Below are positions 1-64,000 of a stretch of DNA of 64,000 nucleotides, in pieces. The position numbers and the translations under genes are program-made. Origin of the DNA: an uncultured Methanosarcinales archaeon (lineage in GTDB: Archaea > Nanobdellota > Nanobdellia > Woesearchaeales > GW2011-AR9). Each line of letters begins with the position of its first letter. Position 1 is the first letter of the stretch. The stretch covers positions 13,739-77,738 of the forward strand of contig CAZRZP010000002.1 in assembly GCA_964604645.1 (NCBI GenBank). The letters are read 5' to 3'. Under the pieces are notes generated by a model, which ran no database searches, was not told where the DNA came from, and saw only the letters and a list, made by a program, of their open reading frames with translations.

Positions 1-1157
1 AAAATGAATTAAGAGCACCTTTATCATGCTGTCCAACAAACTATTGCTGGAATGGATATGCTTGCGTCAACCATGAAGCTGATTCAAATGCTGCTGAATT
101 TATCAACGGTAAAGCGCATAGGTGTGTTAAAGGAAGCTGGAAAGAAAAGATAATTCAAAAGGATTGGAATCATGATAAATGGGGTTTTTGTGATGCAAAT
201 GATCAATGTTTTGTAATGTCTTCAGCTTATGATAAAGTTGATGTAAAGAATAAAGCTGCTACAGCTTTAACTGGTGGTGTTCCAACTTGTATTAGCAATG
301 ATGAATATATTTTAGATAATTTATGTGATGGTGGAAATTGGACAACTAGAACTAAATTTTTAGCAGAGGAATTAATTAGTGATGGAACTGAATATACTTT
401 AGCATGTGGTTCTTATAATGATATTTTACCTGCTTTAGATAATAAAGAACAGCAGATTGCTGGTGGCAACCAGGGTACTGGGTTTGGAGGCAATAACCAA
501 GGCAGTTTATGTACTGGTTTTACAAAATTACCAGAAGACATTGCTAAAGGACAATACGGCTGTACAAATAATTTCTGTGTGCTAAAGAAGGGGAAAGATG
601 TGTTTGTTGGAACAACATTGAATAAAAATATTCCTACTGGTGGAACGGTACCAACTACAGCAACAGAATTATTTAAAGTTTCTAAGTGCAGTTCCGGAAA
701 GGATGATGAATTTGTATCTTGCACAACAGATAAAGGGGAAGCAAAATACAACAAAAAATTAAACACAATAATTTACAAAGAAACATCAGGAAATTTCTTT
801 ACAAAAGCAATAGATGGAATAGTAGACTTCTTCAAAGGATTATTTGTTAAAAATGATAATAATAAACTTATTAGCAAAATAGATAAATTCAGAGAAATAT
901 ATATCAAAAAGACCGACGATAAGACGATTAGAGGGGTCATTGAGATTGATCCGGAAACTGGGAAAGATACTTTAGTTATCGAATTTACTGGTTTTCAAAC
1001 ACCGATATGCGATTTTATTGAGAAGAAACCATTAAAAACGAAATTTGGAAAAGCACCTCATGAATGTGGGGGGGATAGCGATAAAACCATAGTCACAACT
1101 AACGATAAAGATAATATTAACGCACTCTGGAAGGAACTTACCATAAATCTGCGGTAA
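1..1157 (+). CDS. Cys-rich secreted/surface protein, 5' partial (reading frame open from window start; ORF track starts at an internal Met at 216)
   Basis: Frame 3 is open from nt 3 to the stop at 1157; CC and CxxC-rich, Gly/Thr-rich composition; no recognisable enzyme motifs. Confidence 0.55.
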   Translation, partial: NELRAPLSCCPTNYCWNGYACVNHEADSNAAEFINGKAHRCVKGSWKEKIIQKDWNHDKWGFCDANDQCFVMSSAYDKVDVKNKAATALTGGVPTCISNDEYILDNLCDGGNWTTRTKFLAEELISDGTEYTLACGSYNDILPALDNKEQQIAGGNQGTGFGGNNQGSLCTGFTKLPEDIAKGQYGCTNNFCVLKKGKDVFVGTTLNKNIPTGGTVPTTATELFKVSKCSSGKDDEFVSCTTDKGEAKYNKKLNTIIYKETSGNFFTKAIDGIVDFFKGLFVKNDNNKLISKIDKFREIYIKKTDDKTIRGVIEIDPETGKDTLVIEFTGFQTPICDFIEKKPLKTKFGKAPHECGGDSDKTIVTTNDKDNINALWKELTINLR

Positions 1158-1188
1158 AGTTTAATAACTCCTTTGATTTCTTCTTCTT

Positions 1189-3240
1189 ATGAAAAGAGGA
1201 CAGATAACAGTTTTTATAATCGTAGGTATAGTCGTCCTTTTTGTTTTCCTATCTTTATTTGCATTAAATGCTAAAGTTCAGGAAGCAGCATTAACAGATG
1301 AACAGGAAAGAATTTTTTCAAAAGCGTTCTATAAGGAAGGATTAAGGTTATTCGTAGAAGATTGTTTAGAAGATGAAATGAGTGAATCATTATTATTAAT
1401 TGGTAAGCAGGGAAGAATTTGGAAAGAGCAAGGCGGTTTTATTGAGTTTAATGATATAACGGGTAAAGAAATTCAGAACGAAAAGATTGCTTATGGTATT
1501 AAAAAAAAAGAATATTCTGAACCGGATGCTTATCCTTGTAAAAATGCTGATAACCCAACTAAATATTGTGAATATAAATATCCTGATGAAGCGCATTTTG
1601 GAAAAAAGCAGAGTCTTTCTTTGATAAATATTGAAAGAGATATCCAAGGTTATTTGAAGAAAAGTACAGTTGAATGTGTAACAGAATTTTTGGAGGAAAA
1701 GAAAGAATTAGCTAATGTTAATATTAAACCAGGAGAATTAACTATTAAATTAACAACTTTATTTGACGGATTTTCTGTTAAAGTGGATTATCCTTTAAAA
1801 TTTTCAGTTGGTGAGCAAGAATTTTTTACATTATCTAAATTTGATTTTTTTTACCCTTCCCAATTTCCAAGATTTTTCAGGCAAGCTGTCTCTGAACCGA
1901 TTTATTGGGACACTAAAGTAGTTTATTTTGATTATAGTAAAGAAACAATTCAAAAAGGTGGATTTGAACTGATAACGGACGGCGCGAAAACCCCAATTAC
2001 TTTTCCTCTGACTGGTTTAACTGGCATTACTATAGATAAAGATAATAAAGGTGATTTTACAGTTTTTACAATCAAATATCCGTATAAAGAAATTGTTTCT
2101 ATACCTGCTGAATCTACGGGACTTATTCCTAAAGAGTATACTTATTCTTTTATTAGAGAAAATAGGCCACCGGCTGTAGATTATGTTTCACAGTTAAGTT
2201 GTGTAGATGCTAAACATGATTATGTTGTGATTAAAGGAGATGCTAAGTACGGTTCATTGAAGATTATTGCTGATGCTAAAGATCCAGATGAGGAAAAACC
2301 AAAAATTAATTTGGAAGTTCCTAAAGGATGGGATAGTTATGATGAGAATGATAAGGATGAGTTGATATTTGAGATGAATGATTTTTCAAAAATTACTGCA
2401 GATATGTATACATTTACCATTTCAGCTTCTGATGATCAGAAATTATCTGATAAGCAGGAGATAAAAGTTTTGGTAATGGATAAGGAGGAAGGAGAGATTA
2501 GTGTTGAGACTCCTTTTAAGGACGCTGATGGAAAACAGATTGAGTATATCTCTTTAGAAGATCCATTCTTTGTTAAGGTTGATAAAGAAGCAGCAGTTGT
2601 TTTAACACAAGGCGGTAAATCAATTGATTATACTTTTTCTGCAGGAAGTTATGTTTGGCCGAATGCTGATTGTAAAAAAGAAGATTTTGAAAAAAGTAAG
2701 TGCGCTTTACCTGTAACTTTTGTAAATAAGAATTTAAATGTTGGTCCTGTAGAAGTTGCGTTAAAATCAAGTAAAAAAATCTGTACTGAAAATATTGATA
2801 CTTCTAAAAAAGTTAATGTTGAAGTGAAAGAATGTATTCCACATAAAAATTCTAAACATCCTTTTGGTTTCCCGTTTCATAAACTAGATGAAAATGGAAA
2901 TATTGGAAACGATATTCATCCTTTCTTAGCGACTCATGCTTGCTGCTCACTAGCTGGAAAAATTGAACCCACTTCAACAGTTTGCTATAAAGGAGATATT
3001 TTCTGTGATAATGGTCCAACTTTAAAACAAAAAGTGAAGTATTGTGATAATAGAAGAGGAAATACTTGTGATGGAACTACTGGTTCAGCTGATTACAAAC
3101 CAAATAAACGACCGGTATGTGGAGATCCAACGAAATATCCTTCTTGTCAAAATAAAGGCGTTGATGTGTCTTGTTACGGAAAGGAAGTTGGAAATGTAGG
3201 TCAAGGAACTTGTGACATTAAGTGTCAATATACCATATGA
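1189..3240 (+). CDS. Large Cys-rich surface protein with class III (type IV pilin-like) signal peptide
   Basis: N-terminus MKRGQ followed by a ~22-residue hydrophobic helix; C-terminal 150 aa very Cys-rich, similar in style to the upstream protein. Confidence 0.6.
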   Translation: MKRGQITVFIIVGIVVLFVFLSLFALNAKVQEAALTDEQERIFSKAFYKEGLRLFVEDCLEDEMSESLLLIGKQGRIWKEQGGFIEFNDITGKEIQNEKIAYGIKKKEYSEPDAYPCKNADNPTKYCEYKYPDEAHFGKKQSLSLINIERDIQGYLKKSTVECVTEFLEEKKELANVNIKPGELTIKLTTLFDGFSVKVDYPLKFSVGEQEFFTLSKFDFFYPSQFPRFFRQAVSEPIYWDTKVVYFDYSKETIQKGGFELITDGAKTPITFPLTGLTGITIDKDNKGDFTVFTIKYPYKEIVSIPAESTGLIPKEYTYSFIRENRPPAVDYVSQLSCVDAKHDYVVIKGDAKYGSLKIIADAKDPDEEKPKINLEVPKGWDSYDENDKDELIFEMNDFSKITADMYTFTISASDDQKLSDKQEIKVLVMDKEEGEISVETPFKDADGKQIEYISLEDPFFVKVDKEAAVVLTQGGKSIDYTFSAGSYVWPNADCKKEDFEKSKCALPVTFVNKNLNVGPVEVALKSSKKICTENIDTSKKVNVEVKECIPHKNSKHPFGFPFHKLDENGNIGNDIHPFLATHACCSLAGKIEPTSTVCYKGDIFCDNGPTLKQKVKYCDNRRGNTCDGTTGSADYKPNKRPVCGDPTKYPSCQNKGVDVSCYGKEVGNVGQGTCDIKCQYTI

Positions 3241-3656
3241 TATTAGAAATATCCATAATCATCATTGTTATCGGGGTAGTTGTATATCTTTTAAGAAAAA
3301 AAATAAAGAAAGTTGTGGAAGAAATACTGCATCCTGAACATCCATTGTGGTGGCTTTTACCTTCAGGAAGACAAGAAGAATTTAGACGAAAAAGACAAAT
3401 TAGAGAAAATAAAATTAAAATTCAAAAAGAACAATTATATCTGAAACAGCATGGGTTTCATGTGAGAAATTTATCACATCCGGATTTTGAAAAATTAAAT
3501 AAAATAATTCATACTCATCAACTTTCTAAAGTAGTTAGAGGAACGTTTGATAACTTAGATCAACTGATAAAGTTACTTGAAAAGAAGACTAGACAAAATA
3601 TAGAAGCTGAAGCGATAAAAGGTTCGTTAGATAAGCTAAGGAAAATGATCAAATAG
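3237..3656 (+). CDS. Small N-terminally membrane-anchored protein with charged coiled C-terminus (hypothetical)
   Basis: ATGA stop/start overlap with the previous gene at 3237-3240; single TM helix; K/E-rich tail. Confidence 0.4.
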   Translation: MILEISIIIIVIGVVVYLLRKKIKKVVEEILHPEHPLWWLLPSGRQEEFRRKRQIRENKIKIQKEQLYLKQHGFHVRNLSHPDFEKLNKIIHTHQLSKVVRGTFDNLDQLIKLLEKKTRQNIEAEAIKGSLDKLRKMIK

Positions 3657-3669
3657 TCTCCCAACAACA

Positions 3670-3677
3670 TTTATAAA
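3670..3677 (+). promoter_or_regulatory. TATA-like box (tttataaa) upstream of the giant surface protein gene
   Basis: AT-rich motif 28-35 nt upstream of ATG 3705. Confidence 0.3.
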
Positions 3678-3704
3678 GCATAACTGTTTCTTTCTGACGT
3701 ATAG

Positions 3705-6700
3705 ATGGTCAACAAAAAAAGAGGTATCTTTTTTGTAGTTTTAGCGCTAGTGCTAGCTTTTTCTGTGAATGCTCAAACGGGTTGTGATATTGATCCGGCT
3801 TCCAGTACATTTTGTACATCAATTACTATTGATAATCCAATTCCTGGTAAGTTTATTGCAGGTGCTGCTTGTGATACTGTTGATGAGTGTGAAGAAGTCA
3901 GATGCGACCATGCTGATACTGCTGTTCTTCAATGTCAAGTCATGGAACTTGAGAAATGTAAATTTCTTGGAAAGCAAAAAAATGGGATAGAGGGAAAAGC
4001 AGTTACTCAGGAATCATTATGTACGGTGCAAGGCTGTTGTGAAGTTTCTAAGGGTGATAGCTGTACAGTTGTACAAACAACAAAAATTGGGTGCAATTAC
4101 ATTGGAATTTCTGGAGCTAAATTCACGAAGATGGTCGGCGGAAAATGCGGAACATGCAGCGGCGACTTAAAAAAAGTTTCAATTGCCTTTAAAGTTGTAG
4201 ATAAAGATGGAGCAGTTCAAGATGTTTCAGTAACTCCAATTGGTGGAACTGCTGTTAAAACAGATAGTAAGGGTGAAGTTGTTTTCAAAGATTTGTTGGC
4301 AAATGCAGATGCTCCATATGTGTTTAGCGTTTCAAAGTCTGGATATGTAGATCAATCTATTTCTGTAAAAACTGCAGATAAAGATATTGAGAAAGATGTT
4401 AAATTAGTAAAAATTGAAGGGGTTTTAGATTTAACTGTTAAAGTTTTAGATTTACAAAACAAACCAGTGACAGCGACAATATCACTTAAAGGGACTCAAT
4501 CACCTTCCCCAAAGGAAGGTTCTACTGTTAAATTTGATCAACTTCCAGCTGGAAAATATGATATTACTGCTTCAGCTGCCGGATATGAATCGCAGAAAAA
4601 AACTGAAACTTTTCAGAAAGACACAACACCTACAGTTACATTTCAACTAAAACCTACATCAAAAGTTGGAGTTACGGTAAAAACAGTTAGAGATAATCAG
4701 CCACAGCCAGGTGCAGAAATTTTCTTAAACGGTAAGTTTCACACCATATCACAATATCCAAATGGAGATAAATTCATTCCTTTGATAGTTACTAAAGACG
4801 GTCAAAAATTTACCATTTCAGCTAAATATAAAGAATATGCGAGTGATCCTTTAACTTTTACAATTAATAAAGGTCAGCAATTGACTAAAACTTTAATCTT
4901 GAAAAAGACAAAGGGAGAATGTACAATTGACGGAACTAACCCAACTAAAAAAGTTGCTAAATTAGATGGGAAAGCTGCTAAGGGTAAGGAAGAAGTTGAA
5001 TTAACTTGGACTAAACCCTGTCCGGAAGTTGATGGATATAAGCTGATTAAGGAATATAAGAAGGGAGATAAGGATGTAAAAGAGGAATTTACCTTACCTC
5101 TTGCACAAACAAAATTTTCCGATTCTGATGTAGAGTGGGGGGAAACATACAAATATTCAATTAAAGTAATTTATACTGATGGTAAAAAAGATGGAACAAC
5201 TGGAACTAGAATCTCAGAAGAAACATCAGTAGATGTTACTTTAGGTGCGGAAGCTTGTGCTGGTTTGTCTGTTGGTACACAGTTCTGCGATCCGAAAGAA
5301 CCAAATAAAATAAAGATTTGTGGCTCTAAACAAGAAATAATTGCTGGTGCCACATGTCAATCTGGTTTTTACTGCTCACCTTCTGGGAAAGGAGTTGCAT
5401 GTAAATCTGATGCTCAATGTAAAAAAAACAATGGTTTATTTTCATTATTTTCCACTAAAGAGAAATGTTATGGTTCTTTTACGGGAGGAAAACCAGCAAA
5501 TTTCTGTGTATATCAACCAACAAAATCTATTGTAAATTCATGTAAAAGTTGTGCAGATAAAGAAAAACCAATAAAATCATGTTACGATTATACTTCTGAG
5601 GATGCTTGTAAAGTTAACAGTTGTTTAACGGAAAAATGTAATTGGGTGAAACCTGGGCAAGCTGATGACGCGGTAATATCGGATTTTGGAAGTATTTATC
5701 AAGGTTATGATGAAAAATCAATGTTTGCCTTACCAGATTTTGGAAAAGGTTTCTGTGTTCCTGAAAAGAAATATGAAGCAAAAGATAAATGTGGATTATG
5801 TTCAAATGACGAAAAGATTTTTAACAATTTTTTCTGCACTGCGGATATTTGTACTGGATTAGGGTCTTGTTATTCTCAGTATAATTTGAATGAATGTAAA
5901 ACCTGTTCGGATATTCCAACTAGTAAAAACAATTGTGCTCAATATAAGACCAAACAAGAATGTACTGGAGGAAATGATAAATCTGGTGTTTCTAAAAATA
6001 CATTTGAAGTAATAGCTGGCTCTGAAGATAATTGTGCTTGGAACCGGTGTGGTTGGGATACAGATTCATTAAAATGTTTTAAAGATGGAAATGCGAATAA
6101 AAAATCTGATTGTAGTGAATTAAATGACGAAAGCGGAAATTGTAGAATTGACATAACTCCACCGGTAGCAAAATTGTTGACTAAAGATTTATCAATAATT
6201 TCACTTGGTGAACCAAAAGTTCAAATTGAAGTTGATGATACTCATGCAGTTAATAAAAAAACTCCTCAAAACTTACATTCACAAAGAAACAAAATAAAAG
6301 AATTAAAATATTGTTTAACTCCAGCTGTTGGAACAGATACTTGCACTTCTGATAAATATACCACTTTTTCATTTGATAATACTTTCTTATTCAAAGGAAC
6401 TGCTGATATAGATATAGCGAAACATTTTACTAAACCTATTCCAGGAATATTATACAAACTAAAATTCTTTGCTTTAGACAAATACCTTAATCAGGGAGAT
6501 GTGCAGGAATCATTACTCTTTATAGATACAACAATTCCTGATTTTAAAATTAATACGCAAGAAAATGTAATAGGAGATAAGGTTCAATTAACTGCTTACC
6601 TTTCAGATTTATCTGAACCGGCTTCATGTAAATTTTCTATTAAGCCAATAATAGCTCAAGATACACATACGCCGATTGTAGCAGCAAGAAAAGATAATGT

Positions 6701-9700
6701 AAAGCAAGCTAAGTTTACGTTAAGTGGAGTTCATTACGAATTAATTGTTGAATGTGTTGATGATTTTGGTAATAAGCAGGAGAAGAAGAAATCTTTAGTT
6801 TTCAATTTAGATCAAAAAATTCAAATAATTGCTCCTAAAATGAAACAAGTTCTTTCTAAGACTAGTTTACAGTTTGAAGTTAGAACAACTGTAGCTGCCG
6901 ATTGTGTTTTACAGCAAGTTAAACCGACAGCTCAACAAAAGGCAATCTTCAATAAACAAGACGGAACAACTTCTAAACATCACAAGACGGCTTTCATACA
7001 TGGATTTACGCAAGGAGAATATGCAGCTGCTTACAAAGCTGTTTGTACTGAACAATTAAACCCTAATGCCAAAAAGGTAGAAGCACATTTCCACTTCATA
7101 ATTGATTTCCTTTCTCCAAATACTAAAATTACTTTAGAAGAAGGTAGCAGGAAAGTTACTCCTATAAAATACGGTTGGGAAGAAATATTTGTAAATGAAG
7201 CTGAAGTAACTCTTGCATGTGATGCTGGATCTACTGGTTATCAATGTGACAAGATTAAATATTGTTTAGGAAAAGGTTGCAGTAACCCTAAAGACACAAA
7301 GTATCAAGATTACTCATCTACATTCTCAGTTAAGAAATCTACTCCTATTTGTTATTATTCAACTGATAAGGGGGGTAGTAAATTTCCAATAGTTTACTGT
7401 GGAGATATTTTAGTAAATGGTTTTGGAATTACCATGGAAAAACCTGAACCTCAGTTAATTGATGGTGAAGTTTGGGGATTCAGTTCCAAACCTAAGTTTG
7501 ACTGGCAACTAATTACTTTAGTTCCTTCTTTAGAATGCGCGTTTGATTTCAAGAAAGGTTTTGATTTTAAGAAAGTGTCAGCTAAACAAAAATTAACTAA
7601 AGATAAAGGGAAATATTTGTTTAAACAGTTCCCTGGAACCCTGCCGGCTTTTGATAGTAAGGGAAGCGTAAAAGAAGTATTCGTTAAATGTAATAATGCA
7701 GGAGAGATTAGTCCTGAACAGAAATTCTTTTTAGAATTTGATCCAACTCCTCCTAAAATCTTGGAAGCTAAAGCTACTCCAAAATCTCTAATTGAAGGAA
7801 ATTCTGTTCAATTAATGATAAAAACTGATGATCGTAGCATTTGTAAATTTTCAGATACTTCAAATAGCAAGTCAAGTGCAGAATTTCAAGCAATGAAATT
7901 TTCTTTTGCAAAAGATAAAGCCGGTAAGCCAATTTTTGGAAAAGAGCATAAAATTCCATTTGCAATTTCTTTTAAAGGTAAAAAGAAAAATTTCCGTCTT
8001 ACAACTCAATGTCAAAATGGGGCGGGTTTGTTAAGTAAACAGAAAGATATCTTATTTTCGGTTGATTATACGGTTGCAGGTAATATTGAAAAAATTTCAC
8101 ATGAAGGTGGTTATGTTAAAGATAAAAAAACTACTTTGAAAGTAAACACTAACAAAAATGCAAATTGTGAATATACAATTGACGGAAAAACAAAGAAATT
8201 TGATAAAACTGGTGGAACGGAACATAGTACTGTAATTGATTCCAGTAAGGAAGGAAAATATACTATTCCGGTTAAATGTACAATGGGTAAACAAGTTGCG
8301 AATGGTAAAGCTGGGTTTGAAGTTGACAGAACTGCTCCTAAAGTAAATAAAATTGATGATGGATTATACACTTGCGGTGCTGAAAACCTCTCAGTGATGG
8401 TTTATACTCAGGAAAAGAAAATTGCAAATTACGAATATGAAATCTATGATCATGGAGAAACTAAAAAAATTGGTGTGAAAAAGGTTTCAGGAATAGATTA
8501 CCCTAAATTAATTGCAAGTCCAAAATTAGTTCAAACAAAAAAAGTAGGAAAAAATACACCTTTGAAGATTAACATTCGTTCACTTTTCCCTGGCAAGAAT
8601 TTAAGTGATTTCTTTAATCATACATTACATGTTAAAGTCAGAGCTTCTGATGAAGCAGATAATATTGGAAAATATAACAAAAGTGATGGGTTCTTTTTGG
8701 TAAACAGTACTCATCCGGCTTGTGTTAAAGATACCTCTGCCCCTATACTTACAGTAAATCCTGTAGAAATCAAATCTTGTGAAGAGAGAGCAGTTAAAAT
8801 TACTTGTGAAGATGAAGTTGGCTGTAAAGAAATAGCATATGGAATTTCTGTAAAACCTACTTGTAATGCAACTGCACAATATAATGGTAAAAATATTTTA
8901 TTTAATACAACTTCATACTTATGTTATCAAGCAAACGATACTGTTAACAATAAAGCAACTGGAAAAGATTTAATTAAAGTTCCAGATGAAGATGGTGATG
9001 GGATTTTAGATTCTTGTGATAAATGTCCTAAAACGAAAGCTGGGAAGATAGCAGACGGGCAGGGTTGTACTGCTGGCCAGACGGCTTTAAATGAAACAAC
9101 TGGTAAAACTAATTTAACTGCCGCTCAGAAAAAAATTGATTCAGACAGTGACACTTTACCTGATGCTTGGGAGGATTATTATGATTCTTTAAGTTGCGAA
9201 TTAGATTCAAAGAAAGCTGATTCAGATGGCAATGGTATTTTGGACGGAGCTGAAGATTACGATAATGATGGTGCATCAAATTATCAAGAATATCTTAGCG
9301 ATACAGATCCGTGTGTAGAAGATGACGATTTCTTATTTGATGATACAAAGAAATTACCTGGAGCCACTCCTGTTACTGATGATAAAGCAGATAAACCTAC
9401 TACGCCAACTCTTCCTGGAGAAACAAAAAAAGAAACAGATTATCTGCCGTTAATATTATTCATTATTGGTTTATTGATGGTGTTAGGTGGAACTGGTTAT
9501 TTAATTTATTATTATAAATATAAGCAGCCTGAACCAACAACAGCTAAACCTTCTTTTAAGCCAAAAATAGCTGAACCATTACCTGAAAAAATAAGTCCAG
9601 CATTAAGAGGTCGGCGGAAAAAATTAAGGGAAAGAGCAAGAGAATCCATCTTTGGTTTATTCAGTAAAAAATCAGATACAATTCCACATGTCGAATCTGC

Positions 9701-9935
9701 TTTAGACAGCAGAAAAACTCCGCATGGAAAGATTAAAGCAGCTGCAGATTCATACGTTAAACATAAGGGTTTAATCAAGCCAGGATTGAAATCTCATGAA
9801 AAATCTATCTTTGATAAATTAGAATCTCTTTCTAAGAAAAGTAAAAATAAAAGTATCAATTCCGTTATAGATAAAGGTGAAGCGGAAAACTTATTTGCAA
9901 AACTAAAGAAAATAACTGAGAAGAGGAAGAAGTGA
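3705..9935 (+). CDS. Giant (2076 aa) cell-surface protein: signal peptide, Cys-rich modules, PEGA/carboxypeptidase-regulatory-like beta domains, FN3-like domain, thrombospondin type 3-like Ca-binding Asp repeats, C-terminal TM anchor with basic tail
   Basis: N-terminal hydrophobic signal (FFVVLALVLAFSVNA); DxDxDGxxD repeats at nt ~8980-9340; TM helix LPLILFIIGLLMVLGGTGYLIYYY at nt 9443-9514 followed by a K/R-rich tail. Confidence 0.75.
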   Translation: MVNKKRGIFFVVLALVLAFSVNAQTGCDIDPASSTFCTSITIDNPIPGKFIAGAACDTVDECEEVRCDHADTAVLQCQVMELEKCKFLGKQKNGIEGKAVTQESLCTVQGCCEVSKGDSCTVVQTTKIGCNYIGISGAKFTKMVGGKCGTCSGDLKKVSIAFKVVDKDGAVQDVSVTPIGGTAVKTDSKGEVVFKDLLANADAPYVFSVSKSGYVDQSISVKTADKDIEKDVKLVKIEGVLDLTVKVLDLQNKPVTATISLKGTQSPSPKEGSTVKFDQLPAGKYDITASAAGYESQKKTETFQKDTTPTVTFQLKPTSKVGVTVKTVRDNQPQPGAEIFLNGKFHTISQYPNGDKFIPLIVTKDGQKFTISAKYKEYASDPLTFTINKGQQLTKTLILKKTKGECTIDGTNPTKKVAKLDGKAAKGKEEVELTWTKPCPEVDGYKLIKEYKKGDKDVKEEFTLPLAQTKFSDSDVEWGETYKYSIKVIYTDGKKDGTTGTRISEETSVDVTLGAEACAGLSVGTQFCDPKEPNKIKICGSKQEIIAGATCQSGFYCSPSGKGVACKSDAQCKKNNGLFSLFSTKEKCYGSFTGGKPANFCVYQPTKSIVNSCKSCADKEKPIKSCYDYTSEDACKVNSCLTEKCNWVKPGQADDAVISDFGSIYQGYDEKSMFALPDFGKGFCVPEKKYEAKDKCGLCSNDEKIFNNFFCTADICTGLGSCYSQYNLNECKTCSDIPTSKNNCAQYKTKQECTGGNDKSGVSKNTFEVIAGSEDNCAWNRCGWDTDSLKCFKDGNANKKSDCSELNDESGNCRIDITPPVAKLLTKDLSIISLGEPKVQIEVDDTHAVNKKTPQNLHSQRNKIKELKYCLTPAVGTDTCTSDKYTTFSFDNTFLFKGTADIDIAKHFTKPIPGILYKLKFFALDKYLNQGDVQESLLFIDTTIPDFKINTQENVIGDKVQLTAYLSDLSEPASCKFSIKPIIAQDTHTPIVAARKDNVKQAKFTLSGVHYELIVECVDDFGNKQEKKKSLVFNLDQKIQIIAPKMKQVLSKTSLQFEVRTTVAADCVLQQVKPTAQQKAIFNKQDGTTSKHHKTAFIHGFTQGEYAAAYKAVCTEQLNPNAKKVEAHFHFIIDFLSPNTKITLEEGSRKVTPIKYGWEEIFVNEAEVTLACDAGSTGYQCDKIKYCLGKGCSNPKDTKYQDYSSTFSVKKSTPICYYSTDKGGSKFPIVYCGDILVNGFGITMEKPEPQLIDGEVWGFSSKPKFDWQLITLVPSLECAFDFKKGFDFKKVSAKQKLTKDKGKYLFKQFPGTLPAFDSKGSVKEVFVKCNNAGEISPEQKFFLEFDPTPPKILEAKATPKSLIEGNSVQLMIKTDDRSICKFSDTSNSKSSAEFQAMKFSFAKDKAGKPIFGKEHKIPFAISFKGKKKNFRLTTQCQNGAGLLSKQKDILFSVDYTVAGNIEKISHEGGYVKDKKTTLKVNTNKNANCEYTIDGKTKKFDKTGGTEHSTVIDSSKEGKYTIPVKCTMGKQVANGKAGFEVDRTAPKVNKIDDGLYTCGAENLSVMVYTQEKKIANYEYEIYDHGETKKIGVKKVSGIDYPKLIASPKLVQTKKVGKNTPLKINIRSLFPGKNLSDFFNHTLHVKVRASDEADNIGKYNKSDGFFLVNSTHPACVKDTSAPILTVNPVEIKSCEERAVKITCEDEVGCKEIAYGISVKPTCNATAQYNGKNILFNTTSYLCYQANDTVNNKATGKDLIKVPDEDGDGILDSCDKCPKTKAGKIADGQGCTAGQTALNETTGKTNLTAAQKKIDSDSDTLPDAWEDYYDSLSCELDSKKADSDGNGILDGAEDYDNDGASNYQEYLSDTDPCVEDDDFLFDDTKKLPGATPVTDDKADKPTTPTLPGETKKETDYLPLILFIIGLLMVLGGTGYLIYYYKYKQPEPTTAKPSFKPKIAEPLPEKISPALRGRRKKLRERARESIFGLFSKKSDTIPHVESALDSRKTPHGKIKAAADSYVKHKGLIKPGLKSHEKSIFDKLESLSKKSKNKSINSVIDKGEAENLFAKLKKITEKRKK

Positions 9936-10498
9936 TGTTGTCAAAAAAAGGGATGGCAATTGGCCAAATCTTTATTTTCATTGTTGCTGCTGTTACTTTT
10001 ACTTTAGTTCTTTTATTTGGTTATCAAAAAATAACTGGTTTTTTAGAGACGGGAGAACAAGTTGAATTTATTCAATTTAAAAATCATTTAGAATCCTCCA
10101 TTCAAAAGATTTATACTGAATATGGTGCAATTAGAAAAACTACTTTTCATCCTCCTGGGCAGTATACGCAAGTTTGTTTTGTTGATTTTGAGTTTGTACA
10201 TAAGAAAACAGATATTGATTTACTCTGCGAAAAAGACCCTTTTGCTTGTGGTACTTTAGAAGATGCAAGTGCAAAATTTGAAGATATTACAGCCAATGTT
10301 TTTCTAACCCCTATTGCTCCAGTTCCTATTAAAACGCATAAGATTAAGGTAGAAGCACTGGAAAAAGCAAGTGGTTTTGATAAACATATCCCAAAAGGTT
10401 TTCTCTGTTTGTCTATCTCTGGTGGACAATTTGAATTAACTATGGAAGGTATGGGGGATCACACTCTTCTCTGGGAGCCAAAGAAAGATGGCAAATAA
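9935..10498 (+). CDS. Pilin-like protein (class III signal peptide)
   Basis: MLSKKGMAIGQ + hydrophobic helix; TGATG overlap with the giant gene (a GTG at 9932 is an alternative start). Confidence 0.5.
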   Translation: MLSKKGMAIGQIFIFIVAAVTFTLVLLFGYQKITGFLETGEQVEFIQFKNHLESSIQKIYTEYGAIRKTTFHPPGQYTQVCFVDFEFVHKKTDIDLLCEKDPFACGTLEDASAKFEDITANVFLTPIAPVPIKTHKIKVEALEKASGFDKHIPKGFLCLSISGGQFELTMEGMGDHTLLWEPKKDGK

Positions 10499-11576
10499 AG
10501 GACAAGTTCAAGTTACTTTTAATTGGGTTTATGTATTAGTTGCTGGTGCTATTATACTTTTATTCTTTGCTGGTCTAGTTATTAGACAGAAAGCTGTATC
10601 TGAACAGAAGTTAAGTATTGATTTAACACAGACGATGGAATCTATCTTTACTGCTGCTGGAGTTTCTGAAAAAACTAAAAATTTTATTGACATTTCTGGT
10701 TTATCGGATAAAGTTTTAGAATTTAGTTGTTCAGATGGAGTAAGTGAATTTGGTCTTCAAGAAAGTCCAAGTAGAATTAGGAATGCTTTAGATCCGTTAT
10801 TTGCTCCAAGAAGTATTAAAGCTCCAAGATTGATATTATGGAGTCTTCCATATAAAATCCCCTATAAAATTATTGATTTTTTGTTTGTTACTTCTTCTAC
10901 AACAAAAATATTTTTTGTGGATAGTGCAACACCAGATCCGTTTGTTGATGAATTTACAAAAGCAACTGCAGACACCAACCCTTTACTTCAAATTAATAGA
11001 GCGACGGTCCAAAGTTTAAACGAAATATTACCTGAAAAGAATTATCATTTGAAAATTGTTTTTTTTGATTCTCCAACATTAACTCTTCCACCAAATTTAG
11101 TGCCGATGCTTGACTCGGCCATTACAGCGGTAAATATTAAAGGCGATGAAATTAGTTTTTATAAAAAGAAAGGTAGCAAGTTTGTTTTAGATGGAACTAC
11201 AAAGTTAGTCTCTTTACCTGCTAAATTAGGTGAAACTTCTAAAAATGATGCAGCCAAATATGCAGCAATTTTTGCACATGATAAAGAGATGTATGAATGT
11301 AATATGCAAAAAGCATTTAGAAGATTTAAGATAATTAATGAAGTATATGGGAATAAACTCGGTTTAATGATAAAGAAGTATAAAGATAGTAAGGATATTT
11401 GTGGACCTTTATTGGAAGAAGGTGTAAAACCAAAATTTGGAAATTTAGTAAGTGCAGTTAACCTTTGTGTCGGTGGAGGGATAATGGATACATGTTCCTC
11501 TATCATAACACCAGCAATAGAATTAAGGACAGCAAATAATGAATTCATACTAAAAAGCTGTATCGGGTTATATTAA
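10488..11576 (+). CDS. Pilin-like secreted protein (class III signal peptide)
   Basis: MANKGQVQV + 20-aa hydrophobic helix; overlaps the upstream gene. Confidence 0.6.
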   Translation: MANKGQVQVTFNWVYVLVAGAIILLFFAGLVIRQKAVSEQKLSIDLTQTMESIFTAAGVSEKTKNFIDISGLSDKVLEFSCSDGVSEFGLQESPSRIRNALDPLFAPRSIKAPRLILWSLPYKIPYKIIDFLFVTSSTTKIFFVDSATPDPFVDEFTKATADTNPLLQINRATVQSLNEILPEKNYHLKIVFFDSPTLTLPPNLVPMLDSAITAVNIKGDEISFYKKKGSKFVLDGTTKLVSLPAKLGETSKNDAAKYAAIFAHDKEMYECNMQKAFRRFKIINEVYGNKLGLMIKKYKDSKDICGPLLEEGVKPKFGNLVSAVNLCVGGGIMDTCSSIITPAIELRTANNEFILKSCIGLY

Positions 11577-11578
11577 TA

Positions 11579-12094
11579 ATGTTGAAAAACAGATTTAAAC
11601 AAAAAAAAGGACAAGTACAGATGTCGGAGACAATTGCAGTCATGTTTATTTTCTTCATTTTAGTTGTTTTTGGATTAATTTTTTATTTTAAATTTTCTAC
11701 AATAGCAGCGCAGCAAGCGGAGGAAGAATTGTTTGGTCAGAAAGCAATTGATACAACTACAAAAGTTATTTTTTTACCTGAATTAATTTGTAGTGATGGT
11801 GAAGCTGAAACGCAAGATTTTTGTTTAGATATGATGAAATTGAAGAGCATGGATGCTGTTACAAAAAAACACTTGAGTGATTATTATTTTGATTTGTTTG
11901 GATACGCTAACATTTCGGTAACTCAAATTTATCCTGTACCAACCGATCAATCAACTTTTACAATTTATTCAAAAAAATTAGACTCATTTACTCGTAAAGA
12001 TCCGACTTTTTTTACAGTATCACTTAAAGATTATCTTACTGGAAGTCAACCAAGTTTTGGTTTAGGTTATGTAACGGTGGAGGTTTATTCTTGA
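11579..12094 (+). CDS. Pilin-like protein (class III signal peptide)
   Basis: KQKKGQVQMSE + hydrophobic helix. Confidence 0.6.
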   Translation: MLKNRFKQKKGQVQMSETIAVMFIFFILVVFGLIFYFKFSTIAAQQAEEELFGQKAIDTTTKVIFLPELICSDGEAETQDFCLDMMKLKSMDAVTKKHLSDYYFDLFGYANISVTQIYPVPTDQSTFTIYSKKLDSFTRKDPTFFTVSLKDYLTGSQPSFGLGYVTVEVYS

Positions 12095-12651
12095 AATTAA
12101 TAAAATCTAAGAAAGCACAGATGGAAATCATTGGTTTAGTTGTAATTGTAATTTTAATCTCTGTTGGTATGCTTTTTTTGACAAAATTCGCTTTACAAGA
12201 TGAACCGGATAAAAAGATTTTTACTAGAAAAGAATTAGCTGCAAGTACAATGGCGGCTTTAATGAAAGCTACTGCTCCTGATTGTAAAGGAAGTTTAACT
12301 TCTATTCCACAAGTTGAAAAACAATTATTGGAAGATTGTGCTGTTCTAAAACTAAATCCGGGAGCTGATTCTAATTATCAATGTACTTTAGGTAACGGTT
12401 TAGTCGATAGCTGTAATTATCTTAAAGCTAAACTTACTGAAATTCTTGAAACTACATTAGGCAAATGGGGTAAAAGCTATGAATTAAGAACGATTATTGT
12501 TAAAAAAGAAGGAACTTTGAAAGGAGATGAAGTTCTAACGATTGTTGGTAAAGATGGTTGCACGGCTAAAGAAAGAGATACTTCAGGTAATTTCTTCATA
12601 CCCTCAACGAAATTAGGGCTAATTCAAAGTGTTTTATACGTTTGTGAATAG
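12091..12651 (+). CDS. Pilin-like protein (class III signal peptide)
   Basis: KSKKAQMEIIGLVVIVILISV; ATGA overlap with the upstream gene. Confidence 0.6.
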   Translation: MKLIKSKKAQMEIIGLVVIVILISVGMLFLTKFALQDEPDKKIFTRKELAASTMAALMKATAPDCKGSLTSIPQVEKQLLEDCAVLKLNPGADSNYQCTLGNGLVDSCNYLKAKLTEILETTLGKWGKSYELRTIIVKKEGTLKGDEVLTIVGKDGCTAKERDTSGNFFIPSTKLGLIQSVLYVCE

Positions 12652-12679
12652 ATAAAACAACAGCAACATTTATATATGA

Positions 12680-12704
12680 TTTTTCTTTCTTTTCATTTAT
12701 AAGA
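12680..12704 (+). promoter_or_regulatory. Oligo-T tract followed by TATA-like box (atttataag) and GGTGA RBS in the only sizeable intergenic gap inside the pilin island
   Basis: tttttctttcttttc then atttataag ~30 nt upstream of ATG 12728; suggests an internal transcription boundary. Confidence 0.35.
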
Positions 12705-12727
12705 GTTAACTGGATAATAAGAGGTGA

Positions 12728-13069
12728 ATGATGATGAAAAAAGGTCAAGGTCTTTCTTTAAATGTAATAATAGTTGCTGCTCTTGCATTAATCGTTTTAG
12801 TTGTGCTAATTGCAGTCTTTACAGGGCGAATTGGATTATTTACTGAAGGGGTTAGTAAGGAAGCTGGTGCAGAATTAGCAAAGATGAAAATTACATATGG
12901 TGAATGTGAACCTACTACTGCTAAAGAATCAGATTTTATGAGCACTTACTCAAAAGCGGCTGATGATACGGCTAGAGGTACTGCGGCAGATGCTTATGAA
13001 AAAGAGATTGCTCGCTGTAAATCTTTTGACACAGAACAACTTTGTGGACAAGGCGCCTGCAAGTGGTGA
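12728..13069 (+). CDS. Small pilin-like protein (class III signal peptide)
   Basis: MMMKKGQGLS + hydrophobic helix; preceded by a GGTGA RBS and TATA-like box. Confidence 0.6.
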   Translation: MMMKKGQGLSLNVIIVAALALIVLVVLIAVFTGRIGLFTEGVSKEAGAELAKMKITYGECEPTTAKESDFMSTYSKAADDTARGTAADAYEKEIARCKSFDTEQLCGQGACKW

Positions 13070-13332
13070 TGATGAAGAAAGCTACTAGCCAGATGTTATG
13101 GGTTGTAGTTGGAGCGGTCATGGCTTTAGTTGTTTTGACTGTTTTATTATTTATTTTTACCAAAAATACCGGGAAAGTACAACTCGGCTTTGAAGATTGT
13201 GCAAGTAAATCCGGCCAATGTATAACAAAAGCTAAATGCAGTAATCAAGAAGGTCGGGTGATACCAACTTTTTCCTGCAATAATGATCCTGACGTTTCAG
13301 ATGATAATAAAAAAATCTGTTGTTTCCCATGA
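13069..13332 (+). CDS. Small pilin-like protein with Cys-rich C-terminus
   Basis: TGATG overlap; MMKKATSQM + hydrophobic helix; 7 Cys in the last 45 aa. Confidence 0.5.
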   Translation: MMKKATSQMLWVVVGAVMALVVLTVLLFIFTKNTGKVQLGFEDCASKSGQCITKAKCSNQEGRVIPTFSCNNDPDVSDDNKKICCFP

Positions 13333-13346
13333 GAGAAACTGTCGAA

Positions 13347-13421
13347 ATGATAGCAAAGTTAATCCTTCTGGCAGTCGGAGCGGGAGTGCTTTTCTTAATA
13401 ATTTGGCGACTAAATCCATAA
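13347..13421 (+). CDS. Possible 24-aa single-TM micropeptide
   Basis: ATG-initiated MIAKLILLAVGAGVLFLIIWRLNP lying between two pilin-like genes; too short to call with confidence. Confidence 0.2.
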   Translation: MIAKLILLAVGAGVLFLIIWRLNP

Positions 13422-13444
13422 AAGGAACGACCGCCGTTTCTAGT

Positions 13445-13552
13445 ATGTTAGTTTATCTACTGATAGCGGCAATTGTGTTGATTATCATATTTTTTTTAGT
13501 TGGAAGAAATGCAGATTTTGGTAAAAGTATCATTCAGGGGTTATTTAGCTGA
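13445..13552 (+). CDS. Possible 35-aa single-TM micropeptide, translationally coupled to the next gene
   Basis: MLVYLLIAAIVLIIIFFLVG...; its stop overlaps the ATG of the 13552 gene (TGATG). Confidence 0.25.
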   Translation: MLVYLLIAAIVLIIIFFLVGRNADFGKSIIQGLFS

Positions 13553-14313
13553 TGGGATTAGGTTCTGTACTGGTGGGGCTTATTGTTACTTTGCTATTGT
13601 TTAGTGTGATTTATTTTGGTTTCTTAGATTCAGATACTGGTGCAATTTTTTTAGCGGATGATGCTTACCGTCAGCAGCTAGAAAATGCTTTAGCTAAAGA
13701 AAAGAAAGAATTTCAAGTGAAGGAAAATACTGAACTTCTTGATAGGTTTGTTTCTGATATTAATAAAATGAAAGGTAAAAAAGCTTGTTTTGCAAGTTAT
13801 ACTCCATTTCCAGCTCTACAAAATAAAAAAATTGACATCAGTTACTCGAGTGGAAATACAAGAATTAGATTTTGGGATGGCAAACAATCAATTGCTAAAC
13901 AAGATTTAGACATAATTCCTTGTGTAATTGGAGGATCAGGTAGTGTAACAAAAAACTTTGATGATATTTATCTGAATAATAAAGATTGGAAAGAAAAAAT
14001 CAAACAAATTAATAGTAACCATTACACAATTGCCGGTCAAATTACCATTTCGGAGGATGACGGTGGAGTTTCAGGTTTAACAGAAAATAGAATTAATTAT
14101 GGTCATGGGGTAGTAGATTTTGAAGATGCAAACTACTTATACACGCCAGATGGAAAACATATATGTTTCTTTCCAACAGTAGATGGTGATGATACTTGTG
14201 ATGGTTTCCAACAAGAAGGGTTAGATGATGATTGTTTAGGGGAAGCCGATGTTTCTGACACTAACTCTATTCCAAGCCAATTAGCAGAAGGAAAATTAAA
14301 AAGATGTAGTTAA
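13552..14313 (+). CDS. Membrane-anchored secreted protein (pilin-like N-terminal helix)
   Basis: N-terminal hydrophobic helix MGLGSVLVGLIVTLLLFSVIYF; Asp/Cys-rich C-terminus. Confidence 0.5.
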   Translation: MGLGSVLVGLIVTLLLFSVIYFGFLDSDTGAIFLADDAYRQQLENALAKEKKEFQVKENTELLDRFVSDINKMKGKKACFASYTPFPALQNKKIDISYSSGNTRIRFWDGKQSIAKQDLDIIPCVIGGSGSVTKNFDDIYLNNKDWKEKIKQINSNHYTIAGQITISEDDGGVSGLTENRINYGHGVVDFEDANYLYTPDGKHICFFPTVDGDDTCDGFQQEGLDDDCLGEADVSDTNSIPSQLAEGKLKRCS

Positions 14314-14336
14314 CTATTAAAAAAACTATTAAAAAA

Positions 14337-15239
14337 ATGAAAAGACCTATCTCAAAAATAATTAGGACTAAAAAAGGGGGAGTTCCTTACACTTTAGTGA
14401 TTTTTATAGGTGTAATTCTAAGTGCAGGAGTTTTGTTATATTTAGTATCTTTAATTATATCTGGATTTGGGGAAAAATCAGTTGAAGAAGTTTGTCGCGG
14501 TAATGTAATTTTTAGAACGTCAGAGTTTTTTGGAGATCAACGTTTAGGTCCGCTTTTATGTCAAACCCAAAAAGTTGAGTTAAGGGGTAATAAGGAAACT
14601 GTTAAAGAACAGATAGCTGAACTGATGCGGAAATGTTGGTATATGTTTGATGAAGGGAAAAGTATTGACGCTTTAGATGGAGAATCAGTTAAGAAAGCAT
14701 TAGGTTGGGAAGATAACAAAAATGGTTGTTTTACTTGTTTCATTGCTGATACTGCTAAAATTGATGGTGGACCGATTTTACCTCACGAATTATTTACTTA
14801 CTTAGAAGATGTAGATCACCCAACTGCTAAAGGCTTAAAGTATTTAGATTATATCCAGTCTTACGGTGGCGATGGTGCGGTTCTAACATTAAGTCCAGTT
14901 ATGGATAATCAAGTTTATGGAATTTCATTTTTATCAAAATCAAAAGATGACAGTAAGTGGACTTGGGGTGACAGCGCAGCTACGGCAGCTTTGGTTACCG
15001 GCACTTTAGCAGTTAAAGCCGGAGTGGCTATTTGCGGGACAGTTATTGGCTGTCCAGTTGGTGTTATTGTTGGTGGTGCTGGTGCCGCAGTTACAGGACT
15101 TGGTTATTTAGCTACAGGAGCATATCATGATGCGAAAAATTTAATTTATGAAGAAGAAAGAGCTGTAAGTACAATTACTTTTGATACACTACAATCGATT
15201 GAAAGGGCTGGATGTGAACAAAAAGAGGGGATACGATGA
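14337..15239 (+). CDS. Pilin-like secreted protein with C-terminal Gly/Ala-rich hydrophobic segment
   Basis: RTKKGGVPYTLVIFIGVILSAGVLLYLV; C-terminal region GTVIGCPVGVIVGGAGAAVTGLGYLATG. Confidence 0.55.
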   Translation: MKRPISKIIRTKKGGVPYTLVIFIGVILSAGVLLYLVSLIISGFGEKSVEEVCRGNVIFRTSEFFGDQRLGPLLCQTQKVELRGNKETVKEQIAELMRKCWYMFDEGKSIDALDGESVKKALGWEDNKNGCFTCFIADTAKIDGGPILPHELFTYLEDVDHPTAKGLKYLDYIQSYGGDGAVLTLSPVMDNQVYGISFLSKSKDDSKWTWGDSAATAALVTGTLAVKAGVAICGTVIGCPVGVIVGGAGAAVTGLGYLATGAYHDAKNLIYEEERAVSTITFDTLQSIERAGCEQKEGIR

Positions 15240-16600
15240 AAAAAGGATTTATTGGCGGGAAAATAGTTGATTTGATAATAGCTTTACTTATTTTATTAGC
15301 ATTAGGAAGTTTCTTTTTTGATATTGAAGATATAAGAGGTTTTTTTGGAGAAACAGCTGCAAAAGTAAAACTAGATTGTGATGCAGATGGGGTTGGTTAT
15401 CCATTAGATAAATGTCCTTGTTTAGATGAAGGTAAAATCCGTAATTCAGATAGATCTCTATTGGGCTGTCCATCTGCCATAAAAAATTCTAAGGAAGCGG
15501 CAAAGGATAAAGATACTTGTTATAAATATGAGCATGACGGGAAATTTTTTGATAAATGTCAGGCAGATGATAAAACTGATTGTTTAACTAGATGTGAAGC
15601 AATGCATTTCAAAAGTGAAAAGGAAACTGAACAGAAATTAGCTGCTTTGGATACCGAGAGTGATTTAGTTATTTCTGATTTAAAAATAGATGGAAAGACG
15701 ATTGAGGAACATAACGGAAAATATAAGATTGATTTCAGCGGTGCCCCAGACAAACCAATAAATTTAGAGGGAAGTATAAGTAATTTAGGTACTGAAGCAG
15801 TTACAAGAACGTTCTTTTTGAAAATAAATATATGTGAACTTAAAACTAATGGTAGGTGTAAAACTAAAATAGTTTATAATAATGATTTTAGTGGAAATAA
15901 ACTAGCTTTTTCTGAAACTCTTGCACCAGGACACAAACAATCTTTTGATTTTCATACTCTTGTAGGCTACAAAGGAGATTATTGTGATAGCAAGAAAGAA
16001 AGCGAATGTATATTAGAATTAATTATAGACCCAGATAATGAAATTGGAGAGATAGGAGAAACTAATAATAAACAGAAATTAACTTTATCTGTAGAGAATC
16101 AATTAGTTTCAAATTCATTCAAGAGATTTCAGATTGAAATAATCAATGCCGGACCTAAAGATGGACCTCTAATACAAAGGTATTGTCCAATAGAATTAGG
16201 AGTACCAGACTATGCTGATTGCCTCTTGAAATTATCACAAGAATACCAGGGTGTTGATGGAGAATTTCCAAAAAATATCAGGAGCGATGGCAATTGTTGG
16301 GTGTTAAGTACTGATTTTGATGTTATTGATGAAGATGTTGGAGCGGGTGCATTTAAACAAGGTTATGTTATCAAGCATATCTCTAGTCAACATTTGAATC
16401 CATTTGAAATATATCACGAGACGGATGAAGATTCAAAAAATAATTTTATTGATCAAAGTAGAGTTTGGCAGGCAGATTCTAAAGGGGATTTAATTTGCAA
16501 TAAGAATTTTTGGAACTTATGCGATCAAGTCAATCAAGATCAAATTTTATTCATAGGAAGTACACCGTACACTTGTGATGGTAAGGAATGGAAACAATAA
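15236..16600 (+). CDS. Pilin-like large secreted protein (class III signal peptide)
   Basis: MKKGFIGGKIVDLIIALLILLALG; ATGA overlap with the upstream gene. Confidence 0.55.
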   Translation: MKKGFIGGKIVDLIIALLILLALGSFFFDIEDIRGFFGETAAKVKLDCDADGVGYPLDKCPCLDEGKIRNSDRSLLGCPSAIKNSKEAAKDKDTCYKYEHDGKFFDKCQADDKTDCLTRCEAMHFKSEKETEQKLAALDTESDLVISDLKIDGKTIEEHNGKYKIDFSGAPDKPINLEGSISNLGTEAVTRTFFLKINICELKTNGRCKTKIVYNNDFSGNKLAFSETLAPGHKQSFDFHTLVGYKGDYCDSKKESECILELIIDPDNEIGEIGETNNKQKLTLSVENQLVSNSFKRFQIEIINAGPKDGPLIQRYCPIELGVPDYADCLLKLSQEYQGVDGEFPKNIRSDGNCWVLSTDFDVIDEDVGAGAFKQGYVIKHISSQHLNPFEIYHETDEDSKNNFIDQSRVWQADSKGDLICNKNFWNLCDQVNQDQILFIGSTPYTCDGKEWKQ

Positions 16601-16603
16601 ACA

Positions 16604-17269
16604 ATGGGAAAAATTACCAAGCCAGGCAAAAGTAAAGGATTCATACTTTCAGCACAAGAATTAGTTGGTTTGGTAATTATAGTAATTATTATAGTATTTC
16701 TTACTTCGCTAGGTTCTAAATATTCTGAGTTATTTTTAGAAGATAATGCTGGTGAAAGAGATTTAAACAATTTTATGGATGAAGTTATTAAATTTTCAGA
16801 AAAAGCTAGAGATAATAGTGTGAAAGCTACGTCCATCCGTTTACCTGAAAAAACTGCGCTGTTTAGTATTTGGAGTAATTATAAAAATGAGGTGGTCCGT
16901 TGTTCAGACTTTGAAGAGCATTGGCTTAATCCAGGTGAGAAATGTAAAGGGGATTGTGTTTGTTTGTTAAGAGTTAAAAGTTCTGAATTTAGAGAAGCAG
17001 GTGGAGATACTGGAACTCAAAAAGGAATGGCTTGCGGTACACCAAAATCTGTAAAAGATATTACTCCAGAAGTGATTGCTTGTCGTGAAGTTCCGAATGA
17101 TTTCTTGTTTTATGGGGTTGATTGGGTAGCATGGGATAATTTTGCTGGTGATAGGGGTAAGAATTTAGCCATGAATTTTGTTAAAAAAAATAATACGGTT
17201 TATGTTTGTAAAAATCCGCCTTGTAATATTCCAGTTAATCCAATTAAACATCCTACTAAATCCAAATAA
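16604..17269 (+). CDS. Pilin-like secreted Cys-rich protein
   Basis: KSKGFILSAQELVGLVIIVIIIVFL. Confidence 0.5.
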   Translation: MGKITKPGKSKGFILSAQELVGLVIIVIIIVFLTSLGSKYSELFLEDNAGERDLNNFMDEVIKFSEKARDNSVKATSIRLPEKTALFSIWSNYKNEVVRCSDFEEHWLNPGEKCKGDCVCLLRVKSSEFREAGGDTGTQKGMACGTPKSVKDITPEVIACREVPNDFLFYGVDWVAWDNFAGDRGKNLAMNFVKKNNTVYVCKNPPCNIPVNPIKHPTKSK

Positions 17270-17270
17270 A

Positions 17271-17663
17271 ATGAATAAAAAAGCTTTTGAGATGAGTGCC
17301 ATCGCTATCGTTAAATTAGTGGCAGTAATGTTATTAGCAATGGTAGCTCTAAATATTGTTATTACTTTTGGAGGGAAGGATGCAGCTATAATTAAAACAA
17401 CAAGTGAAGATATCAGGATGATGGTAAATGTTCTTGCAGGAATTTCTGGAGATGCTGTTGTTAAATACCCTCAAGATCTTGCTGGATACAAGTTAGAATT
17501 GACTTCTGCTAGTATTTCAATAACTGCTGACGCAAGTCCTCATTACACTTTTTTTTCATTACCAGATAAATTTATTGCTAAAGGTAAGATAGAAAATACG
17601 AAAGAAGTTTGTTTATTCAAAAATAAACGCGAAATAGTTTTGAGTGGGTGTGCAAATGGATAG
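17271..17663 (+). CDS. Small pilin-like protein, MNKK family paralog
   Basis: MNKKAFEMSAIAIVKLVAVMLLAMVALNIV; the ORF-track start at 17178 overlaps the previous gene, so the start is placed at the internal MNKK ATG (17271). Confidence 0.5.
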   Translation: MNKKAFEMSAIAIVKLVAVMLLAMVALNIVITFGGKDAAIIKTTSEDIRMMVNVLAGISGDAVVKYPQDLAGYKLELTSASISITADASPHYTFFSLPDKFIAKGKIENTKEVCLFKNKREIVLSGCANG

Positions 17664-17672
17664 GTGTGGAAA

Positions 17673-18113
17673 ATGAATAAGAAGGGACAAACAACAACTT
17701 CAGAAATTGTACTCTGGACTTTTGTAATACTTATTTTTTCTTTTCTAATGATTCTTCTAACTTTTGGTGTATTATCTTTTCATAACAAATTAACTTTTGT
17801 TCCTACTCAAACAGCAGCTCAATTTACAACTTTCCGTTTTACTGAAAGTCCAGATTGTTTTCTTTATCCAAATTCAAAAATTATTGATTTAGCAGAATTT
17901 ACTAATGATAAATTAGCTAAATGTTATCAAACTGAACCAATTGGTGGATTAGATACGTTCAATTTTAGATTGAAGTTAGAGAAAGCTGATGTAGAAATTA
18001 CTACGGATAAATATCGTAATAAAGATGATTTCTCGATAATTAGGGATGTTGTTGTTAAAGATGGAGAGAAAGTAAGTAAAGATACGTTGATAATCTACGT
18101 TCAGGAAGTTTAA
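17673..18113 (+). CDS. Small pilin-like protein, MNKKGQ family paralog
   Basis: MNKKGQTTTSEIVLWTFVILIFSFLMILLTF. Confidence 0.6.
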   Translation: MNKKGQTTTSEIVLWTFVILIFSFLMILLTFGVLSFHNKLTFVPTQTAAQFTTFRFTESPDCFLYPNSKIIDLAEFTNDKLAKCYQTEPIGGLDTFNFRLKLEKADVEITTDKYRNKDDFSIIRDVVVKDGEKVSKDTLIIYVQEV

Positions 18114-18114
18114 A

Positions 18115-18537
18115 ATGAATAAGAAAGGACAGACAGCAAGCATAAATTTCTTTGATGTATTTTTATTGCTGTTGTTTAGTGTGATTTTTTTTGTATTGTT
18201 CCACTTTTCATTGGTTCTTCTGGAAAATAATCATGAAGTAAAAGCAGCTGAGAATACTGGAGATTTTTCAAAAATATTTTCTGCGATAACAAGTTTACGT
18301 AGCCAACTTTACACAGGAAAATTAAGTGTCGATACTAATCTACAACAAAGAATTCAAGAAAGTGAACTTATTGAAGGGGTTGTTATTACTTCCTGCTTTG
18401 ATTATCCTCGTAAGGATTTGTGTGAAGCAGATCCGCTTAATGTAGGGATAAAACAGATTGCAAAATGTAAATGGGACCGCAATATTTGTGATGAAATTTC
18501 ACAAGAACCAGTAATTCCACATGGTCCACTCAAATAA
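18115..18537 (+). CDS. Small pilin-like protein, MNKKGQ family paralog
   Basis: MNKKGQTASINFFDVFLLLLFSVIFFVLF; start context almost identical to that of the previous gene. Confidence 0.6.
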   Translation: MNKKGQTASINFFDVFLLLLFSVIFFVLFHFSLVLLENNHEVKAAENTGDFSKIFSAITSLRSQLYTGKLSVDTNLQQRIQESELIEGVVITSCFDYPRKDLCEADPLNVGIKQIAKCKWDRNICDEISQEPVIPHGPLK

Positions 18538-18539
18538 AA

Positions 18540-19586
18540 ATGAATAAAAAAGGCTTCGTATTTTGGGCAGGAGTGATTTTCATAGCGATTGCTTTCTTTA
18601 CTTTTATCAGTTTAACAAGTGATGAATTAAAAACAATGACTGTAACGGGAGAATGGCAAGCTGAGTTCATTAATTCTTTATACTTGCCGGCAGAAGAAAA
18701 ACAATTGAAAAATGAGATTGAAGTTATGCATCAAGCTCATCTTACCATAAAAGAATTAGCACAACAAGGTGGATTCATAAAAGCATCTAAATGTGGTAAA
18801 ACTACAGTTAATAAATGGAATTCTCCTAAAGAAGAATGTTTTCCGGATGTAAATGGCAATTTTGCTCAAACGATTAAAGGAAAAATAAACAAGAATTACA
18901 ATAATCTCAAATTTCAAGATGGACTTATGCTTGCAGAAGGACCAGTTGATTTAATAAAAAATAAATTAGGAAGCTATTCTTATAGTACTAGCTTGGCTTT
19001 ACCAATGAAGTATTCTTTAGATGAATATTTATTACTATTTTCAATTTCAAGGGAGTTAATTCAAAAATGTTCAGTGAAAGTACCGTTGCAAAGTTGTTTA
19101 AATGATAATAAACCAGCAAAATGGGATTATACTTCTTGTTCTTCACCCCAATTTTCTTCAGCTTCAAAAGTAATTCCTTTTTGTGTTGAATCTTCAACTG
19201 TAAAAGGTCCTATCTATTACCATTTTGCTTTAGACTTTTCATCAGATCAACCTCAACCTGTATTAACAGCAAATTTGAAGCAAGAATCGGGAAAAATTAT
19301 AATTAACTTTCAACATTCAGGAAATAAGTTTAAAGTATATTACACTGATGGAACTTATTTGAAAAACAAAAAAGGAAAAGTAGGAGAAATATTTAATCAA
19401 AAAATCGATGCATTTGGTTATTTCTGGGACTCAAAAGAATTTACTGTACCGATTTGTAATAAAGAAACCTGTGCTGTTTCCTTAAATCTGGAGGATGGGA
19501 AGATTCAAGGCGAAATATTAGTGGGAATCACTGAATTGAAAGAAGGAAAAGAAAGTTTAATTGATCAGTTACTTATAGTCAAATAG
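18540..19586 (+). CDS. Pilin-like secreted protein, MNKKG family paralog; last gene of the island
   Basis: MNKKGFVFWAGVIFIAIAFFTF. Confidence 0.55.
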   Translation: MNKKGFVFWAGVIFIAIAFFTFISLTSDELKTMTVTGEWQAEFINSLYLPAEEKQLKNEIEVMHQAHLTIKELAQQGGFIKASKCGKTTVNKWNSPKEECFPDVNGNFAQTIKGKINKNYNNLKFQDGLMLAEGPVDLIKNKLGSYSYSTSLALPMKYSLDEYLLLFSISRELIQKCSVKVPLQSCLNDNKPAKWDYTSCSSPQFSSASKVIPFCVESSTVKGPIYYHFALDFSSDQPQPVLTANLKQESGKIIINFQHSGNKFKVYYTDGTYLKNKKGKVGEIFNQKIDAFGYFWDSKEFTVPICNKETCAVSLNLEDGKIQGEILVGITELKEGKESLIDQLLIVK

Positions 19587-19633
19587 TACTTCTAACCAAG
19601 GAACCCCTTAATGTGTTCTCTACTATACAAATC

Positions 19634-19641
19634 CTTATAAT
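19634..19641 (+). promoter_or_regulatory. TATA-like box (cttataat) upstream of the RPA gene, with GGTGAGG RBS at 19665-19671
   Basis: AT-rich TATA-like motif about 35-40 nt upstream of the ATG; RBS 4 nt upstream of the ATG. Confidence 0.3.
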
Positions 19642-19674
19642 CTTTTTGAATGACTTTTTTAGTGGTGAGGTCCT

Positions 19675-20688
19675 ATGTTTAAGATTCCTTTAGATACAAT
19701 AAAAGAAAAAATAGTTGCTTCTGGCAAGATGAATGCTGAAGATTTAGATAATAAAATTAAAGCTAAAATTAATGAACTTTCTGGTTTGATAACTGAAGAA
19801 GGTGCAGCCCACATTATAGCGAACGAGTTGAATGTAGCTTTAATGACTCAAGCGGATAAATTAAAGATTAAAGAAATTTATACTGGGATGCGTGACATTT
19901 CTACAACAGCTCAAGTTGTTAGAATATTTGATGTAAGAGAATTTGCTAAAGGTGATAAAACTGGTAAAGTATGTTCTCTTATTGTGGGAGATGAAACAGC
20001 TACGATGCGTTTAGTGTTATGGAATGACCAAGTTGATCAAGTTAAGGATATTAAAGAAGGTGATGTGCTTGCTATTAACAATGCGTATGCGAGAGAAAAT
20101 AATTCTAAACCGGAGATCCATTTAGGTAATGGTTATTTAGACATAAATCCAGAGGGAGTTAAGATAGTTGCGGTAAGACAGAGTTCTACTTTTGAAAGGA
20201 GAGAAATTGGCAGTTTAAGAGATGATATGGAACAAGCTGAGATTGTAGGTACAGTCGTGCAGGTATTTGATCCCAGATTTTTTACTTTATGTCCAGAATG
20301 TAATAAAAGATCAAGAGAATCAGGTGAAGGTTTTACTTGCGTTACCCATGGTATTGTACAACCAGTAACTAGTTATGTAATGAATGCTATAATTGATGAT
20401 GGTTCAGGAAATATTCGAACTGTCTTCTGGAAAAATCAAACAAATCATTTTCTGAATAAAACTGAAGAGGAAGTAGTTTTATTTAAAGATAATCTAAGTG
20501 ATTTTGAAGGGATTAAGACAGATTTATTGGGTGAACAGTTTAAACTTATGGGAAGAGTAAAGAAAAATGAAATGTTTGCTCGTTTAGAATTTAATGTTCA
20601 ATTGGTGGAGAAAGCTTCTGCAGAAGAGGAATTAAATCGATTGGAGAAAACTGATTCTGAAAAAGCTGAATTAGAGAAAACAGTATGA
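19675..20688 (+). CDS. rpa: Replication protein A (RPA/SSB), archaeal single-OB + zinc-ribbon type
   Basis: N-terminal helical region typical of euryarchaeal RPA; OB-fold segment; C4 zinc ribbon CPECN...CVTHG. Confidence 0.7.
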   Translation: MFKIPLDTIKEKIVASGKMNAEDLDNKIKAKINELSGLITEEGAAHIIANELNVALMTQADKLKIKEIYTGMRDISTTAQVVRIFDVREFAKGDKTGKVCSLIVGDETATMRLVLWNDQVDQVKDIKEGDVLAINNAYARENNSKPEIHLGNGYLDINPEGVKIVAVRQSSTFERREIGSLRDDMEQAEIVGTVVQVFDPRFFTLCPECNKRSRESGEGFTCVTHGIVQPVTSYVMNAIIDDGSGNIRTVFWKNQTNHFLNKTEEEVVLFKDNLSDFEGIKTDLLGEQFKLMGRVKKNEMFARLEFNVQLVEKASAEEELNRLEKTDSEKAELEKTV

Positions 20689-21086
20689 ACATTAATACAA
20701 TAATTCTTTTCATTATATTTGTATTTTTAATTTATTTGGCTTATAGGTTGGGTTCTTTAAAAAAAGAGCTTCAATGGAGAAAAAAAGCTAACAAGATGCG
20801 ACAGGAGATTGCAAATAAGCAGCGTTCTTCTCTTAAAGGTGCTGTTGCAGAAACTTTTGCTCCCTATTTACCTGACTTTAAATTTAAACCAAGTGAATGT
20901 AAATTTCTTGGAGATCCAATTGATTTTATTGTTTTTGAAGGTTTGAATGATAGGGATGTTAAGAAAATACATTTTATAGATGTCAAAGCTGATAATTCTA
21001 AACTAAATAAAGTTCAGAAGCAGATAGAAGAAGTTGTAAATAACAAAAATTTTGGTTTTGAAGTTGTTAACATAAAAACTAAATGA
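20685..21086 (+). CDS. Membrane-anchored Hjc-like (PD-(D/E)xK) nuclease, COG4741-like
   Basis: N-terminal TM helix; E...D(PIDFIVF)...IDVK motif spacing like archaeal Holliday junction resolvase. Confidence 0.45.
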   Translation: MNINTIILFIIFVFLIYLAYRLGSLKKELQWRKKANKMRQEIANKQRSSLKGAVAETFAPYLPDFKFKPSECKFLGDPIDFIVFEGLNDRDVKKIHFIDVKADNSKLNKVQKQIEEVVNNKNFGFEVVNIKTK

Positions 21087-21245
21087 GTTGCAGGAGAACC
21101 ACCTCCCACTGTCCTTTCCTTTTTATTTTAACTTAAATTCTTTATCCACAACCCACTGGACAACCACGGGTGAACTATTTAAACAACCCATTCTTCTAGA
21201 TTATCAGCAGCCAATGGTTGCTATCCTCACTGGTTTGAAAAAACA

Positions 21246-21265
21246 GATGCATGGTATCATGCATC
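21246..21265. other. Perfect 8-bp stem / 4-nt loop hairpin inside a GC-rich non-coding island (21087-21300); candidate structured ncRNA
   Basis: gatgcatg-gtat-catgcatc; flanked by C-rich tracts (ccacctcccactgtcc, ccacaacccactggacaaccacggg) atypical for this AT-rich genome. Confidence 0.3.
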
Positions 21266-21301
21266 TTCAACCAGTTGAAATAAAAACCGATAAGGAATGA
21301 G

Positions 21302-21649
21302 GTGACATATATGGAAAAAACAAATGTAGCGAGAGCTGTGAAAATGGCTCGGACAAATGTAGTAAATAGAGAAGTAGTGAATAGAGAAGTTATTAGTAGC
21401 AATCTACCTGAAAAGAAATTCAGAGCAGGTGCAATTTCAGCAACAGTATGGCTGAATCAAGGAACAAATAAAGAAGGTGAAGCCACGGAGTATAGAACAA
21501 TTTCTATTGAACGTAACTATACTGATAAAGAAGGGAAGTGGCACACTACTAATTCAATGCGTATCGGCGATTTACCTAAGTTAAACGTTGTTACTCAGAA
21601 AGCATATGAATATTTAATATTTGCAGGACAAGACTCTCTTGCTGCATAG
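21302..21649 (+). CDS. Small nucleic-acid-binding protein (possibly PC4/YdbC-like ssDNA-binding fold)
   Basis: 115 aa; beta-rich C-terminal half FRAGAISATVWLNQ...YRTISIERNY; contains a 15-nt tandem duplication (VVNREVVNRE); family assignment is tentative. Confidence 0.3.
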   Translation: MTYMEKTNVARAVKMARTNVVNREVVNREVISSNLPEKKFRAGAISATVWLNQGTNKEGEATEYRTISIERNYTDKEGKWHTTNSMRIGDLPKLNVVTQKAYEYLIFAGQDSLAA

Positions 21650-21661
21650 GAGGTTTTAAAA

Positions 21662-22645
21662 ATGACAGAAATTGAAACAGAAATAGAACAAGTTGTGGAG
21701 GTTAAAGTGAGAAAACCATCAATTCAAGATTTACCTGGGGTGGGTGCAGCAACGGCTGAACGTCTAGATCAGGCTGGTTATCATGATTTACTTTCGGTTG
21801 CGGTAGCTACTATTGGCGAATTAGCTGAAACTGCTGGAGTTTCAGAATCAGTTGGAAGGAAAATTATCAATGCTGCTCGTGACAGTATGAAAATGGGTTT
21901 TGAAACTGGCTCTGACATTCTTCAAAAAAGGAAATTAGTCTCTAAATTATCTACTGGCGCTGCAAGTTTTGATGCAATGATGGGCGGCGGATTTGAAACT
22001 GGTGCAATAACTGAATGCTTTGGAGAATTTGGTTCAGGGAAAACACAGGTTGGACATATTTTAGCAGTAAACACGTTAGGACTAGATCCTGATAATCGCG
22101 TTGTGTATATTGATACAGAAAACACGTTCCGTCCAGAAAGAATTATTCAACTTGCCGAAGGGGTTGGTTTAAATCCAGAAGATATCTTAAGCAGGATTAT
22201 GGTGGCACGGGCTTTCAATTCTGATCATCAGATGCTATTGACTGAAAAGGTTGATAGTTTAGTTACACAGGAAGGAAAGAATGTTCGGTTGGTTGTAGTA
22301 GATTCCTTAACTTCTCATTTTAGAGCGGAATTTATTGGAAGAGGAACGTTAGCAGAAAGGCAACAGAAATTAAATCGTCATATGCATGCTTTAGCAAGGT
22401 TAGCTAGTTCTCACAATTTGTGTGTTTATGTAACTAACCAAGTTATGGCTAGACCAGACCAATTCTTCGGAGATCCAACTGCTAGTATTGGTGGACATAT
22501 TGTAGCGCATGCATCAACTTTTAGAATTTATCTAAGGAAAGGAAAGAAAGGTTCAAGAGTAGCCAAACTTATTGATGCACCCAACTTACCTGATGCGGAA
22601 TGTTGTTTCCATGTTGAAGTTGGTGGATTGAAGGACTTGAGTTAA
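21662..22645 (+). CDS. radA: DNA repair and recombination protein RadA
   Basis: N-terminal HhH domain (LPGVGAATAERL); Walker A GEFGSGKTQ; full RecA/Rad51 core; 327 aa. Confidence 0.9.
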   Translation: MTEIETEIEQVVEVKVRKPSIQDLPGVGAATAERLDQAGYHDLLSVAVATIGELAETAGVSESVGRKIINAARDSMKMGFETGSDILQKRKLVSKLSTGAASFDAMMGGGFETGAITECFGEFGSGKTQVGHILAVNTLGLDPDNRVVYIDTENTFRPERIIQLAEGVGLNPEDILSRIMVARAFNSDHQMLLTEKVDSLVTQEGKNVRLVVVDSLTSHFRAEFIGRGTLAERQQKLNRHMHALARLASSHNLCVYVTNQVMARPDQFFGDPTASIGGHIVAHASTFRIYLRKGKKGSRVAKLIDAPNLPDAECCFHVEVGGLKDLS

Positions 22646-22649
22646 TCTC

Positions 22650-22700
22650 TCTGATTTTTATTTTATTTTTTCTTTTACTATTTTTTCAATTATATTAAAT
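22650..22700. terminator. T-rich tract between convergent radA and thyA (archaeal oligo-T terminator region)
   Basis: tctctctgatttttattttattttttcttttactattttttc. Confidence 0.35.
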
Positions 22701-22732
22701 CCATGTTTATTTTACTATCAGAATAATTGTCA

Positions 22733-23824
22733 TCAAACAGCCATTGATCTTCTTATTGGTTTGTCGTACTGATAATCTTTAATAACAAAATCATCAATAG
22801 TCAATTCATCAAAAGGTTTCTTACTTATTTCAACCGTTGGTAGTTTTTTTGGTTCTCTAGATAATTGTTGCAGAATTGCAGTAACGTGATCATATTTTTT
22901 TTCATTAGAACTTTCTGGTAAATTTTTATTAATCCACTCTAAAACTGCTAAATATTCAGTTCTATCTGAAACACCTCTTATCTTTTTTTGTAGCTGATTA
23001 AAGTTTTGTTGATACCATTCTCCTCTTTGATTTAAACCTGAATAAAAATGTGCATCTCCAAAAGAATGGATAAAAGTTTTAGGGTTCATTCCAACTTCTT
23101 GCGCAATAATTTGTGTAAGCAAAGCATAACTTGCTATATTATATGGGACTCCCAAAAACTCATCACAACTTCTTTGATATAGTTGCATTTCAAGATTTCC
23201 ATCACCATCTGAAGTTGCTTGAAACATAACATGGCAAGGAGGTAATGACATCTTTGGAACATCTCCAGGTTGCCACGCACTAACAATGTGCTTTTTACCC
23301 ATTGGTTTCTTTTTAAGTCCTTCAATCATATTTTTAAGTTGATCAATCTCAACAATTTTTCCTTTTTCTTTATCGTAATACTCCCAATTTCTCCATTGCT
23401 TTCCATAAATTGGCCCAGCATCCCCAAACCTTTCTGCAAATTCTGGTTCTTCTTTTATTCTTTGGCCATATTCACTTAGGGCCTCTTCCCAATTTTCAGA
23501 ATATTTTTTCATTCCTTCTGAAAAAATTCTTTCTTTTACTAAACTGGGTAGATTATGTTGAAAAGCATCCCTTCTCCAGATTTTAACTTTGTTATCTTCA
23601 AGGTATTTGATGTTTGTCTCTCCTCTCATAAACCAGATTAATTCATGAATCAATCCTTTATGAAACATTTTTTTTGTTGTTAACAAAGGGAAACCTTCCC
23701 TTAAATTGTAACTGTTTTGAGAACCAAACAAAGAAACTAATCCCGAGCCCTTACTTCCCATTTTAAAATTTGAACGAGGGGATGTTAATATTTCACGTGA
23801 ATGATCTAAATATTGCTTTACCAT
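22733..23824 (-). CDS. thyA: Thymidylate synthase ThyA (with two insertions relative to canonical ThyA)
   Basis: Collinear with E. coli ThyA: GFPLLTTKK, IHELIWF, PIYGKQWR, catalytic LPPCH, QLYQRSCD, NIASYALL, GDAHFY; about 50-aa and 45-aa insertions. Confidence 0.9.
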   Translation of the reverse strand: MVKQYLDHSREILTSPRSNFKMGSKGSGLVSLFGSQNSYNLREGFPLLTTKKMFHKGLIHELIWFMRGETNIKYLEDNKVKIWRRDAFQHNLPSLVKERIFSEGMKKYSENWEEALSEYGQRIKEEPEFAERFGDAGPIYGKQWRNWEYYDKEKGKIVEIDQLKNMIEGLKKKPMGKKHIVSAWQPGDVPKMSLPPCHVMFQATSDGDGNLEMQLYQRSCDEFLGVPYNIASYALLTQIIAQEVGMNPKTFIHSFGDAHFYSGLNQRGEWYQQNFNQLQKKIRGVSDRTEYLAVLEWINKNLPESSNEKKYDHVTAILQQLSREPKKLPTVEISKKPFDELTIDDFVIKDYQYDKPIRRSMAV

Positions 23825-23890
23825 CCTCTAAATATGGAATCTCATTTTTTATAAAGAAGATTATTCTCAAAAATATAACTTGCTCTTCTA

Positions 23891-24343
23891 TTAGCTTCTT
23901 CTTTTAATAACGGCAAAAAAACCAGCTGATTGTTCCATGTCCTGTACGAGTTCATAGAGATTTTTTGTAATTCTAGCGTTATACTCGTCTTTATTACTCG
24001 GATCAATCATTTCAACAAGGGGATATCTAAATCTCTCTAATAAATAGACATGCGTATCTACGCCTATTATTCCGTTATTGGCATCCATCTCTTCCAAAAC
24101 TGCATCACGTTCATTGAAAGGTGTTTGATCCTGCCAATAAAAATTATATTCAAGATTATTTGAGTTCAAAAAATTCGTCATTCTGTCATCATTAACTAGA
24201 AAACCATTTTTTGCAGAAGTTAATTTGCTAGCAATCTGTTCTTGTGATAAATGAATATCATACTTTTCAAGAATGGATTGTAATGCGGAACAAACACAGT
24301 AATCTGATTTTTCCTGTGGCGTCAAATTATTTTTTGCGACCAT
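23891..24343 (-). CDS. Hypothetical protein with N-terminal Cys and downstream His/Asp (possible papain-like fold), co-operonic with thyA
   Basis: DYCVCSALQ ... GVDTHVYLL ... D; 7-nt gap to the upstream gene. Confidence 0.35.
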   Translation of the reverse strand: MVAKNNLTPQEKSDYCVCSALQSILEKYDIHLSQEQIASKLTSAKNGFLVNDDRMTNFLNSNNLEYNFYWQDQTPFNERDAVLEEMDANNGIIGVDTHVYLLERFRYPLVEMIDPSNKDEYNARITKNLYELVQDMEQSAGFFAVIKRRS

Positions 24344-24350
24344 TTAAAAC

Positions 24351-25598
24351 TTACAAATCGTTATTGAATATTTTTGGTAACCTAATACTTTGCTGTTCCT
24401 GTTTGTTATAATTCTTTCCTTGATAAAGAAAGTCAGAAGGTCTTCGTAGCCTATAAACTTGAAAACTAGTGATATTGGTTCTTGGTGTCCACATTGTTCC
24501 GGATCTTTCGTCAATAGTAATTTCACATAACATATGTGATCCATGATCTGAATCTAATCCTCCAAAACCATCTCCTGCATTGATTAATCCTGCTTCATGT
24601 GTTGAAACTTTTCCCTGATTTGCTGGAAGTTGAATCATTCTCATTAAAAGATAGGGTGGAACGCTTACTGCAGGTGTTGTAAGGACAAGTAAACTTTCTT
24701 GAAATCTTCCATAAAGATTTCCATCATTTCCACAATGCACCCGTTGATAATATTCTTTAGCAGAATGTGTTCCAGGACCTTTTCCAATTTCAATAGGTTT
24801 TTTGCTGTAATGTTCCACCATTCTTAATGCAACATGATCTCCACCATCTTTTGGACTAAGTTCTGGTTTGACAAATACTTGGTTATGGCGAATCACTAAT
24901 TCAGGAACTGGAACATTATTTTCCCAAAATAATGGCCATTCTGATTTATGTATATCTTGAATGACTTTACCTTCAATAGGTTTAATGTCGGTTCCAGTAA
25001 TTAATTGTGCAAGAGAATCTCCTGGAGATATAACACAGGGGTTAACAAGAGGTGTAACAAGTAAATATATATCTCCTTTATAATTCTGAGGGATGATGTT
25101 ATACTCATCAGAATAATCAGTAATTCCTCTTATGTCAAGAAACATTCTACCTGAACTGCTTTTAGGTTCAATTACGCCTTGCAGAGAATCTGGTTTTGGA
25201 TATGATAGAAGATGATCTAACATCTCTGAATTTTTTGAATACTTTTTAAAGTCGATAGTTCCTTCAATTTTTATCGCATAAGTATGATTGCGTTGCAAGA
25301 TGGCTCCATTATTTCCAGAGATCTTTCTTGCCATTTGTTTTTGAAGCATCTTTTTAACACTATAATTTGCTCCTGGTTTTCTCATTACTCCGATTTCCCA
25401 AATTTCATTAGAATTGCGTAGATTAAGTGTGCATGATTCAACATCTTCTTCTTCAAAACTTTCTCCAACAGGTAGAATGCCTTCTTTAATAAGAAACTGC
25501 AGTTCTTGATGGGGACACACACCATAAGGAGTAATTAATGGAAAGCTTTCTATTTGTTTTAATAATGATTTTACCCTTTCTTCCAATTTAATTTTCAT
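24351..25598 (-). CDS. Hypothetical protein, possibly dUTPase/dCTP-deaminase-fold (DCD-like) nucleotide enzyme
   Basis: C-terminal region AGLINAGDGFGG resembles the dUTPase-superfamily Gly-rich motif; operon with thyA; the assignment is speculative. Confidence 0.3.
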   Translation of the reverse strand: MKIKLEERVKSLLKQIESFPLITPYGVCPHQELQFLIKEGILPVGESFEEEDVESCTLNLRNSNEIWEIGVMRKPGANYSVKKMLQKQMARKISGNNGAILQRNHTYAIKIEGTIDFKKYSKNSEMLDHLLSYPKPDSLQGVIEPKSSSGRMFLDIRGITDYSDEYNIIPQNYKGDIYLLVTPLVNPCVISPGDSLAQLITGTDIKPIEGKVIQDIHKSEWPLFWENNVPVPELVIRHNQVFVKPELSPKDGGDHVALRMVEHYSKKPIEIGKGPGTHSAKEYYQRVHCGNDGNLYGRFQESLLVLTTPAVSVPPYLLMRMIQLPANQGKVSTHEAGLINAGDGFGGLDSDHGSHMLCEITIDERSGTMWTPRTNITSFQVYRLRRPSDFLYQGKNYNKQEQQSIRLPKIFNNDL

Positions 25599-25770
25599 AA
25601 AAATATCAAAAAATTAAGCTATTTATGACTTTAAAAGCATTTCCATACAGAAACATTTAAATAAAAAAACAACACTTACAGCTGTAATTAATGACTCAAA
25701 CAAATGCGTACTGATTCTAATTCTTTAAAACTAGGTAGCTTTCGCTGTGTTTGTAGTCCGGAGGAAAATT

Positions 25771-26091
25771 ATGGATGATGTACCAGTACAGGTGGGAGAA
25801 ACCCATGAAGTAGAAATTAGATCAATTGGAGACAAAGGTGACGGAATAGCTAAAGTAAAAGGTTTTGTTTTATTTGTGTCTGATGTAAAAAAAGGTGATT
25901 ATGTTAAAGTTAGGATTACTAAAGTTTTACCAAAAGTTGGTTTTGCACAAGTTGTTGAAAAACTAGAAAAACCAGTCAGAAAATCAAAATTTGCAACAGT
26001 ATCAGAAGAGGAGATGAATCAACCAGAAGAGTTATCTAGTGATTTCGAAGAAACAGATGACTTTGGGGCGGATTTGGACGAAGAAGATTAA
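25771..26091 (+). CDS. TRAM domain protein with acidic C-terminal tail
   Basis: GGAGG RBS then ATG at 25771; GDKGDGIAKVKGFVLFVSDVKKGDYVKVRI is a TRAM-like beta barrel; Asp/Glu tail. Confidence 0.55.
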   Translation: MDDVPVQVGETHEVEIRSIGDKGDGIAKVKGFVLFVSDVKKGDYVKVRITKVLPKVGFAQVVEKLEKPVRKSKFATVSEEEMNQPEELSSDFEETDDFGADLDEED

Positions 26092-26111
26092 TTATTATTA
26101 TTATTATTATT
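26091..26111. repeat. (ATT)7 microsatellite immediately after the TRAM gene stop
   Basis: attattattattattattatt. Confidence 0.8.
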
Positions 26112-26253
26112 TTGAGATTATTTAGAAACCTCTTCTCATAAGTTATCTAGATCTCAGAATTATTAAAATAGGCTTAAATCTGCTTAATTTTATGAAAGAT
26201 TTATATAATTTGGACATTTCATTACTTATTAATAGGAACTAATCAAATATACT

Positions 26254-27483
26254 ATGAAAAAATATATTCCGCCATTAGCCCTTTTGATGGGATTGTATGC
26301 AGCTGATGCAGAAGCTAAAACTTATAGAGTTAAGAGCAATAAGACCACATTAGAAAGTGTAGCACGAGTTAATAATTTGTCAATAGAATCTGTTCTTGCA
26401 TGTAATCCTAATATGTCTAAACGTCCTGGTCATATTGTTAAGAAAGGAGAGAAAGTGTTAATTGCAAAAAGCCACATTGTAAAAAAGGGGGAAACTTATA
26501 GTGGCATTTCTCATTTATATGATTTACCGATGCGGCAGTTAGATTCTTACAATCAAACAAGGAAAATATATCCTGGGAAAAAAGTATCGGTACCTTGCAA
26601 AGAAAAATGCCGTACTGAACGTTATGATAGCGGTTTAGAATTATGCATTGTCCCCCAAAATGGTGATAAAGGAAGAAAACTAATGGGAAATGATAGATGC
26701 CAAGATTATTTTGATCAGGGCAAATTGGAAGAAGCTAAAATACAGTGTCAATTTTATAATCCCCAAGAAGGAAATTTAGTGGAAATAACTAAGAAAGACC
26801 TTGAAAAACCAATTACAAAAGAAGGCAATATTAAATTATATGAATTAGTTAGATGTAATTTTCCTTGGTTAATTCCTAGGAAACATCGCATTGCAAAAGA
26901 TGGTGAATGGTTCTTCCGTTATATGTATTTTGACAAAGAACTTGGAAGGAAAATGGAGGCATTGCGTAAGAGAACAGGAAAACCAATAAGAACTGCAAGA
27001 GATGCAGTTAAATGGGAAAATCAAATTTATCCATGTACTCCTTTTATTTTAGATTCATTAGCTAGGTTAGGTCGCCGTGTTCAAGATCAGGAAAAAAAGA
27101 AAGAATTGTTTAAATTAATGTCACATTGTAGAAAGCATGGTTTTCGTCCATTTGTTTACAATTGGCGAATGAATGAAGAGGTTGATTTTAAACCTAGAAG
27201 TGGGAGTGATCATGTTTTTGGAAAAGCAGTAGATATTACAACTCCTTATTACATTATACGCAATTCTGTAGAAAGAACTTTTGGCAAAAATGGGGTAGGT
27301 AAAGGTCAAACTACCACTCACTTAAGTACTGTTAAATCTCACACACATAATCGAAAAAGACGATGGGCTTATGGAAAATGGAGAAGGCCAATGGAATTAG
27401 ATGTGTCGCCTCAAAGATTGGGTTCGGTTTTGTCAAGAACAAGAGAGGCAATCAAAGAGTGGAGTGAATGGGCTAGAAATTAA
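26254..27483 (+). CDS. Secreted LysM-LysM-LAS (M15/D-Ala-D-Ala carboxypeptidase-like) zinc peptidase; predicted peptidoglycan hydrolase
   Basis: Signal peptide MKKYIPPLALLMGLYAADA; two LysM-like segments; zinc motif S-D-H-x6-D (DHVFGKAVD) plus H-x-H (HTH), characteristic of LAS enzymes. Confidence 0.55.
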   Translation: MKKYIPPLALLMGLYAADAEAKTYRVKSNKTTLESVARVNNLSIESVLACNPNMSKRPGHIVKKGEKVLIAKSHIVKKGETYSGISHLYDLPMRQLDSYNQTRKIYPGKKVSVPCKEKCRTERYDSGLELCIVPQNGDKGRKLMGNDRCQDYFDQGKLEEAKIQCQFYNPQEGNLVEITKKDLEKPITKEGNIKLYELVRCNFPWLIPRKHRIAKDGEWFFRYMYFDKELGRKMEALRKRTGKPIRTARDAVKWENQIYPCTPFILDSLARLGRRVQDQEKKKELFKLMSHCRKHGFRPFVYNWRMNEEVDFKPRSGSDHVFGKAVDITTPYYIIRNSVERTFGKNGVGKGQTTTHLSTVKSHTHNRKRRWAYGKWRRPMELDVSPQRLGSVLSRTREAIKEWSEWARN

Positions 27484-27526
27484 TTACTTTATTTGATAAG
27501 CCACATAAAAATCATTTATTATTCTT

Positions 27527-29032
27527 TTACAAATATTTTATTGGAACCATATTTCCTTGATTTAATCTTTCAGCTCCAAAAGCTTTCTTAACTGCTGCAA
27601 TTTCTTTAATTCCTTTTTCCCCATACATTAATTGCAATAATGGTTTTCCATTAAAAGTTTTTTTTCCAACTCCATGTTCTCCACTTACTGTACCACCTAA
27701 AGCAACAGCCCGATGTGCAAGATAAGTGTAAAAGGAAAGGCCAGCATTCATTTCAACTTGATTTATTGGTATAAAATTGAAATGTAATTGCTGATTTCCA
27801 ACATGACCAAATAATGCAGTACATGGATCTGATGGACCAAATGAGGCATATTCTCTAGCAGTTTCTCTATAAAGGTCCATCATTTTTCGGAAATTATTGA
27901 GAGGAACTGCAAAATCAGTAGCAATTTTTTTCATTCCTGCTTTTCTGATAATATCATTAATTGTTTCTGGAATAGAGTGTCGAAAAGATGTAACTTTAGT
28001 TGCATCAATCCAGCTGTCTATAACTTGATGTTTTTCGTACAAATGTTCTACCATTTTTTGAGTATTTTGATCATCTTGAAAGAATTCAATTTCAACTGCC
28101 GCTCTAGCGGATTTTGGAACGTTATTATTTTCTGGAAGAAAAATGGCATTTTTATCAAAATATTCTAAGGTAATGAACCCGTTATTATTAGTTGCATTGT
28201 ACTTGTTCTCTCTACAATCATTAACAAAATTAAATGCATGGGTTTCATCATCAAAAAATAAAATGTATGTTTCCATCTCTTGGCGTTTTTTAAGTTTGAC
28301 GCCAACTTCACTAACTACTCCTAAAATCCCTTCGCTTCCAATTATTAAATCGCATAAGCCATTGGTTTCCTGCACGTATAAACCAGCTGCATTTTTTACT
28401 TTTGGTGGGGCGTAGGTGGGCAAAGGTATTTGGTAAAGCAAGTTATTTTCTGTAACAAATGATAAATGTTTACTATTTGTTTCATATTCGTCTTTCTTTA
28501 CATCCACGACAGCTCCATCCATTAGAACCATTCTTAAACTTGTAACATGATTTCTTGTAGCTCCTAAACCAAAAGATCGGCTTCCTGAAGCGTTCGTAGC
28601 AACGTTTCCTCCTAAAAAAGCAGAGGTTTCCGTTGGATTTGGTTGGTACCACAAACCTAAAGCAGCTAACTCTCTATCTATAGTTCTTAATGATATACCA
28701 GGAGGGAAGATGGCTTCTTTTTTATCTAAACTTAAATTAAATATTACTTCTCCTTGTTCAGTGTTAACTTTTTTTTGTTCAAATCCATTTTTTGGTGGTA
28801 CTGATAAGAAATTTTGCATTGCTATAACATATCCGCCATTATTTGGAACACAAGCACCAGTTATACCAGTTCCTCCACCTCTAATGGTTAAAGGTTCAGT
28901 TGTAGATTTAATAATTTCAATCAATTCAGATTCATTATTCGGTTTAAAAACTCCTTTTACTTTGTCTGTTGAAAAACCGCTAGCATCCTTCAAGAAATCA
29001 GGATTAATGTTATCATGCTTTTTCATACTCAT
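27527..29032 (-). CDS. FAD-linked oxidase (GlcD / D-lactate dehydrogenase family)
   Basis: FAD-binding PCMH motif RGGGTGITGACVPNNGGYVI; 501 aa with the conserved C-terminal GlcD region. Confidence 0.8.
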   Translation of the reverse strand: MSMKKHDNINPDFLKDASGFSTDKVKGVFKPNNESELIEIIKSTTEPLTIRGGGTGITGACVPNNGGYVIAMQNFLSVPPKNGFEQKKVNTEQGEVIFNLSLDKKEAIFPPGISLRTIDRELAALGLWYQPNPTETSAFLGGNVATNASGSRSFGLGATRNHVTSLRMVLMDGAVVDVKKDEYETNSKHLSFVTENNLLYQIPLPTYAPPKVKNAAGLYVQETNGLCDLIIGSEGILGVVSEVGVKLKKRQEMETYILFFDDETHAFNFVNDCRENKYNATNNNGFITLEYFDKNAIFLPENNNVPKSARAAVEIEFFQDDQNTQKMVEHLYEKHQVIDSWIDATKVTSFRHSIPETINDIIRKAGMKKIATDFAVPLNNFRKMMDLYRETAREYASFGPSDPCTALFGHVGNQQLHFNFIPINQVEMNAGLSFYTYLAHRAVALGGTVSGEHGVGKKTFNGKPLLQLMYGEKGIKEIAAVKKAFGAERLNQGNMVPIKYL

Positions 29033-29173
29033 TTATGTTAGAATTGTAGTTTTATTAAAAGCTTTAATGAATTAGAAAAGTTATCATAAACTATATTGAT
29101 AAGGTAATCTTTAAATAAATTAGACACACTTTGGAAATAATTGGAAGAATAAGGAAGACTAAAAAATAAAAAG

Positions 29174-31456
29174 GTGAATAAGATGCATGTAGTATGGTTC
29201 AAAGATTTAAATAAAGATTCTCTGCCTGTCGCTGGAGGAAAGGGGGCTAATTTAGGTGAAATGTATTCCCTTGGTTTGCCTATTCCTAATGGTTTTGCAG
29301 TTACTGCACAAGCCTATAAAGAATTTGTCGAAAAATCAGGCATCGGTCCTAAAATAAAGGAAATTTTAGCTAACCTCAATGTAGAAGATACTGCTTCTTT
29401 ACAAGTTATTGCAAAAAGTGTTCAACAATTGATAATTGATACTCCAATTCCAGAAGATATTGTTGAAGCGGTTCAGGATAGTTATGAATTAATTGGAACT
29501 GATGGGAAGCAAGCTGCAGACTTAGTTTCAGGCAGCGAAGAATTTGTTGCAGTTAGAAGTAGTGCAACAGCAGAAGATTTACCTGAAGCATCTTTTGCAG
29601 GTCAACAAGCAACATTTCTTAATGTAAAAGGAAAGAATAAAGTTATTGCAGCAGTTCATGCTTGCTGGGCTTCTTTGTTTACAGCCAGAGCAATTTATTA
29701 TAGAGAAAAGAATAATTTTGATCACATGAGTGTTTTGATTTCGGCTATAGTACAACGAATGGTTAATTCTGAAAAATCTGGTGTAATGTTTACGGCTAAT
29801 CCTGCAACTAATAATACAAAAGAAATTGTAATTGAAGGAATTTATGGTTTAGGAGAATACATTGTTGGTGGAAAAGTAACTCCAGATACTTATATTGTTG
29901 ATAAACAGAAAAATAAAATTCTTAAGCGGGAAATTAGAACTAAAACTATAGGTTTGTTCCGGAATGAAGAAGGATTAAATGAAGAACAGGAAATTCCTAA
30001 AGAAGAACAGGATAGACAAGTTGTAGTAGATTCAGATGTTCGTGAAATTGCTCGTTATGGGAAGAAATTAGAAGAACATTACAATAAACCACAGGATGTT
30101 GAATGGGCTATTGAAAAGAATGAAATATTTATCGTTCAGACAAGAGCCATTACAACCCTAAAAAGTAGAAAAGAAGACAAAAAGATTGAAGTTGAAAAAG
30201 GGCAAATTCTTTTGAAAGGTGAAACTGCTTCTAGAGGTTCAGGGGTTGGGCCAGTGAAAGTAGTTTTAGAAATGGCTGATTTACAAAAAATTGAAACCGG
30301 CGATGTTTTGGTAACACCTATGACTACACCAGATTTTGTTCCAAGCATGAAAAAAGTTGTTGGTATTGTTACCGATCAGGGTGGGATGACTTCTCACGCA
30401 GCTATTGTAAGTAGGGAGATGGGAATTCCTTGTATTGTTGGTACCGAACATGCAACTAAAGTTTTAAAGGATGGTCAAATAATAACTGTTGTTGCTTCAC
30501 AGGGAGTTGTTTTAGCTGGTAGACATAAAATAGAAAAAGAAGTGGCGTCAACTGGAGAAAAAGTACCTACAAAAACGGCAATAAAAGTTTTGACTGATCT
30601 TCCAGATTATGCTGAAAAGGCTGCAGCTACTAATGCTGATGGTGTTGGTTTAGTTAGGTTAGAGATTATGATTGCGAATGGTGGAATTCATCCAGCTGAA
30701 TATATCAGGCAGGGAAAGGATCAAGATTATATTGATTTACTAAAGAAAGGCATTGGAAAAATAGCTAAGGCGTTTGAAGGTAAACCTATTTGGGTTCGAT
30801 GTTCAGATATGAGAAGTGATGAATATAGAAACTTAGAAGGTGGAGATAAAGAACCAAAAGAAACTGACCCAATGATTGGCTGGCATGCTATACGTAGACT
30901 ATTAGATGAACCAGGTATTTTAAAAGCGGAATTTCAAGCAATAAGGGATTTACACTATGAAGGTCTGAAAAACGTTGGCGTTATGATTCCTTTTGTAATT
31001 AATGTGGATGAATTGAAACAAGCAAAAGCAATCATGAGAGAAGTTGGTTTGGAGCCGTGTAAAGCGATTGATTTTGGAGTTATGGTTGAAACTCCAGCTA
31101 GTTGTTGGATTATTGAGGATTTATGTAAAGAAGGAATTAGCTTTGTTTCATTTGGAACAAATGATTTAACTCAATTGACTTTAGGTATAGATCGTAACAA
31201 TCCAAAAATTCAGAAACATTTTGATGAGCTGCATCCAGCAGTTTTGGGTGAGATTGCGAAGGTAATCAAAGTTTGTCAAAAATTTAAAGTTAAAACTTCA
31301 ATTTGTGGACAAGCTGGTTCTAAACCAAAGATGGCAGAATTTTTGGTACACCAAGGGATTGATAGCATATCAGCAAATGTTGATGCAGTTGAAGAAATTA
31401 GCAAGGTTGTTGCACAGGCTGAGAAAAAGATATCTGGTGGCGGAAAAAATGAATAA
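29174..31456 (+). CDS. ppsA: Phosphoenolpyruvate synthase (pyruvate, water dikinase)
   Basis: PPDK_N ATP-grasp LPVAGGKGANLGEM; phosphohistidine swivel GGMTSHAAIVSREMGIPCIVG; C-terminal PEP-utilising TIM barrel; true start may be the ATG at 29183 (GGTGA RBS spacing). Confidence 0.9.
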   Translation: MNKMHVVWFKDLNKDSLPVAGGKGANLGEMYSLGLPIPNGFAVTAQAYKEFVEKSGIGPKIKEILANLNVEDTASLQVIAKSVQQLIIDTPIPEDIVEAVQDSYELIGTDGKQAADLVSGSEEFVAVRSSATAEDLPEASFAGQQATFLNVKGKNKVIAAVHACWASLFTARAIYYREKNNFDHMSVLISAIVQRMVNSEKSGVMFTANPATNNTKEIVIEGIYGLGEYIVGGKVTPDTYIVDKQKNKILKREIRTKTIGLFRNEEGLNEEQEIPKEEQDRQVVVDSDVREIARYGKKLEEHYNKPQDVEWAIEKNEIFIVQTRAITTLKSRKEDKKIEVEKGQILLKGETASRGSGVGPVKVVLEMADLQKIETGDVLVTPMTTPDFVPSMKKVVGIVTDQGGMTSHAAIVSREMGIPCIVGTEHATKVLKDGQIITVVASQGVVLAGRHKIEKEVASTGEKVPTKTAIKVLTDLPDYAEKAAATNADGVGLVRLEIMIANGGIHPAEYIRQGKDQDYIDLLKKGIGKIAKAFEGKPIWVRCSDMRSDEYRNLEGGDKEPKETDPMIGWHAIRRLLDEPGILKAEFQAIRDLHYEGLKNVGVMIPFVINVDELKQAKAIMREVGLEPCKAIDFGVMVETPASCWIIEDLCKEGISFVSFGTNDLTQLTLGIDRNNPKIQKHFDELHPAVLGEIAKVIKVCQKFKVKTSICGQAGSKPKMAEFLVHQGIDSISANVDAVEEISKVVAQAEKKISGGGKNE

Positions 31457-31494
31457 TCTTTTAACTTAATTTTTTAAAATAAAGAGTGAGAAAG

Positions 31495-31725
31495 TTAAGC
31501 CATACTTGGCAGTTTTTTTTCTATTAACTGCAATAATTTTTGATAATGCCTACTACCAATTTTTTGTGCAATTTCATCTAAATTCTTTAGTAACTTTATC
31601 AAAGATTGTTTACTTCTAACTTTATGTGTTTTTATTAGAAACAAAATATCTTTTAATTGCTTGGAACTTAATCCAATTTTGGTTCGCATTACATGCTGAT
31701 AAAATTTTTGTTGAGTCATGTTCAT
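31495..31725 (-). CDS. Small basic hypothetical protein, co-operonic with Rpp21
   Basis: 76 aa; ATGA overlap with the upstream Rpp21 gene. Confidence 0.35.
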   Translation of the reverse strand: MNMTQQKFYQHVMRTKIGLSSKQLKDILFLIKTHKVRSKQSLIKLLKNLDEIAQKIGSRHYQKLLQLIEKKLPSMA

Positions 31726-32066
31726 GGTTTTTTTTCTTTGTTTATTTTACTTTTGTTTTTTTTGATTGGAATTCTCATAAACTTCTTACATTCTAAACAG
31801 CTAATTATTACTTTTCTTTTTCTTGTTCTAACCCGACTATTTACTCCAGGCTGCAAATATTTGTAACAATGTTTACAAAATCTTCTTTTGACTTCAGGTG
31901 GCATCCGGATCCTAACTTTCATCTGAATTTTTCTAGCTAAAGTAACGTATCTATTTGCTAAAGATTTGTTCTTGTTAAATTGTAATGCAGCTTGTTTGAA
32001 TAATTGTTTAATTCTTTCTTTAGCTATCTCTTTCTGTTGTTTTTTAGGAATTGTTGGTCGTGCCAT
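31722..32066 (-). CDS. rnp4: RNase P protein component Rpp21/Rpr2
   Basis: Collinear with archaeal Rpp21: helical N-terminus then Zn ribbon CKHCYKYLQPGVNSRVR...CLECKKF. Confidence 0.85.
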   Translation of the reverse strand: MARPTIPKKQQKEIAKERIKQLFKQAALQFNKNKSLANRYVTLARKIQMKVRIRMPPEVKRRFCKHCYKYLQPGVNSRVRTRKRKVIISCLECKKFMRIPIKKNKSKINKEKKP

Positions 32067-32122
32067 TAGATATAATCAAAACAACAAATAATATAAACTT
32101 ATTTCTTTTCAATACTGAAAGA

Positions 32123-32431
32123 ATGCCGCGCGGAAGACCTACAAAATCTGTAATTCGTCAGAATATTATTGAAATACTTCATTATTTAGGAAAAGGTTAT
32201 GGCTATGATATTGCTAAAATCTACAATAACATTTTTCCTAAAGTAACACAGCGCAGTATCTACTATCATTTACATAAAGGCATTTCTACTGGTGAGATTG
32301 AAATTGAGGAGATAAAAGAAGAAGAAGGTGATTATTCCTGGGGAAAAGTTGTTGAAAAAATATATTATTCTCTTGGAAAAGAAGCTACTCCTAAAGGTGA
32401 AGAAAGAGTTAAAACCTTTTTAGGAATTTAA
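32123..32431 (+). CDS. PadR-like winged-helix transcriptional regulator
   Basis: ILHYLGKGYGYDIAKIYN...QRSIYYHLHKG matches the PadR pattern (hGYeI...siY..L); internal start chosen to avoid overlap with divergent Rpp21. Confidence 0.4.
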   Translation: MPRGRPTKSVIRQNIIEILHYLGKGYGYDIAKIYNNIFPKVTQRSIYYHLHKGISTGEIEIEEIKEEEGDYSWGKVVEKIYYSLGKEATPKGEERVKTFLGI

Positions 32432-32484
32432 TAAAGCATAAGCTAATGTAGAGATGCCATTCATTTCATAGGAGAGAAGCTGAA

Positions 32485-32811
32485 TTATGGCTTCTTCTTT
32501 TGAAAAAAGTCAGGTTGACGTTTTTTTCCTTCTTCAAGTTTCTCTTGTTTTTTGAGAAAACCTTCAAGACCGTTGTTTGCTGTCTGATAAGTCCTTTGTA
32601 AACCGTTTGCAAATTCTTTACCAGCTGGTTCAACAACAGAATGATATCCTCTGTCAACTTCTTGACAACCTTCTACTCCACCAGCAGCGATGGTTGCTGC
32701 CGTCATTAGACCTCCTACAAACATTTTCAATGCATATGCTGGAGCATGTTTAATGCCTTCTCCATTTGCATAGTGTTTTTGATAAAATTTTTTAACTACC
32801 ATAGCTTTCAA
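32485..32811 (-). CDS. Hypothetical protein
   Basis: ORF only; Gly/Ala-rich middle segment. Confidence 0.3.
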   Translation of the reverse strand: MKAMVVKKFYQKHYANGEGIKHAPAYALKMFVGGLMTAATIAAGGVEGCQEVDRGYHSVVEPAGKEFANGLQRTYQTANNGLEGFLKKQEKLEEGKKRQPDFFQKKKP

Positions 32812-32904
32812 TTAAAGAAATAACTACTAAAAGATATGTAGTGGTTAGGATGACAGCACCAAAAGTTTCATATTCTTTATAAAACAATAAACAAACCCAA
32901 ATTT

Positions 32905-33597
32905 ATGCCAATTCTAAGCTTTTCAACTAAGGTTTTAGATAAAAAGACTTTAGCGCAGGATGTAATTTTATTATCTTTTTCAAGACCAGAAGAATTTGAT
33001 TTTAAAGCAGGTCAATTCATAACTTTGGCAATTGAGAAAGATGGTGAGAAAAAGAATAGGTCTTACTCTATTTTAAGCCCACCATCTCAAAAAGATAGTT
33101 TAGATTTGGCTATCAAAATAGTTGAAGATGGTTTTGCTTCTGAAGTATTTGATAGTACGCAAATAGGCGATTCTTTTGAAGGAAAAGGACCTTTTGGACA
33201 TTTTGTTTTTGATAATGTTGATGAGAATAAAGAAATGTGGTTTATTGGTGGTGGCACTGGTTTAGCTCCTTTATATTCAATGGTTAAGGAATATTTGCTT
33301 AATTCTACTGATAGGAGATTTGTGTTGCTGTTTAGCGTAAAAACTCAAAATGACTTGTTTCTTCATCAAGAATTATTGCGGTTAGAGCAAAATACTGCCA
33401 ATTTTACTTACAAGCCTACACTTACCAGAGAAGAATGGGATGGTTTGATGGGAAGAGTAACAAAACACTTACCAGAGTCTACTAAAAACAAAACTTTTTA
33501 TATCTGTGGATTAAAGGAATTGGTATTAGATTCAAAAGCGGCACTTGAAAATTTAGGTGTAGCTAAAGAAAATCTGAAGTTTGAAAGATATACGTGA
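32905..33597 (+). CDS. FAD/NAD(P)-binding oxidoreductase (ferredoxin-NADP reductase-like, no Fe-S tail)
   Basis: RSYSI flavin motif; GGGTGLAPL NAD(P) motif; 230 aa. Confidence 0.7.
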   Translation: MPILSFSTKVLDKKTLAQDVILLSFSRPEEFDFKAGQFITLAIEKDGEKKNRSYSILSPPSQKDSLDLAIKIVEDGFASEVFDSTQIGDSFEGKGPFGHFVFDNVDENKEMWFIGGGTGLAPLYSMVKEYLLNSTDRRFVLLFSVKTQNDLFLHQELLRLEQNTANFTYKPTLTREEWDGLMGRVTKHLPESTKNKTFYICGLKELVLDSKAALENLGVAKENLKFERYT

Positions 33598-33606
33598 GGT
33601 GTTAGA

Positions 33607-35061
33607 ATGAAATTTTCAATTAATTCAAAGCAAAGTGAAGTTGCAGCATTCTGTGTTTTTGAGAAAGAATCTTTATCTGGGAAGTTAGGTAAAGAATTGT
33701 CTCAAGCAGTTAAGAAAAAAAGGTTTAACGGTAAATTTGGTGAAATTTTCAAAACCAAAAGTGATAAACAGGAATTAATTTTAATAATTGGTTTAGGCAA
33801 TAAGAAAGAATTTAGTTTAGAAAGACTCCGTCGTGTCGTTGGTAAATTAGTTAAGCAAACAAAAGCTGCTAAATACGAAACCCTTTCCATAGATTTTGAT
33901 TGTTGCAAGGGAATATTTAATGCAGAAGAATTAGGTGCAGCTTCAGCTGAATCAGCTTTGTTGGCAAATTATTCATTTGATAAATATTTTTCAAAAGAGA
34001 AAAAAGAAAAGAAACGTCCACTAGAAACATTAAATTTTGCCTGGGCAGGAAGCAAAAATTTTGGAGTGGGATTAAAGAGGGGCAAAGTTATTGGCGAAGC
34101 AAGTAATTTTGTAAGAGATTTAGTTAATGAACCGGCTGGTGTTGCTCATTCTTTATTTTTAGAAAAAGTCGTAAAAAATATTGTTGCTAGACATAGTAAG
34201 TTGAGGTTGAAAGTTCTAAACAAACCTGAACTGAAAAAATTAGGTATGGGTGCGTTGTTGGGAGTTAATGCCGGCAGCTCTTATCCACCAAAATTGATTT
34301 TTATTGAATATCGTGGGAAACCAAGTGGTAAATGGACGGCTTTGGTTGGAAAAGGTATTACATTTGATTCAGGTGGATATAATCTTAAACCAACTAAATA
34401 CATTGAAGACATGAAAAGTGACATGGCTGGTTCTGCTGCTGTTCTTGGAACGATAAAAGCAGCTGCCGAACTTGGAATAAAGCAAAATATTGTTGGAGTT
34501 ATGGCTGTATGTGAAAATATGGTTAGTTCTCTGGCTCAGCGACCAGGAGATATTGTTAAAGCTTACAATGGTAAAACTATTGAGATAGGTAATACTGATG
34601 CTGAAGGAAGATTAGTGTTAGCAGATGCCTTAGCTTATACAGAAAAAAAATATCAACCGGAAGTGATGATAGATCTTGCTACATTAACTGGTGCTTGTGT
34701 AGTGGCATTGGGTTATTATGCTGCTGCTGTTGTAAGTAAAGATGAAAGATTAGTTGCAGATTTAAAAAATGCTGGTGATAAAAGTGGAGATCGAATTTGG
34801 CAATTGCCATTCTATGAAGAGTATCATGATGCAATGGATGGTAGTATAAGTGATCTTAATAATATCTCACAGAAAGGTAAGGGTTATGAGGGTGGTTCAA
34901 TAACTGCTGGTGTGTTCTTAAGCAAATTTGTTGAGAAATCTAGGTGGGCTCATTTAGACATAGCAGGATCAGCTTACTGGGGGGTAAATGGAGATTACTT
35001 GGGTAAAGGGCCTACTGGCTCTGGAGTAAGAGCATTATGTTATTATTTGTTGAATAAATAA
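33607..35061 (+). CDS. pepA: Leucyl aminopeptidase (M17 family)
   Basis: Signature NTDAEGRLVLADAL; full M17 catalytic domain. Confidence 0.85.
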   Translation: MKFSINSKQSEVAAFCVFEKESLSGKLGKELSQAVKKKRFNGKFGEIFKTKSDKQELILIIGLGNKKEFSLERLRRVVGKLVKQTKAAKYETLSIDFDCCKGIFNAEELGAASAESALLANYSFDKYFSKEKKEKKRPLETLNFAWAGSKNFGVGLKRGKVIGEASNFVRDLVNEPAGVAHSLFLEKVVKNIVARHSKLRLKVLNKPELKKLGMGALLGVNAGSSYPPKLIFIEYRGKPSGKWTALVGKGITFDSGGYNLKPTKYIEDMKSDMAGSAAVLGTIKAAAELGIKQNIVGVMAVCENMVSSLAQRPGDIVKAYNGKTIEIGNTDAEGRLVLADALAYTEKKYQPEVMIDLATLTGACVVALGYYAAAVVSKDERLVADLKNAGDKSGDRIWQLPFYEEYHDAMDGSISDLNNISQKGKGYEGGSITAGVFLSKFVEKSRWAHLDIAGSAYWGVNGDYLGKGPTGSGVRALCYYLLNK

Positions 35062-35089
35062 TAAAAACCCCACTCTTAGAATTAGGTAA

Positions 35090-36022
35090 ATGGAAGAATT
35101 AATAATTCTTGGAACCGGTATTTCCGGTTGTACTGCTGCTATTTATGCTGCACGGGCTGCATTATCTCCTTTAGTTATTTCTGGTCCCGAAGATGGGGGA
35201 CAACTTACTCTTACAACGGATGTTGAAAACTTTCCTGGTTTTCCTGAAGGGGTGCAAGGACCTGAATTAGTTCAAAATGCGAGAAAACAAGCTGAACGTT
35301 TTGGTGCTCGTTTTAAAGTTGATATAGTGCAAGATATTAGGATGGAAAAGAATGAAAATTCATCAAGAATATTTGAACTTGATTTGGTAAGTGGAGAAAA
35401 GATTCAATGTAAAACATTAATTGTTGCAACTGGAGCTTCAGCAAGATGGTTAGGTATTCCTAGTGAAGAGAAATACAAAGGTAGAGGAGTAACTACTTGC
35501 GCTACTTGTGATGGGGCTTTCTTTAAAGACAAAGAAGTCGTGGTTATTGGTGGGGGAGATAGTGCTATGGAAGAAGCAACATTTCTTACAAAATTCTGTA
35601 CGAAAGTTACAGTGGTTCATCGACGTGAAGAATTACGTGCTTCAAAAATAATGCAAGATAAAGCTAGAAAGAACCCTAAAATTGAGTTTATTTGGAATTC
35701 AGTTATTGAAGAAATTTACGGAGAAAAAATTGTACAAGGAATTAAATTAAAAAATGTTAATTCATCAGAAATTGTAGATTTTAAAACAGACGGGGTTTTC
35801 TTGGCAATTGGACATATTCCAAATACTAAATTCTTGCAGGGTAAAGTTGATTTAGATGATCATGGTTACATTAAAGCAGATAAAAACATGCATACTTCAG
35901 TAAAAGGATTATTTGCAGCTGGTGATGTGCAAGATACACGTTTTAGGCAAGCGATAACTGCAGCCGGTAGCGGTTGTATGGCTGCAATGGAAGCTGAGAA
36001 GTTATTAGCAGAAGAGGAATAA
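35090..36022 (+). CDS. trxB: Thioredoxin reductase
   Basis: Redox-active CATCDG; FAD GxGxxG at N-terminus; NADPH GGGDSAMEEA. Confidence 0.9.
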   Translation: MEELIILGTGISGCTAAIYAARAALSPLVISGPEDGGQLTLTTDVENFPGFPEGVQGPELVQNARKQAERFGARFKVDIVQDIRMEKNENSSRIFELDLVSGEKIQCKTLIVATGASARWLGIPSEEKYKGRGVTTCATCDGAFFKDKEVVVIGGGDSAMEEATFLTKFCTKVTVVHRREELRASKIMQDKARKNPKIEFIWNSVIEEIYGEKIVQGIKLKNVNSSEIVDFKTDGVFLAIGHIPNTKFLQGKVDLDDHGYIKADKNMHTSVKGLFAAGDVQDTRFRQAITAAGSGCMAAMEAEKLLAEEE

Positions 36023-36026
36023 TTCT

Positions 36027-36317
36027 ATGGGTTTGTATCTGAGATTAGAACCCTATGAAATTCCTGCTTTGAGAATTACTTTACATTCAATAGGTTTTAA
36101 TTATTCAAGAAAACATAACATGGATTTAGAAATAGAGAACGTTGGTGTTAACTTTTCTAATCCTAATAAAGGCTTACTTCAATTAGTTGGTTATAGTAAA
36201 GGGGCGTCTAAATTGCAAAGCCGTTATGTTAAGAAATTATATGATATGTTATGTCCGATGTCAGTAGTTGATGATTTGGGAAGAGAAGTAGATTTAGTAA
36301 GTATAATTGAGAAATAA
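36027..36317 (+). CDS. Hypothetical small protein
   Basis: ORF immediately downstream of trxB, same strand. Confidence 0.35.
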   Translation: MGLYLRLEPYEIPALRITLHSIGFNYSRKHNMDLEIENVGVNFSNPNKGLLQLVGYSKGASKLQSRYVKKLYDMLCPMSVVDDLGREVDLVSIIEK

Positions 36318-36330
36318 TCTGGACATTATA

Positions 36331-37548
36331 CTAAACAAGTAACTTAGTAAAAAAAGGTATTACTAAATTTAACAGAAGCAGAAGCAAAAAGAATAAACTA
36401 ATTTGTCTGTAACGTTTCTCACCCAAAGCTTTTCCTTTAAGTCTATGTAGGAATACTTGTGCCATTCTTCCACCATCAACAATAGGTAATGGTAATAGAT
36501 TAAACAATCCAATACCTAAACTTAATACATAAATCCAAAATAAGAAACCTTTATTTCCGTTAGTCATACCTGTAAACCATTCTAAAACATAAAAAATGGA
36601 TTTTGAAAATGGTCCACTGTATTTTTCTTTAAGATTAATGTCGTTACGTATTTGGTTAATTCCTAAATAACCTCTTATAGGATTATCGGGATGAGCTGCT
36701 AAAGTAATTGGAACTAATCCCGTTTCAGTTTGTAACGATATTTCTTCTCCTGGTCTAAATAATGAGACTTCATTATAGAACTCTTCAAAATTAGTTATTT
36801 TAACTAAAGGCGTATTTGTACCTTTCAAACCAGAAATAATTGTCCCAGGTTGAATTCCAGCTTCTGCCAGTGGTAAATTATCGTTAACATAAGCATCAAA
36901 TGTAAAACCATTTGACTCAACCATCGTTCCTTGAATGGGAAGAAAAACTAATTGTAATAGTAATAACCCGATTAATGCCAAAATGATGTTGGAAAAGGCA
37001 CCAGCTGCTAATACTGAATATTGAGTAATGTCGCTTTGAGATCTCAGTTTATTTTCATTTGGTTCAACAAATGCTCCAATTATCGGACCAAAAAATACAA
37101 AGCCAGTATTTTTTACTTGGATTTTATGTGCTCTCGCTACAATTCCATGTGCGAACTCGTGCACAACAGCAATAACGAAAATTGCAATTAACCAGTACCA
37201 AAATGGTAATATGCCTATTCCAGGAAGATTAACTCCAGGTAGAACTAAAGCTACACCGGAAGCAGCTTGTGGAGAAGCAAGAATATCAATCAAATTTTTT
37301 ATCAAAAGAACCGAAATGATAAGTCCACCCACGTAACCTGCTCCAACTCCAATATATCCTAAGAGAATTACCCATTCGCGATATTTTGCAGCATATTTAT
37401 CCATCCATCTTAATCCCCACTTCATACGATAGAGGAAAATGAACTTTGCCTGCACTTGAACCCTGTTTCTTTTTAAGTAGAGAAAGGCAATTACGATTAG
37501 GTAGAATAGAATTACAAATTTATATTTGATTAGAAAATCTAACACCAT
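36331..37548 (-). CDS. Site-2 protease (M50 family) with PDZ-like domain
   Basis: HEFAHG zinc motif in a TM helix; polytopic membrane protein; central soluble PDZ-like segment. Confidence 0.8.
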   Translation of the reverse strand: MVLDFLIKYKFVILFYLIVIAFLYLKRNRVQVQAKFIFLYRMKWGLRWMDKYAAKYREWVILLGYIGVGAGYVGGLIISVLLIKNLIDILASPQAASGVALVLPGVNLPGIGILPFWYWLIAIFVIAVVHEFAHGIVARAHKIQVKNTGFVFFGPIIGAFVEPNENKLRSQSDITQYSVLAAGAFSNIILALIGLLLLQLVFLPIQGTMVESNGFTFDAYVNDNLPLAEAGIQPGTIISGLKGTNTPLVKITNFEEFYNEVSLFRPGEEISLQTETGLVPITLAAHPDNPIRGYLGINQIRNDINLKEKYSGPFSKSIFYVLEWFTGMTNGNKGFLFWIYVLSLGIGLFNLLPLPIVDGGRMAQVFLHRLKGKALGEKRYRQISLFFLLLLLLNLVIPFFTKLLV

Positions 37549-37664
37549 TTACTTTGTGTTTGCTATAACGTTTTTATAAGTTTCTATTTCTTAAGATGTA
37601 AAGAATGATAATTAAGATAACACTATAAGGTATTATTAGTAATTAAAAAATAAATTAAAAAAGA

Positions 37665-37826
37665 TCACTTCTTTCTTTTTGGCCTAACTTTTCTTGAAGA
37701 ACACTTTCGACAACTAACTAAATTTTGACTAACCGCTAAACTTTTTGCTCTAATTTTACTTTTACATCTACGGCAGACAAATACATCATTTATCATACGG
37801 GCCATTGCTTCTGGAAATTTTACCAT
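37665..37826 (-). CDS. rpl40e: 50S ribosomal protein L40e (missed by the >=60-aa ORF track)
   Basis: MVKFPEAMARMINDVFVCRRCKSKIRAKSLAVSQNLVSCRKCSSRKVRPKRKK matches the L40e C4 zinc-ribbon pattern. Confidence 0.75.
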   Translation of the reverse strand: MVKFPEAMARMINDVFVCRRCKSKIRAKSLAVSQNLVSCRKCSSRKVRPKRKK

Positions 37827-37853
37827 TTTTTCTTTGTTTTTATGCTAATTTTA

Positions 37854-38255
37854 TTATTTGACTTGTTTTATGATTTTGCTTCCCATTATTGTCCAATATA
37901 AGACTTCTGATCCTTCTTTGATCTGATCTTTAAACTCCTCTGGAATATCTAAGTCAAACGTTTCGTAGGTTTCGTTATCCATCACATTTACTGAATCACC
38001 TGATGCTGATAACACTTGTGCAGTTTTCTTTTCAATTATTGGGACTGGTACTCTATCATGGCCGGGCATCATTAATTGTCTTTTCTTTCCATCTAATAGA
38101 CCTACTGCAGTTAAGTTAACTTTAGCATGCCCATGTTTTCCTGGTCTGCTTGTTGCGGTATCTGTAATTTTACAAGCGATACCGTCGATGACAATTGAAT
38201 CTCCTTTCTTGAGACTACCCACACTCACTAATTTAGTATTATCCATTAAAACCAC
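37854..38255 (-). CDS. eif5a: Translation initiation factor 5A (aIF-5A)
   Basis: Hypusine loop TSRPGKHGHAKV; 133 aa. Confidence 0.9.
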   Translation of the reverse strand: MVLMDNTKLVSVGSLKKGDSIVIDGIACKITDTATSRPGKHGHAKVNLTAVGLLDGKKRQLMMPGHDRVPVPIIEKKTAQVLSASGDSVNVMDNETYETFDLDIPEEFKDQIKEGSEVLYWTIMGSKIIKQVK

Positions 38256-38465
38256 CTACTTAACTGCCAATGAAATATCTTTCTCAGTTACAGTTTTTCT
38301 TCCTGCATGCATGGCAAATTTCCATGCTTCACTAGCCAATTCTAAAGCTTTGTTCTCAAGAGCACCTGCAAGAGCAGCTTTAGCTTCATTACTTACTCTG
38401 GCTGCCCCAACCTCTCTGATGATTTTGTCCATAGCATTATGGGACAAGAATCTCTTTTTGGCCAT
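38256..38465 (-). CDS. Archaeal histone (HMf-type histone fold)
   Basis: MAKKRFLSHNAMDKIIRE...RKTVTEKDISLAVK, 69 aa histone fold; the 147-aa ORF in the track is an N-terminal over-extension. Confidence 0.8.
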   Translation of the reverse strand: MAKKRFLSHNAMDKIIREVGAARVSNEAKAALAGALENKALELASEAWKFAMHAGRKTVTEKDISLAVK

Positions 38466-38535
38466 AAGAAAGCCAAATATGGGTTGTTTTTTAAATCTAT
38501 CGGGATTTTGAGTATTTGTAGAATTTTTTGTCTTT

Positions 38536-39189
38536 TTATCTAAAGAAAGAAAATTTCTTTTTTCTAGCAAGTTTATGTGTTTCCTGTTCAACTTCCTTTT
38601 GATTTGGAAATAATCTTTCTGCTTCCTTAAATTCTCTAGAATGGTAAGTAGAACGACCGTTTTTACAGGTAAATTGGAAATGTTTGTGAAGTAATTCATG
38701 GTACATTAAATAATCTAAAACTTGCTGAGAGGCATTTTTATATACATTTGAAACAGTTACCATGTCGCTTTGATAATTATATGAAGCTAATTTTCTTCTT
38801 GCTTCCTTACCCCATTGTAAATTAGGTTGTTGCATTCCTCCTCCAAAAAACTGTTCATTCACGCGATTGAATGACTTTTCTAATATAAAATCGGTTTTAG
38901 TTTTTGGAGTCATTGAAGGAATTTGTTTCAAAAAATTATGATAGAGTTCTATGTTTGGCGTATTTCTTTTTGATTTGAATATTTTTGTCAGAAGATGTTG
39001 CATTAACCCAATTTTTATTTCGTCATCAATATTTTTCCACTGTAAATTTAGATTGATTTTTATTTCATCTGAAGAACGGGTAATGTTAGCATTAAATGGA
39101 GAAAGACGACGATTATATTCTATTTTGGTTTTATAATTGAATTGTTTATCTGGGAAAAGTCGTTGATAAGATTCTTGTATTAGGTTCAT
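38536..39189 (-). CDS. DUF45/YgjP-like (SprT-like) zinc metallohydrolase
   Basis: HELLHKHF ... YHSREFKE resembles the COG1451 HExxH ... NHS motif. Confidence 0.5.
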   Translation of the reverse strand: MNLIQESYQRLFPDKQFNYKTKIEYNRRLSPFNANITRSSDEIKINLNLQWKNIDDEIKIGLMQHLLTKIFKSKRNTPNIELYHNFLKQIPSMTPKTKTDFILEKSFNRVNEQFFGGGMQQPNLQWGKEARRKLASYNYQSDMVTVSNVYKNASQQVLDYLMYHELLHKHFQFTCKNGRSTYHSREFKEAERLFPNQKEVEQETHKLARKKKFSFFR

Positions 39190-40643
39190 TTTACCCTAAT
39201 AACGCCATGATTTGCATCAAGTTCTACAATATCTCCATCTTTTAAAACTTCTGTTGCAATTCTTGTACCGACAATACATGGAATTCCCATTTCTCTTGCA
39301 ATAATAGCTGCATGACATGTTAGACCACCTTCTTCTGTTATAAACCCAACAGCCTTTTCCATTGCCATTATGTAATCAGGTCGAGTCATTACTGCAACTA
39401 AAATATCGCCTTTCTTTACTTTTGAAATTTCTTCAACACTTTTCACTATTTTTACAGGGCCAGTTGCTTTTCCAAGAGAAACACTCATACCTCTAATTTC
39501 TTTATCGATGTGCTCGCTTTCTTTGTTCATAATTGATTTTATAACTGTTTGATTTGTAATAATATCAAATTGATCTTTTTCCCATGCAAGAAAACAACCA
39601 TTATATCTTTCATGCAATATTTTTTGATCAATGTTTTCTGTGAAGATTTCTTTCATCTCAGGTGGCATTACATACTTTAGATCATTTAATGAATATTTTG
39701 TTCTTCGTGCAACTTCTTCTAAAAGTAAACTGAAATAATGAGTTGCCCAGAATGTTCCTTTCTTTCGTTCATCTTGCCAATAACTAAATCTATCTGTGAT
39801 TCTAAGCAACGTGATTATATCATTGGGTAAATTTAATTTTTTGATTAATTCATCCTTTTTCAATGTGTTTTTTGCAGTTAATTCTTGTAACTTTGTTAAT
39901 TTTTTATTAATATCAATATTTTGAAACTGCTTTAATTTTGAAGTAAAAAAATCTAAACTTAATACTTTATCTTTAACATAATTATTATGAATCCAAAAAT
40001 ACTTTTGCTGATGATTATTTAGTGCATCTTCACTATTTTGAACTAATTTTAAAAAATCTACTTCCTCTTGCTGTAAGAATGATAGAAACGTTGGTGCTGT
40101 AAGAGTTTCAAAATGTGGAACAAATTTATCCAATTCTCCTTTATTTTCTAAGAATAATTCTATTTCCTGAGATAATACTGTGTCTGTCGTTAAAGCGAAA
40201 CCATCAATCAACGGAGAAGGATTTAATTTTTTGAGGTATACCTTTGCTAATTCTTGGTATAAGTTAATTAATTCTTCATTGCTCAACCCATTCAGTTTAA
40301 TTGTATCTATTTCTTTACATTTTGCATAAAATTGTTCTTCAAATGGTTTGAATTCATTGATCATCTCATCAGCAATTTTTTGGTTAGTTTTTGCAAGAGA
40401 TTGAATCTCTTTTGAAGTAAACTCCAATTCAGAGAATGAATGTAACCAATCGGCTTTGTTTTCTGAGAAATATGCGCATGTAAACCGTTGTCCTATTGGA
40501 TACTTACTATAAAAAATATCAGATGCGTGTGCATCTCCTAAAAAGAACATAAAATGTGGACACGCATCAAATCGCTGTCTATAATAAGTGGATTCTTTTA
40601 ATTTTTTCAGTTCGCTTTTGATTAGCTGTTTGTTCCACTTCAT
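39186..40643 (-). CDS. Protein with C-terminal PEP-utilising-enzyme mobile (phosphohistidine swivel) domain and uncharacterised N-terminal 370 aa
   Basis: GGLTCHAAIIAREMGIPCIVG near-identical to the ppsA swivel; no ATP-grasp or TIM-barrel domains; ATGA overlap with the downstream DUF45 gene. Confidence 0.55.
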   Translation of the reverse strand: MKWNKQLIKSELKKLKESTYYRQRFDACPHFMFFLGDAHASDIFYSKYPIGQRFTCAYFSENKADWLHSFSELEFTSKEIQSLAKTNQKIADEMINEFKPFEEQFYAKCKEIDTIKLNGLSNEELINLYQELAKVYLKKLNPSPLIDGFALTTDTVLSQEIELFLENKGELDKFVPHFETLTAPTFLSFLQQEEVDFLKLVQNSEDALNNHQQKYFWIHNNYVKDKVLSLDFFTSKLKQFQNIDINKKLTKLQELTAKNTLKKDELIKKLNLPNDIITLLRITDRFSYWQDERKKGTFWATHYFSLLLEEVARRTKYSLNDLKYVMPPEMKEIFTENIDQKILHERYNGCFLAWEKDQFDIITNQTVIKSIMNKESEHIDKEIRGMSVSLGKATGPVKIVKSVEEISKVKKGDILVAVMTRPDYIMAMEKAVGFITEEGGLTCHAAIIAREMGIPCIVGTRIATEVLKDGDIVELDANHGVIRVK

Positions 40644-40704
40644 ATTTGTTTAAACAATTCGGTCTTTTTATTTCTTATCTATTATTATTTAGAATTCCAT
40701 GCAC

Positions 40705-41805
40705 CTAACTAACTTCAAATCTTAATATAGCAGCTATTCCGCCTAAATCTCTTAGTTGGACACCTTCCCTCGTTTCTATGGAAATAATATGGACTTTAGT
40801 ACCGCCTTCTTGAGCTTTCTCTTCCAATTCAAAAATTAAATCTTCAGAAATACTTTCAGATAATAATAATTCACCAACTGCATTCATGTCTAATGCTTTT
40901 CTTGTTTCCTTTTCACCATACGTAACTTTCTTTTGGTTATCTAACATCTGTTTAAAGAAACGTTCCATAATCTTCTTTTCTTGTGCAATCTCTTCTTCTG
41001 CTAACAAATCTTGTGATTTATCTAATAATTCCTGTAAACCAAAATCTCCTCCGTATGAAAGATCTTTTGTTCCAATAATCTTCTTTTTTAAATCACCAGT
41101 AATGTAATCTTTATTCAGGAAACTTCCTACTGTCGTTCCTGGTCCTCCAACGATAATTCCTTTTAGATTATTTCCTAATGGTAAGAATTGTTCTTTCATA
41201 TATTCTGCAATTTTCTTAAAATGATCTTTGTAAGCTCCCTCTCTAATCCTGGCAAATCTCTGAGCACTCTGACCTCCTGCTTTGAATTTTCCTGGTACTT
41301 CAGAATGTGTTTTCTTTAATGGAACGATTGTTTTCCCCTTTAATAAAGCTAATATTGCATCCCTTCTGTCTAAAACCACTAAACCATAAACTTGATGTTC
41401 AACTAATAATTCTTCCAATAAATCTAGAACGAATGCTTTATCACATCTGTAAATTCTAGTTTTTAGCGGAACTGGTGGTTCTAAACTCCAAACGCGCATG
41501 TCTTGCTTTCCTTCACCTGCAGCTACGTTTCCGCAAAAGACGGCTAATCCATTGGGTGGAGTTCTTCCAACTGTACGTAGATGCTGGATCATCTTTTCAA
41601 GCGCAGATTGAACGTTCTTTCTTGTGGAAGCTGATTTAATGTTAGATGCGGTTCCTTGCTCTTCTTGCAAGTGCTGAATTATTTTTATAAGATCATAATT
41701 TTGTGGAACATAAACTGTTACAAACTCAGTGTGCGGTGCTTTATATGACCGCAGTTCTTTCAACAGTTTCTTTAATTTTAACTTCTCTTGTGCTGTTAGA
41801 GCCAT
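40705..41805 (-). CDS. prf1: Peptide chain release factor aRF1
   Basis: NIKS motif (NIKSASTRKNV) and GGQ motif (KAGGQSAQRF). Confidence 0.85.
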   Translation of the reverse strand: MALTAQEKLKLKKLLKELRSYKAPHTEFVTVYVPQNYDLIKIIQHLQEEQGTASNIKSASTRKNVQSALEKMIQHLRTVGRTPPNGLAVFCGNVAAGEGKQDMRVWSLEPPVPLKTRIYRCDKAFVLDLLEELLVEHQVYGLVVLDRRDAILALLKGKTIVPLKKTHSEVPGKFKAGGQSAQRFARIREGAYKDHFKKIAEYMKEQFLPLGNNLKGIIVGGPGTTVGSFLNKDYITGDLKKKIIGTKDLSYGGDFGLQELLDKSQDLLAEEEIAQEKKIMERFFKQMLDNQKKVTYGEKETRKALDMNAVGELLLSESISEDLIFELEEKAQEGGTKVHIISIETREGVQLRDLGGIAAILRFEVS

Positions 41806-41857
41806 TTTAGATTAAAACAAGCAGCGTTTTATATAAGTTTAATTGATGTATTTGCTA

Positions 41858-42334
41858 TTAAAGATTTTTCTCAAGCTGGGACATTATTTCTTTCTTTGGA
41901 ATTCCTTTAGATGTGTCAAAAGTGACAAGTTTATGCTTTCTTTCATTAGTTTCTACTAAACAAACTTGAAAAATTTCTGCATCTAAATTTTCACGAATCT
42001 TTTTCTTTGAATATTTCTTTTTTTTCAATCGTTTCTCTAACTCTTTTAAATCAGAGCAAGTAAGAACGATACACAAGTCTGCCATCTTTGGAGGGAGTAA
42101 ATGAGAAATATGTGAATCAATAATTATTTTATTTCCTTTTTTAGCAATAAACTCTTTTATTTTATCTTCAAATTTTTCTAAATCCACTACAAAACATTTT
42201 TTTTCTTCATCATAATTAACACTAATTTCTTCATAAAAGTAAGATATATCTACTCTCTTCCAGCTAAGTTCTTTAGCTAACCATTTTGCCAATGTAGTTT
42301 TTCCAACTCCAGGTGTACCGGTAATTATTATCAT
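41858..42334 (-). CDS. P-loop kinase, adenylate kinase isoenzyme 6 / Fap7-like
   Basis: MIIITGTPGVGKTTLAKWL Walker A; 158 aa. Confidence 0.55.
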   Translation of the reverse strand: MIIITGTPGVGKTTLAKWLAKELSWKRVDISYFYEEISVNYDEEKKCFVVDLEKFEDKIKEFIAKKGNKIIIDSHISHLLPPKMADLCIVLTCSDLKELEKRLKKKKYSKKKIRENLDAEIFQVCLVETNERKHKLVTFDTSKGIPKKEIMSQLEKNL

Positions 42335-42405
42335 TTTGTTGAAAAAAGCTTGAAGAATTAAAAATCTATCTTAATTATCTTTAAAAAATCGTTCAATCCA
42401 ATATT

Positions 42406-44115
42406 CTATTTAGAAGGTCGTTGTGCTTTACGAGTTCTTCTACCTTTTAAGAACCGCTTCATCAAATGTTGATGTAGTGTCGATTCAATAATAAGGATTA
42501 TCAAGAAAAGAACAAGAGCAACTGCAACTAACATAACTAACTCAAACCAAACTTCTTGTAATGGGGATGAAAATAAAAATATGTTTCTAACAATATTCTC
42601 TGTAACAACAAAAGGATTTAACGAAGTAAATTGTCTTAATAATGGTGAGATGCCTTCTAATGGTAATAAAATTCCAGAAAGGAATAACAAAATGCTACCT
42701 AATGATATACTTGCTAAAACGGCAGTTTCTTCCGAAGAGAAAAGGTAACCGATAACCATTCCTAAGAATGAGAAAATTGAAGCAGAAACAAATAGGACAA
42801 GGAAAACTGAAGGTAATAGGGAAATAACGTCCTTAAGGAAGAATAATGAGATTAACAGGATGACTAACAATTGAAGAATCGTTAATATTACGCTGGTTAA
42901 ATAAGTTGAAATGATGAAAGTACTTTTGCTGATTGGCAGAAAGAAGTTTCGAATGAAAGCTGGACTATTTTTTTCCATCATTACTAAAGTTGTTCCTAAT
43001 AATAGAGAACTGAACATTACAACTAATACTAAAATCGCTGGGAATAGGTAATTAAGGTAAGTGCCTTCTTCTTTTACTGGTTTTACTACGGTAGTAAGTG
43101 GTGCAGCAATCGTTCCCGCTTCAGTAACTGGTTGATCATTAAGTGAAGCAACTAAAGTGTCAAGTGCTCCAACAATTCCATTTAATGTTTCGGTACTTTC
43201 AGCTAAAGTTCCTTTTGCGGTTTCTAAAGTTGCACCTGCATCACTTATTGAAATAGCAGCAGCAGATAACTTTCCTCTTACTTCATCTAAATCTTTTTTA
43301 AGAACTGCAACAAAAGAATCAACACTTCCGTTATCTAAAGCGTCACGAACATCAATTACAGCATTTTTAGCTTTGATTAATTTTTCATTAAGTTCTGTTT
43401 TAGATGTACCATTAAGATCTGAAGAGTTTACGAAACTCAAAGATGAAGAAATTCTTAATCTCGCTTTATCTAAATCGTTTTTTAAAGAAGAGAGTATCGT
43501 TGAATTATAATCGGTTTCTGGAAGTTTAGTATCAATGGATGTAATTTTCTTTCTAGCTGCTTCAGCGGATGCAGAAGCTGAAGCTGAACGATCTTTTACT
43601 CCGGATATTTTACCTTTCTCATCTCCAACTACTGTCTGAGCGCTTGATAATTTAGTTAAAATATTTTCAGTTAGAGATTGAGATATTTCTTGAGCTTTCA
43701 ATGAGAATTTACTTTGTAAATTTTGTTGAATCATATGTACCAGCTGGATTCTACTCGGATCAACGTGAAAAATAATCTCTCTTTTGGCGTTATCAGATAC
43801 CTTTAGCGTTGCTGGTAATTCTAAACAAGTATGTATTGCTCCAGATTTAATATCATCAATACATTCTTTACTGTCTCCAGGATATTTTTTAATAATAAAC
43901 TCTTTCTCTTCTAAAAAAGTTGAGAATTCATTAAGTTCTTCTGTAAATTCTGCTGCAGTTAATCCGATTGTAAGACCATACTTTGATGTAGTGTTATATG
44001 ACAAACCTAAAATTAATATGATTAATAGTGGAGCAAAAATTACAATTAAAGCAGAACCTTTCGATCTTAAAAGAAGTTTAATGTTTTTCTGAGTAATGAG
44101 CCATAATGATTGCAT
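42406..44115 (-). CDS. ABC-2 type transporter permease with large coiled-coil extracytoplasmic domain
   Basis: N-terminal TM, ~300-aa Ser/Ala-rich extracellular region, then 5 C-terminal TM helices; adjacent to the ABC ATPase. Confidence 0.65.
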   Translation of the reverse strand: MQSLWLITQKNIKLLLRSKGSALIVIFAPLLIILILGLSYNTTSKYGLTIGLTAAEFTEELNEFSTFLEEKEFIIKKYPGDSKECIDDIKSGAIHTCLELPATLKVSDNAKREIIFHVDPSRIQLVHMIQQNLQSKFSLKAQEISQSLTENILTKLSSAQTVVGDEKGKISGVKDRSASASASAEAARKKITSIDTKLPETDYNSTILSSLKNDLDKARLRISSSLSFVNSSDLNGTSKTELNEKLIKAKNAVIDVRDALDNGSVDSFVAVLKKDLDEVRGKLSAAAISISDAGATLETAKGTLAESTETLNGIVGALDTLVASLNDQPVTEAGTIAAPLTTVVKPVKEEGTYLNYLFPAILVLVVMFSSLLLGTTLVMMEKNSPAFIRNFFLPISKSTFIISTYLTSVILTILQLLVILLISLFFLKDVISLLPSVFLVLFVSASIFSFLGMVIGYLFSSEETAVLASISLGSILLFLSGILLPLEGISPLLRQFTSLNPFVVTENIVRNIFLFSSPLQEVWFELVMLVAVALVLFLIILIIESTLHQHLMKRFLKGRRTRKAQRPSK

Positions 44116-44157
44116 TCTGGATAGGTACCTCTTTTTTGTTATTTTTGTCTTCTACTA

Positions 44158-45096
44158 TTATCGTGCGATTCTTAGGAAAACTTCTCCTAAAGTTGGTTTG
44201 CGTAAATCTAAATCATGTAAATCTAGGTTTTCTTCTTTACTAACTGAAATTAAATATTTTACTGTTTCTTCAACATTGTCAGGATATATCTCTAACTTAT
44301 TATCTAAATCAACTATTTTGTTTACAGGCAACTGCTGAAGTTGACTTAACATTCTATCTTTAGCGTAGCCAGTTTGTACATTAATTGTTAAATGATCTTT
44401 GGTATATGGTTTCTTGAATTCATCAAGAGATCCATATGCATGAAGTTTACCTTTATGGATCATTGCTATTTTTGAACTGACTGATTCAACACCCTCCAAA
44501 TGATGGGAGGCGAAAATAACTGTAACGCCTTGTTGGTTAACTCCTTTCATTAATTGTAGGATTTCTTGCTGTAAAATTGGATCTAAATCAGAAGTTGGCT
44601 CGTCTAAGATAAGAATCTTAGGTTTATGGACTAAACTGCAACTGATGTCAAGTCTTTTTTGCATCCCTCCTGAGAGATGTTCAGCTAAAACATTACGATG
44701 ATCAATCAAATGAGTAAAATTAAGTAAATTTCTTATGTTGCCAACAAGAGTTTCGTGTTTCAAATTATATAACTTACCAAAATGAAATAAGTTTTCCTGG
44801 ACACTTAACTTAGGATAAAAAGAATTATGTTGCGGTGTATATCCGATATGTCTCTTAATTTTAGAAAGGTTTTTGTGAAGATTTTTTTCGCTATTGGTTA
44901 CTTTGGAAACGTATACTACTTCTCCGTCTGTTGGGTGAACAAAACCAGCAATAATATTTAATAATGTTGTCTTCCCGCCACCTGACAAGCCAATTATGCC
45001 TAAAATGTCTCCTTCATTTATTGAAAGGTTAATATCTTGTATTACTTGATTCTTACGAAAAGATTTTGACACTCCTTTTAGTTTTATTAGTTCCAT
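44158..45096 (-). CDS. ABC transporter ATP-binding protein
   Basis: Walker A GLSGGGKTT; signature LSGGMQKRL; Walker B ILILDEPTS. Confidence 0.85.
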   Translation of the reverse strand: MELIKLKGVSKSFRKNQVIQDINLSINEGDILGIIGLSGGGKTTLLNIIAGFVHPTDGEVVYVSKVTNSEKNLHKNLSKIKRHIGYTPQHNSFYPKLSVQENLFHFGKLYNLKHETLVGNIRNLLNFTHLIDHRNVLAEHLSGGMQKRLDISCSLVHKPKILILDEPTSDLDPILQQEILQLMKGVNQQGVTVIFASHHLEGVESVSSKIAMIHKGKLHAYGSLDEFKKPYTKDHLTINVQTGYAKDRMLSQLQQLPVNKIVDLDNKLEIYPDNVEETVKYLISVSKEENLDLHDLDLRKPTLGEVFLRIAR

Positions 45097-45227
45097 CTAT
45101 CAAGAGAGTATAATGATTATTTGTTTATAAATGTTTGCGATTGACTTTATGTTTAAGGACCTTCAATTTTCTTTTATGTTTCACCGAATCCCACAATCTT
45201 TTTAAAGGGGTTAGGGTAATTGAACTT

Positions 45228-46109
45228 ATGCGGATAAAACAAGTGTATGAACAGCATTATAAGAAACTCCTTATTATTCCGTTTGTTTTACTTGCTTTGG
45301 CGATAATTCAAATTGGTGTTCAAACTGCTATCACTGGCGATTTTGTGAACAAAGGTGTAAGTTTGCGTGGTGGTTCAACTATTACGATTGAGCAACTTCC
45401 GAGTTTAAGTGAGGATAAAATTAATTCTTTTCTTTCATCAAAATTTCCAAAAGCTGATTTTTCAGTGAGAACTTTACAGTCAGGGGGTAGGGTTGCTGCT
45501 TATGCTATTGATTCTGATGCTCAAGAACCTGAAGAAATTGATGCTCTTGTTTCTGCTGTTGCAAAACAATTTTCGTTAAGTAAAAATCAATATAATGTTG
45601 AAGTAATGGGTTCTTCATTGGGAGAAAGTTTTTTCCGTCAAACAATTATGTCTTTATTGGTGGCTTTTTTTTTAATGGGAATAGTTGTTTTCATTTACTT
45701 TAGAAGTCCTGCACCAAGTTTAGCTGTTATTCTGGCAGCGGCTTCAGATATTGTAGTTACTTTAGCGATTTTTAATCTTACTGGGATAAAATTAGGTACA
45801 GCAGGCATAGCAGCTTTTTTAATGCTAATTGGATATAGTGTAGATACGGACATTCTTCTTAGCACTAGGGTTTTGAAACGAAAGGAAGGTAGCGTGATGG
45901 ACCGTGTTTACAGTGCTATGAAAACTGGGTTAACGATGAGTGCAACCACTCTTTCTGCTGTTTTAATTGCTTTAATTTTTGTACAAAGTGAAATCGTTAA
46001 ACAAATTATGATTATTTTATTCATTGGTTTGCTTGTAGATTTAGTAATGACTTGGATTCAGAACGTTGGAATCTTACGATTATATTTAGAGAAAAAACAT
46101 AGACGATAG
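45228..46109 (+). CDS. secF: Protein-export membrane protein SecF
   Basis: KGVSLRGGSTITIEQ periplasmic motif; 6 TM SSD-like C-terminus; start at internal Met MRIKQ. Confidence 0.65.
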   Translation: MRIKQVYEQHYKKLLIIPFVLLALAIIQIGVQTAITGDFVNKGVSLRGGSTITIEQLPSLSEDKINSFLSSKFPKADFSVRTLQSGGRVAAYAIDSDAQEPEEIDALVSAVAKQFSLSKNQYNVEVMGSSLGESFFRQTIMSLLVAFFLMGIVVFIYFRSPAPSLAVILAAASDIVVTLAIFNLTGIKLGTAGIAAFLMLIGYSVDTDILLSTRVLKRKEGSVMDRVYSAMKTGLTMSATTLSAVLIALIFVQSEIVKQIMIILFIGLLVDLVMTWIQNVGILRLYLEKKHRR

Positions 46110-46126
46110 GTTTAAGAGATAATAAC

Positions 46127-47707
46127 ATGCAACTTAAAAAAATATTTACGCATTGGAAGGTTATCATGTTGCTAGTTTTCTTACTATTTTCTTTAATAAC
46201 AATTAAACCACAAATTTTTGGTACGGAAGGGGTTACCATTAAAACAATTGGTGCTAACTCTTCAGCTGCCTTAGCTGGAATTGAAAACCCTTCATCTAAA
46301 TTACAGCCTTTGAGTAAGGAAAGAATTTTGTCAATAAATGGTAAGAAGGTTTCTTCCATAGCTGATTATTTTACAGCTCAATCGTCTTTAGTTGCTAATC
46401 AAACTGTTCGTGTAGAAACCAATAGGCGTATCTACACTTTACTTAGCAGGGTTCCGGAAAAGGAAGGAATTAATTTAGGTATTAAAGTTGGTGATGCTCC
46501 CGTAAGTAATCTCAGAAAAGGATTAGATTTAGAGGGTGGAACTAGGGTTCTCCTAGAACCGCGTGAAAAAATTTCAGATGACGATTTGGAAATTACTATT
46601 GATAATTTAAAAGAAAGGTTAAACGTTTATGGTTTAAGTGATGTAATTGTAAGGTCAGCTTCAGATTTGTCTGGTAAGGATTTTATTTTAATTGAGATAG
46701 CTGGAGTCACTGAAGAAGAAGTTAAAGATTTGTTATCTAAACAAGGAAAGTTTGAATCAAAAATAGGCAACGAAACTGTTTTCTATGGTGGGAAGAAAGA
46801 TATTACTTATGTTTGTAGAAGTGCTGATTGTTCAGGAATTAATCCGCAAGTTGGTTGTTCAAAATCTGGTAGCGGATATTATTGTGGTTTCTTCTTCTCA
46901 ATAACATTAAGTCCTGAAGCAGCTAAAAGGCAAGCAGCCATCACTAAAAATTTAGCTGTGGTTACTGAAGACTCTGAACGTTACCTTTCTGATGATTTGG
47001 CATTATTTTTAGATGATAAAGAAGTGGACAGATTACGTATAGGATCGGAGTTGAAAGGTAGAGCAACCACAAATATTCAAATCTCAGGATCTGGCACTGG
47101 TATTTCTGAACAAGAAGCTGTTTCTAATACTTTACAAAACATGAAACGACTACAAACAATTTTAATTACTGGTAGTTTACCTGTAAAATTAGATATTGTT
47201 AAAATAGATACAATCTCTCCTTCATTAGGTAAAGAATTTCTTCAAAATTTATTGTTTGTTGGTTTATTAGTGGTTGTAGCGGTAGTTACGGTTGTATTGA
47301 TTCGTTATAGAAAATTAGTTGTTGTATTACCAATGGTATTTACGCTTCTTTCAGAGATGGTTTTAATTTTAGGATTTGCGGCTTTTGTTGGATGGAATTT
47401 AGATTTGGCGGCAATTGCCGGTGTTATTATAGTAGCAGGTACGGGAATTGATCATTTAATTATAATTACTGATGAAACGATAAGGGGAGAAACACATGGT
47501 GGTTGGAAGCGGCGTATTAAGAATGCAATGTTTATCGTATTTGGTGCTTATTTTACAACTTTTGCTGGTATGTTACCATTACTTTGGGCAGGAGCAGGTT
47601 TACTGAAAGGATTTGCTCTAACTACATTAGCAGGTATTTCTTTTGGCGTGTTAATTGCTCGACCAGCTTATGCCGTCATGGTAGAATATTTATTACGTGA
47701 CGAATGA
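46127..47707 (+). CDS. secD: Protein-export membrane protein SecD
   Basis: LDLEGGTRVLLEP motif; large periplasmic domain; 6 TM C-terminus. Confidence 0.7.
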   Translation: MQLKKIFTHWKVIMLLVFLLFSLITIKPQIFGTEGVTIKTIGANSSAALAGIENPSSKLQPLSKERILSINGKKVSSIADYFTAQSSLVANQTVRVETNRRIYTLLSRVPEKEGINLGIKVGDAPVSNLRKGLDLEGGTRVLLEPREKISDDDLEITIDNLKERLNVYGLSDVIVRSASDLSGKDFILIEIAGVTEEEVKDLLSKQGKFESKIGNETVFYGGKKDITYVCRSADCSGINPQVGCSKSGSGYYCGFFFSITLSPEAAKRQAAITKNLAVVTEDSERYLSDDLALFLDDKEVDRLRIGSELKGRATTNIQISGSGTGISEQEAVSNTLQNMKRLQTILITGSLPVKLDIVKIDTISPSLGKEFLQNLLFVGLLVVVAVVTVVLIRYRKLVVVLPMVFTLLSEMVLILGFAAFVGWNLDLAAIAGVIIVAGTGIDHLIIITDETIRGETHGGWKRRIKNAMFIVFGAYFTTFAGMLPLLWAGAGLLKGFALTTLAGISFGVLIARPAYAVMVEYLLRDE

Positions 47708-48108
47708 TTTCAACCAATTCTAAATATCTTGGTTTTGGTTTAATGGTTTTTTGTACTTTCTTTACTTCAATTGGTCAGATATTATGGAAGTTTGGGGTGA
47801 ATTCATTTACTGGTTCCTTATTTTCAATAATTAATGTTCCTTTTGTTCTTGGTTGTGTGGCTTATGGTTTTGGATTAATTTTGTTACTTGCATCTTTAAA
47901 ATATGGTGAGTTAAGTGTGTTATATCCGGTAATCGCAACAAGCTATATCTGGGTAAGTTTACTTTCAAGTTATTTATTTCAAACAGATTCAATGAGCCTC
48001 TATAAATGGGTTGGTATTGGATTTATCTTAATTTCAATTGCTTTACTTGGATATAAATCAGAGAAGATGGGGGGTTTAAGTAAACTAAGCGGGGTGAAGA
48101 ATGGTTAG
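47704..48108 (+). CDS. Small 4-TM membrane protein (EamA/DMT half-transporter-like)
   Basis: 4 hydrophobic helices; ATGA overlap with secD. Confidence 0.45.
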   Translation: MISTNSKYLGFGLMVFCTFFTSIGQILWKFGVNSFTGSLFSIINVPFVLGCVAYGFGLILLLASLKYGELSVLYPVIATSYIWVSLLSSYLFQTDSMSLYKWVGIGFILISIALLGYKSEKMGGLSKLSGVKNG

Positions 48109-48436
48109 CATCCTTACTTTAGTTTTAGTAATCTCAAGCACTTTACTTGGAGCAGGTGGTGCTCTATTTTTCAAAAAAGGTGTTGGCTCAATTCGTAAGA
48201 TGTTTACTAGTGGTTATCTTTGGTATGGATTATTTTTGTATGGGCTAAGTGTAATTTTATACGTTGCCGCTTTACGTTTTGAAGAATTAACAGTCGTTTA
48301 TCCTTTGGTTTCATTAACTTATATCTGGACAATAATATTTGCTGCAAAATATTTGAATGAAAAAATAACTTCCACGAAAATAATCGCAGTTAGTGGGATT
48401 ATTGTTGGAGTGTTGTTTATTACGCTTGCTGGTTGA
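48101..48436 (+). CDS. Small 4-TM membrane protein (EamA/DMT half-transporter-like), paired with the previous gene
   Basis: 4 hydrophobic helices; overlaps the upstream gene. Confidence 0.45.
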   Translation: MVSILTLVLVISSTLLGAGGALFFKKGVGSIRKMFTSGYLWYGLFLYGLSVILYVAALRFEELTVVYPLVSLTYIWTIIFAAKYLNEKITSTKIIAVSGIIVGVLFITLAG

Positions 48437-48462
48437 GGTTTGTTATTGGTACGTTCTGAGAT

Positions 48463-48954
48463 TCACTTCTTCCAAAAATGTCTTACACTAGGCAGAAAGA
48501 AAGCTACTGCGAAAATGATTGCTACAATAAATGGACTTTGTGGTGAATTCTTAATAACCGTCCCTGCAAGTAAATAGTTGCTGGCAAGTACTACTCCTAT
48601 CATGTTTGCTAAAGCTATTATTGGAATAATAATACTTGCAATGTGGTGATGTTTCTTATTTAGATGTCCTATGTCTTTTATTAAGAAGCTATATAGGAAT
48701 CCAACCATCCCTCCAAGAAGGATTACGATCAAATATAGCAGCCAAGGTTGTAAGACAAGGATGAATGGGATTAATACTAAAGAAATAACGATGTTTGCAA
48801 ATACAATCACTACCAAGGCGCTCCAGAAAACTATCTTAGAGAAAAAAACGTCGTGATGCTTTGCAACATCCAATATTTTTTTAGCATCTTTCAGATTTAG
48901 TTCTAACTGCCCACTTTCTTTGACTTTTTCCTTATGTTCTTTTTTTGTTGTCAT
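48463..48954 (-). CDS. Polytopic membrane protein (hypothetical), downstream of MinD-like ATPase
   Basis: Charged N-terminus then 4 TM helices; 3-nt gap to the upstream gene. Confidence 0.45.
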   Translation of the reverse strand: MTTKKEHKEKVKESGQLELNLKDAKKILDVAKHHDVFFSKIVFWSALVVIVFANIVISLVLIPFILVLQPWLLYLIVILLGGMVGFLYSFLIKDIGHLNKKHHHIASIIIPIIALANMIGVVLASNYLLAGTVIKNSPQSPFIVAIIFAVAFFLPSVRHFWKK

Positions 48955-48957
48955 TCA

Positions 48958-49659
48958 CTATTCTAAACTAAGATGTTTAGCTATGTCATCAAATCTTTGT
49001 GTTGAGTTTGCGCGTCGATAAAGATGTCCTAATGGAACAGCTTGATGTTGAGATTTTCTAATTTTCCGGTCTTTTCTAATATTAGCTAGGAGGGGGAAAC
49101 CAAGAATTTCTTCAACTTCTGCTGATTTGAGTTCATGCCATCCACGATGGGTTTTATTTAGAATTATTCCAGCAACTGGGCTGTCAAGTTCGCCAGCTAA
49201 CTGAATGCTTTTTAATCCTTCCATTACTGAACTTAAAGTTGGGTTTACCACTACCAAAACTTCATCTGCATGTTCAATTATTTGTCGCTTATTTTTACCC
49301 ATACCTGCGGGGCAATCTATCAAAATAATGTCAGCCATGCCTTCTGAATGTTCAAAAAATTCAATCACATTAAATTTAGTTTTAATTTCGCTATATAACG
49401 GAGAAGCAGGAATTATTTTTAATCCACTTTCATGATTATGGATTGTATCTCGCAAATCTGCTTTATTTTGTAAAAAATGATTCAAAGTTTTATCAGGTTG
49501 CATTAAACCTAAATGTAATCCTAAATGAGGTGTTTCTAGGTTTCCATCAACTAAAAGAACTCTTTTTCCTCTTTGTTGTAAAGCATAGCCAACATTAATA
49601 GTGCAAGTTGTTTTACCAACTCCCCCTTTACCAGAAACTACTGCAATATATTTAGTCAT
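48958..49659 (-). CDS. minD: MinD/ParA-family P-loop ATPase
   Basis: Deviant Walker A SGKGGVGKTT; 233 aa. Confidence 0.8.
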   Translation of the reverse strand: MTKYIAVVSGKGGVGKTTCTINVGYALQQRGKRVLLVDGNLETPHLGLHLGLMQPDKTLNHFLQNKADLRDTIHNHESGLKIIPASPLYSEIKTKFNVIEFFEHSEGMADIILIDCPAGMGKNKRQIIEHADEVLVVVNPTLSSVMEGLKSIQLAGELDSPVAGIILNKTHRGWHELKSAEVEEILGFPLLANIRKDRKIRKSQHQAVPLGHLYRRANSTQRFDDIAKHLSLE

Positions 49660-49749
49660 ACTTCACCTCTTTCCGATAGAAGAGAAGAAAGTTTTTAATT
49701 GTTTTGATTTTGTTAAGTAAAGTTGTAATGTTAAATAGAAAAAACCAGA

Positions 49750-50226
49750 TTATGCAAAATCATCTTCTTCTGGCTTACCAATTAAAGTGTGCCAGGTATG
49801 TGTGAAGAAGCTATGCATGAACCTTTCACAATTTACAAGGTTGTCAATATTTATTTCAATTGTGGAATTAGCTTGAGGAGCAACTAAAGTTACATGCCTA
49901 CGATACTCCCTGCGTTTAGTGTATTGTTGTTTTAAAACGTGTTTTAAGAATCGGTAAAATTTAAGGTATATTAAAAGTTCCTTATCATCAGAATAAATCT
50001 CTTCAACATGTTTTGCTCTTAATGCAGGACTTTTAGGGACAGAATCTATCTTTTTATCCATTATTACTTTTTCAAGATATGCTTCAATCATGAAGTCGCA
50101 AGTAGCAACCATCCTACGTAAAGCACCCAGAATAACATCTACTGTTCTGGTGTATTTTAGCGAAACGTAAATTATGTGTTCTAGCCTCTTTAGTTCTTCT
50201 CTTGCTTCAAGTAATGTGTCTTCCAT
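49750..50226 (-). CDS. Hypothetical protein
   Basis: ORF only. Confidence 0.35.
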   Translation of the reverse strand: MEDTLLEAREELKRLEHIIYVSLKYTRTVDVILGALRRMVATCDFMIEAYLEKVIMDKKIDSVPKSPALRAKHVEEIYSDDKELLIYLKFYRFLKHVLKQQYTKRREYRRHVTLVAPQANSTIEINIDNLVNCERFMHSFFTHTWHTLIGKPEEDDFA

Positions 50227-50304
50227 TAGTATCTTCAGATAATACCCCCGAGGAGTAGGGAATGAAATCTTCTTGTCTTTTTATGCTTTTCTATTTAAAC
50301 GCAC

Positions 50305-50664
50305 TTAAATGTGCTTTTTTAACATATTTTCTTGAATTAATAAATATTCTCGAATGTCTTGTCTTGTAATCTTTGTTAGCTCATAATTGTTCTTACAAAT
50401 AATCATGTGCTGTCCACGTGGAAATTCAATTGGAGATTTTTCATGTAAATTAAGTATATCTTGAATTTGATTTTTAACTATTGTCCATCCTTCAGGTCTT
50501 TCATCATTATTTTTTTGAAGAAGATGATTATGTAGATAATTCATTGATTTTAGAAGATTGGATACTACTACTAAAAATATTTTAGGATCTTGCATTAAAG
50601 GATAAGTTATTGTGAATAAGTGATATGCATTTTGCTGATGTTCTTGAGCTTTCTTCAGTGTCAC
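50305..50664 (-). CDS. Hypothetical protein
   Basis: ORF; ATGA overlap with the upstream NAC gene. Confidence 0.4.
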   Translation of the reverse strand: MTLKKAQEHQQNAYHLFTITYPLMQDPKIFLVVVSNLLKSMNYLHNHLLQKNNDERPEGWTIVKNQIQDILNLHEKSPIEFPRGQHMIICKNNYELTKITRQDIREYLLIQENMLKKHI

Positions 50665-50996
50665 TGTAGTGATAGGATAGCTTCTGCTAAATCTCCTTTA
50701 TGTTCTTCAATTGCTGCCAATGCTTTCTCTTTGTCAACATTTGCCTGTGCCATAACTGTTTGCACGTCTTCTTGAGATATGTCGGGAGTACTATCGTGTT
50801 CTCGTTCAGAAAAAGTTCCAGAAATTTGTAAAGTTTCTTGGCCCATCATGTTAACTTTTTGAACACTGGGATTAGATACTATGATGTCTTTTCCCTCAGA
50901 TTTAATGATGACTTCAGTTGCAGGAATCTCAACTTGTTTTATGCCCATTTGCCGCATCATCTGCTGCATTTTACGGGGATTCATTCCTGGAATCAT
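50661..50996 (-). CDS. nac: Nascent polypeptide-associated complex protein (NAC alpha)
   Basis: MNPRKMQQMMRQMGI N-terminus, NAC beta domain, C-terminal UBA-like EDVQTVMAQANVDKEKALAAIEEHKGDLAEAILSL. Confidence 0.75.
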   Translation of the reverse strand: MIPGMNPRKMQQMMRQMGIKQVEIPATEVIIKSEGKDIIVSNPSVQKVNMMGQETLQISGTFSEREHDSTPDISQEDVQTVMAQANVDKEKALAAIEEHKGDLAEAILSLQ

Positions 50997-51166
50997 TTAA
51001 AGAAAGCCCCACCAAATTGATGAAGAAGAATGATTATTATCATTATGAAGATGGAAAGGACTATTACTCCGCCTGGAGAGAATTCTATCTTGGACTTGTA
51101 TTCATCAAAATACCTTGTTAACCCTCCTTGACCTGAAGGAAGTCTAACCTTGTCATCTCTTGCCAT
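50993..51166 (-). CDS. secG: Preprotein translocase subunit Sec61beta (SecG)
   Basis: MARDDKVRLPSGQGGLTRYFDE + single C-terminal TM; the longer ORF start was rejected. Confidence 0.65.
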   Translation of the reverse strand: MARDDKVRLPSGQGGLTRYFDEYKSKIEFSPGGVIVLSIFIMIIIILLHQFGGAFFK

Positions 51167-51269
51167 AACAAAGCTAAGAAACGGCTTACTTTTATATTTT
51201 CCGCTTTTTTTAGTCAATAATGCTTTCCAGATGAAAACATTTTTAAATACCCTCCAGTCTAGCTCTAAA

Positions 51270-51944
51270 ATGGCGAAAGTTATGAAGAAAAAAGTAAGTA
51301 GAATCAGGACAAAGAAGAAAACTTGGTTTAAAATTTTAGCTCCAAAAATATTTGGTTCTAAAGAAGTTGGACAGACTTATAGGTCTTCATCTGAAAGTGC
51401 AATCGGTAGAGTTATGCTTGTTAATCTCCGAGAGCTTACTGGTAATATGAAAGATCAAAATGTTCATATTAGATTAAAGATGAATAAAGTAGAAAATTCA
51501 ATGATTCATACTGAAGTAATTGGTTATAATTTGGCTGCTGCTCATGTTAAACGTGCTGTTCGTAAGAACACAGCCAGATTAGATGATTTTATGGTTTTTT
51601 ATACTAAAGATAAAAAAGCAGTTGAAATTAAGACAATGTTAATAACTCGAAAGAGGGTTCAACGTTCTGTTGGTAGTGAGTTAAGGAAGCAATTAAAAAA
51701 TTATATTCATGAACAGCTAGAAAAAAGTGATTTTCCAACTTTTCTTAATGGATTGTTGCGCTATAGATTACAGCTTTCAGCAAAGAAGCAGTTAGCTAAG
51801 GTATACCCACTAAAAGAAGTGGCAATTAGGTCAGTTAAATTATTGACTAAAGAGCCTAAAAGTGGAGTAGAAGTTAGAGAAAAAAAAGAGAAAGTACCAG
51901 AAACTCCGTTGGCTGAAGAGCCGGCAGCTACAGCTGAAGCATGA
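51270..51944 (+). CDS. rps3ae: 30S ribosomal protein S3Ae (S1e)
   Basis: MAKVMKKKVSRIRTKKKTWFKILAP N-terminus typical of S3Ae; start at the internal ATG 51270. Confidence 0.85.
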   Translation: MAKVMKKKVSRIRTKKKTWFKILAPKIFGSKEVGQTYRSSSESAIGRVMLVNLRELTGNMKDQNVHIRLKMNKVENSMIHTEVIGYNLAAAHVKRAVRKNTARLDDFMVFYTKDKKAVEIKTMLITRKRVQRSVGSELRKQLKNYIHEQLEKSDFPTFLNGLLRYRLQLSAKKQLAKVYPLKEVAIRSVKLLTKEPKSGVEVREKKEKVPETPLAEEPAATAEA

Positions 51945-52540
51945 AGTTTCTAACGTTTACTGATCTGCATGAAGATAAAGAATTTCTAAAACTCCTAGTT
52001 AATAGAGCTAAAGAAGATGACATAGATTTTGTGGTATGTTGTGGAGACATTTCTACTTTTGGTAGGGGGTTACTAAAAACATTAGAGACGTTTAACAAAA
52101 TAGGTAAAAAGTTCTATTGTATTCCTGGTAACCATGAGGAACATGGGGCTATTTTTAACGAAGCTGTCAAGCAGTTTGATTTCTGTGTTTCATTACATGA
52201 GAAATCAATTAAAATTAAAAATTATGTTTTTCTCGGACATGGTGGTGGTGGTTTTTCTTTGGAAGATGCAGATTTTCGAAAATTGGCGAGGGATTGGTAT
52301 GGTAAATTTAATGGTGAAAAAATTGTTTTAGTGACTCATCAGCCACCTTATGGGACTAAATTAGATTTATTAGGTGAGAGGCACGTAGGTAATAAAGACT
52401 ATACTAAATTCATTAACCGTGTGAATCCTAAATTATCTATATCTGGACATTTACACGAAACTGCTGGTCAGGAAGATAAAATTAAATCAACAAAGTTAGC
52501 TAACCCTGGGTGGGAAGGCATGGTTGTTGAGTTAATCTAA
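51941..52540 (+). CDS. Calcineurin-like metallophosphoesterase
   Basis: VVCCGDISTFG, GNHEEHG, GHGGGG, THQPP motifs. Confidence 0.75.
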   Translation: MKFLTFTDLHEDKEFLKLLVNRAKEDDIDFVVCCGDISTFGRGLLKTLETFNKIGKKFYCIPGNHEEHGAIFNEAVKQFDFCVSLHEKSIKIKNYVFLGHGGGGFSLEDADFRKLARDWYGKFNGEKIVLVTHQPPYGTKLDLLGERHVGNKDYTKFINRVNPKLSISGHLHETAGQEDKIKSTKLANPGWEGMVVELI

Positions 52541-52598
52541 TTATTCTAATATTTCTACATCCGAAATAGTTATATAGTTTAATTGTTTTTTTAGTTGA

Positions 52599-52922
52599 AT
52601 GGGATGGTTTGATGGATTTAAAGAGAGTTGGTCTAAGTGGCGAGAGAAAAGAAGGAAGAAGAAGGAATTAGTTGCATTAGATCATTTGAGAAGAATTCTT
52701 GAAAAGGAAAGAAAAAGAATTCAACCAATTGAAGGAATCGTCGCTGATATTGAAGTTAAAATAAATTCAGGTAATTTTGAAGATGCAGAAAAACAAGTTC
52801 CTGAGTTAATTCATTTAATGAAAGAGAAAAAAATTCTGGATAACGCCGAAATGATTGAATTGAAAAAATTTAAGAGAACAATGTTCAAAGAATTAAGGTC
52901 AGAAATGAAAGAAATGCGTTAA
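52599..52922 (+). CDS. Hypothetical charged coiled protein
   Basis: ORF only; K/E/R-rich. Confidence 0.3.
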   Translation: MGWFDGFKESWSKWREKRRKKKELVALDHLRRILEKERKRIQPIEGIVADIEVKINSGNFEDAEKQVPELIHLMKEKKILDNAEMIELKKFKRTMFKELRSEMKEMR

Positions 52923-53851
52923 ATCGCTTCTATAAACACTTTTTCTGTTTCTAAAGCCCAACCTTTTTCTGAGGTGTTAATTTCAACAGCAGAAAGAAGT
53001 GATCTACCTATCGAGACCAATTCTCCTTTCAATGTTAATACTGCTACTAATTCTCCTTTTTTGAAATTCTCTAGTTTGCTAATACCTGGGATGGCAACAT
53101 CTCTACCGTTAGAAACGCTGTTAATAGTTGTATCTAAAATCCAACATTTTGGTAATGCTTTAATACCATTTTCCATCGGTTGAATGCAATGGCGTATGAA
53201 TTTTTCATTTCCTTCTTCTTTGTAAAAATGATATGCATCCCGCAATTCGTTTAGTGTAACTAAATTATCTTGTTCTGTAAATGGACCTGCTTGAGTTCTT
53301 CTCAATTCAGCCATATGTGCCCCTACTTTCAATTCTTGACCAATGTCGTGGCACAATTTTCTGATATATGTTCCAGCTTGGCATAAAACTCTGAATAGTA
53401 TATCTTTATCTCTAATTTCAATTATTTCAAATTCATAAATTTCTCTTTCTCTTAATTGTCTTTTAATTGCACTTTTTATTGGAGGTAATTGTTTTATTTT
53501 CCCAATGAACTTTTTTACTGTTTCTTGTAATGTGGTTTCTTCAACTTCTTTATGCAAATGCATCACGCAAACATATTCTTTTGGAGCAGTTTGTAAGAAT
53601 TGAGTTATTTTAGTCGCTCTCCCTAAAGCTACTGGCTGAACTCCTGTAACTGCAGGATCCAAAGTTCCAGAATGTCCAGCTTTCTTAATGTTAAGAATTT
53701 TTTTTACGTAATCGGAAGTTTGATGGGAACTAGGTCCTTTGAGTTTGTCAATGTTTACAATGCCATATTTGAAGAGTTCTTCAACTGTACGATTCTCTGG
53801 TTGATTTCCAAATTCTCCAGTTGCTTTATGCTTGATGAAAACTTGTTTCAT
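52919..53851 (-). CDS. cbf5: H/ACA RNP pseudouridine synthase Cbf5 (TruB family with PUA domain)
   Basis: GHSGTLDP catalytic motif; C-terminal PUA-like region. Confidence 0.85.
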   Translation of the reverse strand: MKQVFIKHKATGEFGNQPENRTVEELFKYGIVNIDKLKGPSSHQTSDYVKKILNIKKAGHSGTLDPAVTGVQPVALGRATKITQFLQTAPKEYVCVMHLHKEVEETTLQETVKKFIGKIKQLPPIKSAIKRQLREREIYEFEIIEIRDKDILFRVLCQAGTYIRKLCHDIGQELKVGAHMAELRRTQAGPFTEQDNLVTLNELRDAYHFYKEEGNEKFIRHCIQPMENGIKALPKCWILDTTINSVSNGRDVAIPGISKLENFKKGELVAVLTLKGELVSIGRSLLSAVEINTSEKGWALETEKVFIEAI

Positions 53852-53903
53852 TGGTTTTCATAATCAACTTCTTTTAAAAATTTAAGCGTTAGAATTAATG
53901 TAT

Positions 53904-54458
53904 TTATTTTTCTTTTGCTATCTCTTCAGCAACTTCTTCGACATCTTCCTTAACTTCTTCAGATATTTTTTCAGCTGCCTCTTCTTTTTCTTCTTTGGTT
54001 TTTGTTTCAGGTGAAGTTGGAATGTCGTCTTTCACTTCTTCCTTTACTTCTTCTGCAATTTCATCTGCTATTTTTTCTTTTTTATTAGTCTCTTCTTTTT
54101 TCTCATTTTTTCCGTCATTGTCTACTTTCTTAACTTCTTCTTTCTTGTCTGTTGCTTGCTTTTCTTCCTTTTTTCCTTTCTTATCCAAGCCAAAAAGTTG
54201 TGCTTTAACGACTCCTTCTCCGTCTTTAGAAACATTAACTTTAACATGATGTGGTGGGTTTTTCATACCATGGTTCCACATGGCTTCGTTTAATTCTGGA
54301 GCTAACTTGATATCTTCAGATTTCATATGACGTTGTAAGAATTCTCTCAATGCTTTAACTGCTTTTTTGGTTCTCCTCCATCTAGGAACTTTTTGATATT
54401 CCTTACGTAATGGAACAGTGTATACGCGTTCAATATTCTTACTTTCTTTCTTTGCCAT
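53904..54458 (-). CDS. rpl31e: 50S ribosomal protein L31e with K/E-rich C-terminal extension
   Basis: ERVYTVPLRKEYQKVPRWRRTKKAVKALREF...PPHHVKVNV collinear with L31e. Confidence 0.8.
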   Translation of the reverse strand: MAKKESKNIERVYTVPLRKEYQKVPRWRRTKKAVKALREFLQRHMKSEDIKLAPELNEAMWNHGMKNPPHHVKVNVSKDGEGVVKAQLFGLDKKGKKEEKQATDKKEEVKKVDNDGKNEKKEETNKKEKIADEIAEEVKEEVKDDIPTSPETKTKEEKEEAAEKISEEVKEDVEEVAEEIAKEK

Positions 54459-54462
54459 ATTT

Positions 54463-54636
54463 CTAAGCTTTAGTATTGCCTCTTCTCCAAGAACGCTTTA
54501 CAAATGTATGTCTGGAAGGATGAACTTTCCTACCTTTTCCATAAATCTTAAACACGGTCCAGAATGGGGCCCATTTAGTATGAGAATTAAGTTTGATTAA
54601 CCTTTTCTTTTTACTTGGATGTTTATGTCTTGCCAT
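54463..54636 (-). CDS. rpl39e: 50S ribosomal protein L39e
   Basis: MARHKHPSKKKRL...PSRHTFVKRSWRR matches L39e; internal start used. Confidence 0.8.
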   Translation of the reverse strand: MARHKHPSKKKRLIKLNSHTKWAPFWTVFKIYGKGRKVHPSRHTFVKRSWRRGNTKA

Positions 54637-54637
54637 C

Positions 54638-55078
54638 TTACTCCTCTTTTGATTTCTTTGCCATCTGAACAGCAATTTTGTCTAGAAATGAAGTTCCTTT
54701 TGGGCTAAGAACTCTGCCTTTATGGACTCCTTTAACATCTTGTTTAACAAGTTCTGATTTTTCTAATTGCTGTAGAATTTTTCTGATAATGGAACCTGAA
54801 GCTCTACGAAATCTTTCAGGTTTGTGGCCCCTGTCTTGTTTACTACCGTATTTAGTACGTAATTTTGAAGTTCCAACTGGGCCTAATCTCGCAATGCTTC
54901 TTAAAATTGCTGCCGATCTAAAGAACCACCAGTCTGGATTATCTGGGATACGTTCTTTACCGCTACTGGTTTTGACTAATTGAGCCCATTCTGGAGGTTG
55001 AACCAGCTTTTGCTTCTTCAACTCAGATGCAGCCTGATTGATTAATCCATTTGGGTCAACTCGTAAAATATGTGTCAT
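54638..55078 (-). CDS. rps19e: 30S ribosomal protein S19e
   Basis: DWWFFRSAAILR ... GPVGTSKLRTKYG ... IIRKILQQLE collinear with S19e. Confidence 0.85.
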   Translation of the reverse strand: MTHILRVDPNGLINQAASELKKQKLVQPPEWAQLVKTSSGKERIPDNPDWWFFRSAAILRSIARLGPVGTSKLRTKYGSKQDRGHKPERFRRASGSIIRKILQQLEKSELVKQDVKGVHKGRVLSPKGTSFLDKIAVQMAKKSKEE

Positions 55079-55232
55079 GTCTCTTTCCTCTATGGTTTCT
55101 TTATAAAGTTTTCTTCTGTTAGGGAGATTGTTTAGTTGTTTTATTACTCTGATTAGTAAAAACTAGTAAATACTGATTGTTGCCCTGCAGAAAGTTTTAT
55201 AAACGAAAGATTCTTTCTTACCTCCAAACGAG

Positions 55233-56669
55233 GTGTATGAATTGCGTAAAAGACTATTACAGATACTATCAATTGTTCTTTTAGTAGTTCTATTTTCTAG
55301 TTTTGTTCTTGCTGAAGCAAAACCAATTACAGAAGTTGTTAAGACTGCTTTTACTGATTTGTTTAATTTAGCTTCATTGAGTGATGCTGGTTCTGGTGAA
55401 AACAGAATGGTAGGTTTTATTAGAATTGCTATTGGTATTCTGATATTTACTATTTGTATGATTGGGTTAAGATTCATTTCTGATCATGTGCCTAAAAACA
55501 TGGCGATTGCAATCGCTATAGTAATATCAATTATTTCATCTGTATTCATTCCAGGTTCTGTTTTATCTGCAATTGCGGCTGGTTATGCTGTGTTCTTTTC
55601 GTTCATCATATATGGTTCTATGCTCTTTCCGCCAGCGTATTTCTTGTTTGCTTATCCTACAAGTAACAGGGCAATTGCTGGATTAAAATTAGGTATATTG
55701 GCGTTAGTTAGCTGGTTAATTGCTTTAGTTAATGATGCTGCAGTTGGTTTAACTGGTGCTTCTCAAACGGGCGCATTTCCGAATATGGGTGAGTTTGGTC
55801 AATGGGTAGAACAATTGAGCAGTTATGCTTATGTGATTATTTTAGGTTTAGCTGTTTACTTAATTTATCAATTAATTAAAGGTGGAGATGATACTCCAGC
55901 TAGTGCTTGGGGTGCTGGAGCTGCTGGAGCAGGTAGAAGAGCTTGGCGTGCTGTAAGTCCACATCTTAAAGGAACTAGAGCTAATTCAAGACGTGCAAGA
56001 AGAAGTTTAGTTAATCAGTTTGTAACAGAAAGAGATGAATTTAATCGAATTGAAGATTTGAGAGATAGGGTTGGAAGATTGGAAGCCGAGAGAACTACAT
56101 TAATAGGTTTACCTGCAGATGCTCGGAATACGAGGTCTCAATTTAGAAGATTTCAAAATAATGTTGATGAGGCGGCTAATGAATGTGTTCGAATAATTAG
56201 AAGATTCAGAAGCGTTAACAAGAATACTTTCAGACATCAGAGAGAAATTAACCGCCTAATTAGGGAAGCTCGGACAAGCCGAGAAAGTCTGCTTGGCTCA
56301 ACTCGTGGTCCGGCAAGTACGTCTGTTCTTACAAGGTTAAGAACTAATGAGAACCAAATTTTATCTCAACATAGAAATACTTTACAGAGAGCTAGAAGGC
56401 TTTTGAGAGAGCTGCAAGCGATTCAAAGAAATGCAAGATCTGCTGCGAATCAATTAAGAAGATCTGGAGTTCCAAGTTCTCCCTCCTCTGGAAGAGCTCC
56501 AACCTCAGGTAGAAGACCGCTTTCACCCCTTGCAGGAGCTCAAGCAGTTTTGAGAAGAGTTTCTTTTACAAATGCTCGGACTTTAGTTAATCAAATGTTT
56601 GATATACAAGGTGATCGTGGAGTTATGCAATTAATCCAGGGGATCATGACGGATTTAGATAGAGTATAG
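55233..56669 (+). CDS. Polytopic membrane protein with long Arg-rich coiled cytoplasmic tail (hypothetical)
   Basis: Signal/TM plus ~7 TM helices, then a 230-aa tail with >20% Arg; no known motifs. Confidence 0.5.
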   Translation: MYELRKRLLQILSIVLLVVLFSSFVLAEAKPITEVVKTAFTDLFNLASLSDAGSGENRMVGFIRIAIGILIFTICMIGLRFISDHVPKNMAIAIAIVISIISSVFIPGSVLSAIAAGYAVFFSFIIYGSMLFPPAYFLFAYPTSNRAIAGLKLGILALVSWLIALVNDAAVGLTGASQTGAFPNMGEFGQWVEQLSSYAYVIILGLAVYLIYQLIKGGDDTPASAWGAGAAGAGRRAWRAVSPHLKGTRANSRRARRSLVNQFVTERDEFNRIEDLRDRVGRLEAERTTLIGLPADARNTRSQFRRFQNNVDEAANECVRIIRRFRSVNKNTFRHQREINRLIREARTSRESLLGSTRGPASTSVLTRLRTNENQILSQHRNTLQRARRLLRELQAIQRNARSAANQLRRSGVPSSPSSGRAPTSGRRPLSPLAGAQAVLRRVSFTNARTLVNQMFDIQGDRGVMQLIQGIMTDLDRV

Positions 56670-56706
56670 GAAAAACCTTATAAACTTCTTTTTTCTTCTT
56701 AGTTAA

Positions 56707-57243
56707 ATGAAAAAGAGCTTGGTGTTGTTTGTAGTTTTGTTATCTTTGGTAATGCCTGTTGCGACTGCTGATGTTGGAGAGACTGTTGGTAATATCTGGG
56801 AGAAAGTTCTTTCTGTTGCAGGGTTAGAATTTCTGGATTTAAATTCTGATAATGCTTTAATTTCGTTTGCAAGAATATTAATTTGGTTTTTTATCTTTAC
56901 TGTCTTTTTTGCGGTAATAATTGGAATGGGGAGTGGAGATGATGCAACGGCTCCGATGCGATTCTTTACTCGCGGACAAGCAGGAGTAGTTGCAGCGATT
57001 GTAGCAACTATTGCTTCTATTTTCCTTCCTGCAAATATACTTGCTGCTACTGGAGCTGGTTGGGCTACAATTATCGCTTTATTGTTAATAGGTGGACCAG
57101 TTGTTGGCCTAGCTGCTTTATTATGGCAGATTCCTTGGGAAGGAGAAGAGACAAGGGGAACGGTTGCACTTAAATTGGTTCTTTGCTTTTTGTTATTGTG
57201 GCTTTTAGCTGCAATGAAAGTTCATGTGGGGAATGTGTTATAA
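56707..57243 (+). CDS. Membrane protein, N-terminal domain paralogous to the 55233 gene
   Basis: Signal peptide + similar TM arrangement (SDAGSGENRMVGFIRIAIGILIF vs NSDNALISFARILIWFFIF). Confidence 0.45.
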   Translation: MKKSLVLFVVLLSLVMPVATADVGETVGNIWEKVLSVAGLEFLDLNSDNALISFARILIWFFIFTVFFAVIIGMGSGDDATAPMRFFTRGQAGVVAAIVATIASIFLPANILAATGAGWATIIALLLIGGPVVGLAALLWQIPWEGEETRGTVALKLVLCFLLLWLLAAMKVHVGNVL

Positions 57244-57929
57244 TGCCAATTACAGATATTGTGGGAACTACGGTTGTTGAATTCATTGATTATTCTACTG
57301 TTGTTGTAGCAATCATGATCTTATGGTATATTGGGAAATTCTTTATGGTTGGTAGGGAAGAAGAAGCAGATCCAGAAAAGTGGGCGAGAGGTGCTAAAGA
57401 AAAGCGTGCTAGTGTAAAAGCTGCGGTAGATAAACATAAAGAAAAATTGGATATATCTGCTGCTAGCAAAAAGAGAAAGAGACTGTTGGGAGCTGCTCTT
57501 GGGTCTTTACATCGTGCTGTTGATAAAGCGCATAACTTTAAAGATGATGCTCTTAAAAGGAAAGAAGTGGATCAAGTCAGAGATGCTAAAAGCAGAGCAA
57601 GAGAAATTAGAAAATATTTGATGCTGGCTAGGAATGTTTTACATCGAGCACATAGGAGTGCTGGTGGGGATAGAGAATATACCAGAAAATTATATGATTC
57701 AATGGCGGCAATTATTCAACACTTTGATGCGGATGTAAAAAACGGGATTCCTTCTGATGAGATTGAGGATGCTTTATGGAATTCTAAAAAAAGAACTGTT
57801 TTTAAATCAATAGATGATATGATGGGTTACTGTTGGCAAATGTATGATGCAATTGAAAAATATATAGAAACTGCTGAAAAGAAGGATGTTGAGATTTCAA
57901 CTTCAACTAGAGTTCCTGTATCTTCGTGA
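57243..57929 (+). CDS. Single-TM protein with basic coiled-coil cytoplasmic domain (hypothetical)
   Basis: ATG at 57243 overlaps the upstream stop; TM VVVAIMILWYIGKFFMV; K/R-rich helices. Confidence 0.45.
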   Translation: MPITDIVGTTVVEFIDYSTVVVAIMILWYIGKFFMVGREEEADPEKWARGAKEKRASVKAAVDKHKEKLDISAASKKRKRLLGAALGSLHRAVDKAHNFKDDALKRKEVDQVRDAKSRAREIRKYLMLARNVLHRAHRSAGGDREYTRKLYDSMAAIIQHFDADVKNGIPSDEIEDALWNSKKRTVFKSIDDMMGYCWQMYDAIEKYIETAEKKDVEISTSTRVPVSS

Positions 57930-57962
57930 TTTTTTTAGAATTAATTTATGTGGATGATTATT

Positions 57963-60014
57963 TTAAGTTCTTAATTCTCTTTCCCACTGTCGGTCATATA
58001 TTTCTGCATGTGAGCTGTAGCCTTCTTTTCTAATAAATGTTTCAAAAATAACTGCGTCTTGATGTTCTTTTTGTTTAAGCCTATTGTCTTTAAAACCAAC
58101 CAAGTAATCCTTAAGTAGTTTTCTTGCTTGATTGTCATTTGGAAATATTCCTTGCTCCAATCCATTTTCAATTTGTCTAACTGCTGAATAGATCGTTGCA
58201 CAGTCTTCTAAACCCTCTATAATTACTCTTTTTGCTTGTTGGTAAACTTGTGCACTTTTAAATTCATAAGGTATTTTTGCAGGGTTAACACAACTTGCTC
58301 TTTGGCCTATTTTTGTTCTTGGAACTACAACTTGGTTTGTTCCTCGTGTTCTGACGTCTAAATGCGAATTAGATTCTTGAAAACCATTAAAAAGATCTTC
58401 AAAAAAGTAAATTAAAGTTTGGTCTAAAAAAAATGAATCTCCGTGAACAGTTTTCATATTTCGATTACCGGGAAGTCTTGATCTAGTTTGTACTAAATAA
58501 CCCTCCTTATCATTTCTAAAAGGGTCTTCCCATCTTTGGTAATTGTAAATGTATTTTCCTTTTATTTTTTTTGTCCATTCAGGAAATATTGATTGGATAG
58601 TTGTTTGGATACTTCCTTGTAAACCAGAATCTATCATTCTAATTTGGTTAGCCCAATCAAAACCTTCTTGAACTAAATATCTTCGTAATAGTTTTGCATA
58701 ATCTTCGTAACCTTCATCTCCTTGTTTTGGGTGTGGTAATATTCTATCTGACCTACCTTCGTAACCAATCTTATGTCTAAATCCTCTATCTTGAAGAGAT
58801 TTTTCTATTACTTTTCTTGAAAGGTTAATATATCTAATTTGTCTTGGCATTATTCCTTCATATCTTTTTGGGTTAGTTTCTAGTAACTTTAACATAACTT
58901 TATACGCCCCAATTCCATCACGACCTAAACATGCAGCAATCTTTTTTGGATTTCCACGCATACTCTTTAGGATATTGTCTGAATAGTGAAGAAGAACTGG
59001 CCCGTAGATATCTCTAGCAAGGTGGTAGACTCTTTCTAACATTTTTTCAACTACTTGGTTTTTATTTTTTTCACTTAATGAATTGTCAATTATCTGACTA
59101 ACGCGCTGATCTAATGAAGATTTTAATTGTGAAATATTTTCTCTTTGATTCACTCTACCTTCTCTATTGTTCTTTCTTGAAGTTCTAGTTCTAGATCTTT
59201 TAGAGTCGGTTGTGGACCTTTCTGCAAAATCAAAATGTACGGCTCTTAAACCTGCATTCAGTGCCCCTAAATAATCTTCATTTCTATTATCTCCGACGTG
59301 TAAAATACTTCTTCTTGCAGATTCAAGTCCATATCTTTGTTTTAATTCCCATGCAAGTTTTCTAAATCCAGAAGGTGAATCTTTAGATTTTTGAAGTCCA
59401 AAATCAGATGAAGCAATTATTTGATCAAAGAATCTTTCGATTCCCAAATCTGAAAGAGTTGATCTCACGTGTTCAGTTGAAAATGGTGTATTTGAATAAA
59501 CTACTCTGGGTATTTTTCTTTCCCTTAGTCCATGTAGGGTAGTCCTCGTTCCAGGCATTAAGCTAACTGTACGTTTTTCAACCCGATATATGCCTTGTTC
59601 AATTTCTTGTGCAATGTCTCTAATTTTATCTCTTGGAACTCTTATTTTTTGTCTCATAAAAGTTTGACCAACTATTTGAGTTAAACAATCAATTGCTTGA
59701 AAATCGGTTCCCCTTCGCTTATGTGCTAACTTATTTTGATACCATACTTGGTTCCTTACAGTTTGATAGGATTCTGCATCTATATCAAAACCGTTCCTTT
59801 GGAAAACTTCCTGTGCGGCTCTATACATTTCTGCATGTCTTTCAGGGATTGTTGTGCTCCATTGCACTAATGTTTTCATAAAGTCGAAAGAAACAGTTTT
59901 TATTCTTGGTTGGCTATCGACAATTGAGAGTGTATCTTCTAGGCGAGTTATTCTACCATGGTCTCTTGATGTACTTCTTCTTCTGTCCGTTTCTCTTTTA
60001 GTATTTCTTACCAT
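57963..60014 (-). CDS. Large (683 aa) protein with N-terminal HAD-like (probably degenerate) domain and uncharacterised C-terminal domain
   Basis: HAD motif IV HVGDNRNEDYLGALNAGLRAVHF; motif I position reads FDFMKT (second Asp replaced); paralogous to the C-terminus of the next gene. Confidence 0.5.
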   Translation of the reverse strand: MVRNTKRETDRRRSTSRDHGRITRLEDTLSIVDSQPRIKTVSFDFMKTLVQWSTTIPERHAEMYRAAQEVFQRNGFDIDAESYQTVRNQVWYQNKLAHKRRGTDFQAIDCLTQIVGQTFMRQKIRVPRDKIRDIAQEIEQGIYRVEKRTVSLMPGTRTTLHGLRERKIPRVVYSNTPFSTEHVRSTLSDLGIERFFDQIIASSDFGLQKSKDSPSGFRKLAWELKQRYGLESARRSILHVGDNRNEDYLGALNAGLRAVHFDFAERSTTDSKRSRTRTSRKNNREGRVNQRENISQLKSSLDQRVSQIIDNSLSEKNKNQVVEKMLERVYHLARDIYGPVLLHYSDNILKSMRGNPKKIAACLGRDGIGAYKVMLKLLETNPKRYEGIMPRQIRYINLSRKVIEKSLQDRGFRHKIGYEGRSDRILPHPKQGDEGYEDYAKLLRRYLVQEGFDWANQIRMIDSGLQGSIQTTIQSIFPEWTKKIKGKYIYNYQRWEDPFRNDKEGYLVQTRSRLPGNRNMKTVHGDSFFLDQTLIYFFEDLFNGFQESNSHLDVRTRGTNQVVVPRTKIGQRASCVNPAKIPYEFKSAQVYQQAKRVIIEGLEDCATIYSAVRQIENGLEQGIFPNDNQARKLLKDYLVGFKDNRLKQKEHQDAVIFETFIRKEGYSSHAEIYDRQWERELRT

Positions 60015-60090
60015 TTAATCACTCTCTAGTGGTGAATTAAGAAAGGTTTATTTATAAATCTTTCGTTTTTTTTGTTGTTATGAAGAAATC

Positions 60091-61443
60091 TCATCTATTT
60101 TTAATCAAATGGGCTGCCCTTAAACCAGCATTGAGTGCACCTTGATAATCTGTTTTAATATCACTACCTATGTGAAGAATTGCTTCACGAGCTGATTTAA
60201 AGCCAAAAGATTTTTTGAGTTCAAAAGCCATCTTTTGGTAGGCTCCTGGATTATTTTCTTGTTTTTTTACCCCTGTATCTCCATATGTGAATACTTTATC
60301 TAAATATCTATTAATTCCCGCCATTCCTCTTTGTGCTTTAATTTCATCACCTGTCATTGTTGTGTTAGAATATGCTGCAGTGACTATACCTTGTTTTTTC
60401 AAAGTTCTTAAAAGTTGATACCCTTCTTTGCTTATAATTGAACTCAAAGCAAATGTTACTGCTTTTATTTCATTGTTTCCAGCAACTATTGGTAAGATAT
60501 GATGTAGTTTCGTGATTGTGCCATAATCTACTGATGGAGCTTCTAATTCTTCATACACTTGTACTAATGGTGGAACTCTTTTTCTTGCATTTTTTAATTT
60601 GCCATCTATGCTTTTTTTGTGGCATTCTATCATTGCTTGAGCATTATCAAGTGTTCTTTTATTATCTTCTTTTTCTGATTTTAATCTTGATTCTAATACC
60701 TTACATCCTTCTTGAGCTCTATGATAATTCTGTTGTGCTTCTCTAACTTTTTCTCTTTCTCTTCCTAAATTTGCTTCTGATTGTGCATATTTTACTTGTA
60801 ATTCTCTATTTGAATTATTTGCTTGTCCTAACTGAGTTGTTAGCTGAGCAGTTCTTCTTGTTTGATTATTTAATTGTCCACGCAATTCTCTAACTGTTCT
60901 TTCTAAATCTGGACTTGATCCAACTCCTCGCCTTAATTCTGCTATCTTTTGTCGAGCATTAGATAAATTAATTGTATAAGATCCATCTCTAAATAATTCA
61001 ACCTGTTCAGGTCGATAATGTACACGGCCTCTAATTTGGCCAATTAAAGCAGCTTTTGTGTTATCTATTTCTACATGCATCCTTTCAATTTGTGTATCTC
61101 TATTATCAATCTCTTGCATGGCCATGGCCAGAAGTTCGTCATCTCCTCCTCCACTACCAACATAAAGATCAACAAGATGTCCTGCTAAATCGTCATCAGA
61201 AAGTCCATTCTCTAGTTTTTCTTTAGCTTGATTTAAAGAACTCATTAAACGATCATCTCTAGAAAATCTATCCGGGTGGAAAGCTAATGTTAAATCACGA
61301 TAAAATCCCTTTGAAACTTTCTTAACTTTATTTGCATCTACAATCTCACCTGCAGGCGAGATTGCTCCCGCTGTCATTAATCTCTCTTTTAACACTTCTT
61401 TTAATGTTAAATAATCAAAAGGATTGTCGCTTGCGTCTACCAT
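60091..61443 (-). CDS. J-domain (DnaJ-like) - coiled-coil - HAD-like (degenerate) domain protein
   Basis: N-terminal FYRDLTLAFHPDRF (HPD tripeptide, J-domain-like); central Q/R-rich coiled coil; C-terminal AILHIGSDIKTDYQGALNAGLRAAH with motif I Asp replaced (VTFALSS). Confidence 0.5.
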   Translation of the reverse strand: MVDASDNPFDYLTLKEVLKERLMTAGAISPAGEIVDANKVKKVSKGFYRDLTLAFHPDRFSRDDRLMSSLNQAKEKLENGLSDDDLAGHLVDLYVGSGGGDDELLAMAMQEIDNRDTQIERMHVEIDNTKAALIGQIRGRVHYRPEQVELFRDGSYTINLSNARQKIAELRRGVGSSPDLERTVRELRGQLNNQTRRTAQLTTQLGQANNSNRELQVKYAQSEANLGREREKVREAQQNYHRAQEGCKVLESRLKSEKEDNKRTLDNAQAMIECHKKSIDGKLKNARKRVPPLVQVYEELEAPSVDYGTITKLHHILPIVAGNNEIKAVTFALSSIISKEGYQLLRTLKKQGIVTAAYSNTTMTGDEIKAQRGMAGINRYLDKVFTYGDTGVKKQENNPGAYQKMAFELKKSFGFKSAREAILHIGSDIKTDYQGALNAGLRAAHLIKNR

Positions 61444-62369
61444 TACTTATCATATCCTAAAAGTAATCTGCTAACTCCAGCAGCTTTAGTTGGATCTGCA
61501 ATCTTTTCTTTAAATTCTTCAAAAGACTCTGAACTTCTTGCTAACTCTGCCATACCAGCAATTGCTTCTGGAAGAATTTCTTTAGCTTCATTAAAGTCAA
61601 CGTAAGTTGCTCTTTGGGTATGTTTAACAATGCCAAAAGTTCCTTCTTCGAAAGTTCTTTTATCTCTTCCGCAACCGACAAAGTAAGAATGATCTGCTAC
61701 TTCTACCATTCCTAAGAATTCTTGTGGGGATCTTTGAAATGGGCAACCATCATCTCCTCTAATACCTGTTCCGTGAGGTATAGCATCACCGAAGAAAGCT
61801 ACAACGTGTTTTCGATCTGGATTGTCTTTACCACTTTGTGTGATAATATCTGTCATATCAGCTGCAAAACATTCATATGCTTCTGGCATGTCTCCACCAT
61901 ACGTAGCAACTAGGCCACCAATATGTTGTCGTAATTCACTCGAACTGGTTGTAGGATCCATTATTTGACCATAATCTCCTAATAATCTTCCTAACCTAAT
62001 TCCTGCACGAAGATCTCTTGCGTCACAATGGTCGCTTACTCCAATTACTCCAACTGAGAAACCTTTATCTTCATTTAATAAATAATTTCCAATTGATGTA
62101 GAAGCTCTCATTACAGCATTAATATAGGGTCTCATACTTCCTGTTGCGTCCATAGCTAAATATACAGTTACTGGAGCATATTTTCCCTTTTCTTCTCTTT
62201 CTTGAGCTTTCTTCTCAAGATTTTCTTTAAATCCAGAATCTACAGAACCGCCGATTAATTTTCTATCTCCTCTTCCTGAAGTGATTCGTCTTGCAGTTGG
62301 ACCGCCGATTTTACCTGCTGTGCTTCCACCTAATTTTTTTCTTAATTTATCCCTAATATCGTCTGACAT
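61443..62369 (-). CDS. von Willebrand factor A (vWA) domain protein
   Basis: MIDAS motif VYLAMDATGSM; Gly-rich N-terminal tail; 1-nt overlap with the J-domain gene. Confidence 0.55.
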   Translation of the reverse strand: MSDDIRDKLRKKLGGSTAGKIGGPTARRITSGRGDRKLIGGSVDSGFKENLEKKAQEREEKGKYAPVTVYLAMDATGSMRPYINAVMRASTSIGNYLLNEDKGFSVGVIGVSDHCDARDLRAGIRLGRLLGDYGQIMDPTTSSSELRQHIGGLVATYGGDMPEAYECFAADMTDIITQSGKDNPDRKHVVAFFGDAIPHGTGIRGDDGCPFQRSPQEFLGMVEVADHSYFVGCGRDKRTFEEGTFGIVKHTQRATYVDFNEAKEILPEAIAGMAELARSSESFEEFKEKIADPTKAAGVSRLLLGYDK

Positions 62370-62503
62370 TTTATTGTTACCTCATAATTGTTATTTTACT
62401 ATGGAATATGGGCGTTTCTTTATAAATCTTTGGTTAAAAACACTACTTCAGAGTGGTGATGATTTAGTTGATGCAAAACCAGCTGGAACATGATGTTTGT
62501 AAC

Positions 62504-62758
62504 TTATTCAACAGAAATCTTCTGACCAAGAGCTTGTCCAGGTAATCCTTTCTCAGAAAAAATTGCTCGCACTGCTCCATTTCTCCCATGTAAGGCAGAG
62601 ATCTTTCCAGATATTTTAACTCCAGCAGGGGAAGTCCAAGTGGCTGTTTTTCCCACTGTTTTTTCAGCTTCTTCTGGTGTATCAGCTATCTTTAATATCA
62701 TCTGGTGTGGGTTAACATGATGTCTTCCTTGTCTAAAATGCATGATTGTTGCTTCCAT
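62504..62758 (-). CDS. rpl35ae: 50S ribosomal protein L35Ae
   Basis: WTSPAGVKISGKISALHGRNGAVRAIFSEKGLPGQALGQKISV collinear with archaeal L35Ae. Confidence 0.7.
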   Translation of the reverse strand: MEATIMHFRQGRHHVNPHQMILKIADTPEEAEKTVGKTATWTSPAGVKISGKISALHGRNGAVRAIFSEKGLPGQALGQKISVE

Positions 62759-62864
62759 TTTAACATTGGAATTTAATCTGTTTATAAAATTATTGCTAAA
62801 AATGAGGTTAAAAGAGCCTATCGTGTATACAAATAATTAAAAGTAGATTACTTTCCTTAAAATC

Positions 62865-64000
62865 ATGATTAAAGGTCAGATAGTTGCTGGAGATTTTAGT
62901 AAGATAATTGTTCGTATTAAAGGAGACAATTCTGTTGAGATTGGTGAATTAATTGTGATTGACACAGGAAAAGAAAAATTTATTCTGCAGGTGTATGACC
63001 TTATTTATGGCAGTCAAATATCTCAAATAAACTTAGAAATGGTAGCAGGGATGAATTTAGAAGAAGGCTCATTTTCTATGTTAGATGAATCTCTGAGAAA
63101 TTACCAACTTGCTTTACTTAAACCAGTATTAAATTTAGCAGATGGAAGTAGGACTTGTAAAAAATTACCTCCTTTTTTCACAACTGTAAGAGAAATCACT
63201 AATACGGATTTATCCTTTTTAATTAAACCCAAAAAATCTATCTTTCTAGGCAATTTAAGAAGTGGAAGCCGTAAACTTGATGTAGGTATTTTTCTTCCTG
63301 GTGTTGAGGCGTTAAGCCATCATGTTTTAATACCTGCAAGCACTGGTAAGGGTAAATCCAATTTAATGTCGTGTATGCTATGGAACCTTGTTGATAAGGA
63401 TTTTGCTGGAGTTCTTGTATTAGATCCACATGATGAGTATTATGGTAGAACTGGTTTAGGTTTGAAAGATCATCCAAATAAACAAAATGTTGTTTATTAT
63501 ACGCCAGCTCAACCTCCTCCTGGAGCTTTAAGCCTTAAAATCAATTTAAGAAAACTAAAACCTGATCATTTTAGGGGAGCTGTTTCATTAAGTGATCCTC
63601 AAAGGCAATGTCTATTCTCTTATTACCGCGCATTTAAAGAAAATTGGATTACTTCATTATTAGAAGAGAAAAGAATTCAAGGGATTCATTTTCATGAAGA
63701 CACTTTAGCTGTTGTGAGAAGGAAACTAGTTAATCTACTAGGTATTGAAATGACTGATATTGGTATTAACTGCACGGGTGTTTTTGATTCTATCGCTGGG
63801 GAAAATACTATAACGGAAATATGTGATCATCTTGAGCAGGCAAAGACAGTTATTGTAGATACAAGTTATTTTTCAGGTTCTATTGAGATAATGATTGGTA
63901 GCATCATTACTTCAGAAATTTTCAATCGTTACAAGTATTACAAAAAAGAAGGAAGGTTGGATGATAAACCTGTAATCTCAGTAGTATTAGAAGAAGCTCC
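62865..64000 (+). CDS. herA: HerA-like (DUF87) DNA-repair ATPase, 3' partial
   Basis: N-terminal HAS-barrel-like segment; Walker A HVLIPASTGKGKSNL; Walker B-like VLVLDPHDE; open to the window end; not in the ORF track because no stop. Confidence 0.7.
   Translation, partial: MIKGQIVAGDFSKIIVRIKGDNSVEIGELIVIDTGKEKFILQVYDLIYGSQISQINLEMVAGMNLEEGSFSMLDESLRNYQLALLKPVLNLADGSRTCKKLPPFFTTVREITNTDLSFLIKPKKSIFLGNLRSGSRKLDVGIFLPGVEALSHHVLIPASTGKGKSNLMSCMLWNLVDKDFAGVLVLDPHDEYYGRTGLGLKDHPNKQNVVYYTPAQPPPGALSLKINLRKLKPDHFRGAVSLSDPQRQCLFSYYRAFKENWITSLLEEKRIQGIHFHEDTLAVVRRKLVNLLGIEMTDIGINCTGVFDSIAGENTITEICDHLEQAKTVIVDTSYFSGSIEIMIGSIITSEIFNRYKYYKKEGRLDDKPVISVVLEEA

What the first reader, a model, noticed from the sequence alone, without database searches (positions are those of the whole stretch)
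1189..19586. 18-kb co-directional island of at least 17 class III signal peptide (archaeal type IV pilin-like) proteins with no assembly machinery in view
Almost every gene from 1189 to 19586 encodes a protein whose N-terminus is a short basic stretch ending in [KR][GA]Q (KRGQ, NKGQ, KKGQ x4, KKAQ, KKG) followed by a 20-25-residue hydrophobic helix. This is the signature of archaeal prepilin-peptidase (PibD/FlaK/EppA-type, +1 Gln) substrates. Sizes range from 96 to 2076 aa. Genes are joined by ATGA/TGATG overlaps, indicating one or two long operons. No PilB/FlaI ATPase, TadC/FlaJ platform or prepilin peptidase lies within 64 kb. The set is far larger and more heterogeneous than a normal pilus operon. 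It looks like a dedicated, rapidly diversifying surface/attachment apparatus, possibly for host-cell contact in a small-genome archaeon.
Basis: partly seen in the sequence, partly recalled or inferred. Interest (0 to 1): 0.8.

Follow-up and report, generated by a model that had tools for sequence, protein, structure and literature searches.

The report
Conserved Woesearchaeal pilin-like surface-apparatus operons
This is not a variable island but a roughly 23-kb, 22-gene locus kept in the same gene order across many Woesearchaeota (tiny, probably symbiotic archaea); it encodes about 16 different pilin-like membrane proteins and two giant surface proteins, none matching any annotated family, and is a concrete candidate for their cell-surface or attachment machine.

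Summary
In the window, 15 of 18 island ORFs carry a short basic leader ending in [KR][GA] followed by a hydrophobic helix, against 1 of 54 ORFs elsewhere.

No FlaI/PilB ATPase, FlaJ/TadC platform or A24 peptidase was found in the window or 10 kb beyond either end. No ATPase-like motif was found near the homologous locus in 67 other genomes.

The "rapidly diversifying island" reading is wrong. Gene order A-B-(C)-D-E-F-G-H | I-J-K1-K2-L-M-N-O-P-Q-R-S-rpa is conserved across dozens of Woesearchaeota/Nanoarchaeota species. The leader motif is conserved in the orthologues, with +1 Gln in 86-98% of motif-bearing F, G, H and I orthologues. Population variants differ by only 1-8 SNPs.

- **Extent:** the locus starts upstream of the window with a 1675-aa gene. 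It also contains two uncalled helix-only genes, K1 and K2.
- **Two halves:** E-J have N-terminal helices more conserved than the rest of the protein (pilin-like). L-S helices behave like plain anchors, but their KKG leader is conserved.
- **Giant D:** a type I membrane protein with a cytoplasmic tail, not a pilin.

No protein matches any Pfam or NCBIfam pilin model. The confident F model has a 47-residue N-terminal helix and an otherwise unmatched fold.

Best reading (about 0.55): an EppA/Epd-like type IV filament apparatus whose assembly machinery is encoded elsewhere.

The parts
1..1157 (+). A: C-terminal 385 codons of a 1675-aa Cys-rich (56 Cys) giant surface protein. The gene starts 3.9 kb upstream of the window. 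N-terminus: MYKKRGLILVVLVLLVVLSTVVVA|DTYY.
   Evidence: L010 4942-9969, identical DNA, no internal stop. No Pfam or NCBIfam hit. Sequons 2 observed against 15.4 expected.
1189..3240 (+). B: 683 aa, leader MKRG|QITVFIIVG. A large pilin-like protein with Ig-like (adhesin-type) domains and 20 Cys.
3237..3656 (+). C: 139 aa, N-terminal TM anchor plus a basic cytoplasmic-type domain; no [KR][GA] motif. In most other genomes this position holds a protein of about 350 aa with a Sec signal and Cys-rich sequence.
3705..9935 (+). D: 2076-aa giant with 76 Cys. Order of features: KKRG leader, about 1850-aa ectodomain (CarboxypepD_reg Ig-like domain), P/T-rich stalk, TM helix 1911-1936, then a basic cytoplasmic tail of about 140 aa. 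This is type I membrane topology.
   Evidence: PF13620, E = 7e-10. C-terminal TM plus a tail of about 150 aa (about 235 aa in the divergent clade) in 48 of 49 orthologues; the one clear exception to the sequon depletion (11 observed, 13.5 expected). KRG conserved in 65 sequences.
9935..10498 (+). E: 187 aa, MLSKKG|MAIGQIFIFIVAAV. Minor-pilin-like core subunit.
   Evidence: 64 orthologues; mature residues 1-30 have identity 0.59 against 0.43 for the rest.
10488..11576 (+). F: 362 aa, MANKG|QVQVTFNW.... The most widely conserved subunit. It has a 47-residue N-terminal helix, a beta-domain and a C-terminal 3-helix bundle.
   Evidence: AF2 pLDDT 92.6, pTM 0.87; no pilin or other significant PDB match; 1807 clusters at 50% identity; conservation ratio 1.65.
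11579..12094 (+). G: 171 aa, ...KQKKG|QVQMSETIAVMFIFF. Minor-pilin-like core subunit.
   Evidence: ratio 1.41; +1 Gln in 57 of 58.
12091..12651 (+). H: 186 aa (TTG start), ...KSKKA|QMEIIGLVVIV. Minor-pilin-like core subunit and the last gene of the first operon.
   Evidence: 134 homologues, Woesearchaeota/Nanoarchaeota apart from three labelled only 'archaeon' or Hodarchaeota; Q10 and E12 invariant; ratio 1.57; the H-I junction is where foreign minus-strand genes are inserted in other genomes.
12728..13069 (+). I: 113 aa, MMMKKG|QGLSLNVIIVAALALIVLVVL. Best candidate for the major shaft subunit. It follows the largest intergenic gap (76 nt) and has a GAGGTGA ribosome-binding site.
   Evidence: N-terminal 33 residues almost invariant in 33 species, C-terminal part variable, 4 conserved Cys; ratio 1.81, the highest..
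13069..13332 (+). J: 87 aa, MMKKA|TSQMLWVVVGAVMALVV. Paralogue of I.
   Evidence: hhalign I against J, 98.6% probability over 57 columns; ratio 1.44.
13329..13421 (+). K1: 30-aa helix-only peptide, MRETVEMIAKLILLAVGAGVLFLIIWRLNP, not called by gene finders. Its start overlaps the J stop codon (ATGA).
   Evidence: Orthologues of 38-45 aa carry KKG/QRG leaders, for example MKFNKKGVDWTSPTTLVIVIIGALLGFFLIFYFIKLKGRLLP. The window copy itself lacks the G.
13403..13552 (+). K2: 49-aa helix-only, Flp/EpdE-like peptide with a TTG start: MATKSIKG|TTAVSSMLVYLLIAAIVLIIIFFLVGRNADFGKSIIQGLFS.
   Evidence: Orthologues read MNKKGMEMWQLVLIILA...GLLDKLGxLL in more than 20 loci. The start codon is inferred.
13552..14313 (+). 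L: 253 aa, N-terminal TM helix without the basic/[GA] leader.
   Evidence: motif in 3 of 35 orthologues; ratio 0.74.
14337..15239 (+). M: 300 aa, ...RTKKG|GVPYTLVIF, with a second TM helix at 226-250.
   Evidence: motif in 37 of 39; leader identity 0.73, helix 0.33.
15236..16600 (+). N: 454 aa, MKKG|FIGG..., 18 Cys, a weak CARDB hit and a TSP3-like DxDxDG motif (motif recognised by eye, not tested).
   Evidence: CARDB, E = 8e-4, below the curated cutoff; consensus GDcDkDgv.N.fDkCPC; motif in 20 of 20.
16604..17269 (+). O: 221 aa, ...GKSKG|FILSAQELVGLVII.
   Evidence: Only 5 BLAST-recognisable orthologues, but an ORF of similar size sits at the same position in most loci.
17271..17663 (+). P: 130 aa, MNKKA|FEMSAIAIV.
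   Evidence: motif in 31 of 32.
17673..18113 (+). Q: 146 aa from the ATG (the ORF opens at GTG 17664), MNKKG|QTTTSEIVLW.
   Evidence: (146/149-aa calls).
18115..18537 (+). R: 140 aa, MNKKG|QTASINFFDVF.
18540..19586 (+). S: 348 aa, MNKKG|FVFWAGVIF. Last gene of the locus; rpa follows after 88 nt.
   Evidence: S followed by rpa in about 20 loci; motif in 29 of 30.

Best explanation
The locus is a lineage-wide pair of operons in Woesearchaeota (GTDB phylum Nanoarchaeota): A-H and I-S. It encodes the structural parts of a type-IV-filament-like surface organelle.

Shown here:
- About 16 distinct protein families carry a 4-14-residue basic leader ending in [KR][GA], often followed by Gln, and then a hydrophobic helix.
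- The motif and the gene order are conserved across dozens of species.
- All products are membrane or extracellular proteins with even Cys counts.
- No cytoplasmic ATPase is encoded in or near the locus.

Inferred mechanism:
- The leaders are removed by an EppA/PibD-type prepilin peptidase encoded elsewhere.
- E-F-G-H have family-specific N-terminal helices that are more conserved than their globular parts. They form a priming or tip complex, comparable to bacterial minor pilins.
- I and J, and the helix-only K1 and K2, polymerise as the shaft. This would be driven by a FlaI/PilB-like ATPase and a FlaJ/TadC platform encoded elsewhere, as in Methanococcus Epd pili.
- B is a modular pilin that displays Ig-like adhesion domains.
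- L-S are leader-bearing, membrane-anchored accessory or adhesin proteins. They diverge fast, so the leader serves for processing or targeting rather than for packing in a filament.
- A and D are giant Cys-rich surface proteins. D is anchored by a C-terminal TM helix with a cytoplasmic tail and may couple the apparatus to the cell, or it may be the main envelope protein.

Probable role: attachment to surfaces or to host cells.
For: - Motif enrichment: 15 of 18 island ORFs against 1 of 54 elsewhere.
- Motif conservation in orthologues and +1 Gln in F, G, H and I.
- The leader matches published EppA substrates: a 5-13-aa leader ending in Gly with +1 Gln; small and large pilins co-exist; pilus genes lie in at least 4 separate loci (PMC3875500).
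- Archaeal TFF 'system 1' is reported in some DPANN archaea and is noted for its variety of pilins (bioRxiv 10.64898/2026.04.22.720090).
- Synteny holds in 67 loci.
- The N-terminal 30 mature residues are 1.4-1.8 times more conserved than the rest in E-J.
- The families resemble each other only through their N-terminal 25-55 residues, as pilins do.
- The F model has a continuous 47-residue N-terminal helix at pLDDT 92.6.
- B has Ig-like domains.
- K1 and K2 are helix-only, Flp/EpdE-like genes.
- Cys counts are even in all proteins.
- FlaI, FlaJ and FlaK homologues are reported as annotated in Woesearchaeota genomes (PMC8407392).
Against: - No island protein hits PF04021, PF07790 or any pilin model in Pfam or NCBIfam.
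- By my own reading of the sequences against the strict FlaFind +1..+4 pattern (recalled from memory), only B fits; polar residues follow the cleavage site in the other families.
- +5 Glu is not conserved.
- The globular part of F resembles no solved pilin.
- In L-S the helix is less conserved than the rest of the protein (ratio 0.7-0.9).
- No ATPase-like motif ORF lies within 10 kb of the locus in any of 67 genomes. Whether this genome has the machinery at all could not be checked.
- One paper states that T4P components are missing in DPANN genomes (bioRxiv 10.1101/2020.05.14.094862).
- Cleavage, filament formation and function are untested.
Confidence: 0.55

Rival explanations
1. A non-filamentous envelope or attachment complex. 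The N-termini are uncleaved type II signal anchors, or are cleaved by a different protease. The products, together with the C-terminally anchored giant D, form a fixed multi-protein surface layer or junction. This would be S-layer- or bindosome-like rather than a pilus.
For: - D has the architecture of an archaeal S-layer glycoprotein: ectodomain, P/T stalk, TM helix and tail. It is the one clear exception to the sequon depletion.
- L-S helices evolve like plain anchors.
- No pilin HMM is hit and F has no pilin fold.
- The locus is conserved with one-to-one orthologues beside housekeeping genes, as expected for a core cell structure.
- No ATPase-like motif ORF is nearby in 67 genomes.
- DPANN genomes are said to lack T4P components.
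- A presenilin-type GxGD protease (PF06550) is adjacent to the locus in 3 divergent genomes.
Against: - A plain anchor does not explain near-invariant Gly/Ala at -1 and Gln at +1 in families that share nothing else.
- It does not explain why E-J helices are more conserved than their ectodomains.
- It does not explain the helix-only K1 and K2 peptides.
- The Sulfolobus bindosome, the closest precedent, still depends on PibD and a Bas ATPase (PMC3047682, abstract seen).
Confidence: 0.25
2. A pseudopilus for DNA or macromolecule uptake or secretion (Com- or T2SS-like), functionally linked to the adjacent recombination genes rpa, hjc and radA.
For: - The gene set resembles a pseudopilin set: four consecutive minor-pilin-like genes E-H plus small shaft candidates.
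- rpa directly follows S in about 20 loci.
- In the window, an Hjc-related nuclease with an N-terminal TM helix and RadA follow rpa.
Against: - Only the rpa adjacency is conserved. hjc was found in 1 other locus and radA in none.
- RPA is a general replication protein.
- No ComEC-like channel, secretin or ATPase is nearby.
- The giants and the Ig/CARDB-type domains point to adhesion.
Confidence: 0.08
3. Ordinary Sec/SPase I secreted proteins, or a strain-variable adhesin island; the motif is a by-product of Lys-rich n-regions in an AT-rich genome.
For: - A, D and the position-C proteins of other genomes have short h-regions followed by small-x-small sites typical of SPase I.
- The outer components (A, B, N, O, R, S) are only 26-29% identical between species.
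Against: - The motif occurs in 1 of 54 other ORFs of the same AT-rich window.
- Hydrophobic stretches in the non-giant motif-bearing proteins span about 25-36 residues in the hydropathy scan, with no SPase I site evident.
- Synteny is conserved across species and the population is nearly clonal here.
Confidence: 0.07

Closest known systems
Methanococcus maripaludis Epd pili / archaeal TFF 'system 1' (EppA-processed pilins, DUF361)
   Same: - Short basic leader ending in Gly, with +1 Gln.
- Many pilin-like proteins of very different sizes, including very short ones.
- Structural genes lie apart from the ATPase and platform genes.
- System 1 is reported in some DPANN archaea (PMC3875500; bioRxiv 10.64898/2026.04.22.720090).
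   Different: - No match to PF04021/DUF361 or any pilin HMM.
- +5 Glu is not conserved.
- No EppA gene in the operon.
- About 16 families plus two giants in a fixed order, against about 10 scattered genes.
- N-glycosylation sequons are strongly depleted here, whereas Epd pilins are glycoproteins.
Bacterial minor-pilin / pseudopilin sets (GspH-I-J-K, FimU-PilVWX, ComGD-GG) and modular pilins such as Streptococcus sanguinis PilB
   Same: - Four consecutive genes (E-H) for pilin-like proteins of different size, related only through the N-terminal helix.
- A large pilin-like protein (B) carrying adhesion-type domains (PMC8179133 for the modular-pilin concept).
   Different: - No sequence or fold similarity.
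- Archaeal context.
- Not next to an ATPase or platform gene.
- Far more subunits.
Flp/Tad pilins and the Epd major pilin EpdE (pilins without a globular domain)
   Same: [quoted passage not shown]
   Different: - No Flp motif.
- The K1 copy in the window lacks the Gly.
- Not shown to be translated.
Sulfolobus bindosome (class III signal peptides on non-pilin surface proteins; PMC3047682)
   Same: Class-III-type leaders on proteins that need not form a filament; this is a possible model for L-S.
   Different: - No substrate-binding-protein domains.
- No adjacent Bas-like assembly genes.
Archaeal S-layer glycoproteins with a C-terminal TM anchor (for D only; architecture recalled from general knowledge)
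   Same: Large ectodomain, P/T-rich stalk, C-terminal TM helix and normal sequon density.
   Different: - 76 Cys.
- A cytoplasmic tail of about 150 aa.
- A conserved KKRG leader.
- Embedded in a pilin-like operon.
- No sequence homology tested positive.

Membership tests
Archaeal class III (type IV pilin-like) signal peptide proteins | Short positively charged leader with [KR] at -2 and G/A at -1 | tested here: met
   Present in 15 of 18 window ORFs and conserved in orthologues: -3 is K/R in 89%; per-family motif counts are E 57/62, I 43/45, N 20/20 and S 29/30.
Archaeal class III (type IV pilin-like) signal peptide proteins | Hydrophobic stretch of about 20 residues directly after the cleavage site (strict FlaFind +1..+4 pattern, recalled from memory) | tested here: inconclusive
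   A hydrophobic helix of at least 18 residues starts within 9 residues in all cases. By my own reading of the sequences, only B fits the strict +1..+4 pattern; F, G, H, I, Q and R have 2-8 polar residues first.
Archaeal class III (type IV pilin-like) signal peptide proteins | Match to curated models (PF04021 Class_IIIsignal/DUF361, PF07790 Pilin_N, NCBIfam archaeal pilin/flagellin N-terminal models) | tested here: not met
   No such hit, even at E <= 10 on the N-terminal 45-mers. None on the full proteins in Pfam or NCBIfam.
Archaeal class III (type IV pilin-like) signal peptide proteins | Cleavage by an A24 prepilin peptidase (PibD/FlaK/EppA) | not testable with these tools
   No A24 peptidase lies in the window or within 10 kb of either end. 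The rest of the 402-kb scaffold could not be read.
EppA/Epd-type pilins (TFF system 1) | +1 Gln | tested here: met
   B, F, G, H, I, Q and R in the window. 86-98% of motif-bearing F, G, H and I orthologues. The other families have M, L, F, A or D at +1.
EppA/Epd-type pilins (TFF system 1) | +5 Glu | tested here: not met
   Acidic residues occur at +2, +3, +6 or +7 depending on the family. The pooled +5 position is T, Q or W.
Type IV filament system | Dedicated FlaI/PilB-family ATPase and FlaJ/TadC/PilC platform | tested here: not met
   Absent from the window and 10 kb beyond each end. No Walker-A/GEIRD-type ORF in the 67 homologous loci. Presence elsewhere in the genome was not testable. FlaI and FlaJ are reported in Woesearchaeota in PMC8407392.
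Type IV filament system | Pilin fold: long N-terminal alpha-helix packed on a beta-sheet | tested here: inconclusive
Type IV filament system | N-terminal helix is the most conserved part of the subunit (filament-core packing) | tested here: met
   Ratio of identity (mature 1-30 over the rest) is 1.37-1.81 for E, F, G, H, I and J. It is not met for L, M, N, P, Q, R and S (0.71-0.90).

The most novel reading that the evidence does not exclude
Woesearchaeota possess a lineage-specific surface organelle of more than 20 components, built entirely from unannotated protein families. It would be derived from, but no longer equivalent to, a type IV pilus: a conserved pilin-like helical core (E-K), two giant Cys-rich proteins (one spanning the membrane with a cytoplasmic tail) and a fast-evolving set of leader-tagged adhesins (L-S). 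It would serve as the host-attachment or exchange apparatus of this uncultured DPANN group. It might be processed or assembled by non-canonical machinery, for example a presenilin-type GxGD protease in place of an A24 peptidase.
Probability: 0.22. Interest if true: 0.85.

Novelty: new variant of a known kind. Interest (0 to 1): 0.6.

Why it matters
Woesearchaeota are among the most widespread DPANN archaea and, to my knowledge, remain uncultured. How they attach to hosts or surfaces is unknown, and one paper even states that DPANN genomes lack type IV pilus systems.

This locus gives a defined, order-wide conserved set of about 22 genes. The F family alone has 1807 clusters at 50% identity in public data, none of them annotated.

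The gene set can be searched for in proteomes, modelled as complexes, and targeted by cryo-ET or antibodies.

It also contributes about 18 'dark' families that could be added to pilin/TFF detection models. And it shows a class-III-type leader on proteins that do not otherwise behave as filament subunits.

Tried and rejected
- **Pfam and NCBIfam on all island proteins and on N-terminal 45-mers:** nothing beyond CarboxypepD_reg in D and a sub-threshold CARDB hit in N.
- **Profile of the I family against PDB sequences:** only chance TM matches.
- **H-family profile against 5.8 billion proteins:** only the same Woesearchaeal family, with no bridge to known pilins.
- **Search for machinery:**
  - Pfam tables of neighbouring genes.
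  - ATPase motif scan of the window and the 67 loci.
  - Pfam on 10 flanking or inserted genes of other loci. These gave SPP, KAP/ATPase_2-HTH, Cdc6, PolD small subunit, TyrRS/TrpRS and CBM9.
  - Multi-TM/GxGD scan; a 178-aa 5-TM GSGD ORF at 56707 has no A24 match.
- **Look-up of window 29174-31456:** failed, probably because of a start-codon call difference.
- **Cluster-member look-up to name the organism:** returned no names.
- **Rejected: mobile or variable island.** Synteny is conserved and the population is near-clonal.
- **Rejected: tandem-repeat or low-complexity artefact**.
- **Rejected: a functional link to hjc or radA.** That adjacency is not conserved.
- **Not possible:** reading the rest of the 402-kb scaffold, and modelling E, G, H, I and J (prediction cap reached).

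Full report
**Source and setting**

The window is archaeal and AT-rich, at 32-38% GC. It encodes RPA, an Hjc-related nuclease, RadA, aRF1, eIF5A, a histone and ribosomal proteins S3Ae, S19e, L31e and L35Ae.

Window positions 1-21576 are 100% identical to the overlapping stretches of JGI contig Ga0115653_1000253. They are 99.97% or more identical to ENA SUTE22-1_SAMN10231923 scaffold_10, which is 402.5 kb. Homologues of the island proteins come almost only from MAGs labelled Woesearchaeota, Nanoarchaeota or Nanoarchaeia. The organism is therefore a DPANN archaeon of the Woesearchaeota group.

**The observation**

All genes from 1189 to 19586 lie on the + strand. My formal motif test looked in the first 45 aa for [KR][GA] followed within 9 residues by 18 residues of mean hydropathy >= 2.0. 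It is positive for 15 of 18 island ORFs and for 1 of 54 other ORFs, an ABC-2 permease.

Junctions are tight, mostly -19 to +9 nt. The larger gaps are A-B (31), C-D (48), H-I (76), L-M (23) and S-rpa (88).

Four corrections are needed:
- ORF 216-1157 is only the end of a 1675-aa gene, A, that starts 3.9 kb upstream of the window. Its N-terminus is MYKKRGLILVVLVLLVVLSTVVVADTYY.
- C and L have N-terminal TM helices but no leader motif.
- The ORF at 13283-13552 hides two tiny genes. K1 is 13329-13421 (30 aa, ATGA overlap with the J stop). K2 is 13403-13552 (49 aa, TTG start, MATKSIKG|TTAV...). Their orthologues in more than 20 genomes are helix-only peptides of 38-55 aa with KKG leaders.
- The giants A and D have KKRG followed by only about 17 hydrophobic residues and a small-x-small site. 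Their signal type is ambiguous.

**Absence of machinery**

Precomputed Pfam hits for all called genes from 19.6 to 64 kb, and for 10 kb beyond both window ends, include no T2SSE, T2SSF or Peptidase_A24.
- Upstream of A lie a small two-gene pair, a MopE-type Cu-binding protein and an RCC1/WD40 protein.
- Beyond the window end lie a DUF87 (HerA-like) ATPase and a presenilin-type signal-peptide peptidase, PF06550.

A Walker-A/GEIRD scan found only RadA in the window. It found nothing ATPase-like in the 67 homologous loci of other genomes.

Every island product has an N-terminal TM helix or signal sequence. The locus itself therefore encodes no cytoplasmic ATPase.

**It is a conserved locus, not a variable island**

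B has 26 full-length homologues at 27-35% identity. In two of their contigs the same gene order appears: giant, B, (x), giant D, E, F, G, H.... The N-termini there are nearly identical: MKRGQITVFIIVGI in B; [KR]G[ML].IGQVFIFIV in E; GQ..ITFNW in F.

A scan of one genome per GTDB species with an F alignment returned 67 loci, all Woesearchaeota or Nanoarchaeota. Some are TPA records mislabelled 'Methanosarcinales'. BLAST-based synteny shows the order A B (C) D E F G H I J (K) L M N O P Q R S rpa in dozens of them.
- The only recurrent break is between H and I. Unrelated minus-strand genes are inserted there, including a KAP/ATPase_2-HTH protein, Cdc6 and the PolD small subunit. That site coincides with the 76-nt gap in the window. 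The locus is therefore most likely two operons, A-H and I-S.
- A divergent clade (L068, L072, L073, L075) keeps only B D E F G H I plus a few small genes.

Within the population the locus is almost invariant, with 1-8 SNPs over 6-21 kb.

Sequence divergence between species is nevertheless high, measured as median identity to the window protein:

| Group | Median identity |
|---|---|
| rpa | 59% |
| E-J | 39-49% |
| A, B, D, L-S | 26-33% |

O and R are often unrecognisable by BLAST, although an ORF of the right size occupies their place. So the core is conserved and the periphery evolves fast.

**Is the leader a processing signal?**

Across orthologues, -3 is K/R in 89% and +1 is Gln in 48% overall. 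In F, G, H and I, +1 Gln is present in 86-98% of motif-bearing orthologues. The motif is present in most members of the other motif-bearing families, for example E, M, N, P and S. In the I family, G6 and Q7 are at least 90% conserved.

This matches the published description of EppA substrates in Methanococcus maripaludis: a leader of 5-13 residues ending in Gly, +1 Gln, and pilins from about 70 to 300 aa. That work also reports pilus genes in at least four chromosomal locations (PMC3875500). A 2026 preprint assigns the Epd-like TFF 'system 1', with its 'high variety of pilins', to methanogens and some DPANN archaea.

Against membership:
- No island protein hits PF04021, PF07790 or any NCBIfam pilin model, even at permissive thresholds.
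- +5 Glu is not conserved.
- Most families have several polar residues between the cleavage site and the helix.

**Two kinds of subunit**

Profile-profile comparison shows the families resemble each other only over the N-terminal 25-55 residues. The exception is I and J, which are paralogues.

Comparing conservation of mature residues 1-30 with the rest of each protein splits the locus:
- E, F, G, H, I and J have ratios of 1.37-1.81, the behaviour expected of pilin alpha1 helices that pack in a filament core or a defined complex.
- L, M, N, P, Q, R and S have ratios of 0.71-0.90, like ordinary anchors. Yet the three leader residues are highly conserved in M, N, R and S (0.73-0.89), which argues for recognition by an enzyme.

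I is small (113 aa) and has an almost invariant N-terminal 33 residues with a variable, disulphide-bonded C-terminal part. It follows the largest gap and has a GAGGTGA ribosome-binding site. It is the best candidate for the major subunit, with J, K1 and K2 as further shaft candidates.

**Structures**

F was modelled with 56 homologues and gives pLDDT 92.6 and pTM 0.87.
- It has a continuous helix at 13-59, then beta-domains, then a C-terminal three-helix bundle.
- Foldseek against the PDB returns nothing below E = 0.04.
- F therefore has a pilin-like N-terminal helix on an otherwise unmatched fold.

The F family is large. A profile search of 1.84 billion representatives finds 1807 clusters at E <= 1e-3 and 592 at E <= 1e-30, none with a Pfam domain on record.

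**The giants**

D carries a CarboxypepD_reg Ig-like domain and 76 Cys. In 48 of 49 orthologues it has a P/T-rich stalk, a C-terminal TM helix and a basic cytoplasmic tail of about 150 aa (about 235 aa in the divergent clade). It is a type I membrane protein, not a pilin.

All island proteins have even Cys counts.

N-X-S/T sequons are strongly depleted in the island: 16 observed against 49 expected from shuffles. The rest of the window has 51 against 56.9. D is the one clear exception, with 11 against 13.5.

**Interpretation**

The best-supported reading is a type-IV-filament-like apparatus of the EppA/Epd kind whose peptidase, ATPase and platform are encoded elsewhere.
- E-H would act as a priming or tip complex.
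- I, J and K would form the shaft.
- B would be a modular adhesin-pilin.
- L-S would be leader-tagged accessory surface proteins.
- A and D would be giant surface or anchor proteins.

Shown here are the motif, its conservation, the synteny, the helix-conservation pattern, the topology and the absence of local machinery. Cleavage, polymerisation and an adhesive or host-contact role are inferred.

The main rival is a non-filamentous envelope complex of signal-anchored proteins around D. It is favoured by:
- the lack of any pilin HMM or fold match;
- the anchor-like L-S helices;
- the S-layer-like architecture of D;
- the statement that DPANN genomes lack T4P systems.

It does not explain the invariant G/A-Gln junction or the helix-only peptides. 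FlaI, FlaJ and FlaK annotations have been reported in Woesearchaeota (PMC8407392). I could not check this genome.

**Novelty**

In four full-text literature searches, and in the passages of the four papers I opened for this question, I found no description of this locus. It is a new variant of a known kind: class-III-signal or type IV filament structural loci. It is unusual for its size, its order-wide fixed gene order, its wholly unannotated families, its helix-only genes and its embedded membrane-spanning giant.

Noticed in passing
window 1-19586 (all island proteins): N-X-[ST] glycosylation sequons are strongly depleted: 16 observed against 49 expected from shuffles. A has 2 against 15.4 and most small proteins have 0. 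Other window proteins show 51 against 56.9. D is the one clear exception (11 against 13.5). This suggests selection against N-glycosylation of tightly packing subunits.
   Followed up: partly
window 13329-13421 and 13403-13552: Two tiny helix-only genes (K1, 30 aa; K2, 49 aa with a TTG start) lie between J and L. K1 is not called in any of the assemblies and K2 only as an over-extended 83-aa ORF in one (L003). Orthologues with KKG leaders exist in more than 20 genomes.
   Followed up: yes
window 6-25 (inside gene A): A micro-cluster of 3-6 SNPs within 20 nt separates assemblies from different samples. In JGI 3300009008 (L001) one of them creates a stop codon that splits gene A. The rest of the 6.5-21 kb compared has at most 2 SNPs.
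   Followed up: partly
L072 13794-14756 (-), L073 13726-14688 (-), L081 5197-6123 (+), and L014 5702-6571 (about 8 kb beyond the window end): A presenilin-type signal-peptide peptidase (PF06550, a GxGD aspartyl protease) lies next to the reduced form of the locus in three divergent genomes, and about 47 kb from it in this genome. It is a speculative alternative processing enzyme for N-in anchored substrates.
   Followed up: partly
window 55233-57929 (+): Three co-directional membrane or secreted proteins (475 aa with 6 TM; 178 aa with 5 TM and a GSGD motif; 228 aa) have no Pfam hit at E <= 1. A DUF87 (HerA/VirB4-like) ATPase lies just beyond the window end. Function unknown.
   Followed up: partly
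window 12651-12728 (H-I junction) and the same position in L017, L023, L027, L028, L033, L040, L041, L049 and L062: The H-I junction is a recurrent insertion point for unrelated minus-strand genes (KAP/ATPase_2-HTH protein, Cdc6, PolD small subunit, unknowns). This marks an operon boundary inside the locus.
   Followed up: yes
window 20685-21086 (+): The Hjc-related nuclease (PF10107 Endonuc_Holl) directly after rpa has a predicted N-terminal TM helix (residues 1-26). BLAST detects it near the locus in only one other genome.
   Followed up: no
L009/L010 1-4874 (upstream of the window): Upstream of gene A lie a small 67-aa + 87-aa gene pair (toxin-antitoxin-like by size and arrangement only), a 668-aa lipoprotein-like protein with a MopE Cu-binding domain, and an RCC1/WD40_RLD protein of more than 794 aa. 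The surface-protein-rich region therefore extends further upstream.
   Followed up: no
L021-L023, L025, L026, L028 and other loci: Many TPA MAG records that carry this Woesearchaeal locus are titled 'uncultured Methanosarcinales archaeon', and one homologue is labelled Hodarchaeota. These are probably placeholder or mis-binned taxonomy.
   Followed up: no

Follow-up and report, generated by a model that had tools for sequence, protein, structure and literature searches.

A predicted giant, membrane-anchored surface protein encoded ahead of four pilin-like genes in a conserved five-gene unit of a Woesearchaeota-like archaeon

Organization of the locus

In the window (the whole stretch of 64,000 nucleotides analysed), an ORF on the forward strand (3705..9935) runs without interruption from ATG 3705 to TGA 9933-9935 and encodes a protein of 2076 aa, here called the giant (Table 1). 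A protein identical to it has been called on 8 public contigs. Since these exact copies and full-length relatives exist, the ORF is neither a frameshift nor a chance ORF; an interruption or frameshift artefact was looked for and was absent, and the ORF given in a preliminary description of this DNA is thus real and intact. The giant belongs to a large family without a name, whose full-length members (1900-2300 aa) fall into about 80 clusters, and an exhaustive profile search gave 345 matches at E ≤ 1e-30. Among 81 near-full-length representatives of 50%-identity clusters, the length, the number of Cys residues (72-90 per protein, mode 78), the single C-terminal membrane helix, and a tail of ca. 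140 aa were strongly conserved. All named relatives came from Candidatus Woesearchaeota or Nanoarchaeia; as far as named hits go, the family appears to be restricted to these groups, and the host cell would be a tiny, Woesearchaeota-like DPANN archaeon.

Table 1 Features of the giant gene and its neighbors in the window.
Feature	Position	Strand	Remarks
Small bitopic membrane protein	3222..3656	+	144 aa (139 aa from ATG 3237); helix and giant-type tail, without head
TATA-like box TTTATAAA	3670..3677	+	Purine-rich BRE-like stretch directly upstream; read directly
N-terminal signal	3705..3773	+	aa 1-23; MVNKKRG, 16 hydrophobic residues, VNA/Q
Head, 14-Cys module	3780..4157	+	aa 26-151
Three prealbumin-like (CarboxypepD_reg/PEGA-like) beta-sandwiches	4173..4913	+	aa 157-403
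FN3-like beta-sandwich	4962..5240	+	aa 420-512
Second Cys-rich block	5256..6143	+	aa 518-813; 30 Cys, three CxxC
Stalk, about 8-9 beta-sandwich (Ig-like) domains	6150..8978	+	aa 816-1758
Membrane-proximal TSP type-3-like acidic loops	8979..9314	+	aa 1759-1870
Acidic, then Thr/Pro-rich linker	9315..9443	+	aa 1871-1913; read directly
Single C-terminal membrane helix	9444..9515	+	aa 1914-1937
Basic cytoplasmic tail domain	9516..9932	+	aa 1938-2076; 139 aa, net charge +22
Pilin-like gene +1	9935..10498	+	187 aa; class III-type N-terminus; start overlaps giant stop; family aligned
Pilin-like gene +2	10488..11576	+	362 aa; KG/Q, then hydrophobic helix; family aligned
Pilin-like gene +3	11579..12094	+	171 aa; KKG/QVQMSE, then hydrophobic helix; Q and E invariant in family alignment
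Pilin-like gene +4	12091..12651	+	186 aa; KKA/QME, then hydrophobic helix; last of unit; family aligned

The giant gene had been described as embedded in a pilin-like operon. The TATA box lies 35 nt ahead of its ATG, and such a box occupied -38 to -33 relative to the start codon in 43 of 46 related loci, compared with 5% for randomly chosen positions of these loci. This box and its BRE-like stretch constitute a putative promoter of the giant gene itself. Because the conserved TATA box precedes the ATG, the giant gene leads a unit of five genes and does not sit in mid-operon. The gaps between the five genes are -1, -11, +2, and -4 nt, and the following TATA-like box, which precedes 12728, comes after pilin-like gene +4. 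The TGATG overlap of the giant stop with the next start was confirmed; a stop/start overlap at this junction occurred in 16 of 41 loci, and four conserved pilin-like genes (ca. 180, 370, 170, and 190 aa) lay directly 3′ of the giant gene in 33 of 37, which supports the tight coupling proposed earlier. The conserved TATA box, the lead position, the recurrence of the four pilin-like genes behind the giant gene, and the separable head and tail modules described below are new.

The designation pilin-like for the four downstream proteins is based on their N-termini alone, which are class III-like with conserved Q and E; the proteins had no match in Pfam, NCBIfam, or PDB. None of the related loci had a pilus ATPase motif within ±8 kb, and a Pfam search of 20 of the larger ORFs in the 22-64 kb part of the window detected no pilus ATPase, platform protein, or prepilin peptidase.

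Domain architecture of the giant

From outside to inside, the giant consists of a 14-Cys head, three prealbumin-like domains (CarboxypepD_reg), an FN3-like domain, a second Cys-rich block, 8-9 Ig-like beta-sandwiches, TSP3-type loops, an acidic/Thr-Pro linker, the helix, and the basic tail. The domains are unique and not repeated. Nearly every feature listed in the preliminary description was recovered, and its picture of a secreted surface protein with prealbumin-like, FN3-like, and TSP3-like modules and a membrane anchor is supported, the surface location being predicted from the signals in the protein. The AlphaFold2 models, computed in segments as had been proposed, were built from shallow alignments of 5-6 sequences, reached mean pLDDT values of 63 and 54, and left both Cys-rich blocks unmodelled; they gave an all-beta stalk together with the prealbumin-like and FN3-like regions.

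Only two hydrophobic segments were found in the giant (aa 5-25 and aa 1910-1937). The first, with its Sec-like pattern, bears out the proposed signal peptide, which is most likely of the Sec/SPase I type. In most of the 81 representatives, K[KR]RG is followed by about 18 hydrophobic residues, an AxA-like site, and GCY; the invariant KRG could also point to cleavage after KRG by a class III peptidase.

The giant contains 76 Cys residues, nearly all invariant across 15 relatives and clustered at aa 27-151 and aa 518-813, so that the multiple Cys-rich modules noted earlier correspond to two blocks. The head had no Pfam or PDB sequence match and a pLDDT below 40 in AlphaFold2, and we regard it as a novel module. 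In the second block, the Cys residues were invariant in the 15 relatives, no Pfam match was obtained, and the pLDDT fell below 40 beyond aa ca. 570, where the fold was not modelled. The Cys residues may form disulfides or metal sites.

In the domain search, CarboxypepD_reg (PF13620) scored above the Pfam cut-off (39.5 versus 32.3 bits, in two stretches) and was detected in 15/15 relatives, while fn3, TSP_3, and PEGA were weaker. The prealbumin-like region also gave PDB profile matches to SusC/TonB N-terminal and carboxypeptidase domains (E about 1e-3) and was modelled at pLDDT 70-87. Therefore, of the PEGA/carboxypeptidase-regulatory-like assignment, the latter part held, whereas PEGA stayed below its cut-off in the giant (18.1 versus 20.8), though it was found in 12 of 15 relatives. 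Pfam fn3 matched aa 427-495 below its cut-off (E 3.4e-4, 21.2 versus 25 bits) and matched 2/15 relatives; the FN3-like module is supported by a confident beta-sandwich model (pLDDT 80-88) with Foldseek matches to FN3 arrays. The stalk, whose domain boundaries are marked by D-x-T/S-x-P motifs, had no Pfam match, was all-beta with most blocks at pLDDT 70-88, and retrieved only generic tandem Ig/MG arrays in Foldseek (TM about 0.1).

The cluster of TSP3-like Asp repeats was found as three loops matched by a regular expression (DEDGDGILD, 1761-1769; DSDSDTLPD, 1812-1820; DSDGNGILD, 1839-1847) and a fourth acidic stretch read by eye (D1851-D1855/N1859). Pfam TSP_3 reached only E 0.03, TSP3_bac matched 3/15 relatives, and the TSP3 part of NCBIfam PA1041 matched at E 5e-4; the Asp residues were invariant in 15/15 relatives. 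These loops are probable calcium sites.

Membrane anchor and cytoplasmic tail

The Thr/Pro-rich linker was found ahead of the membrane helix, as described. The helix is present with a shift of one nucleotide from the earlier 9443-9514, and it occupies the same relative position in about 80 representatives, usually ca. 150-160 aa from the C-terminus (range roughly 90-320). The tail (38 K+R versus 16 D+E) is basic and of the cytoplasmic type as claimed, although 139 aa long instead of ca. 150 aa; it is conserved in the family alignment and had no Pfam or PDB match. A check for an archaeosortase/PGF-CTERM-type processing signal, which had been suggested, detected none: there was no PGF motif and no NCBIfam match, and the tail extends for 139 aa. 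Because the helix and the ca. 140-aa cytoplasmic domain are conserved in about 80 representatives, the giant is expected to stay in the cell membrane, and the earlier terms "tip adhesin" and "sheath" fit poorly.

The same conservation bears on whether the giant could be a pilus-tip adhesin like bacterial PilY1, freed from its membrane anchor by proteolysis and displayed at the tip, with the four pilin-like proteins as core minor pilins priming the filament. A large non-pilin gene beside four minor-pilin-sized genes, one of them markedly larger (ca. 370 aa here), is the established arrangement of PilY1 with its core minor pilins (FimU-PilVWX) and resembles GspH-K of type II secretion (cited in PMC4858521); the adjacency is highly conserved, and both proteins carry calcium-type acidic loops, PilY1 being calcium-regulated. 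However, PilY1 loses its signal by cleavage and is then soluble, and it contains vWA and beta-propeller domains, whereas domain searches of the giant found no vWA, beta-propeller, DUF2341, or PilC-type domain. With no evident cleavage motif, with the same anchor in a short paralogue (below), and with a family-wide helix and cytoplasmic domain that would be pointless in a released protein, we consider this reading very unlikely. The giant is probably part of a cell attachment apparatus and not a pilus-tip protein.

Head and tail modules in small paralogues

The upstream small protein has a cytoplasmic part homologous to the giant tail (hhalign probability 96.3%, E 1.6e-9; scores of shuffled controls ≤20.9). 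In relatives, the equivalent upstream gene encodes a "mini" of 290-460 aa with head, linker, membrane helix, and tail, whose ectodomain is homologous to the giant head (probability 99.7%, E 3.5e-26; scores of shuffled controls ≤14.5); the head HMM matched giants and minis only. The head and tail are separate modules that recur in the mini paralogue.

A head on a long stalk joined to a cytoplasmic domain is a receptor-type layout, and the sharing of both modules between giant and mini would suit an adhesin that binds a host or a surface on its own, or a receptor signalling via the tail; in either case the giant would share its regulation with the pilin-like genes but would not enter a complex with their products. 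In one related locus (L009), unrelated genes lie between the five-gene unit and a second pilin unit, so the cluster is modular, which is in line with such independence. On the other hand, neither Pfam nor PDB revealed an enzymatic or signalling domain in the tail, and the four-gene adjacency is kept at 25-35% protein identity with frequent translational coupling, suggesting stoichiometric partners. Independence is therefore unlikely in our judgment.

Proposed function and comparison with known systems

The most likely reading, with a probability of about one half, is that the giant is a membrane-retained fibrillar tether or adhesin that acts with a minor-pilin-like set. From the conserved BRE/TATA promoter ahead of the giant gene, the five genes would be transcribed together. 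The giant would remain in the archaeal membrane as a type I protein, projecting a long, rigid, fibre-like ectodomain whose head, the binding end, would stand tens of nanometres off the membrane, thereby serving as a cell-anchored tether or adhesin on a Woesearchaeota-like DPANN cell. The tail may couple it to a cytoplasmic or membrane partner, possibly including the upstream small membrane protein with the same tail domain, and the four pilin-like proteins may form a minor-pilin-like complex assembling beside or onto the giant. The ORF, topology signals, domain content, family conservation, synteny, promoter motif, and head/tail homologies are what we determined for the giant, and from them we infer its association with the pilin-like proteins and its adhesive function.

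The strict conservation of length and Cys residues and the unique domains would suit an adhesin and a structural component of the envelope equally well. As the main, S-layer-like envelope protein, the giant would form a stalked, C-terminally anchored canopy comparable in principle to tetrabrachion or SlaB-type stalks, and the pilin genes would adjoin because filaments must cross the layer. The C-terminal anchor, the membrane-proximal Thr/Pro linker, the N-glycosylation sequons clustered at aa 1561-1803, the very strong conservation of length and Cys pattern, and SlaB among the Foldseek matches agree with this, as does the strong conserved TATA/BRE promoter, of a kind that S-layer genes typically have as well. 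The term "S-layer-like" has also been applied to large proteins of archaeal type IV pilus loci that are rich in Cys and anchored at the C-terminus (PMC4858521). Nevertheless, no S-layer family matched in Pfam or NCBIfam, no PGF-CTERM-type signal is present, and S-layer proteins seldom have a conserved cytoplasmic domain of 140 aa. In addition, the giant shares its head and tail with a short paralogue, and its gene does not stand alone but heads an operon in which it is tightly coupled to four pilin-like genes. Moreover, separately annotated "S-layer protein genes" were among the top expressed Woesearchaeota genes in a metatranscriptome (PMC11606122). An S-layer role thus seems rather unlikely.

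The closest description to our tether or adhesin is that of archaeal type IV pilus loci, which are predicted to encode minor-pilin sets, adhesins, and large proteins that are rich in Cys and anchored at the C-terminus (Makarova, Koonin & Albers 2016, PMC4858521); large adhesin-like proteins rich in Ig domains are likewise reported for archaeal type IV filament (TFF) loci (bioRxiv 10.64898/2026.04.22.720090). Like the giant, these S-layer-like proteins or adhesins lie beside genes with class III signals (minor-pilin-like) and have a secretion signal, a single C-terminal helix, many conserved Cys residues, and Ig-like arrays. The giant is thus of a predicted type, and its function, like theirs, is so far a prediction only. 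These families, from Thermoproteales, Methanococci, and other lineages, are set beside the giant by description and not by sequence. The giant differs from them in its fixed architecture of ca. 2050 aa, novel head, TSP3-type loops, conserved cytoplasmic domain common to a small neighbor, and lack of adjacent ATPase/platform genes.

The motif D-x-D-x-D-G-x-x-D-x-C-D-x-C-P-x-T-x-x-G-x-x-x-D-x-x-G-C matches the TSP type-3 repeats of bacterial OmpA-family/PA1041-type anchors, although the giant is without their OmpA-like peptidoglycan-binding domain and its repeats adjoin an archaeal membrane helix. The best Foldseek matches were fibrillar multi-Ig proteins with beta-sandwiches as beads on a string, as in the giant (Aureispira GhpA grappling hook, Gram-positive ancillary pilins, B. 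anthracis TIE, and alpha-2-macroglobulin MG arrays); with TM-scores of 0.04-0.34, mostly about 0.1, and 7-14% identity, this likeness reflects a generic fold class and is no evidence of family membership.

Reading frame, signal peptide, and membrane anchor of the giant protein

The giant putative surface protein (2076 aa) is encoded by a single ORF from the ATG at 3705 to the TGA at 9933–9935, and the identical protein is called on eight public contigs, the longest of which is 402 kb. The ORF is therefore uninterrupted, as in the preliminary description. Only two hydrophobic segments were found. The first lies at the N-terminus, which consists of MVNKKRG, 16 hydrophobic residues, and a VNA↓Q site, in agreement with the signal peptide proposed earlier. 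In a class III signal, a [KR]-[GA] site stands directly before a hydrophobic helix of about 20 residues that is kept in the mature protein. In the giant family, KRG is nearly invariant, but only 16 hydrophobic residues follow, and they end in an AxA-like site before GCY, in the manner of Sec signals. The second segment is a helix at aa 1914–1937 (nt 9444–9515), followed by a tail with 38 K+R against 16 D+E. The membrane helix and basic tail thus stand as described, except that the tail measures 139 aa and not the approximately 150 aa claimed. An archaeosortase/PGF-CTERM signal was not found in the giant: no PGF motif precedes the helix, a tail of this length contrasts with the few basic residues of such a signal, and there was no NCBIfam match.

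The giant has 76 cysteines with two clusters at aa 27–151 and 518–813, and the multiple Cys-rich modules reported from the sequence were thereby confirmed. Five CxxC motifs are located at aa 613, 696, and 731 (nt ~5541–5906), and at aa 148 and 1771. The second Cys-rich block contains two copies of C-x2-C...C-x-x-Y...C...C-x-W-x-x-C-x-W. These cysteines may be paired in disulfides or may hold metal, a difference that matters for organisms of anoxic habitats.

Domain content and predicted structure of the giant

The giant had been described as carrying carboxypeptidase regulatory-like and PEGA domains. CarboxypepD_reg (Pfam PF13620, prealbumin-like fold) scored 39.5 bits against a gathering cut-off of 32.3 in two stretches (aa 244–316), and was matched in all 15 giant relatives (best E 1e-31). 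PEGA (PF08308) stayed under its gathering cut-off (18.1 vs 20.8 bits), with matches at E<=0.01 in 12 of the 15 relatives. Because the PEGA match overlaps that of CarboxypepD_reg, it reflects similarity of fold rather than an additional domain. When segments were scanned separately, Pfam fn3 (PF00041) reached 21.2 bits (cut-off 25; E 3.4e-4) at aa 427–495, and it was matched in two of the 15 relatives. This FN3-like stretch forms a confident beta-sandwich in the AlphaFold2 model, and FN3 arrays were among the Foldseek matches.

Thrombospondin type 3 (TSP3) repeats had also been proposed. Using the pattern D-x-D-x-D-G-x-x-D-x-x-D/E, often accompanied by C-P, we located acidic loops at aa 1761 (DEDGDGILD), 1812 (DSDSDTLPD), and 1839 (DSDGNGILD). 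A fourth acidic stretch lies at D1851–D1855/N1859. The Asp residues of the loops are invariant in 15 of 15 family sequences. The pattern thus held up, but Pfam TSP_3 fell below its cut-off (14.5 vs 25 bits, E 0.03) and TSP3_bac was matched in only three of the 15 relatives (best 6.6e-5). The first loop continues as C-D-K-C-P-K-T-K-A-G-K-I-A-D-G-Q-G-C, a pattern common to bacterial OmpA/PA1041-type TSP3 repeats (NCBIfam E 5e-4). From their sequence, the loops are putative calcium sites.

The head (aa 26–151), the second Cys-rich block (aa 518–813), the central 940 aa, and the tail matched nothing in Pfam, NCBIfam, or the PDB sequences, and an NCBIfam scan of the giant and nine neighbours returned only a weak PA1041 match. 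AlphaFold2 was run on two halves of the giant with alignments of 5 and 6 sequences. Confident beta-sandwiches were predicted at aa 156–570 (three prealbumin-like, the FN3-like, and a small beta unit), and the stalk at aa 816–1758 was all-beta with eight or nine sandwiches; neither Cys-rich block was modelled, nor were the acidic-loop region and the linker. With about twelve sandwiches and two Cys-rich modules, the ectodomain, if extended, would form a fibre of several tens of nanometres. When both halves were compared with the PDB by Foldseek, all matches were generic tandem Ig/FN3/MG arrays (TM about 0.1), including the GhpA grappling hook, the alpha-2-macroglobulin family, titin, contactins, Gram-positive ancillary pilins, and SlaB. 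As these matches are generic, a specific kinship with alpha-2-macroglobulins or GhpA was dropped.

Distribution of the giant family

A word-indexed search with the giant found three clusters, and a search from one relative added eleven full-length members. An exhaustive search with a three-sequence profile of aa 815–1915 gave 5563 matches, 345 of them at E<=1e-30; among the latter, about 80 near-full-length proteins represent 50%-identity clusters. The representatives are 1900–2300 aa long with 72–90 cysteines (mode 78), share the signal pattern K[KR]RG, hydrophobic residues, AxA-like site, and GCY, and have one membrane helix, usually about 150–160 aa from the C-terminus. Named relatives are from genomes of Candidatus Woesearchaeota and Nanoarchaeia; others lie on many of the metagenome contigs searched. 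Unlike repeat-expanding adhesins, the family has unique conserved domains and a fixed length, suggesting that the giant is a part with defined geometry. Literature searches found no description of the family, and several hundred of its proteins carry only the label "carboxypeptidase regulatory-like domain-containing". Better annotation would be a practical gain even if the giant proves to be one more fibrillar surface protein.

The giant heads a five-gene unit with four pilin-like genes

The context of the giant was compared across 47 distinct related loci, drawn from collections of genomes and metagenomes. Of the 37 loci whose sequence extends far enough downstream, 33 have the same four genes (~180, ~370, ~170, and ~190 aa) directly 3′ of the giant, and the stop of the giant and the start of the first of these genes overlap in 16 of 41 loci. 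In the window, this overlap is the TGATG shared with the ATG of the first gene; both the overlap and the coupling to pilin-like genes had been recognized earlier. The N-termini of the four proteins are of the class III type ([KR]-[GA], Q, and a hydrophobic helix of ~20 residues), with Q and E invariant. Their identity across loci is about 45%, better conserved than the giant (about 33%), and PDB sequence-profile searches with them gave nothing significant. This conserved, often translationally coupled adjacency suggests that the four minor-pilin-sized products are stoichiometric partners of the giant; that the giant is an adhesin or receptor acting independently of them is quite unlikely.

In 43 of 46 loci, the box ACATTTATAAAC occurs 33–38 nt upstream of the giant start (random positions: 5%), which implies that the leader is very short and the promoter strong and conserved. 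From the giant to the fourth pilin-like gene, the window contains no ACATTTATAAAC-type box, and the gaps between genes are −1, −11, +2, and −4 nt. The next box (CATTTATAAG, similar to ACATTTATAAAC) is 32 nt before 12728. We infer from sequence that both boxes are promoters. Since a box precedes the giant and none follows until 12728, the giant heads a five-gene unit (3705–12651) and is not embedded in the middle of an operon, as the preliminary description had it.

A second unit of about ten tightly packed pilin-like genes (12728–19586) starts with a 113-aa protein, whose N-terminus KKGQGLSLNVIIVAAL is highly conserved and which may be the major pilin. In the related loci L009 and L011, unrelated insertions follow the four pilin-like genes, indicating that the five-gene unit is separable from the second pilin unit.

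Table. Features at and around the giant gene in the window and in related loci (L numbers).
Feature	Locus	Position	Remark
Small membrane protein upstream of giant (mini counterpart)	Window	3222–3656	Membrane helix and tail only
Mini gene	L015	53–1348	Directly upstream of giant
Mini gene	L016	1491–2603	Directly upstream of giant
Mini gene	L019	6831–7883	Directly upstream of giant
Mini gene	L026	4–1203	Directly upstream of giant
Mini gene	L036	6642–7811	Directly upstream of giant
Mini gene	L039	3267–4220	Directly upstream of giant
Mini gene	L074	6384–7313	Directly upstream of giant
Box ACATTTATAAAC	Window	3670–3677	Upstream of giant; near-invariant across related loci; putative promoter
113-aa protein	Window	12728–13069 (and 13042–13332)	N-terminus KKGQGLSLNVIIVAALALIVLVVL, near-identical in the distant loci L007, L008, L009, and L010
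Nucleotidyltransferase/HEPN pair and 799-aa reverse-strand gene	L009	18873–22655	Directly after the four pilin-like genes
Reverse transcriptase (RVT_1) gene	L011	20176–21810	Directly after the four pilin-like genes

The giant shares its head and tail with a short paralogue

In many relatives, the gene just upstream of the giant encodes a short paralogue (mini) of 290–460 aa with a signal, a 16-Cys ectodomain, a Ser/Thr/Pro linker, a membrane helix, and a giant-type tail. Its ectodomain is homologous to the giant head (hhalign probability 99.7%, E 3.5e-26; no shuffled control scored above 14.5). The giant tail is likewise homologous to the cytoplasmic part of the upstream small membrane protein (hhalign probability 96.3%, E 1.6e-9, score 59), and thirty column-shuffled controls scored at most 20.9. 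BLASTP between the two was not significant (E 1.1), and the relationship is visible only in profile–profile comparison. A head HMM had no match beyond giants and minis in any locus.

As judged from these profiles, the giant is composed of head, ~1750-aa stalk, anchor, and tail, and the mini of head, anchor, and tail; the 14–16-Cys head and the basic cytoplasmic tail are two domains without described relatives. The mini of the window lineage has lost its head, and the window giant lacks two of the 16 head cysteines. Such modularity of head and tail suggests that one end faces outward for binding and the other faces inward for coupling.

Possible function of the giant

PilY1-type tip adhesins have a vWA domain and/or a C-terminal beta-propeller (PilC/PilY1) or DUF2341, and are soluble after signal removal. 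Pfam matched neither vWA, the PilC/PilY1 beta-propeller, nor DUF2341 in the giant or its 15 relatives. The conserved membrane helix and cytoplasmic domain argue for a giant that stays in the cell membrane. With helix and tail conserved and PilY1 domains not found, a tip adhesin released from the cell is very unlikely. Thus, from the earlier interpretation as a surface protein, the membrane-anchored multi-module protein and the coupled pilin-like genes are retained, the mid-operon position is given up, and the tip role fits poorly.

An S-layer-like canopy protein would be consistent with the strong promoter, fixed geometry, and C-terminal anchor. However, the cytoplasmic domain, mini paralogue, and operon structure argue against it, as do the lack of a PGF-CTERM signal and of any S-layer family in the Pfam and NCBIfam scans, and we regard a canopy as unlikely. 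The reading that we favour, at a probability of about 0.5, is that the giant is a membrane-retained fibrillar tether or adhesin working with a minor-pilin-like complex.

A broader and rather doubtful proposal is that the giant, its head-plus-tail paralogue, and the four pilin-like proteins constitute an unrecognised surface apparatus of Woesearchaeales-type DPANN. In such an apparatus, the giant would be a membrane-spanning tether, one Cys-rich head would be shown at two heights above the cell, and the basic cytoplasmic domain would couple contact outside, e.g. with a host cell, to the cell interior.

Among uncultured archaea, Woesearchaeota and their relatives are some of the most abundant. 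A life attached to other cells is presumed for them, yet to our knowledge no attachment structure has been described in these archaea. Because the giant family is large and of strictly conserved architecture, has a conserved promoter of its own, and is coupled to the same four pilin-like genes, it offers a specific candidate, open to testing, for a core component of the envelope or of attachment. Its conservation, promoter, strict five-gene unit, and two new domains also make it a well-defined target for work on surface building and attachment. As a class, a protein like the giant would hardly surprise a specialist. In archaeal type IV pilus loci, two types of accessory protein of unknown function have been predicted: large, C-terminally anchored, Cys-rich "S-layer-like" proteins, and signal-bearing adhesins beside minor-pilin sets (Makarova et al. 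2016, PMC4858521). A 2026 preprint reports large Ig-rich adhesin-like proteins, also of unknown function, in several archaeal TFF subsystems (10.64898/2026.04.22.720090). The giant resembles the accessory proteins of PMC4858521 in its adjoining pilin-like genes, signal, single C-terminal helix, and conserved cysteines, and its likeness to the proteins of both reports is one of location and topology. It differs from them in lineage, fixed architecture, novel head and tail, TSP3-type loops, and the lack of adjacent assembly genes. The giant family is predicted to be a variant, with new features, of this kind of archaeal type IV pilus-locus protein. Castelle et al. 2021 (PMC8204110) remark only that, among DPANN-specific families, many consist of unannotated proteins that are membrane-bound or extracellular.

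Other genes of the locus

A regex search within ±8 kb of the 47 related loci found no Walker motif of a pilus ATPase. The G+C content of the window is about 33%. The 20 larger ORFs at 22–64 kb that were scanned with Pfam are housekeeping genes. Among the archaeal genes of the window, Pfam identified eRF1, ribosomal protein S3Ae, and archaeal-type TruB/Cbf5, and RadA and RPA were read from translations. No tRNA and no Rfam family at the gathering threshold were found in 1–64000.

Upstream of the giant lies a unit encoding a 1675-aa Cys-rich secreted protein with a giant-like KKRG signal (2426–7453 of L001, the same contig reaching upstream of the window; its C-terminus is at window 216–1157). 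At window 1189–3240 follows a 683-aa protein whose N-terminus is of the class III type (MKRGQITVFIIVGIV...) and whose C-terminus is rich in cysteine; Pfam matched neither protein. Further upstream, L001 1–1772 encodes a 668-aa protein with MopE-type Cu-binding/Cys-Asp repeats (PF11617), and in L010 and L011, proteins of ~780 aa encoded upstream of the giant gave similar matches. Overlapping 67- and 87-aa genes at L001 1892–2358, just before the surface-protein cluster, look by eye like an antitoxin and RelE/ParE-type toxin pair. Some Woesearchaeota have been suggested to attach to bacteria (PMC8204110). At window 26254–27483, this archaeal genome encodes a 409-aa protein with a LysM (peptidoglycan/chitin-binding) domain.

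Follow-up and report, generated by a model that had tools for sequence, protein, structure and literature searches.

The gene studied here, in a 64,000-nt stretch of DNA (the window) from a Woesearchaeota-type DPANN archaeon, encodes a 409-residue protein in which two LysM domains precede a C-terminal domain that, on profile and structure-model evidence, is a real but very divergent M15A peptidase domain of the MepK/YcbK subtype. We regard it as reasonably probable that the protein is exported by the Sec pathway and acts as a cell-wall-targeting LysM-LysM-M15A zinc peptidase against bacterial peptidoglycan. The features of the gene are listed in Table 1.

Table 1. Features of the gene and of its upstream region, with their positions in the window.
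Feature	Residues	Position	Strand	Basis or description
Putative archaeal promoter element		26194..26207	+	Purine-rich BRE-like GAAAGA, then TATA-like TTTATATA; read from the sequence
Coding sequence, LysM-LysM-M15A protein, predicted to be secreted	409 aa	26254..27483	+	Open reading frame list; stop TAA 27481-27483
Predicted Sec-type signal peptide, MKKYIPPLALLMGLYAADAEA	1-21	26254..26316	+	n/h/c-region layout, A-x-A site; predicted cleavage before K22
LysM1, divergent LysM-like domain	22-72	26317..26469	+	hhalign, AlphaFold, homology to relatives' LysM
LysM2, canonical LysM domain	74-114	26473..26595	+	Pfam PF01476, hhalign, family profile
Family-specific middle module	116-185	26599..26808	+	Consensus FPSGLxL...FYDP...G.PLL.V...DL; acidic, Cys-rich
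Divergent M15A (MepK/YcbK, Peptidase_M15_3/M15_2-like) LAS zinc-peptidase domain	186-375	26809..27378	+	Profiles, hhalign, AlphaFold/Foldseek
Subclade-specific insertion, ~48 aa	246-293	26989..27132	+	Beta-hairpin and two helices; before HGFR (295-298)
Zinc-binding motif S318-D-H320-V-F-G323-K-A325-V-D327	318-327	27205..27234	+	S-x-H-x2-G-x-A-x-D; H320 and D327 predicted ligands
Conserved third zinc-ligand His, then Ser (H356-L-S358)	356-358	27319..27327	+	Family alignment, hhalign, AlphaFold
His-containing insertion, T359..H365	359-365	27328..27348	+	Query-specific; includes SHTH (362-365)
Basic C-terminal tail	376-409	27379..27480	+	Helix 387-408 predicted by AlphaFold at low confidence; pI 10.6

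Domain architecture and family assignment

The N-terminus of the protein consists of MKK, a hydrophobic core (best 11-residue Kyte-Doolittle mean of 1.75) and A-E-A ahead of K22, and the relatives P0002, P0003, P0005 and P0007 likewise begin with a hydrophobic stretch that ends in AQA, VEA or ADA. Judged by eye and by hydropathy, this segment is a predicted Sec-like signal peptide, in agreement with an earlier reading of the DNA made from its letters only (the sequence-only reading). The same reading had proposed two LysM segments and a profile search as the way to check them. LysM2 was recovered above the Pfam threshold (PF01476, E=1.6e-6, 28.4 bits against a cutoff of 20.9 bits) and by hhalign (98%, E=2.8e-13), and solved LysM structures were matched by the family profile. 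LysM1 is divergent; it stayed below Pfam significance (LysM_OapA, E=0.15) but was recognized by hhalign against LysM units (78%, E=1.8e-5), and the homologous segment is Pfam-significant as LysM or LysM_OapA in P0008, P0010, P0016 and P0022. Both segments were modelled by AlphaFold as beta-alpha-alpha-beta units with pLDDT values of 70-82. By profile and fold LysM2 is a LysM domain outright, and LysM1 is one by hhalign and by its homology to the domains of the relatives.

Between the LysM pair and the C-terminal domain lies a middle module with a pI of 5.4 for which no match was found in Pfam or PDB. It is conserved through the family alignment, which comprises the query and 70 relatives, and many relatives match it in the deep search; its AlphaFold confidence, from a shallow alignment, is low. 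Tails rich in Lys/Arg occur in P0002 and P0003 at the place equivalent to that of the query, and the mature protein is strongly basic (pI about 9.9).

The assignment of the C-terminal region to the M15/LAS class, also proposed earlier, was borne out by deep profile searches, hhalign and the structure model but not by direct searches of Pfam and PDB. With the query alone, LysM was matched in Pfam, NCBIfam and the PDB sequences and the catalytic domain was not; the Pfam gathering threshold for M15_3/M15_2 was not reached, the catalytic domain had no direct match in PHROG, and profiles built from three sequences returned LysM or noise from the PDB, with no M15 protein. A deep profile search, by contrast, tied the domain to 69 relatives, and among the 71 aligned sequences (query included) Pfam recognizes Peptidase_M15_3 in 46 and M15_2 in 32. 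The query falls in a subclade with P0002, P0003, P0005 and P0006 in which Pfam sees LysM or nothing. When these five Pfam-invisible members were compared by hhalign with 25 bona fide M15_2/3 proteins, the two groups were matched at 94.1% (E=1.3e-7). P0002 weakly matches M15_2, M15_3 and M15_4 at a sub-threshold 13-14 bits and matches the phage endolysin phrog_894 with E=9.4e-7, and P0010 and P0022 exceed the Pfam threshold for M15. Among solved structures, the family profile matched 4mph (7.8e-5), 8q2g (3e-4) and 1lbu (4.5e-4), with further matches to 5opz, ChiX, LdcB and Hedgehog. Similarity to LAS/MEROPS M15 members was found, that is, by the profile route rather than with the query alone.

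A first AlphaFold run on a three-sequence alignment gave a mean pLDDT of 40.8, with confidence in the LysM pair alone. The model of the M15A domain has a pLDDT of 91.6 and a pTM of 0.85 and displays the Hedgehog/DD-peptidase fold of LAS/M15 proteins (clan Peptidase_MD). The top Foldseek matches of this model in BFVD were phage proteins labelled 'Peptidase M15A' and 'Murein endopeptidase K' (probability about 1.0), and nothing significant was returned from the PDB. In the alignment the ~48-residue insertion, modelled with pLDDT above 90, is confined to the query, P0002, P0003, P0005 and P0006, and it is probably because of this insertion that Pfam and the Foldseek search of the PDB failed to recognize the domain.

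A word-indexed homolog search recovered just two relatives of full length; P0005, at 44% identity the closest relative of the query, was not among them. A scan of the contigs of GTDB representative genomes, which do not include the genome of the window itself, had the MAG of P0002 as its sole match.

Active-site residues and the question of catalysis

The S-D-H-x6-D signature singled out by the sequence-only reading is present from S318 to D327. The wider S-x-H-x2-G-x-A-x-D motif of the query aligns with that of solved M15 enzymes, in which the His and Asp act as zinc ligands (LAS/M15 literature, PMC3927764), and its columns are highly conserved (S 65/71, H 69/71, G 69/71, D 68/71). The His of the third ligand position, H356, is kept in 69 of the 71 sequences; it sits in beta-strand 355-361 of the AlphaFold model (pLDDT 91.6), and 'THLS' was aligned by hhalign to T-H-[IV]-D. 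The substrate-binding motif S-G-Y-R-x4-N is matched as H295-G-F-R298-P-F-V-Y-N303, with the Arg present in 69/71 and the Asn in 64/71. The conserved residues retained by the query are R298, N303, S318, H320, G323, A325, D327, G347, G349, G351, H356 and W371.

The H-x-H that had been read from 'SHTH' did not hold up. This tetrapeptide lies in a 6-residue insertion that is missing from all 70 relatives and is modelled as a loop after the ligand strand; as part of a query-only insertion off that strand, it was ruled out as a conserved H-x-H, the third His being H356. Conservation of the zinc ligands among homologs, on which the earlier reading was to stand or fall, was thus found for H320, D327 and H356 and not for SHTH, and the subtype is that of a MepK/YcbK-like M15A domain (H-x6-D and H-x-D) and not of an H-x-H enzyme. 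A duplication origin of the insertion was also considered and set aside, the visible repeat being a 5-nt 'CTCAC' alone, which is too short for meaning. SHTH resembles DHTH, which we take to be the H-x-H of the S. albus DD-carboxypeptidase. That protein, the Streptomyces albus G zinc D-Ala-D-Ala carboxypeptidase (1LBU, the MEROPS M15A holotype), was matched by the family profile over S-x-H-x2-G-x-A-x-D; it shares its LAS zinc site with the query and is an H-x-H enzyme (PMC3927764) to which SHTH is similar, but the H-x-H of the query stands in a non-conserved insertion that is unaligned with the ligand strand.

Comparison with the MepK/YcbK-type M15A proteins (Peptidase_M15_2/DUF882 and Peptidase_M15_3; E. 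coli MepK and phage M15A endolysins) shows a common fold, from AlphaFold with Foldseek and from profile-profile alignment, and the common motifs [S/H]-G-[Y/F]-R-x4-N, S-x-H-x2-G-x-A-x-D, G-x-G-x-G, the third His and R-W. YcbK and the query are also alike in having no conserved H-x-H and E-x-x-H motifs (PMC3927764). Unlike these proteins, the archaeon-encoded query is below the Pfam threshold, is fused to two LysM domains and the middle module, has a beta-hairpin inserted behind the N-terminal 'EF' motif as well as the insertion that its subclade carries before HGFR, and combines its unique His-containing insertion with a change of the H-x-D Asp to Ser.

This Asp, presumed to have a catalytic or water-positioning role, is present in 67 of the 71 sequences, and the deviants named are the query (Ser358) and P0005 (Gly). 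Because a near-invariant residue is replaced, the catalytic activity of the query is uncertain and should therefore not be taken for granted on the strength of the domain name. In P0005, G296/F297, G323 and the G-x-G motif are gone as well, and, as judged from the alignment, the loss of D358 in the query together with the wider motif loss in P0005 points to relaxed catalytic constraint in the lineage.

The strongest alternative to an active peptidase, which we consider doubtful though worth serious attention, is a catalytically dead pseudo-peptidase that would bind zinc and the stem peptide without cleaving it and would serve as a secreted or surface adhesin or lectin attaching the archaeon to bacteria. 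Both the Asp replacements and the further losses in P0005 would fit such a protein, and a precedent exists in Sonic hedgehog, a LAS protein with a zinc site that was long considered 'pseudo-active' (PMC8052667). Set against this, every near-invariant residue other than D358 is kept in the query, the three metal ligands and R298/N303 included, and an analogous Asp mutant in another M15 subfamily, LysPH D156A, has residual activity (bioRxiv 10.64898/2026.04.21.719881). The query-specific insertion, moreover, places H363 and H365 beside the ligand strand, and LAS enzymes without an Asp at this position employ the His of H-x-H (PMC3927764).

A more speculative and rather unlikely proposal is that the active site has been re-wired in the lineage of the query, on a subclade domain remodelled by the ~48-residue insertion. 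Either His would have taken over from Asp as the catalytic base, in convergence with the H-x-H enzymes of the S. albus type and perhaps with a new bond specificity, or the domain would have become a zinc-dependent lectin of murein peptides by which the archaea hold bacterial hosts.

Target of the protein and origin of the gene

On the favoured reading of an active peptidase, the protein would be exported through the Sec pathway by the archaeon, its two LysM domains would dock on a GlcNAc-containing glycan, and the M15A domain would coordinate zinc through the predicted ligands H320, D327 and H356, bind its substrate through R298 and N303, and hydrolyse a peptide bond of the stem peptide or of a cross-link. 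Where the archaeon touches a bacterium that is its host, its prey or a competitor, the protein may open or loosen the bacterial wall; alternatively, it may release muropeptides to be scavenged. Bacterial peptidoglycan is the most plausible target because the archaeon has no known murein, which agrees with what the sequence-only reading had suggested for this bacterial/phage-type LysM-LysM-M15 protein.

Some evidence counts against murein as the target, since LysM also binds chitin and other GlcNAc polymers (PMC12352652), and LysM can bind pseudomurein and chitin besides murein (reference 32 in PMC12352652). The target might accordingly be chitin, or an envelope polymer with GlcNAc that belongs to an archaeal host or to the producing cell (for example methanogen pseudomurein or a glycosylated S-layer), with a role in archaeon-archaeon episymbiosis or self-remodelling; all cultured DPANN have archaeal hosts (PMC11537232, PMC8204110), and the MAG of P0002 is labelled Methanosarcinales. 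We judge this improbable. The characterised relatives of the catalytic domain (MepK, phage endolysins, DD-/LD-peptidases) all act on the D-amino-acid peptides of murein. Pseudomurein peptides are not known to contain any but L-amino acids, which further counts against such a target. Pseudomurein producers are almost without peptidoglycan hydrolases (Strock et al., PMC12352652), and no genes of wall synthesis were seen close to the LysM-M15A gene.

The genome is that of a Woesearchaeota-type DPANN archaeon. Archaeal housekeeping genes (RadA, Hjc, RPA, ThyA, dCTP deaminase, PEP synthase and Rpr2) lie to either side of the gene, and the relatives of RadA at 76-84% identity are, where named, all from Woesearchaeota/Nanoarchaeota, which confirms the archaeal genome recognized in the earlier reading. 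The TATA-like TTTATATA of the putative promoter element starts 54 nt 5' of the ATG, and 11 of the 46 open reading frames of the window have a TTTAWATA-type motif in the 80 nt before their start, compared with 2.7% of random 80-nt windows. A codon-usage comparison, suggested by the same reading, was run against the window and found the gene to be host-typical, its GC, GC3 and codon usage having z values of 0.2-0.4. The window gave no matches in Rfam or tRNA scans and, when searched in six frames, no further LysM or M15 gene; no SLT domain was found in it either, and its 2,076-aa open reading frame was found to hold neither that domain nor any other of a murein hydrolase.

An identical 409-aa protein is carried by 14 contigs from independent assemblies. 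The loci of relatives show partial synteny between two of them, with homologs of the same architecture in archaeal contexts, and local BLAST found no further orthologues common to these loci and the window. The same architecture recurs in named Nanoarchaeota/Woesearchaeota proteins, and because it is spread through these groups, the bacterial or phage ancestry of the domains is old, with no recent transfer. The horizontal acquisition put forward by the sequence-only reading would stand as an ancient event alone; a recent one is opposed by composition, by the TATA-like element and by the spread of the family.

The view that the gene is foreign to the archaeon, a bacterial or phage endolysin present through mis-assembly, mis-binning, very recent transfer or an integrated virus, draws on the domain's top matches by structure and in PHROG, which are phage endolysins and peptidases, and on M15 and LysM being typically domains of bacteria or phages, but it is effectively refuted, and contamination, prophage or recent transfer ruled out, by a locus lying mid-way in a 402-kb contig between archaeal housekeeping genes, by a composition no more than 0.4 SD from the window mean, by the host-type TATA-like element upstream, by the lack of viral genes nearby and of any other LysM/M15 copy in the window, by the identical locus in several independent assemblies and by the same-architecture homologs in archaeal contexts.

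Relation to known archaeal murein-directed proteins

A murein peptidase in an archaeon has precedents: Strock et al. 2025 (PLoS Biol, PMC12352652) have catalogued modular peptidoglycan hydrolases of archaea, including 'LysM+Peptidase_M15, Sec' proteins of Nanoarchaeota. These share with the query both the concept (a wall-binding domain, a catalytic domain and a Sec signal) and the phylum, and one entry comes from GCA_016179945.1, the assembly that encodes P0022 (two LysM and Peptidase_M15_3, above the Pfam cutoff). That work defines such a protein by one or more catalytic and one or more wall-binding domains, both recognized by Pfam; the query has the wall-binding domain (LysM, by Pfam) and a catalytic domain that is homologous to M15_3 but unseen by the Pfam HMMs, and so fits the concept rather than the operational definition. 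Because the screen required a Pfam match to the catalytic domain (PMC12352652), it would miss the query and its subclade. In their experiments Strock et al. worked with M23 and glucosaminidase enzymes of haloarchaea, and not with M15 or DPANN proteins (PMC12352652). The query therefore adds a divergent new member to a class catalogued in 2025 and is an extension rather than a discovery, as the general phenomenon is published.

Other DPANN proteins that target murein have been described (PMC9723730, PMC8204110, PMC10936187). Among them, the SLT/lytic-transglycosylase proteins have the lineage and the inferred attack on, or attachment to, murein in common with the query (PMC8204110, PMC9723730, PMC10936187), and they are often combined with LysM, as in the 'LysM+SLT' rows of the catalogue of Strock et al. 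They cut glycan strands and reach up to 3,000 aa, whereas the query has 409 aa and is predicted to cleave peptides.

In the debate over bacterial or archaeal hosts for DPANN archaea of the Woesearchaeota/Pacearchaeota type, the evidence so far has come largely from genes for giant lytic transglycosylases. The LysM-M15A protein, which is small, predicted to be secreted and widespread in these lineages, would be a second and independent murein-directed tool, and one that is easily expressed. Surveys based on Pfam undercount the peptidoglycan hydrolases of archaea, as the members of the present subclade are annotated as 'LysM protein' or 'hypothetical'. If active, such enzymes would be candidate antibacterials. 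If the proposal of a re-wired base or a lectin were true, it would offer a molecular handle on the as yet unproven episymbiosis or predation of Woesearchaeota on bacteria rather than on archaea.

Gene context, host and relatives

The open reading frame that the sequence-only reading had placed at 26254–27483 was borne out and encodes 409 aa, with the first ATG taken as the start because of an in-frame stop just 5' of it. In the window, 11 of the 46 ORFs have a motif of the TTTAWATA type in the 80 nt before their start, compared to 2.7% of random 80-nt windows, which is consistent with archaeal TATA boxes, often with short leaders.

Features at and around the LysM-M15A gene
Feature	Position	Strand	Remarks
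2,076-aa ORF	3705..9935	+	Only domain CarboxypepD_reg/PEGA-like, aa 244–319
Co-directional ORFs following it	to 17663	+	No Pfam match, apart from a weak CARDB match in one (15236..16600)
ThyA-type thymidylate synthase	22733..23824	-	363 aa
Long-form dCTP deaminase (DCD_N)	24351..25598	-	415 aa, just upstream of the CDS
TATA-like element GAAAGA-TTTATATA	TATA e.g. 26200..26207	+	Begins 54 nt upstream of start
CDS	26254..27483	+	From ORF list
Middle module, aa 116–185	26599..26808		'FPSGLxL...FYDP...G.PLL.V...DL'
Upstream neighbors			RPA, Hjc, RadA, ThyA, dCTP deaminase, TRAM protein
Downstream neighbors			FAD oxidase, PEP synthase, Rpr2

The gene is found within a 402-kb contig with archaeal housekeeping genes on both sides, and the named relatives of the neighboring RadA at 76–84% identity are all 'Candidatus Woesearchaeota' or 'Nanoarchaeota archaeon'; the host was thus identified as a Woesearchaeota-type DPANN archaeon. 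With a GC content of 0.347 (mean 0.337), and with GC, GC3 and codon usage deviating by no more than 0.4 SD from the remaining 45 ORFs, the gene looks native, and the suggested check of codon usage, made against these ORFs, gave nothing atypical. Relatives of the same architecture (signal peptide, two or three LysM, basic linker, 'FPSGL...FYDP' module and M15A) are named 'LysM peptidoglycan-binding domain-containing protein' and come from Woesearchaeota, Nanoarchaeota or Nanoarchaeia MAGs, their loci lying in archaeal contexts with partial synteny between two of them. In type, the domains are bacterial or phage, and the most remote family members are multidomain proteins, FlgJ-like and NlpC-associated. 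The proposed horizontal acquisition is therefore compatible with the domain types, but composition, codon usage and the archaeal relatives speak against a recent event, and given the native-looking gene and the same architecture in archaeal-context relatives, any transfer was ancient.

The MAG encoding relative P0002 (contig CAYFJX010000001.1) is titled 'uncultured Methanosarcinales archaeon', the other named relatives being all Nanoarchaeota/Woesearchaeota; either this label is wrong or the family is more widely distributed. The same-family protein P0015 (257 aa) is recorded on a contig of 119,022 bp, as long as that of relative P0005 (k127_88813), and one genome probably encodes both as paralogues.

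Elsewhere in the window, the region 3705–17663 (+) is a possible cluster of surface or appendage genes, in which no SLT/murein transglycosylase domain was found. A 150-aa ORF without Pfam match lies between the dCTP deaminase and ThyA genes, and on a contig with a variant of this locus two small ORFs replace the ThyA gene, a strain-level variant. No tRNA (ARAGORN) and no Rfam family at gathering score were found in the window; 64 kb is a long stretch to be without any recognizable RNA gene.

Predicted export signal, LysM domains and middle module

The N-terminus, MKKYIPPLALLMGLYAADAEA followed by K, is organized like a Sec signal peptide and offers an A-x-A site for cleavage, in keeping with the putative signal peptide first read from the sequence, and equivalent N-termini are present in all close relatives; we infer that the protein is secreted. 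The two LysM-like segments also hold. LysM2 (aa 74–114), the sole LysM that Pfam recognizes in this protein, lies above threshold (E=1.6e-6). LysM1 (aa 22–72) has no significant Pfam match and is supported by profile-profile comparison with LysM units (78%, E=1.8e-5; positive control, the second LysM, 98%), by AlphaFold, which models the segment as beta-alpha-alpha-beta (pLDDT 70–82), and by the homologous segment being a Pfam-significant LysM or LysM_OapA in relatives.

The module at aa 116–185 is conserved across the family and has no match in Pfam or PDB. It is acidic (pI 5.4) inside an otherwise very basic protein and carries 4–5 Cys in the subclade formed with P0002, P0003, P0005 and P0006.

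Putative catalytic domain and active site

No peptidase was detected in the protein by Pfam, NCBIfam or PDB sequence searches, nor was an assignment obtained from three-sequence profiles. Two full-length relatives were found among 5.8 billion clusters, and a profile of the C-terminal halves, run without word index on 1.84 billion representatives, gave 69 matches. In the resulting family alignment of 71 sequences, the protein included, Pfam recognizes Peptidase_M15_3 in 46 and Peptidase_M15_2 (DUF882/YcbK) in 32, and the M15A pattern is complete: in order, [S/H]-G-[Y/F]-R-x4-N, S-x-H-x2-G-x-A-x-D, G-x-G-x-G, T-H-[VIL]-D and R-W. The protein keeps R298, N303, S318, H320, G323, A325, D327, G347, G349, G351, H356 and W371, among them the S, H and D of the S-D-H-x6-D signature originally noted. 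The five closest sequences, none called M15 by Pfam, matched 25 bona fide M15_2/3 proteins with 94.1% probability (E=1.3e-7, hhalign). Among solved structures, the family profile matched VanY-like 4mph (7.8e-5), the S. albus DD-carboxypeptidase 1lbu (4.5e-4), the L-Ala-D-Glu endopeptidase 8q2g, ChiX, LdcB and Ply500, with Hedgehog weakly, and P0002 matched the phage endolysin family phrog_894 (E=9.4e-7). An AlphaFold model of aa 186–378 (23-sequence alignment) reached pLDDT 91.6 and pTM 0.85; when it was compared with viral models by Foldseek, 'Peptidase M15A, C-terminal' and 'Murein endopeptidase K' proteins matched best. The proposed LAS/M15 catalytic region is thus upheld by the profile and structure comparisons, with direct Pfam, NCBIfam and PDB sequence searches silent.

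The 'SHTH' that had been taken as the second zinc motif (H-x-H) sits in a 6-residue insertion (about T359–T364) missing from all 70 relatives and was ruled out. The S. albus enzyme presumably carries 'DHTH' at the matching point. H356 ('T-H-L-S') pairs with the His of the family H-x-D motif in hhalign and lies on the expected beta-strand of the model, and is the predicted conserved third ligand. This ligand set agrees with what has been published for the YcbK type of M15A proteins, in which H-x6-D and a third His are retained while H-x-H and E-x-x-H are both absent (PMC3927764).

Of the 71 sequences, 67 carry the Asp of the H-x-D motif; our protein has Ser358 in its place, and P0005, its closest relative (44% identical), has Gly. 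P0005 (8001..9275 on its contig) has also lost the G-x-G motif, G296, F297 and G323, and its active site looks like one that is decaying. No study that assigns a function to this Asp was found in the literature. By position, it is on the strand that carries the ligand His and points to the same side, and acid/base residues are placed differently among LAS subfamilies, as H-x-H, E-x-x-H or D-x-x-H (PMC3927764; PMC8052667; bioRxiv 10.64898/2026.04.21.719881); from this we infer, by analogy, a catalytic or water-positioning role. Removal of the analogous Asp in LysPH, of another M15 subfamily, reduced activity without abolishing it (bioRxiv 10.64898/2026.04.21.719881). It is speculation that H363 and H365 of the insertion could compensate for the missing Asp.

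Proposed function and relation to known archaeal hydrolases

On balance, we lean toward an exported, LysM-anchored zinc M15A peptidase acting on bacterial peptidoglycan. The protein, strongly basic when mature (pI 9.9), would leave the archaeal cell, its LysM pair would anchor it to murein glycan, and the M15A domain would cut a bond within the stem peptide or cross-link; at the bacterial cell surface, this would aid attachment, entry or scavenging. The bacterial peptidoglycan target proposed earlier accordingly remains the best-rated mechanism, although D358S places competence in doubt. Overall, the initial observation was borne out in part, and its interpretation found partial backing. The bond cleaved cannot be inferred, as M15A relatives span DD-carboxypeptidases, LD-endopeptidases (MepK) and L-Ala-D-Glu peptidases. 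D358S is the ground for the main rival, a non-catalytic zinc- and peptide-binding adhesin, which we consider possible though doubtful. A target other than murein is improbable, and a contamination or prophage artefact highly so.

Modular peptidoglycan hydrolases have been reported in about 5% of 3,706 archaeal genomes, being especially prominent in Nanoarchaeota, with signal peptides on 32%; 'LysM+Peptidase_M15, Sec' entries from Woesearchaeales and SCGC-AAA011-G17 are tabled in the supplement, one from assembly GCA_016179945.1 (Strock et al., 2025; PMC12352652). This assembly encodes P0022, a relative with two LysM and M15_3 above Pfam threshold, which is probably the tabled protein. Earlier studies stressed giant lytic transglycosylases as a sign of bacterial hosts or prey of DPANN (PMC8204110; PMC9723730; PMC10936187). 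Given this catalogue and these papers, the kind of protein is already known, and ours is a new, divergent member of it. Its subclade, however, is missed by the Pfam-based definition of peptidoglycan hydrolases used in surveys (PMC12352652). The novelty is modest, lying in a Pfam-invisible subclade whose domain is remodelled and in the changed active-site motif of this protein.
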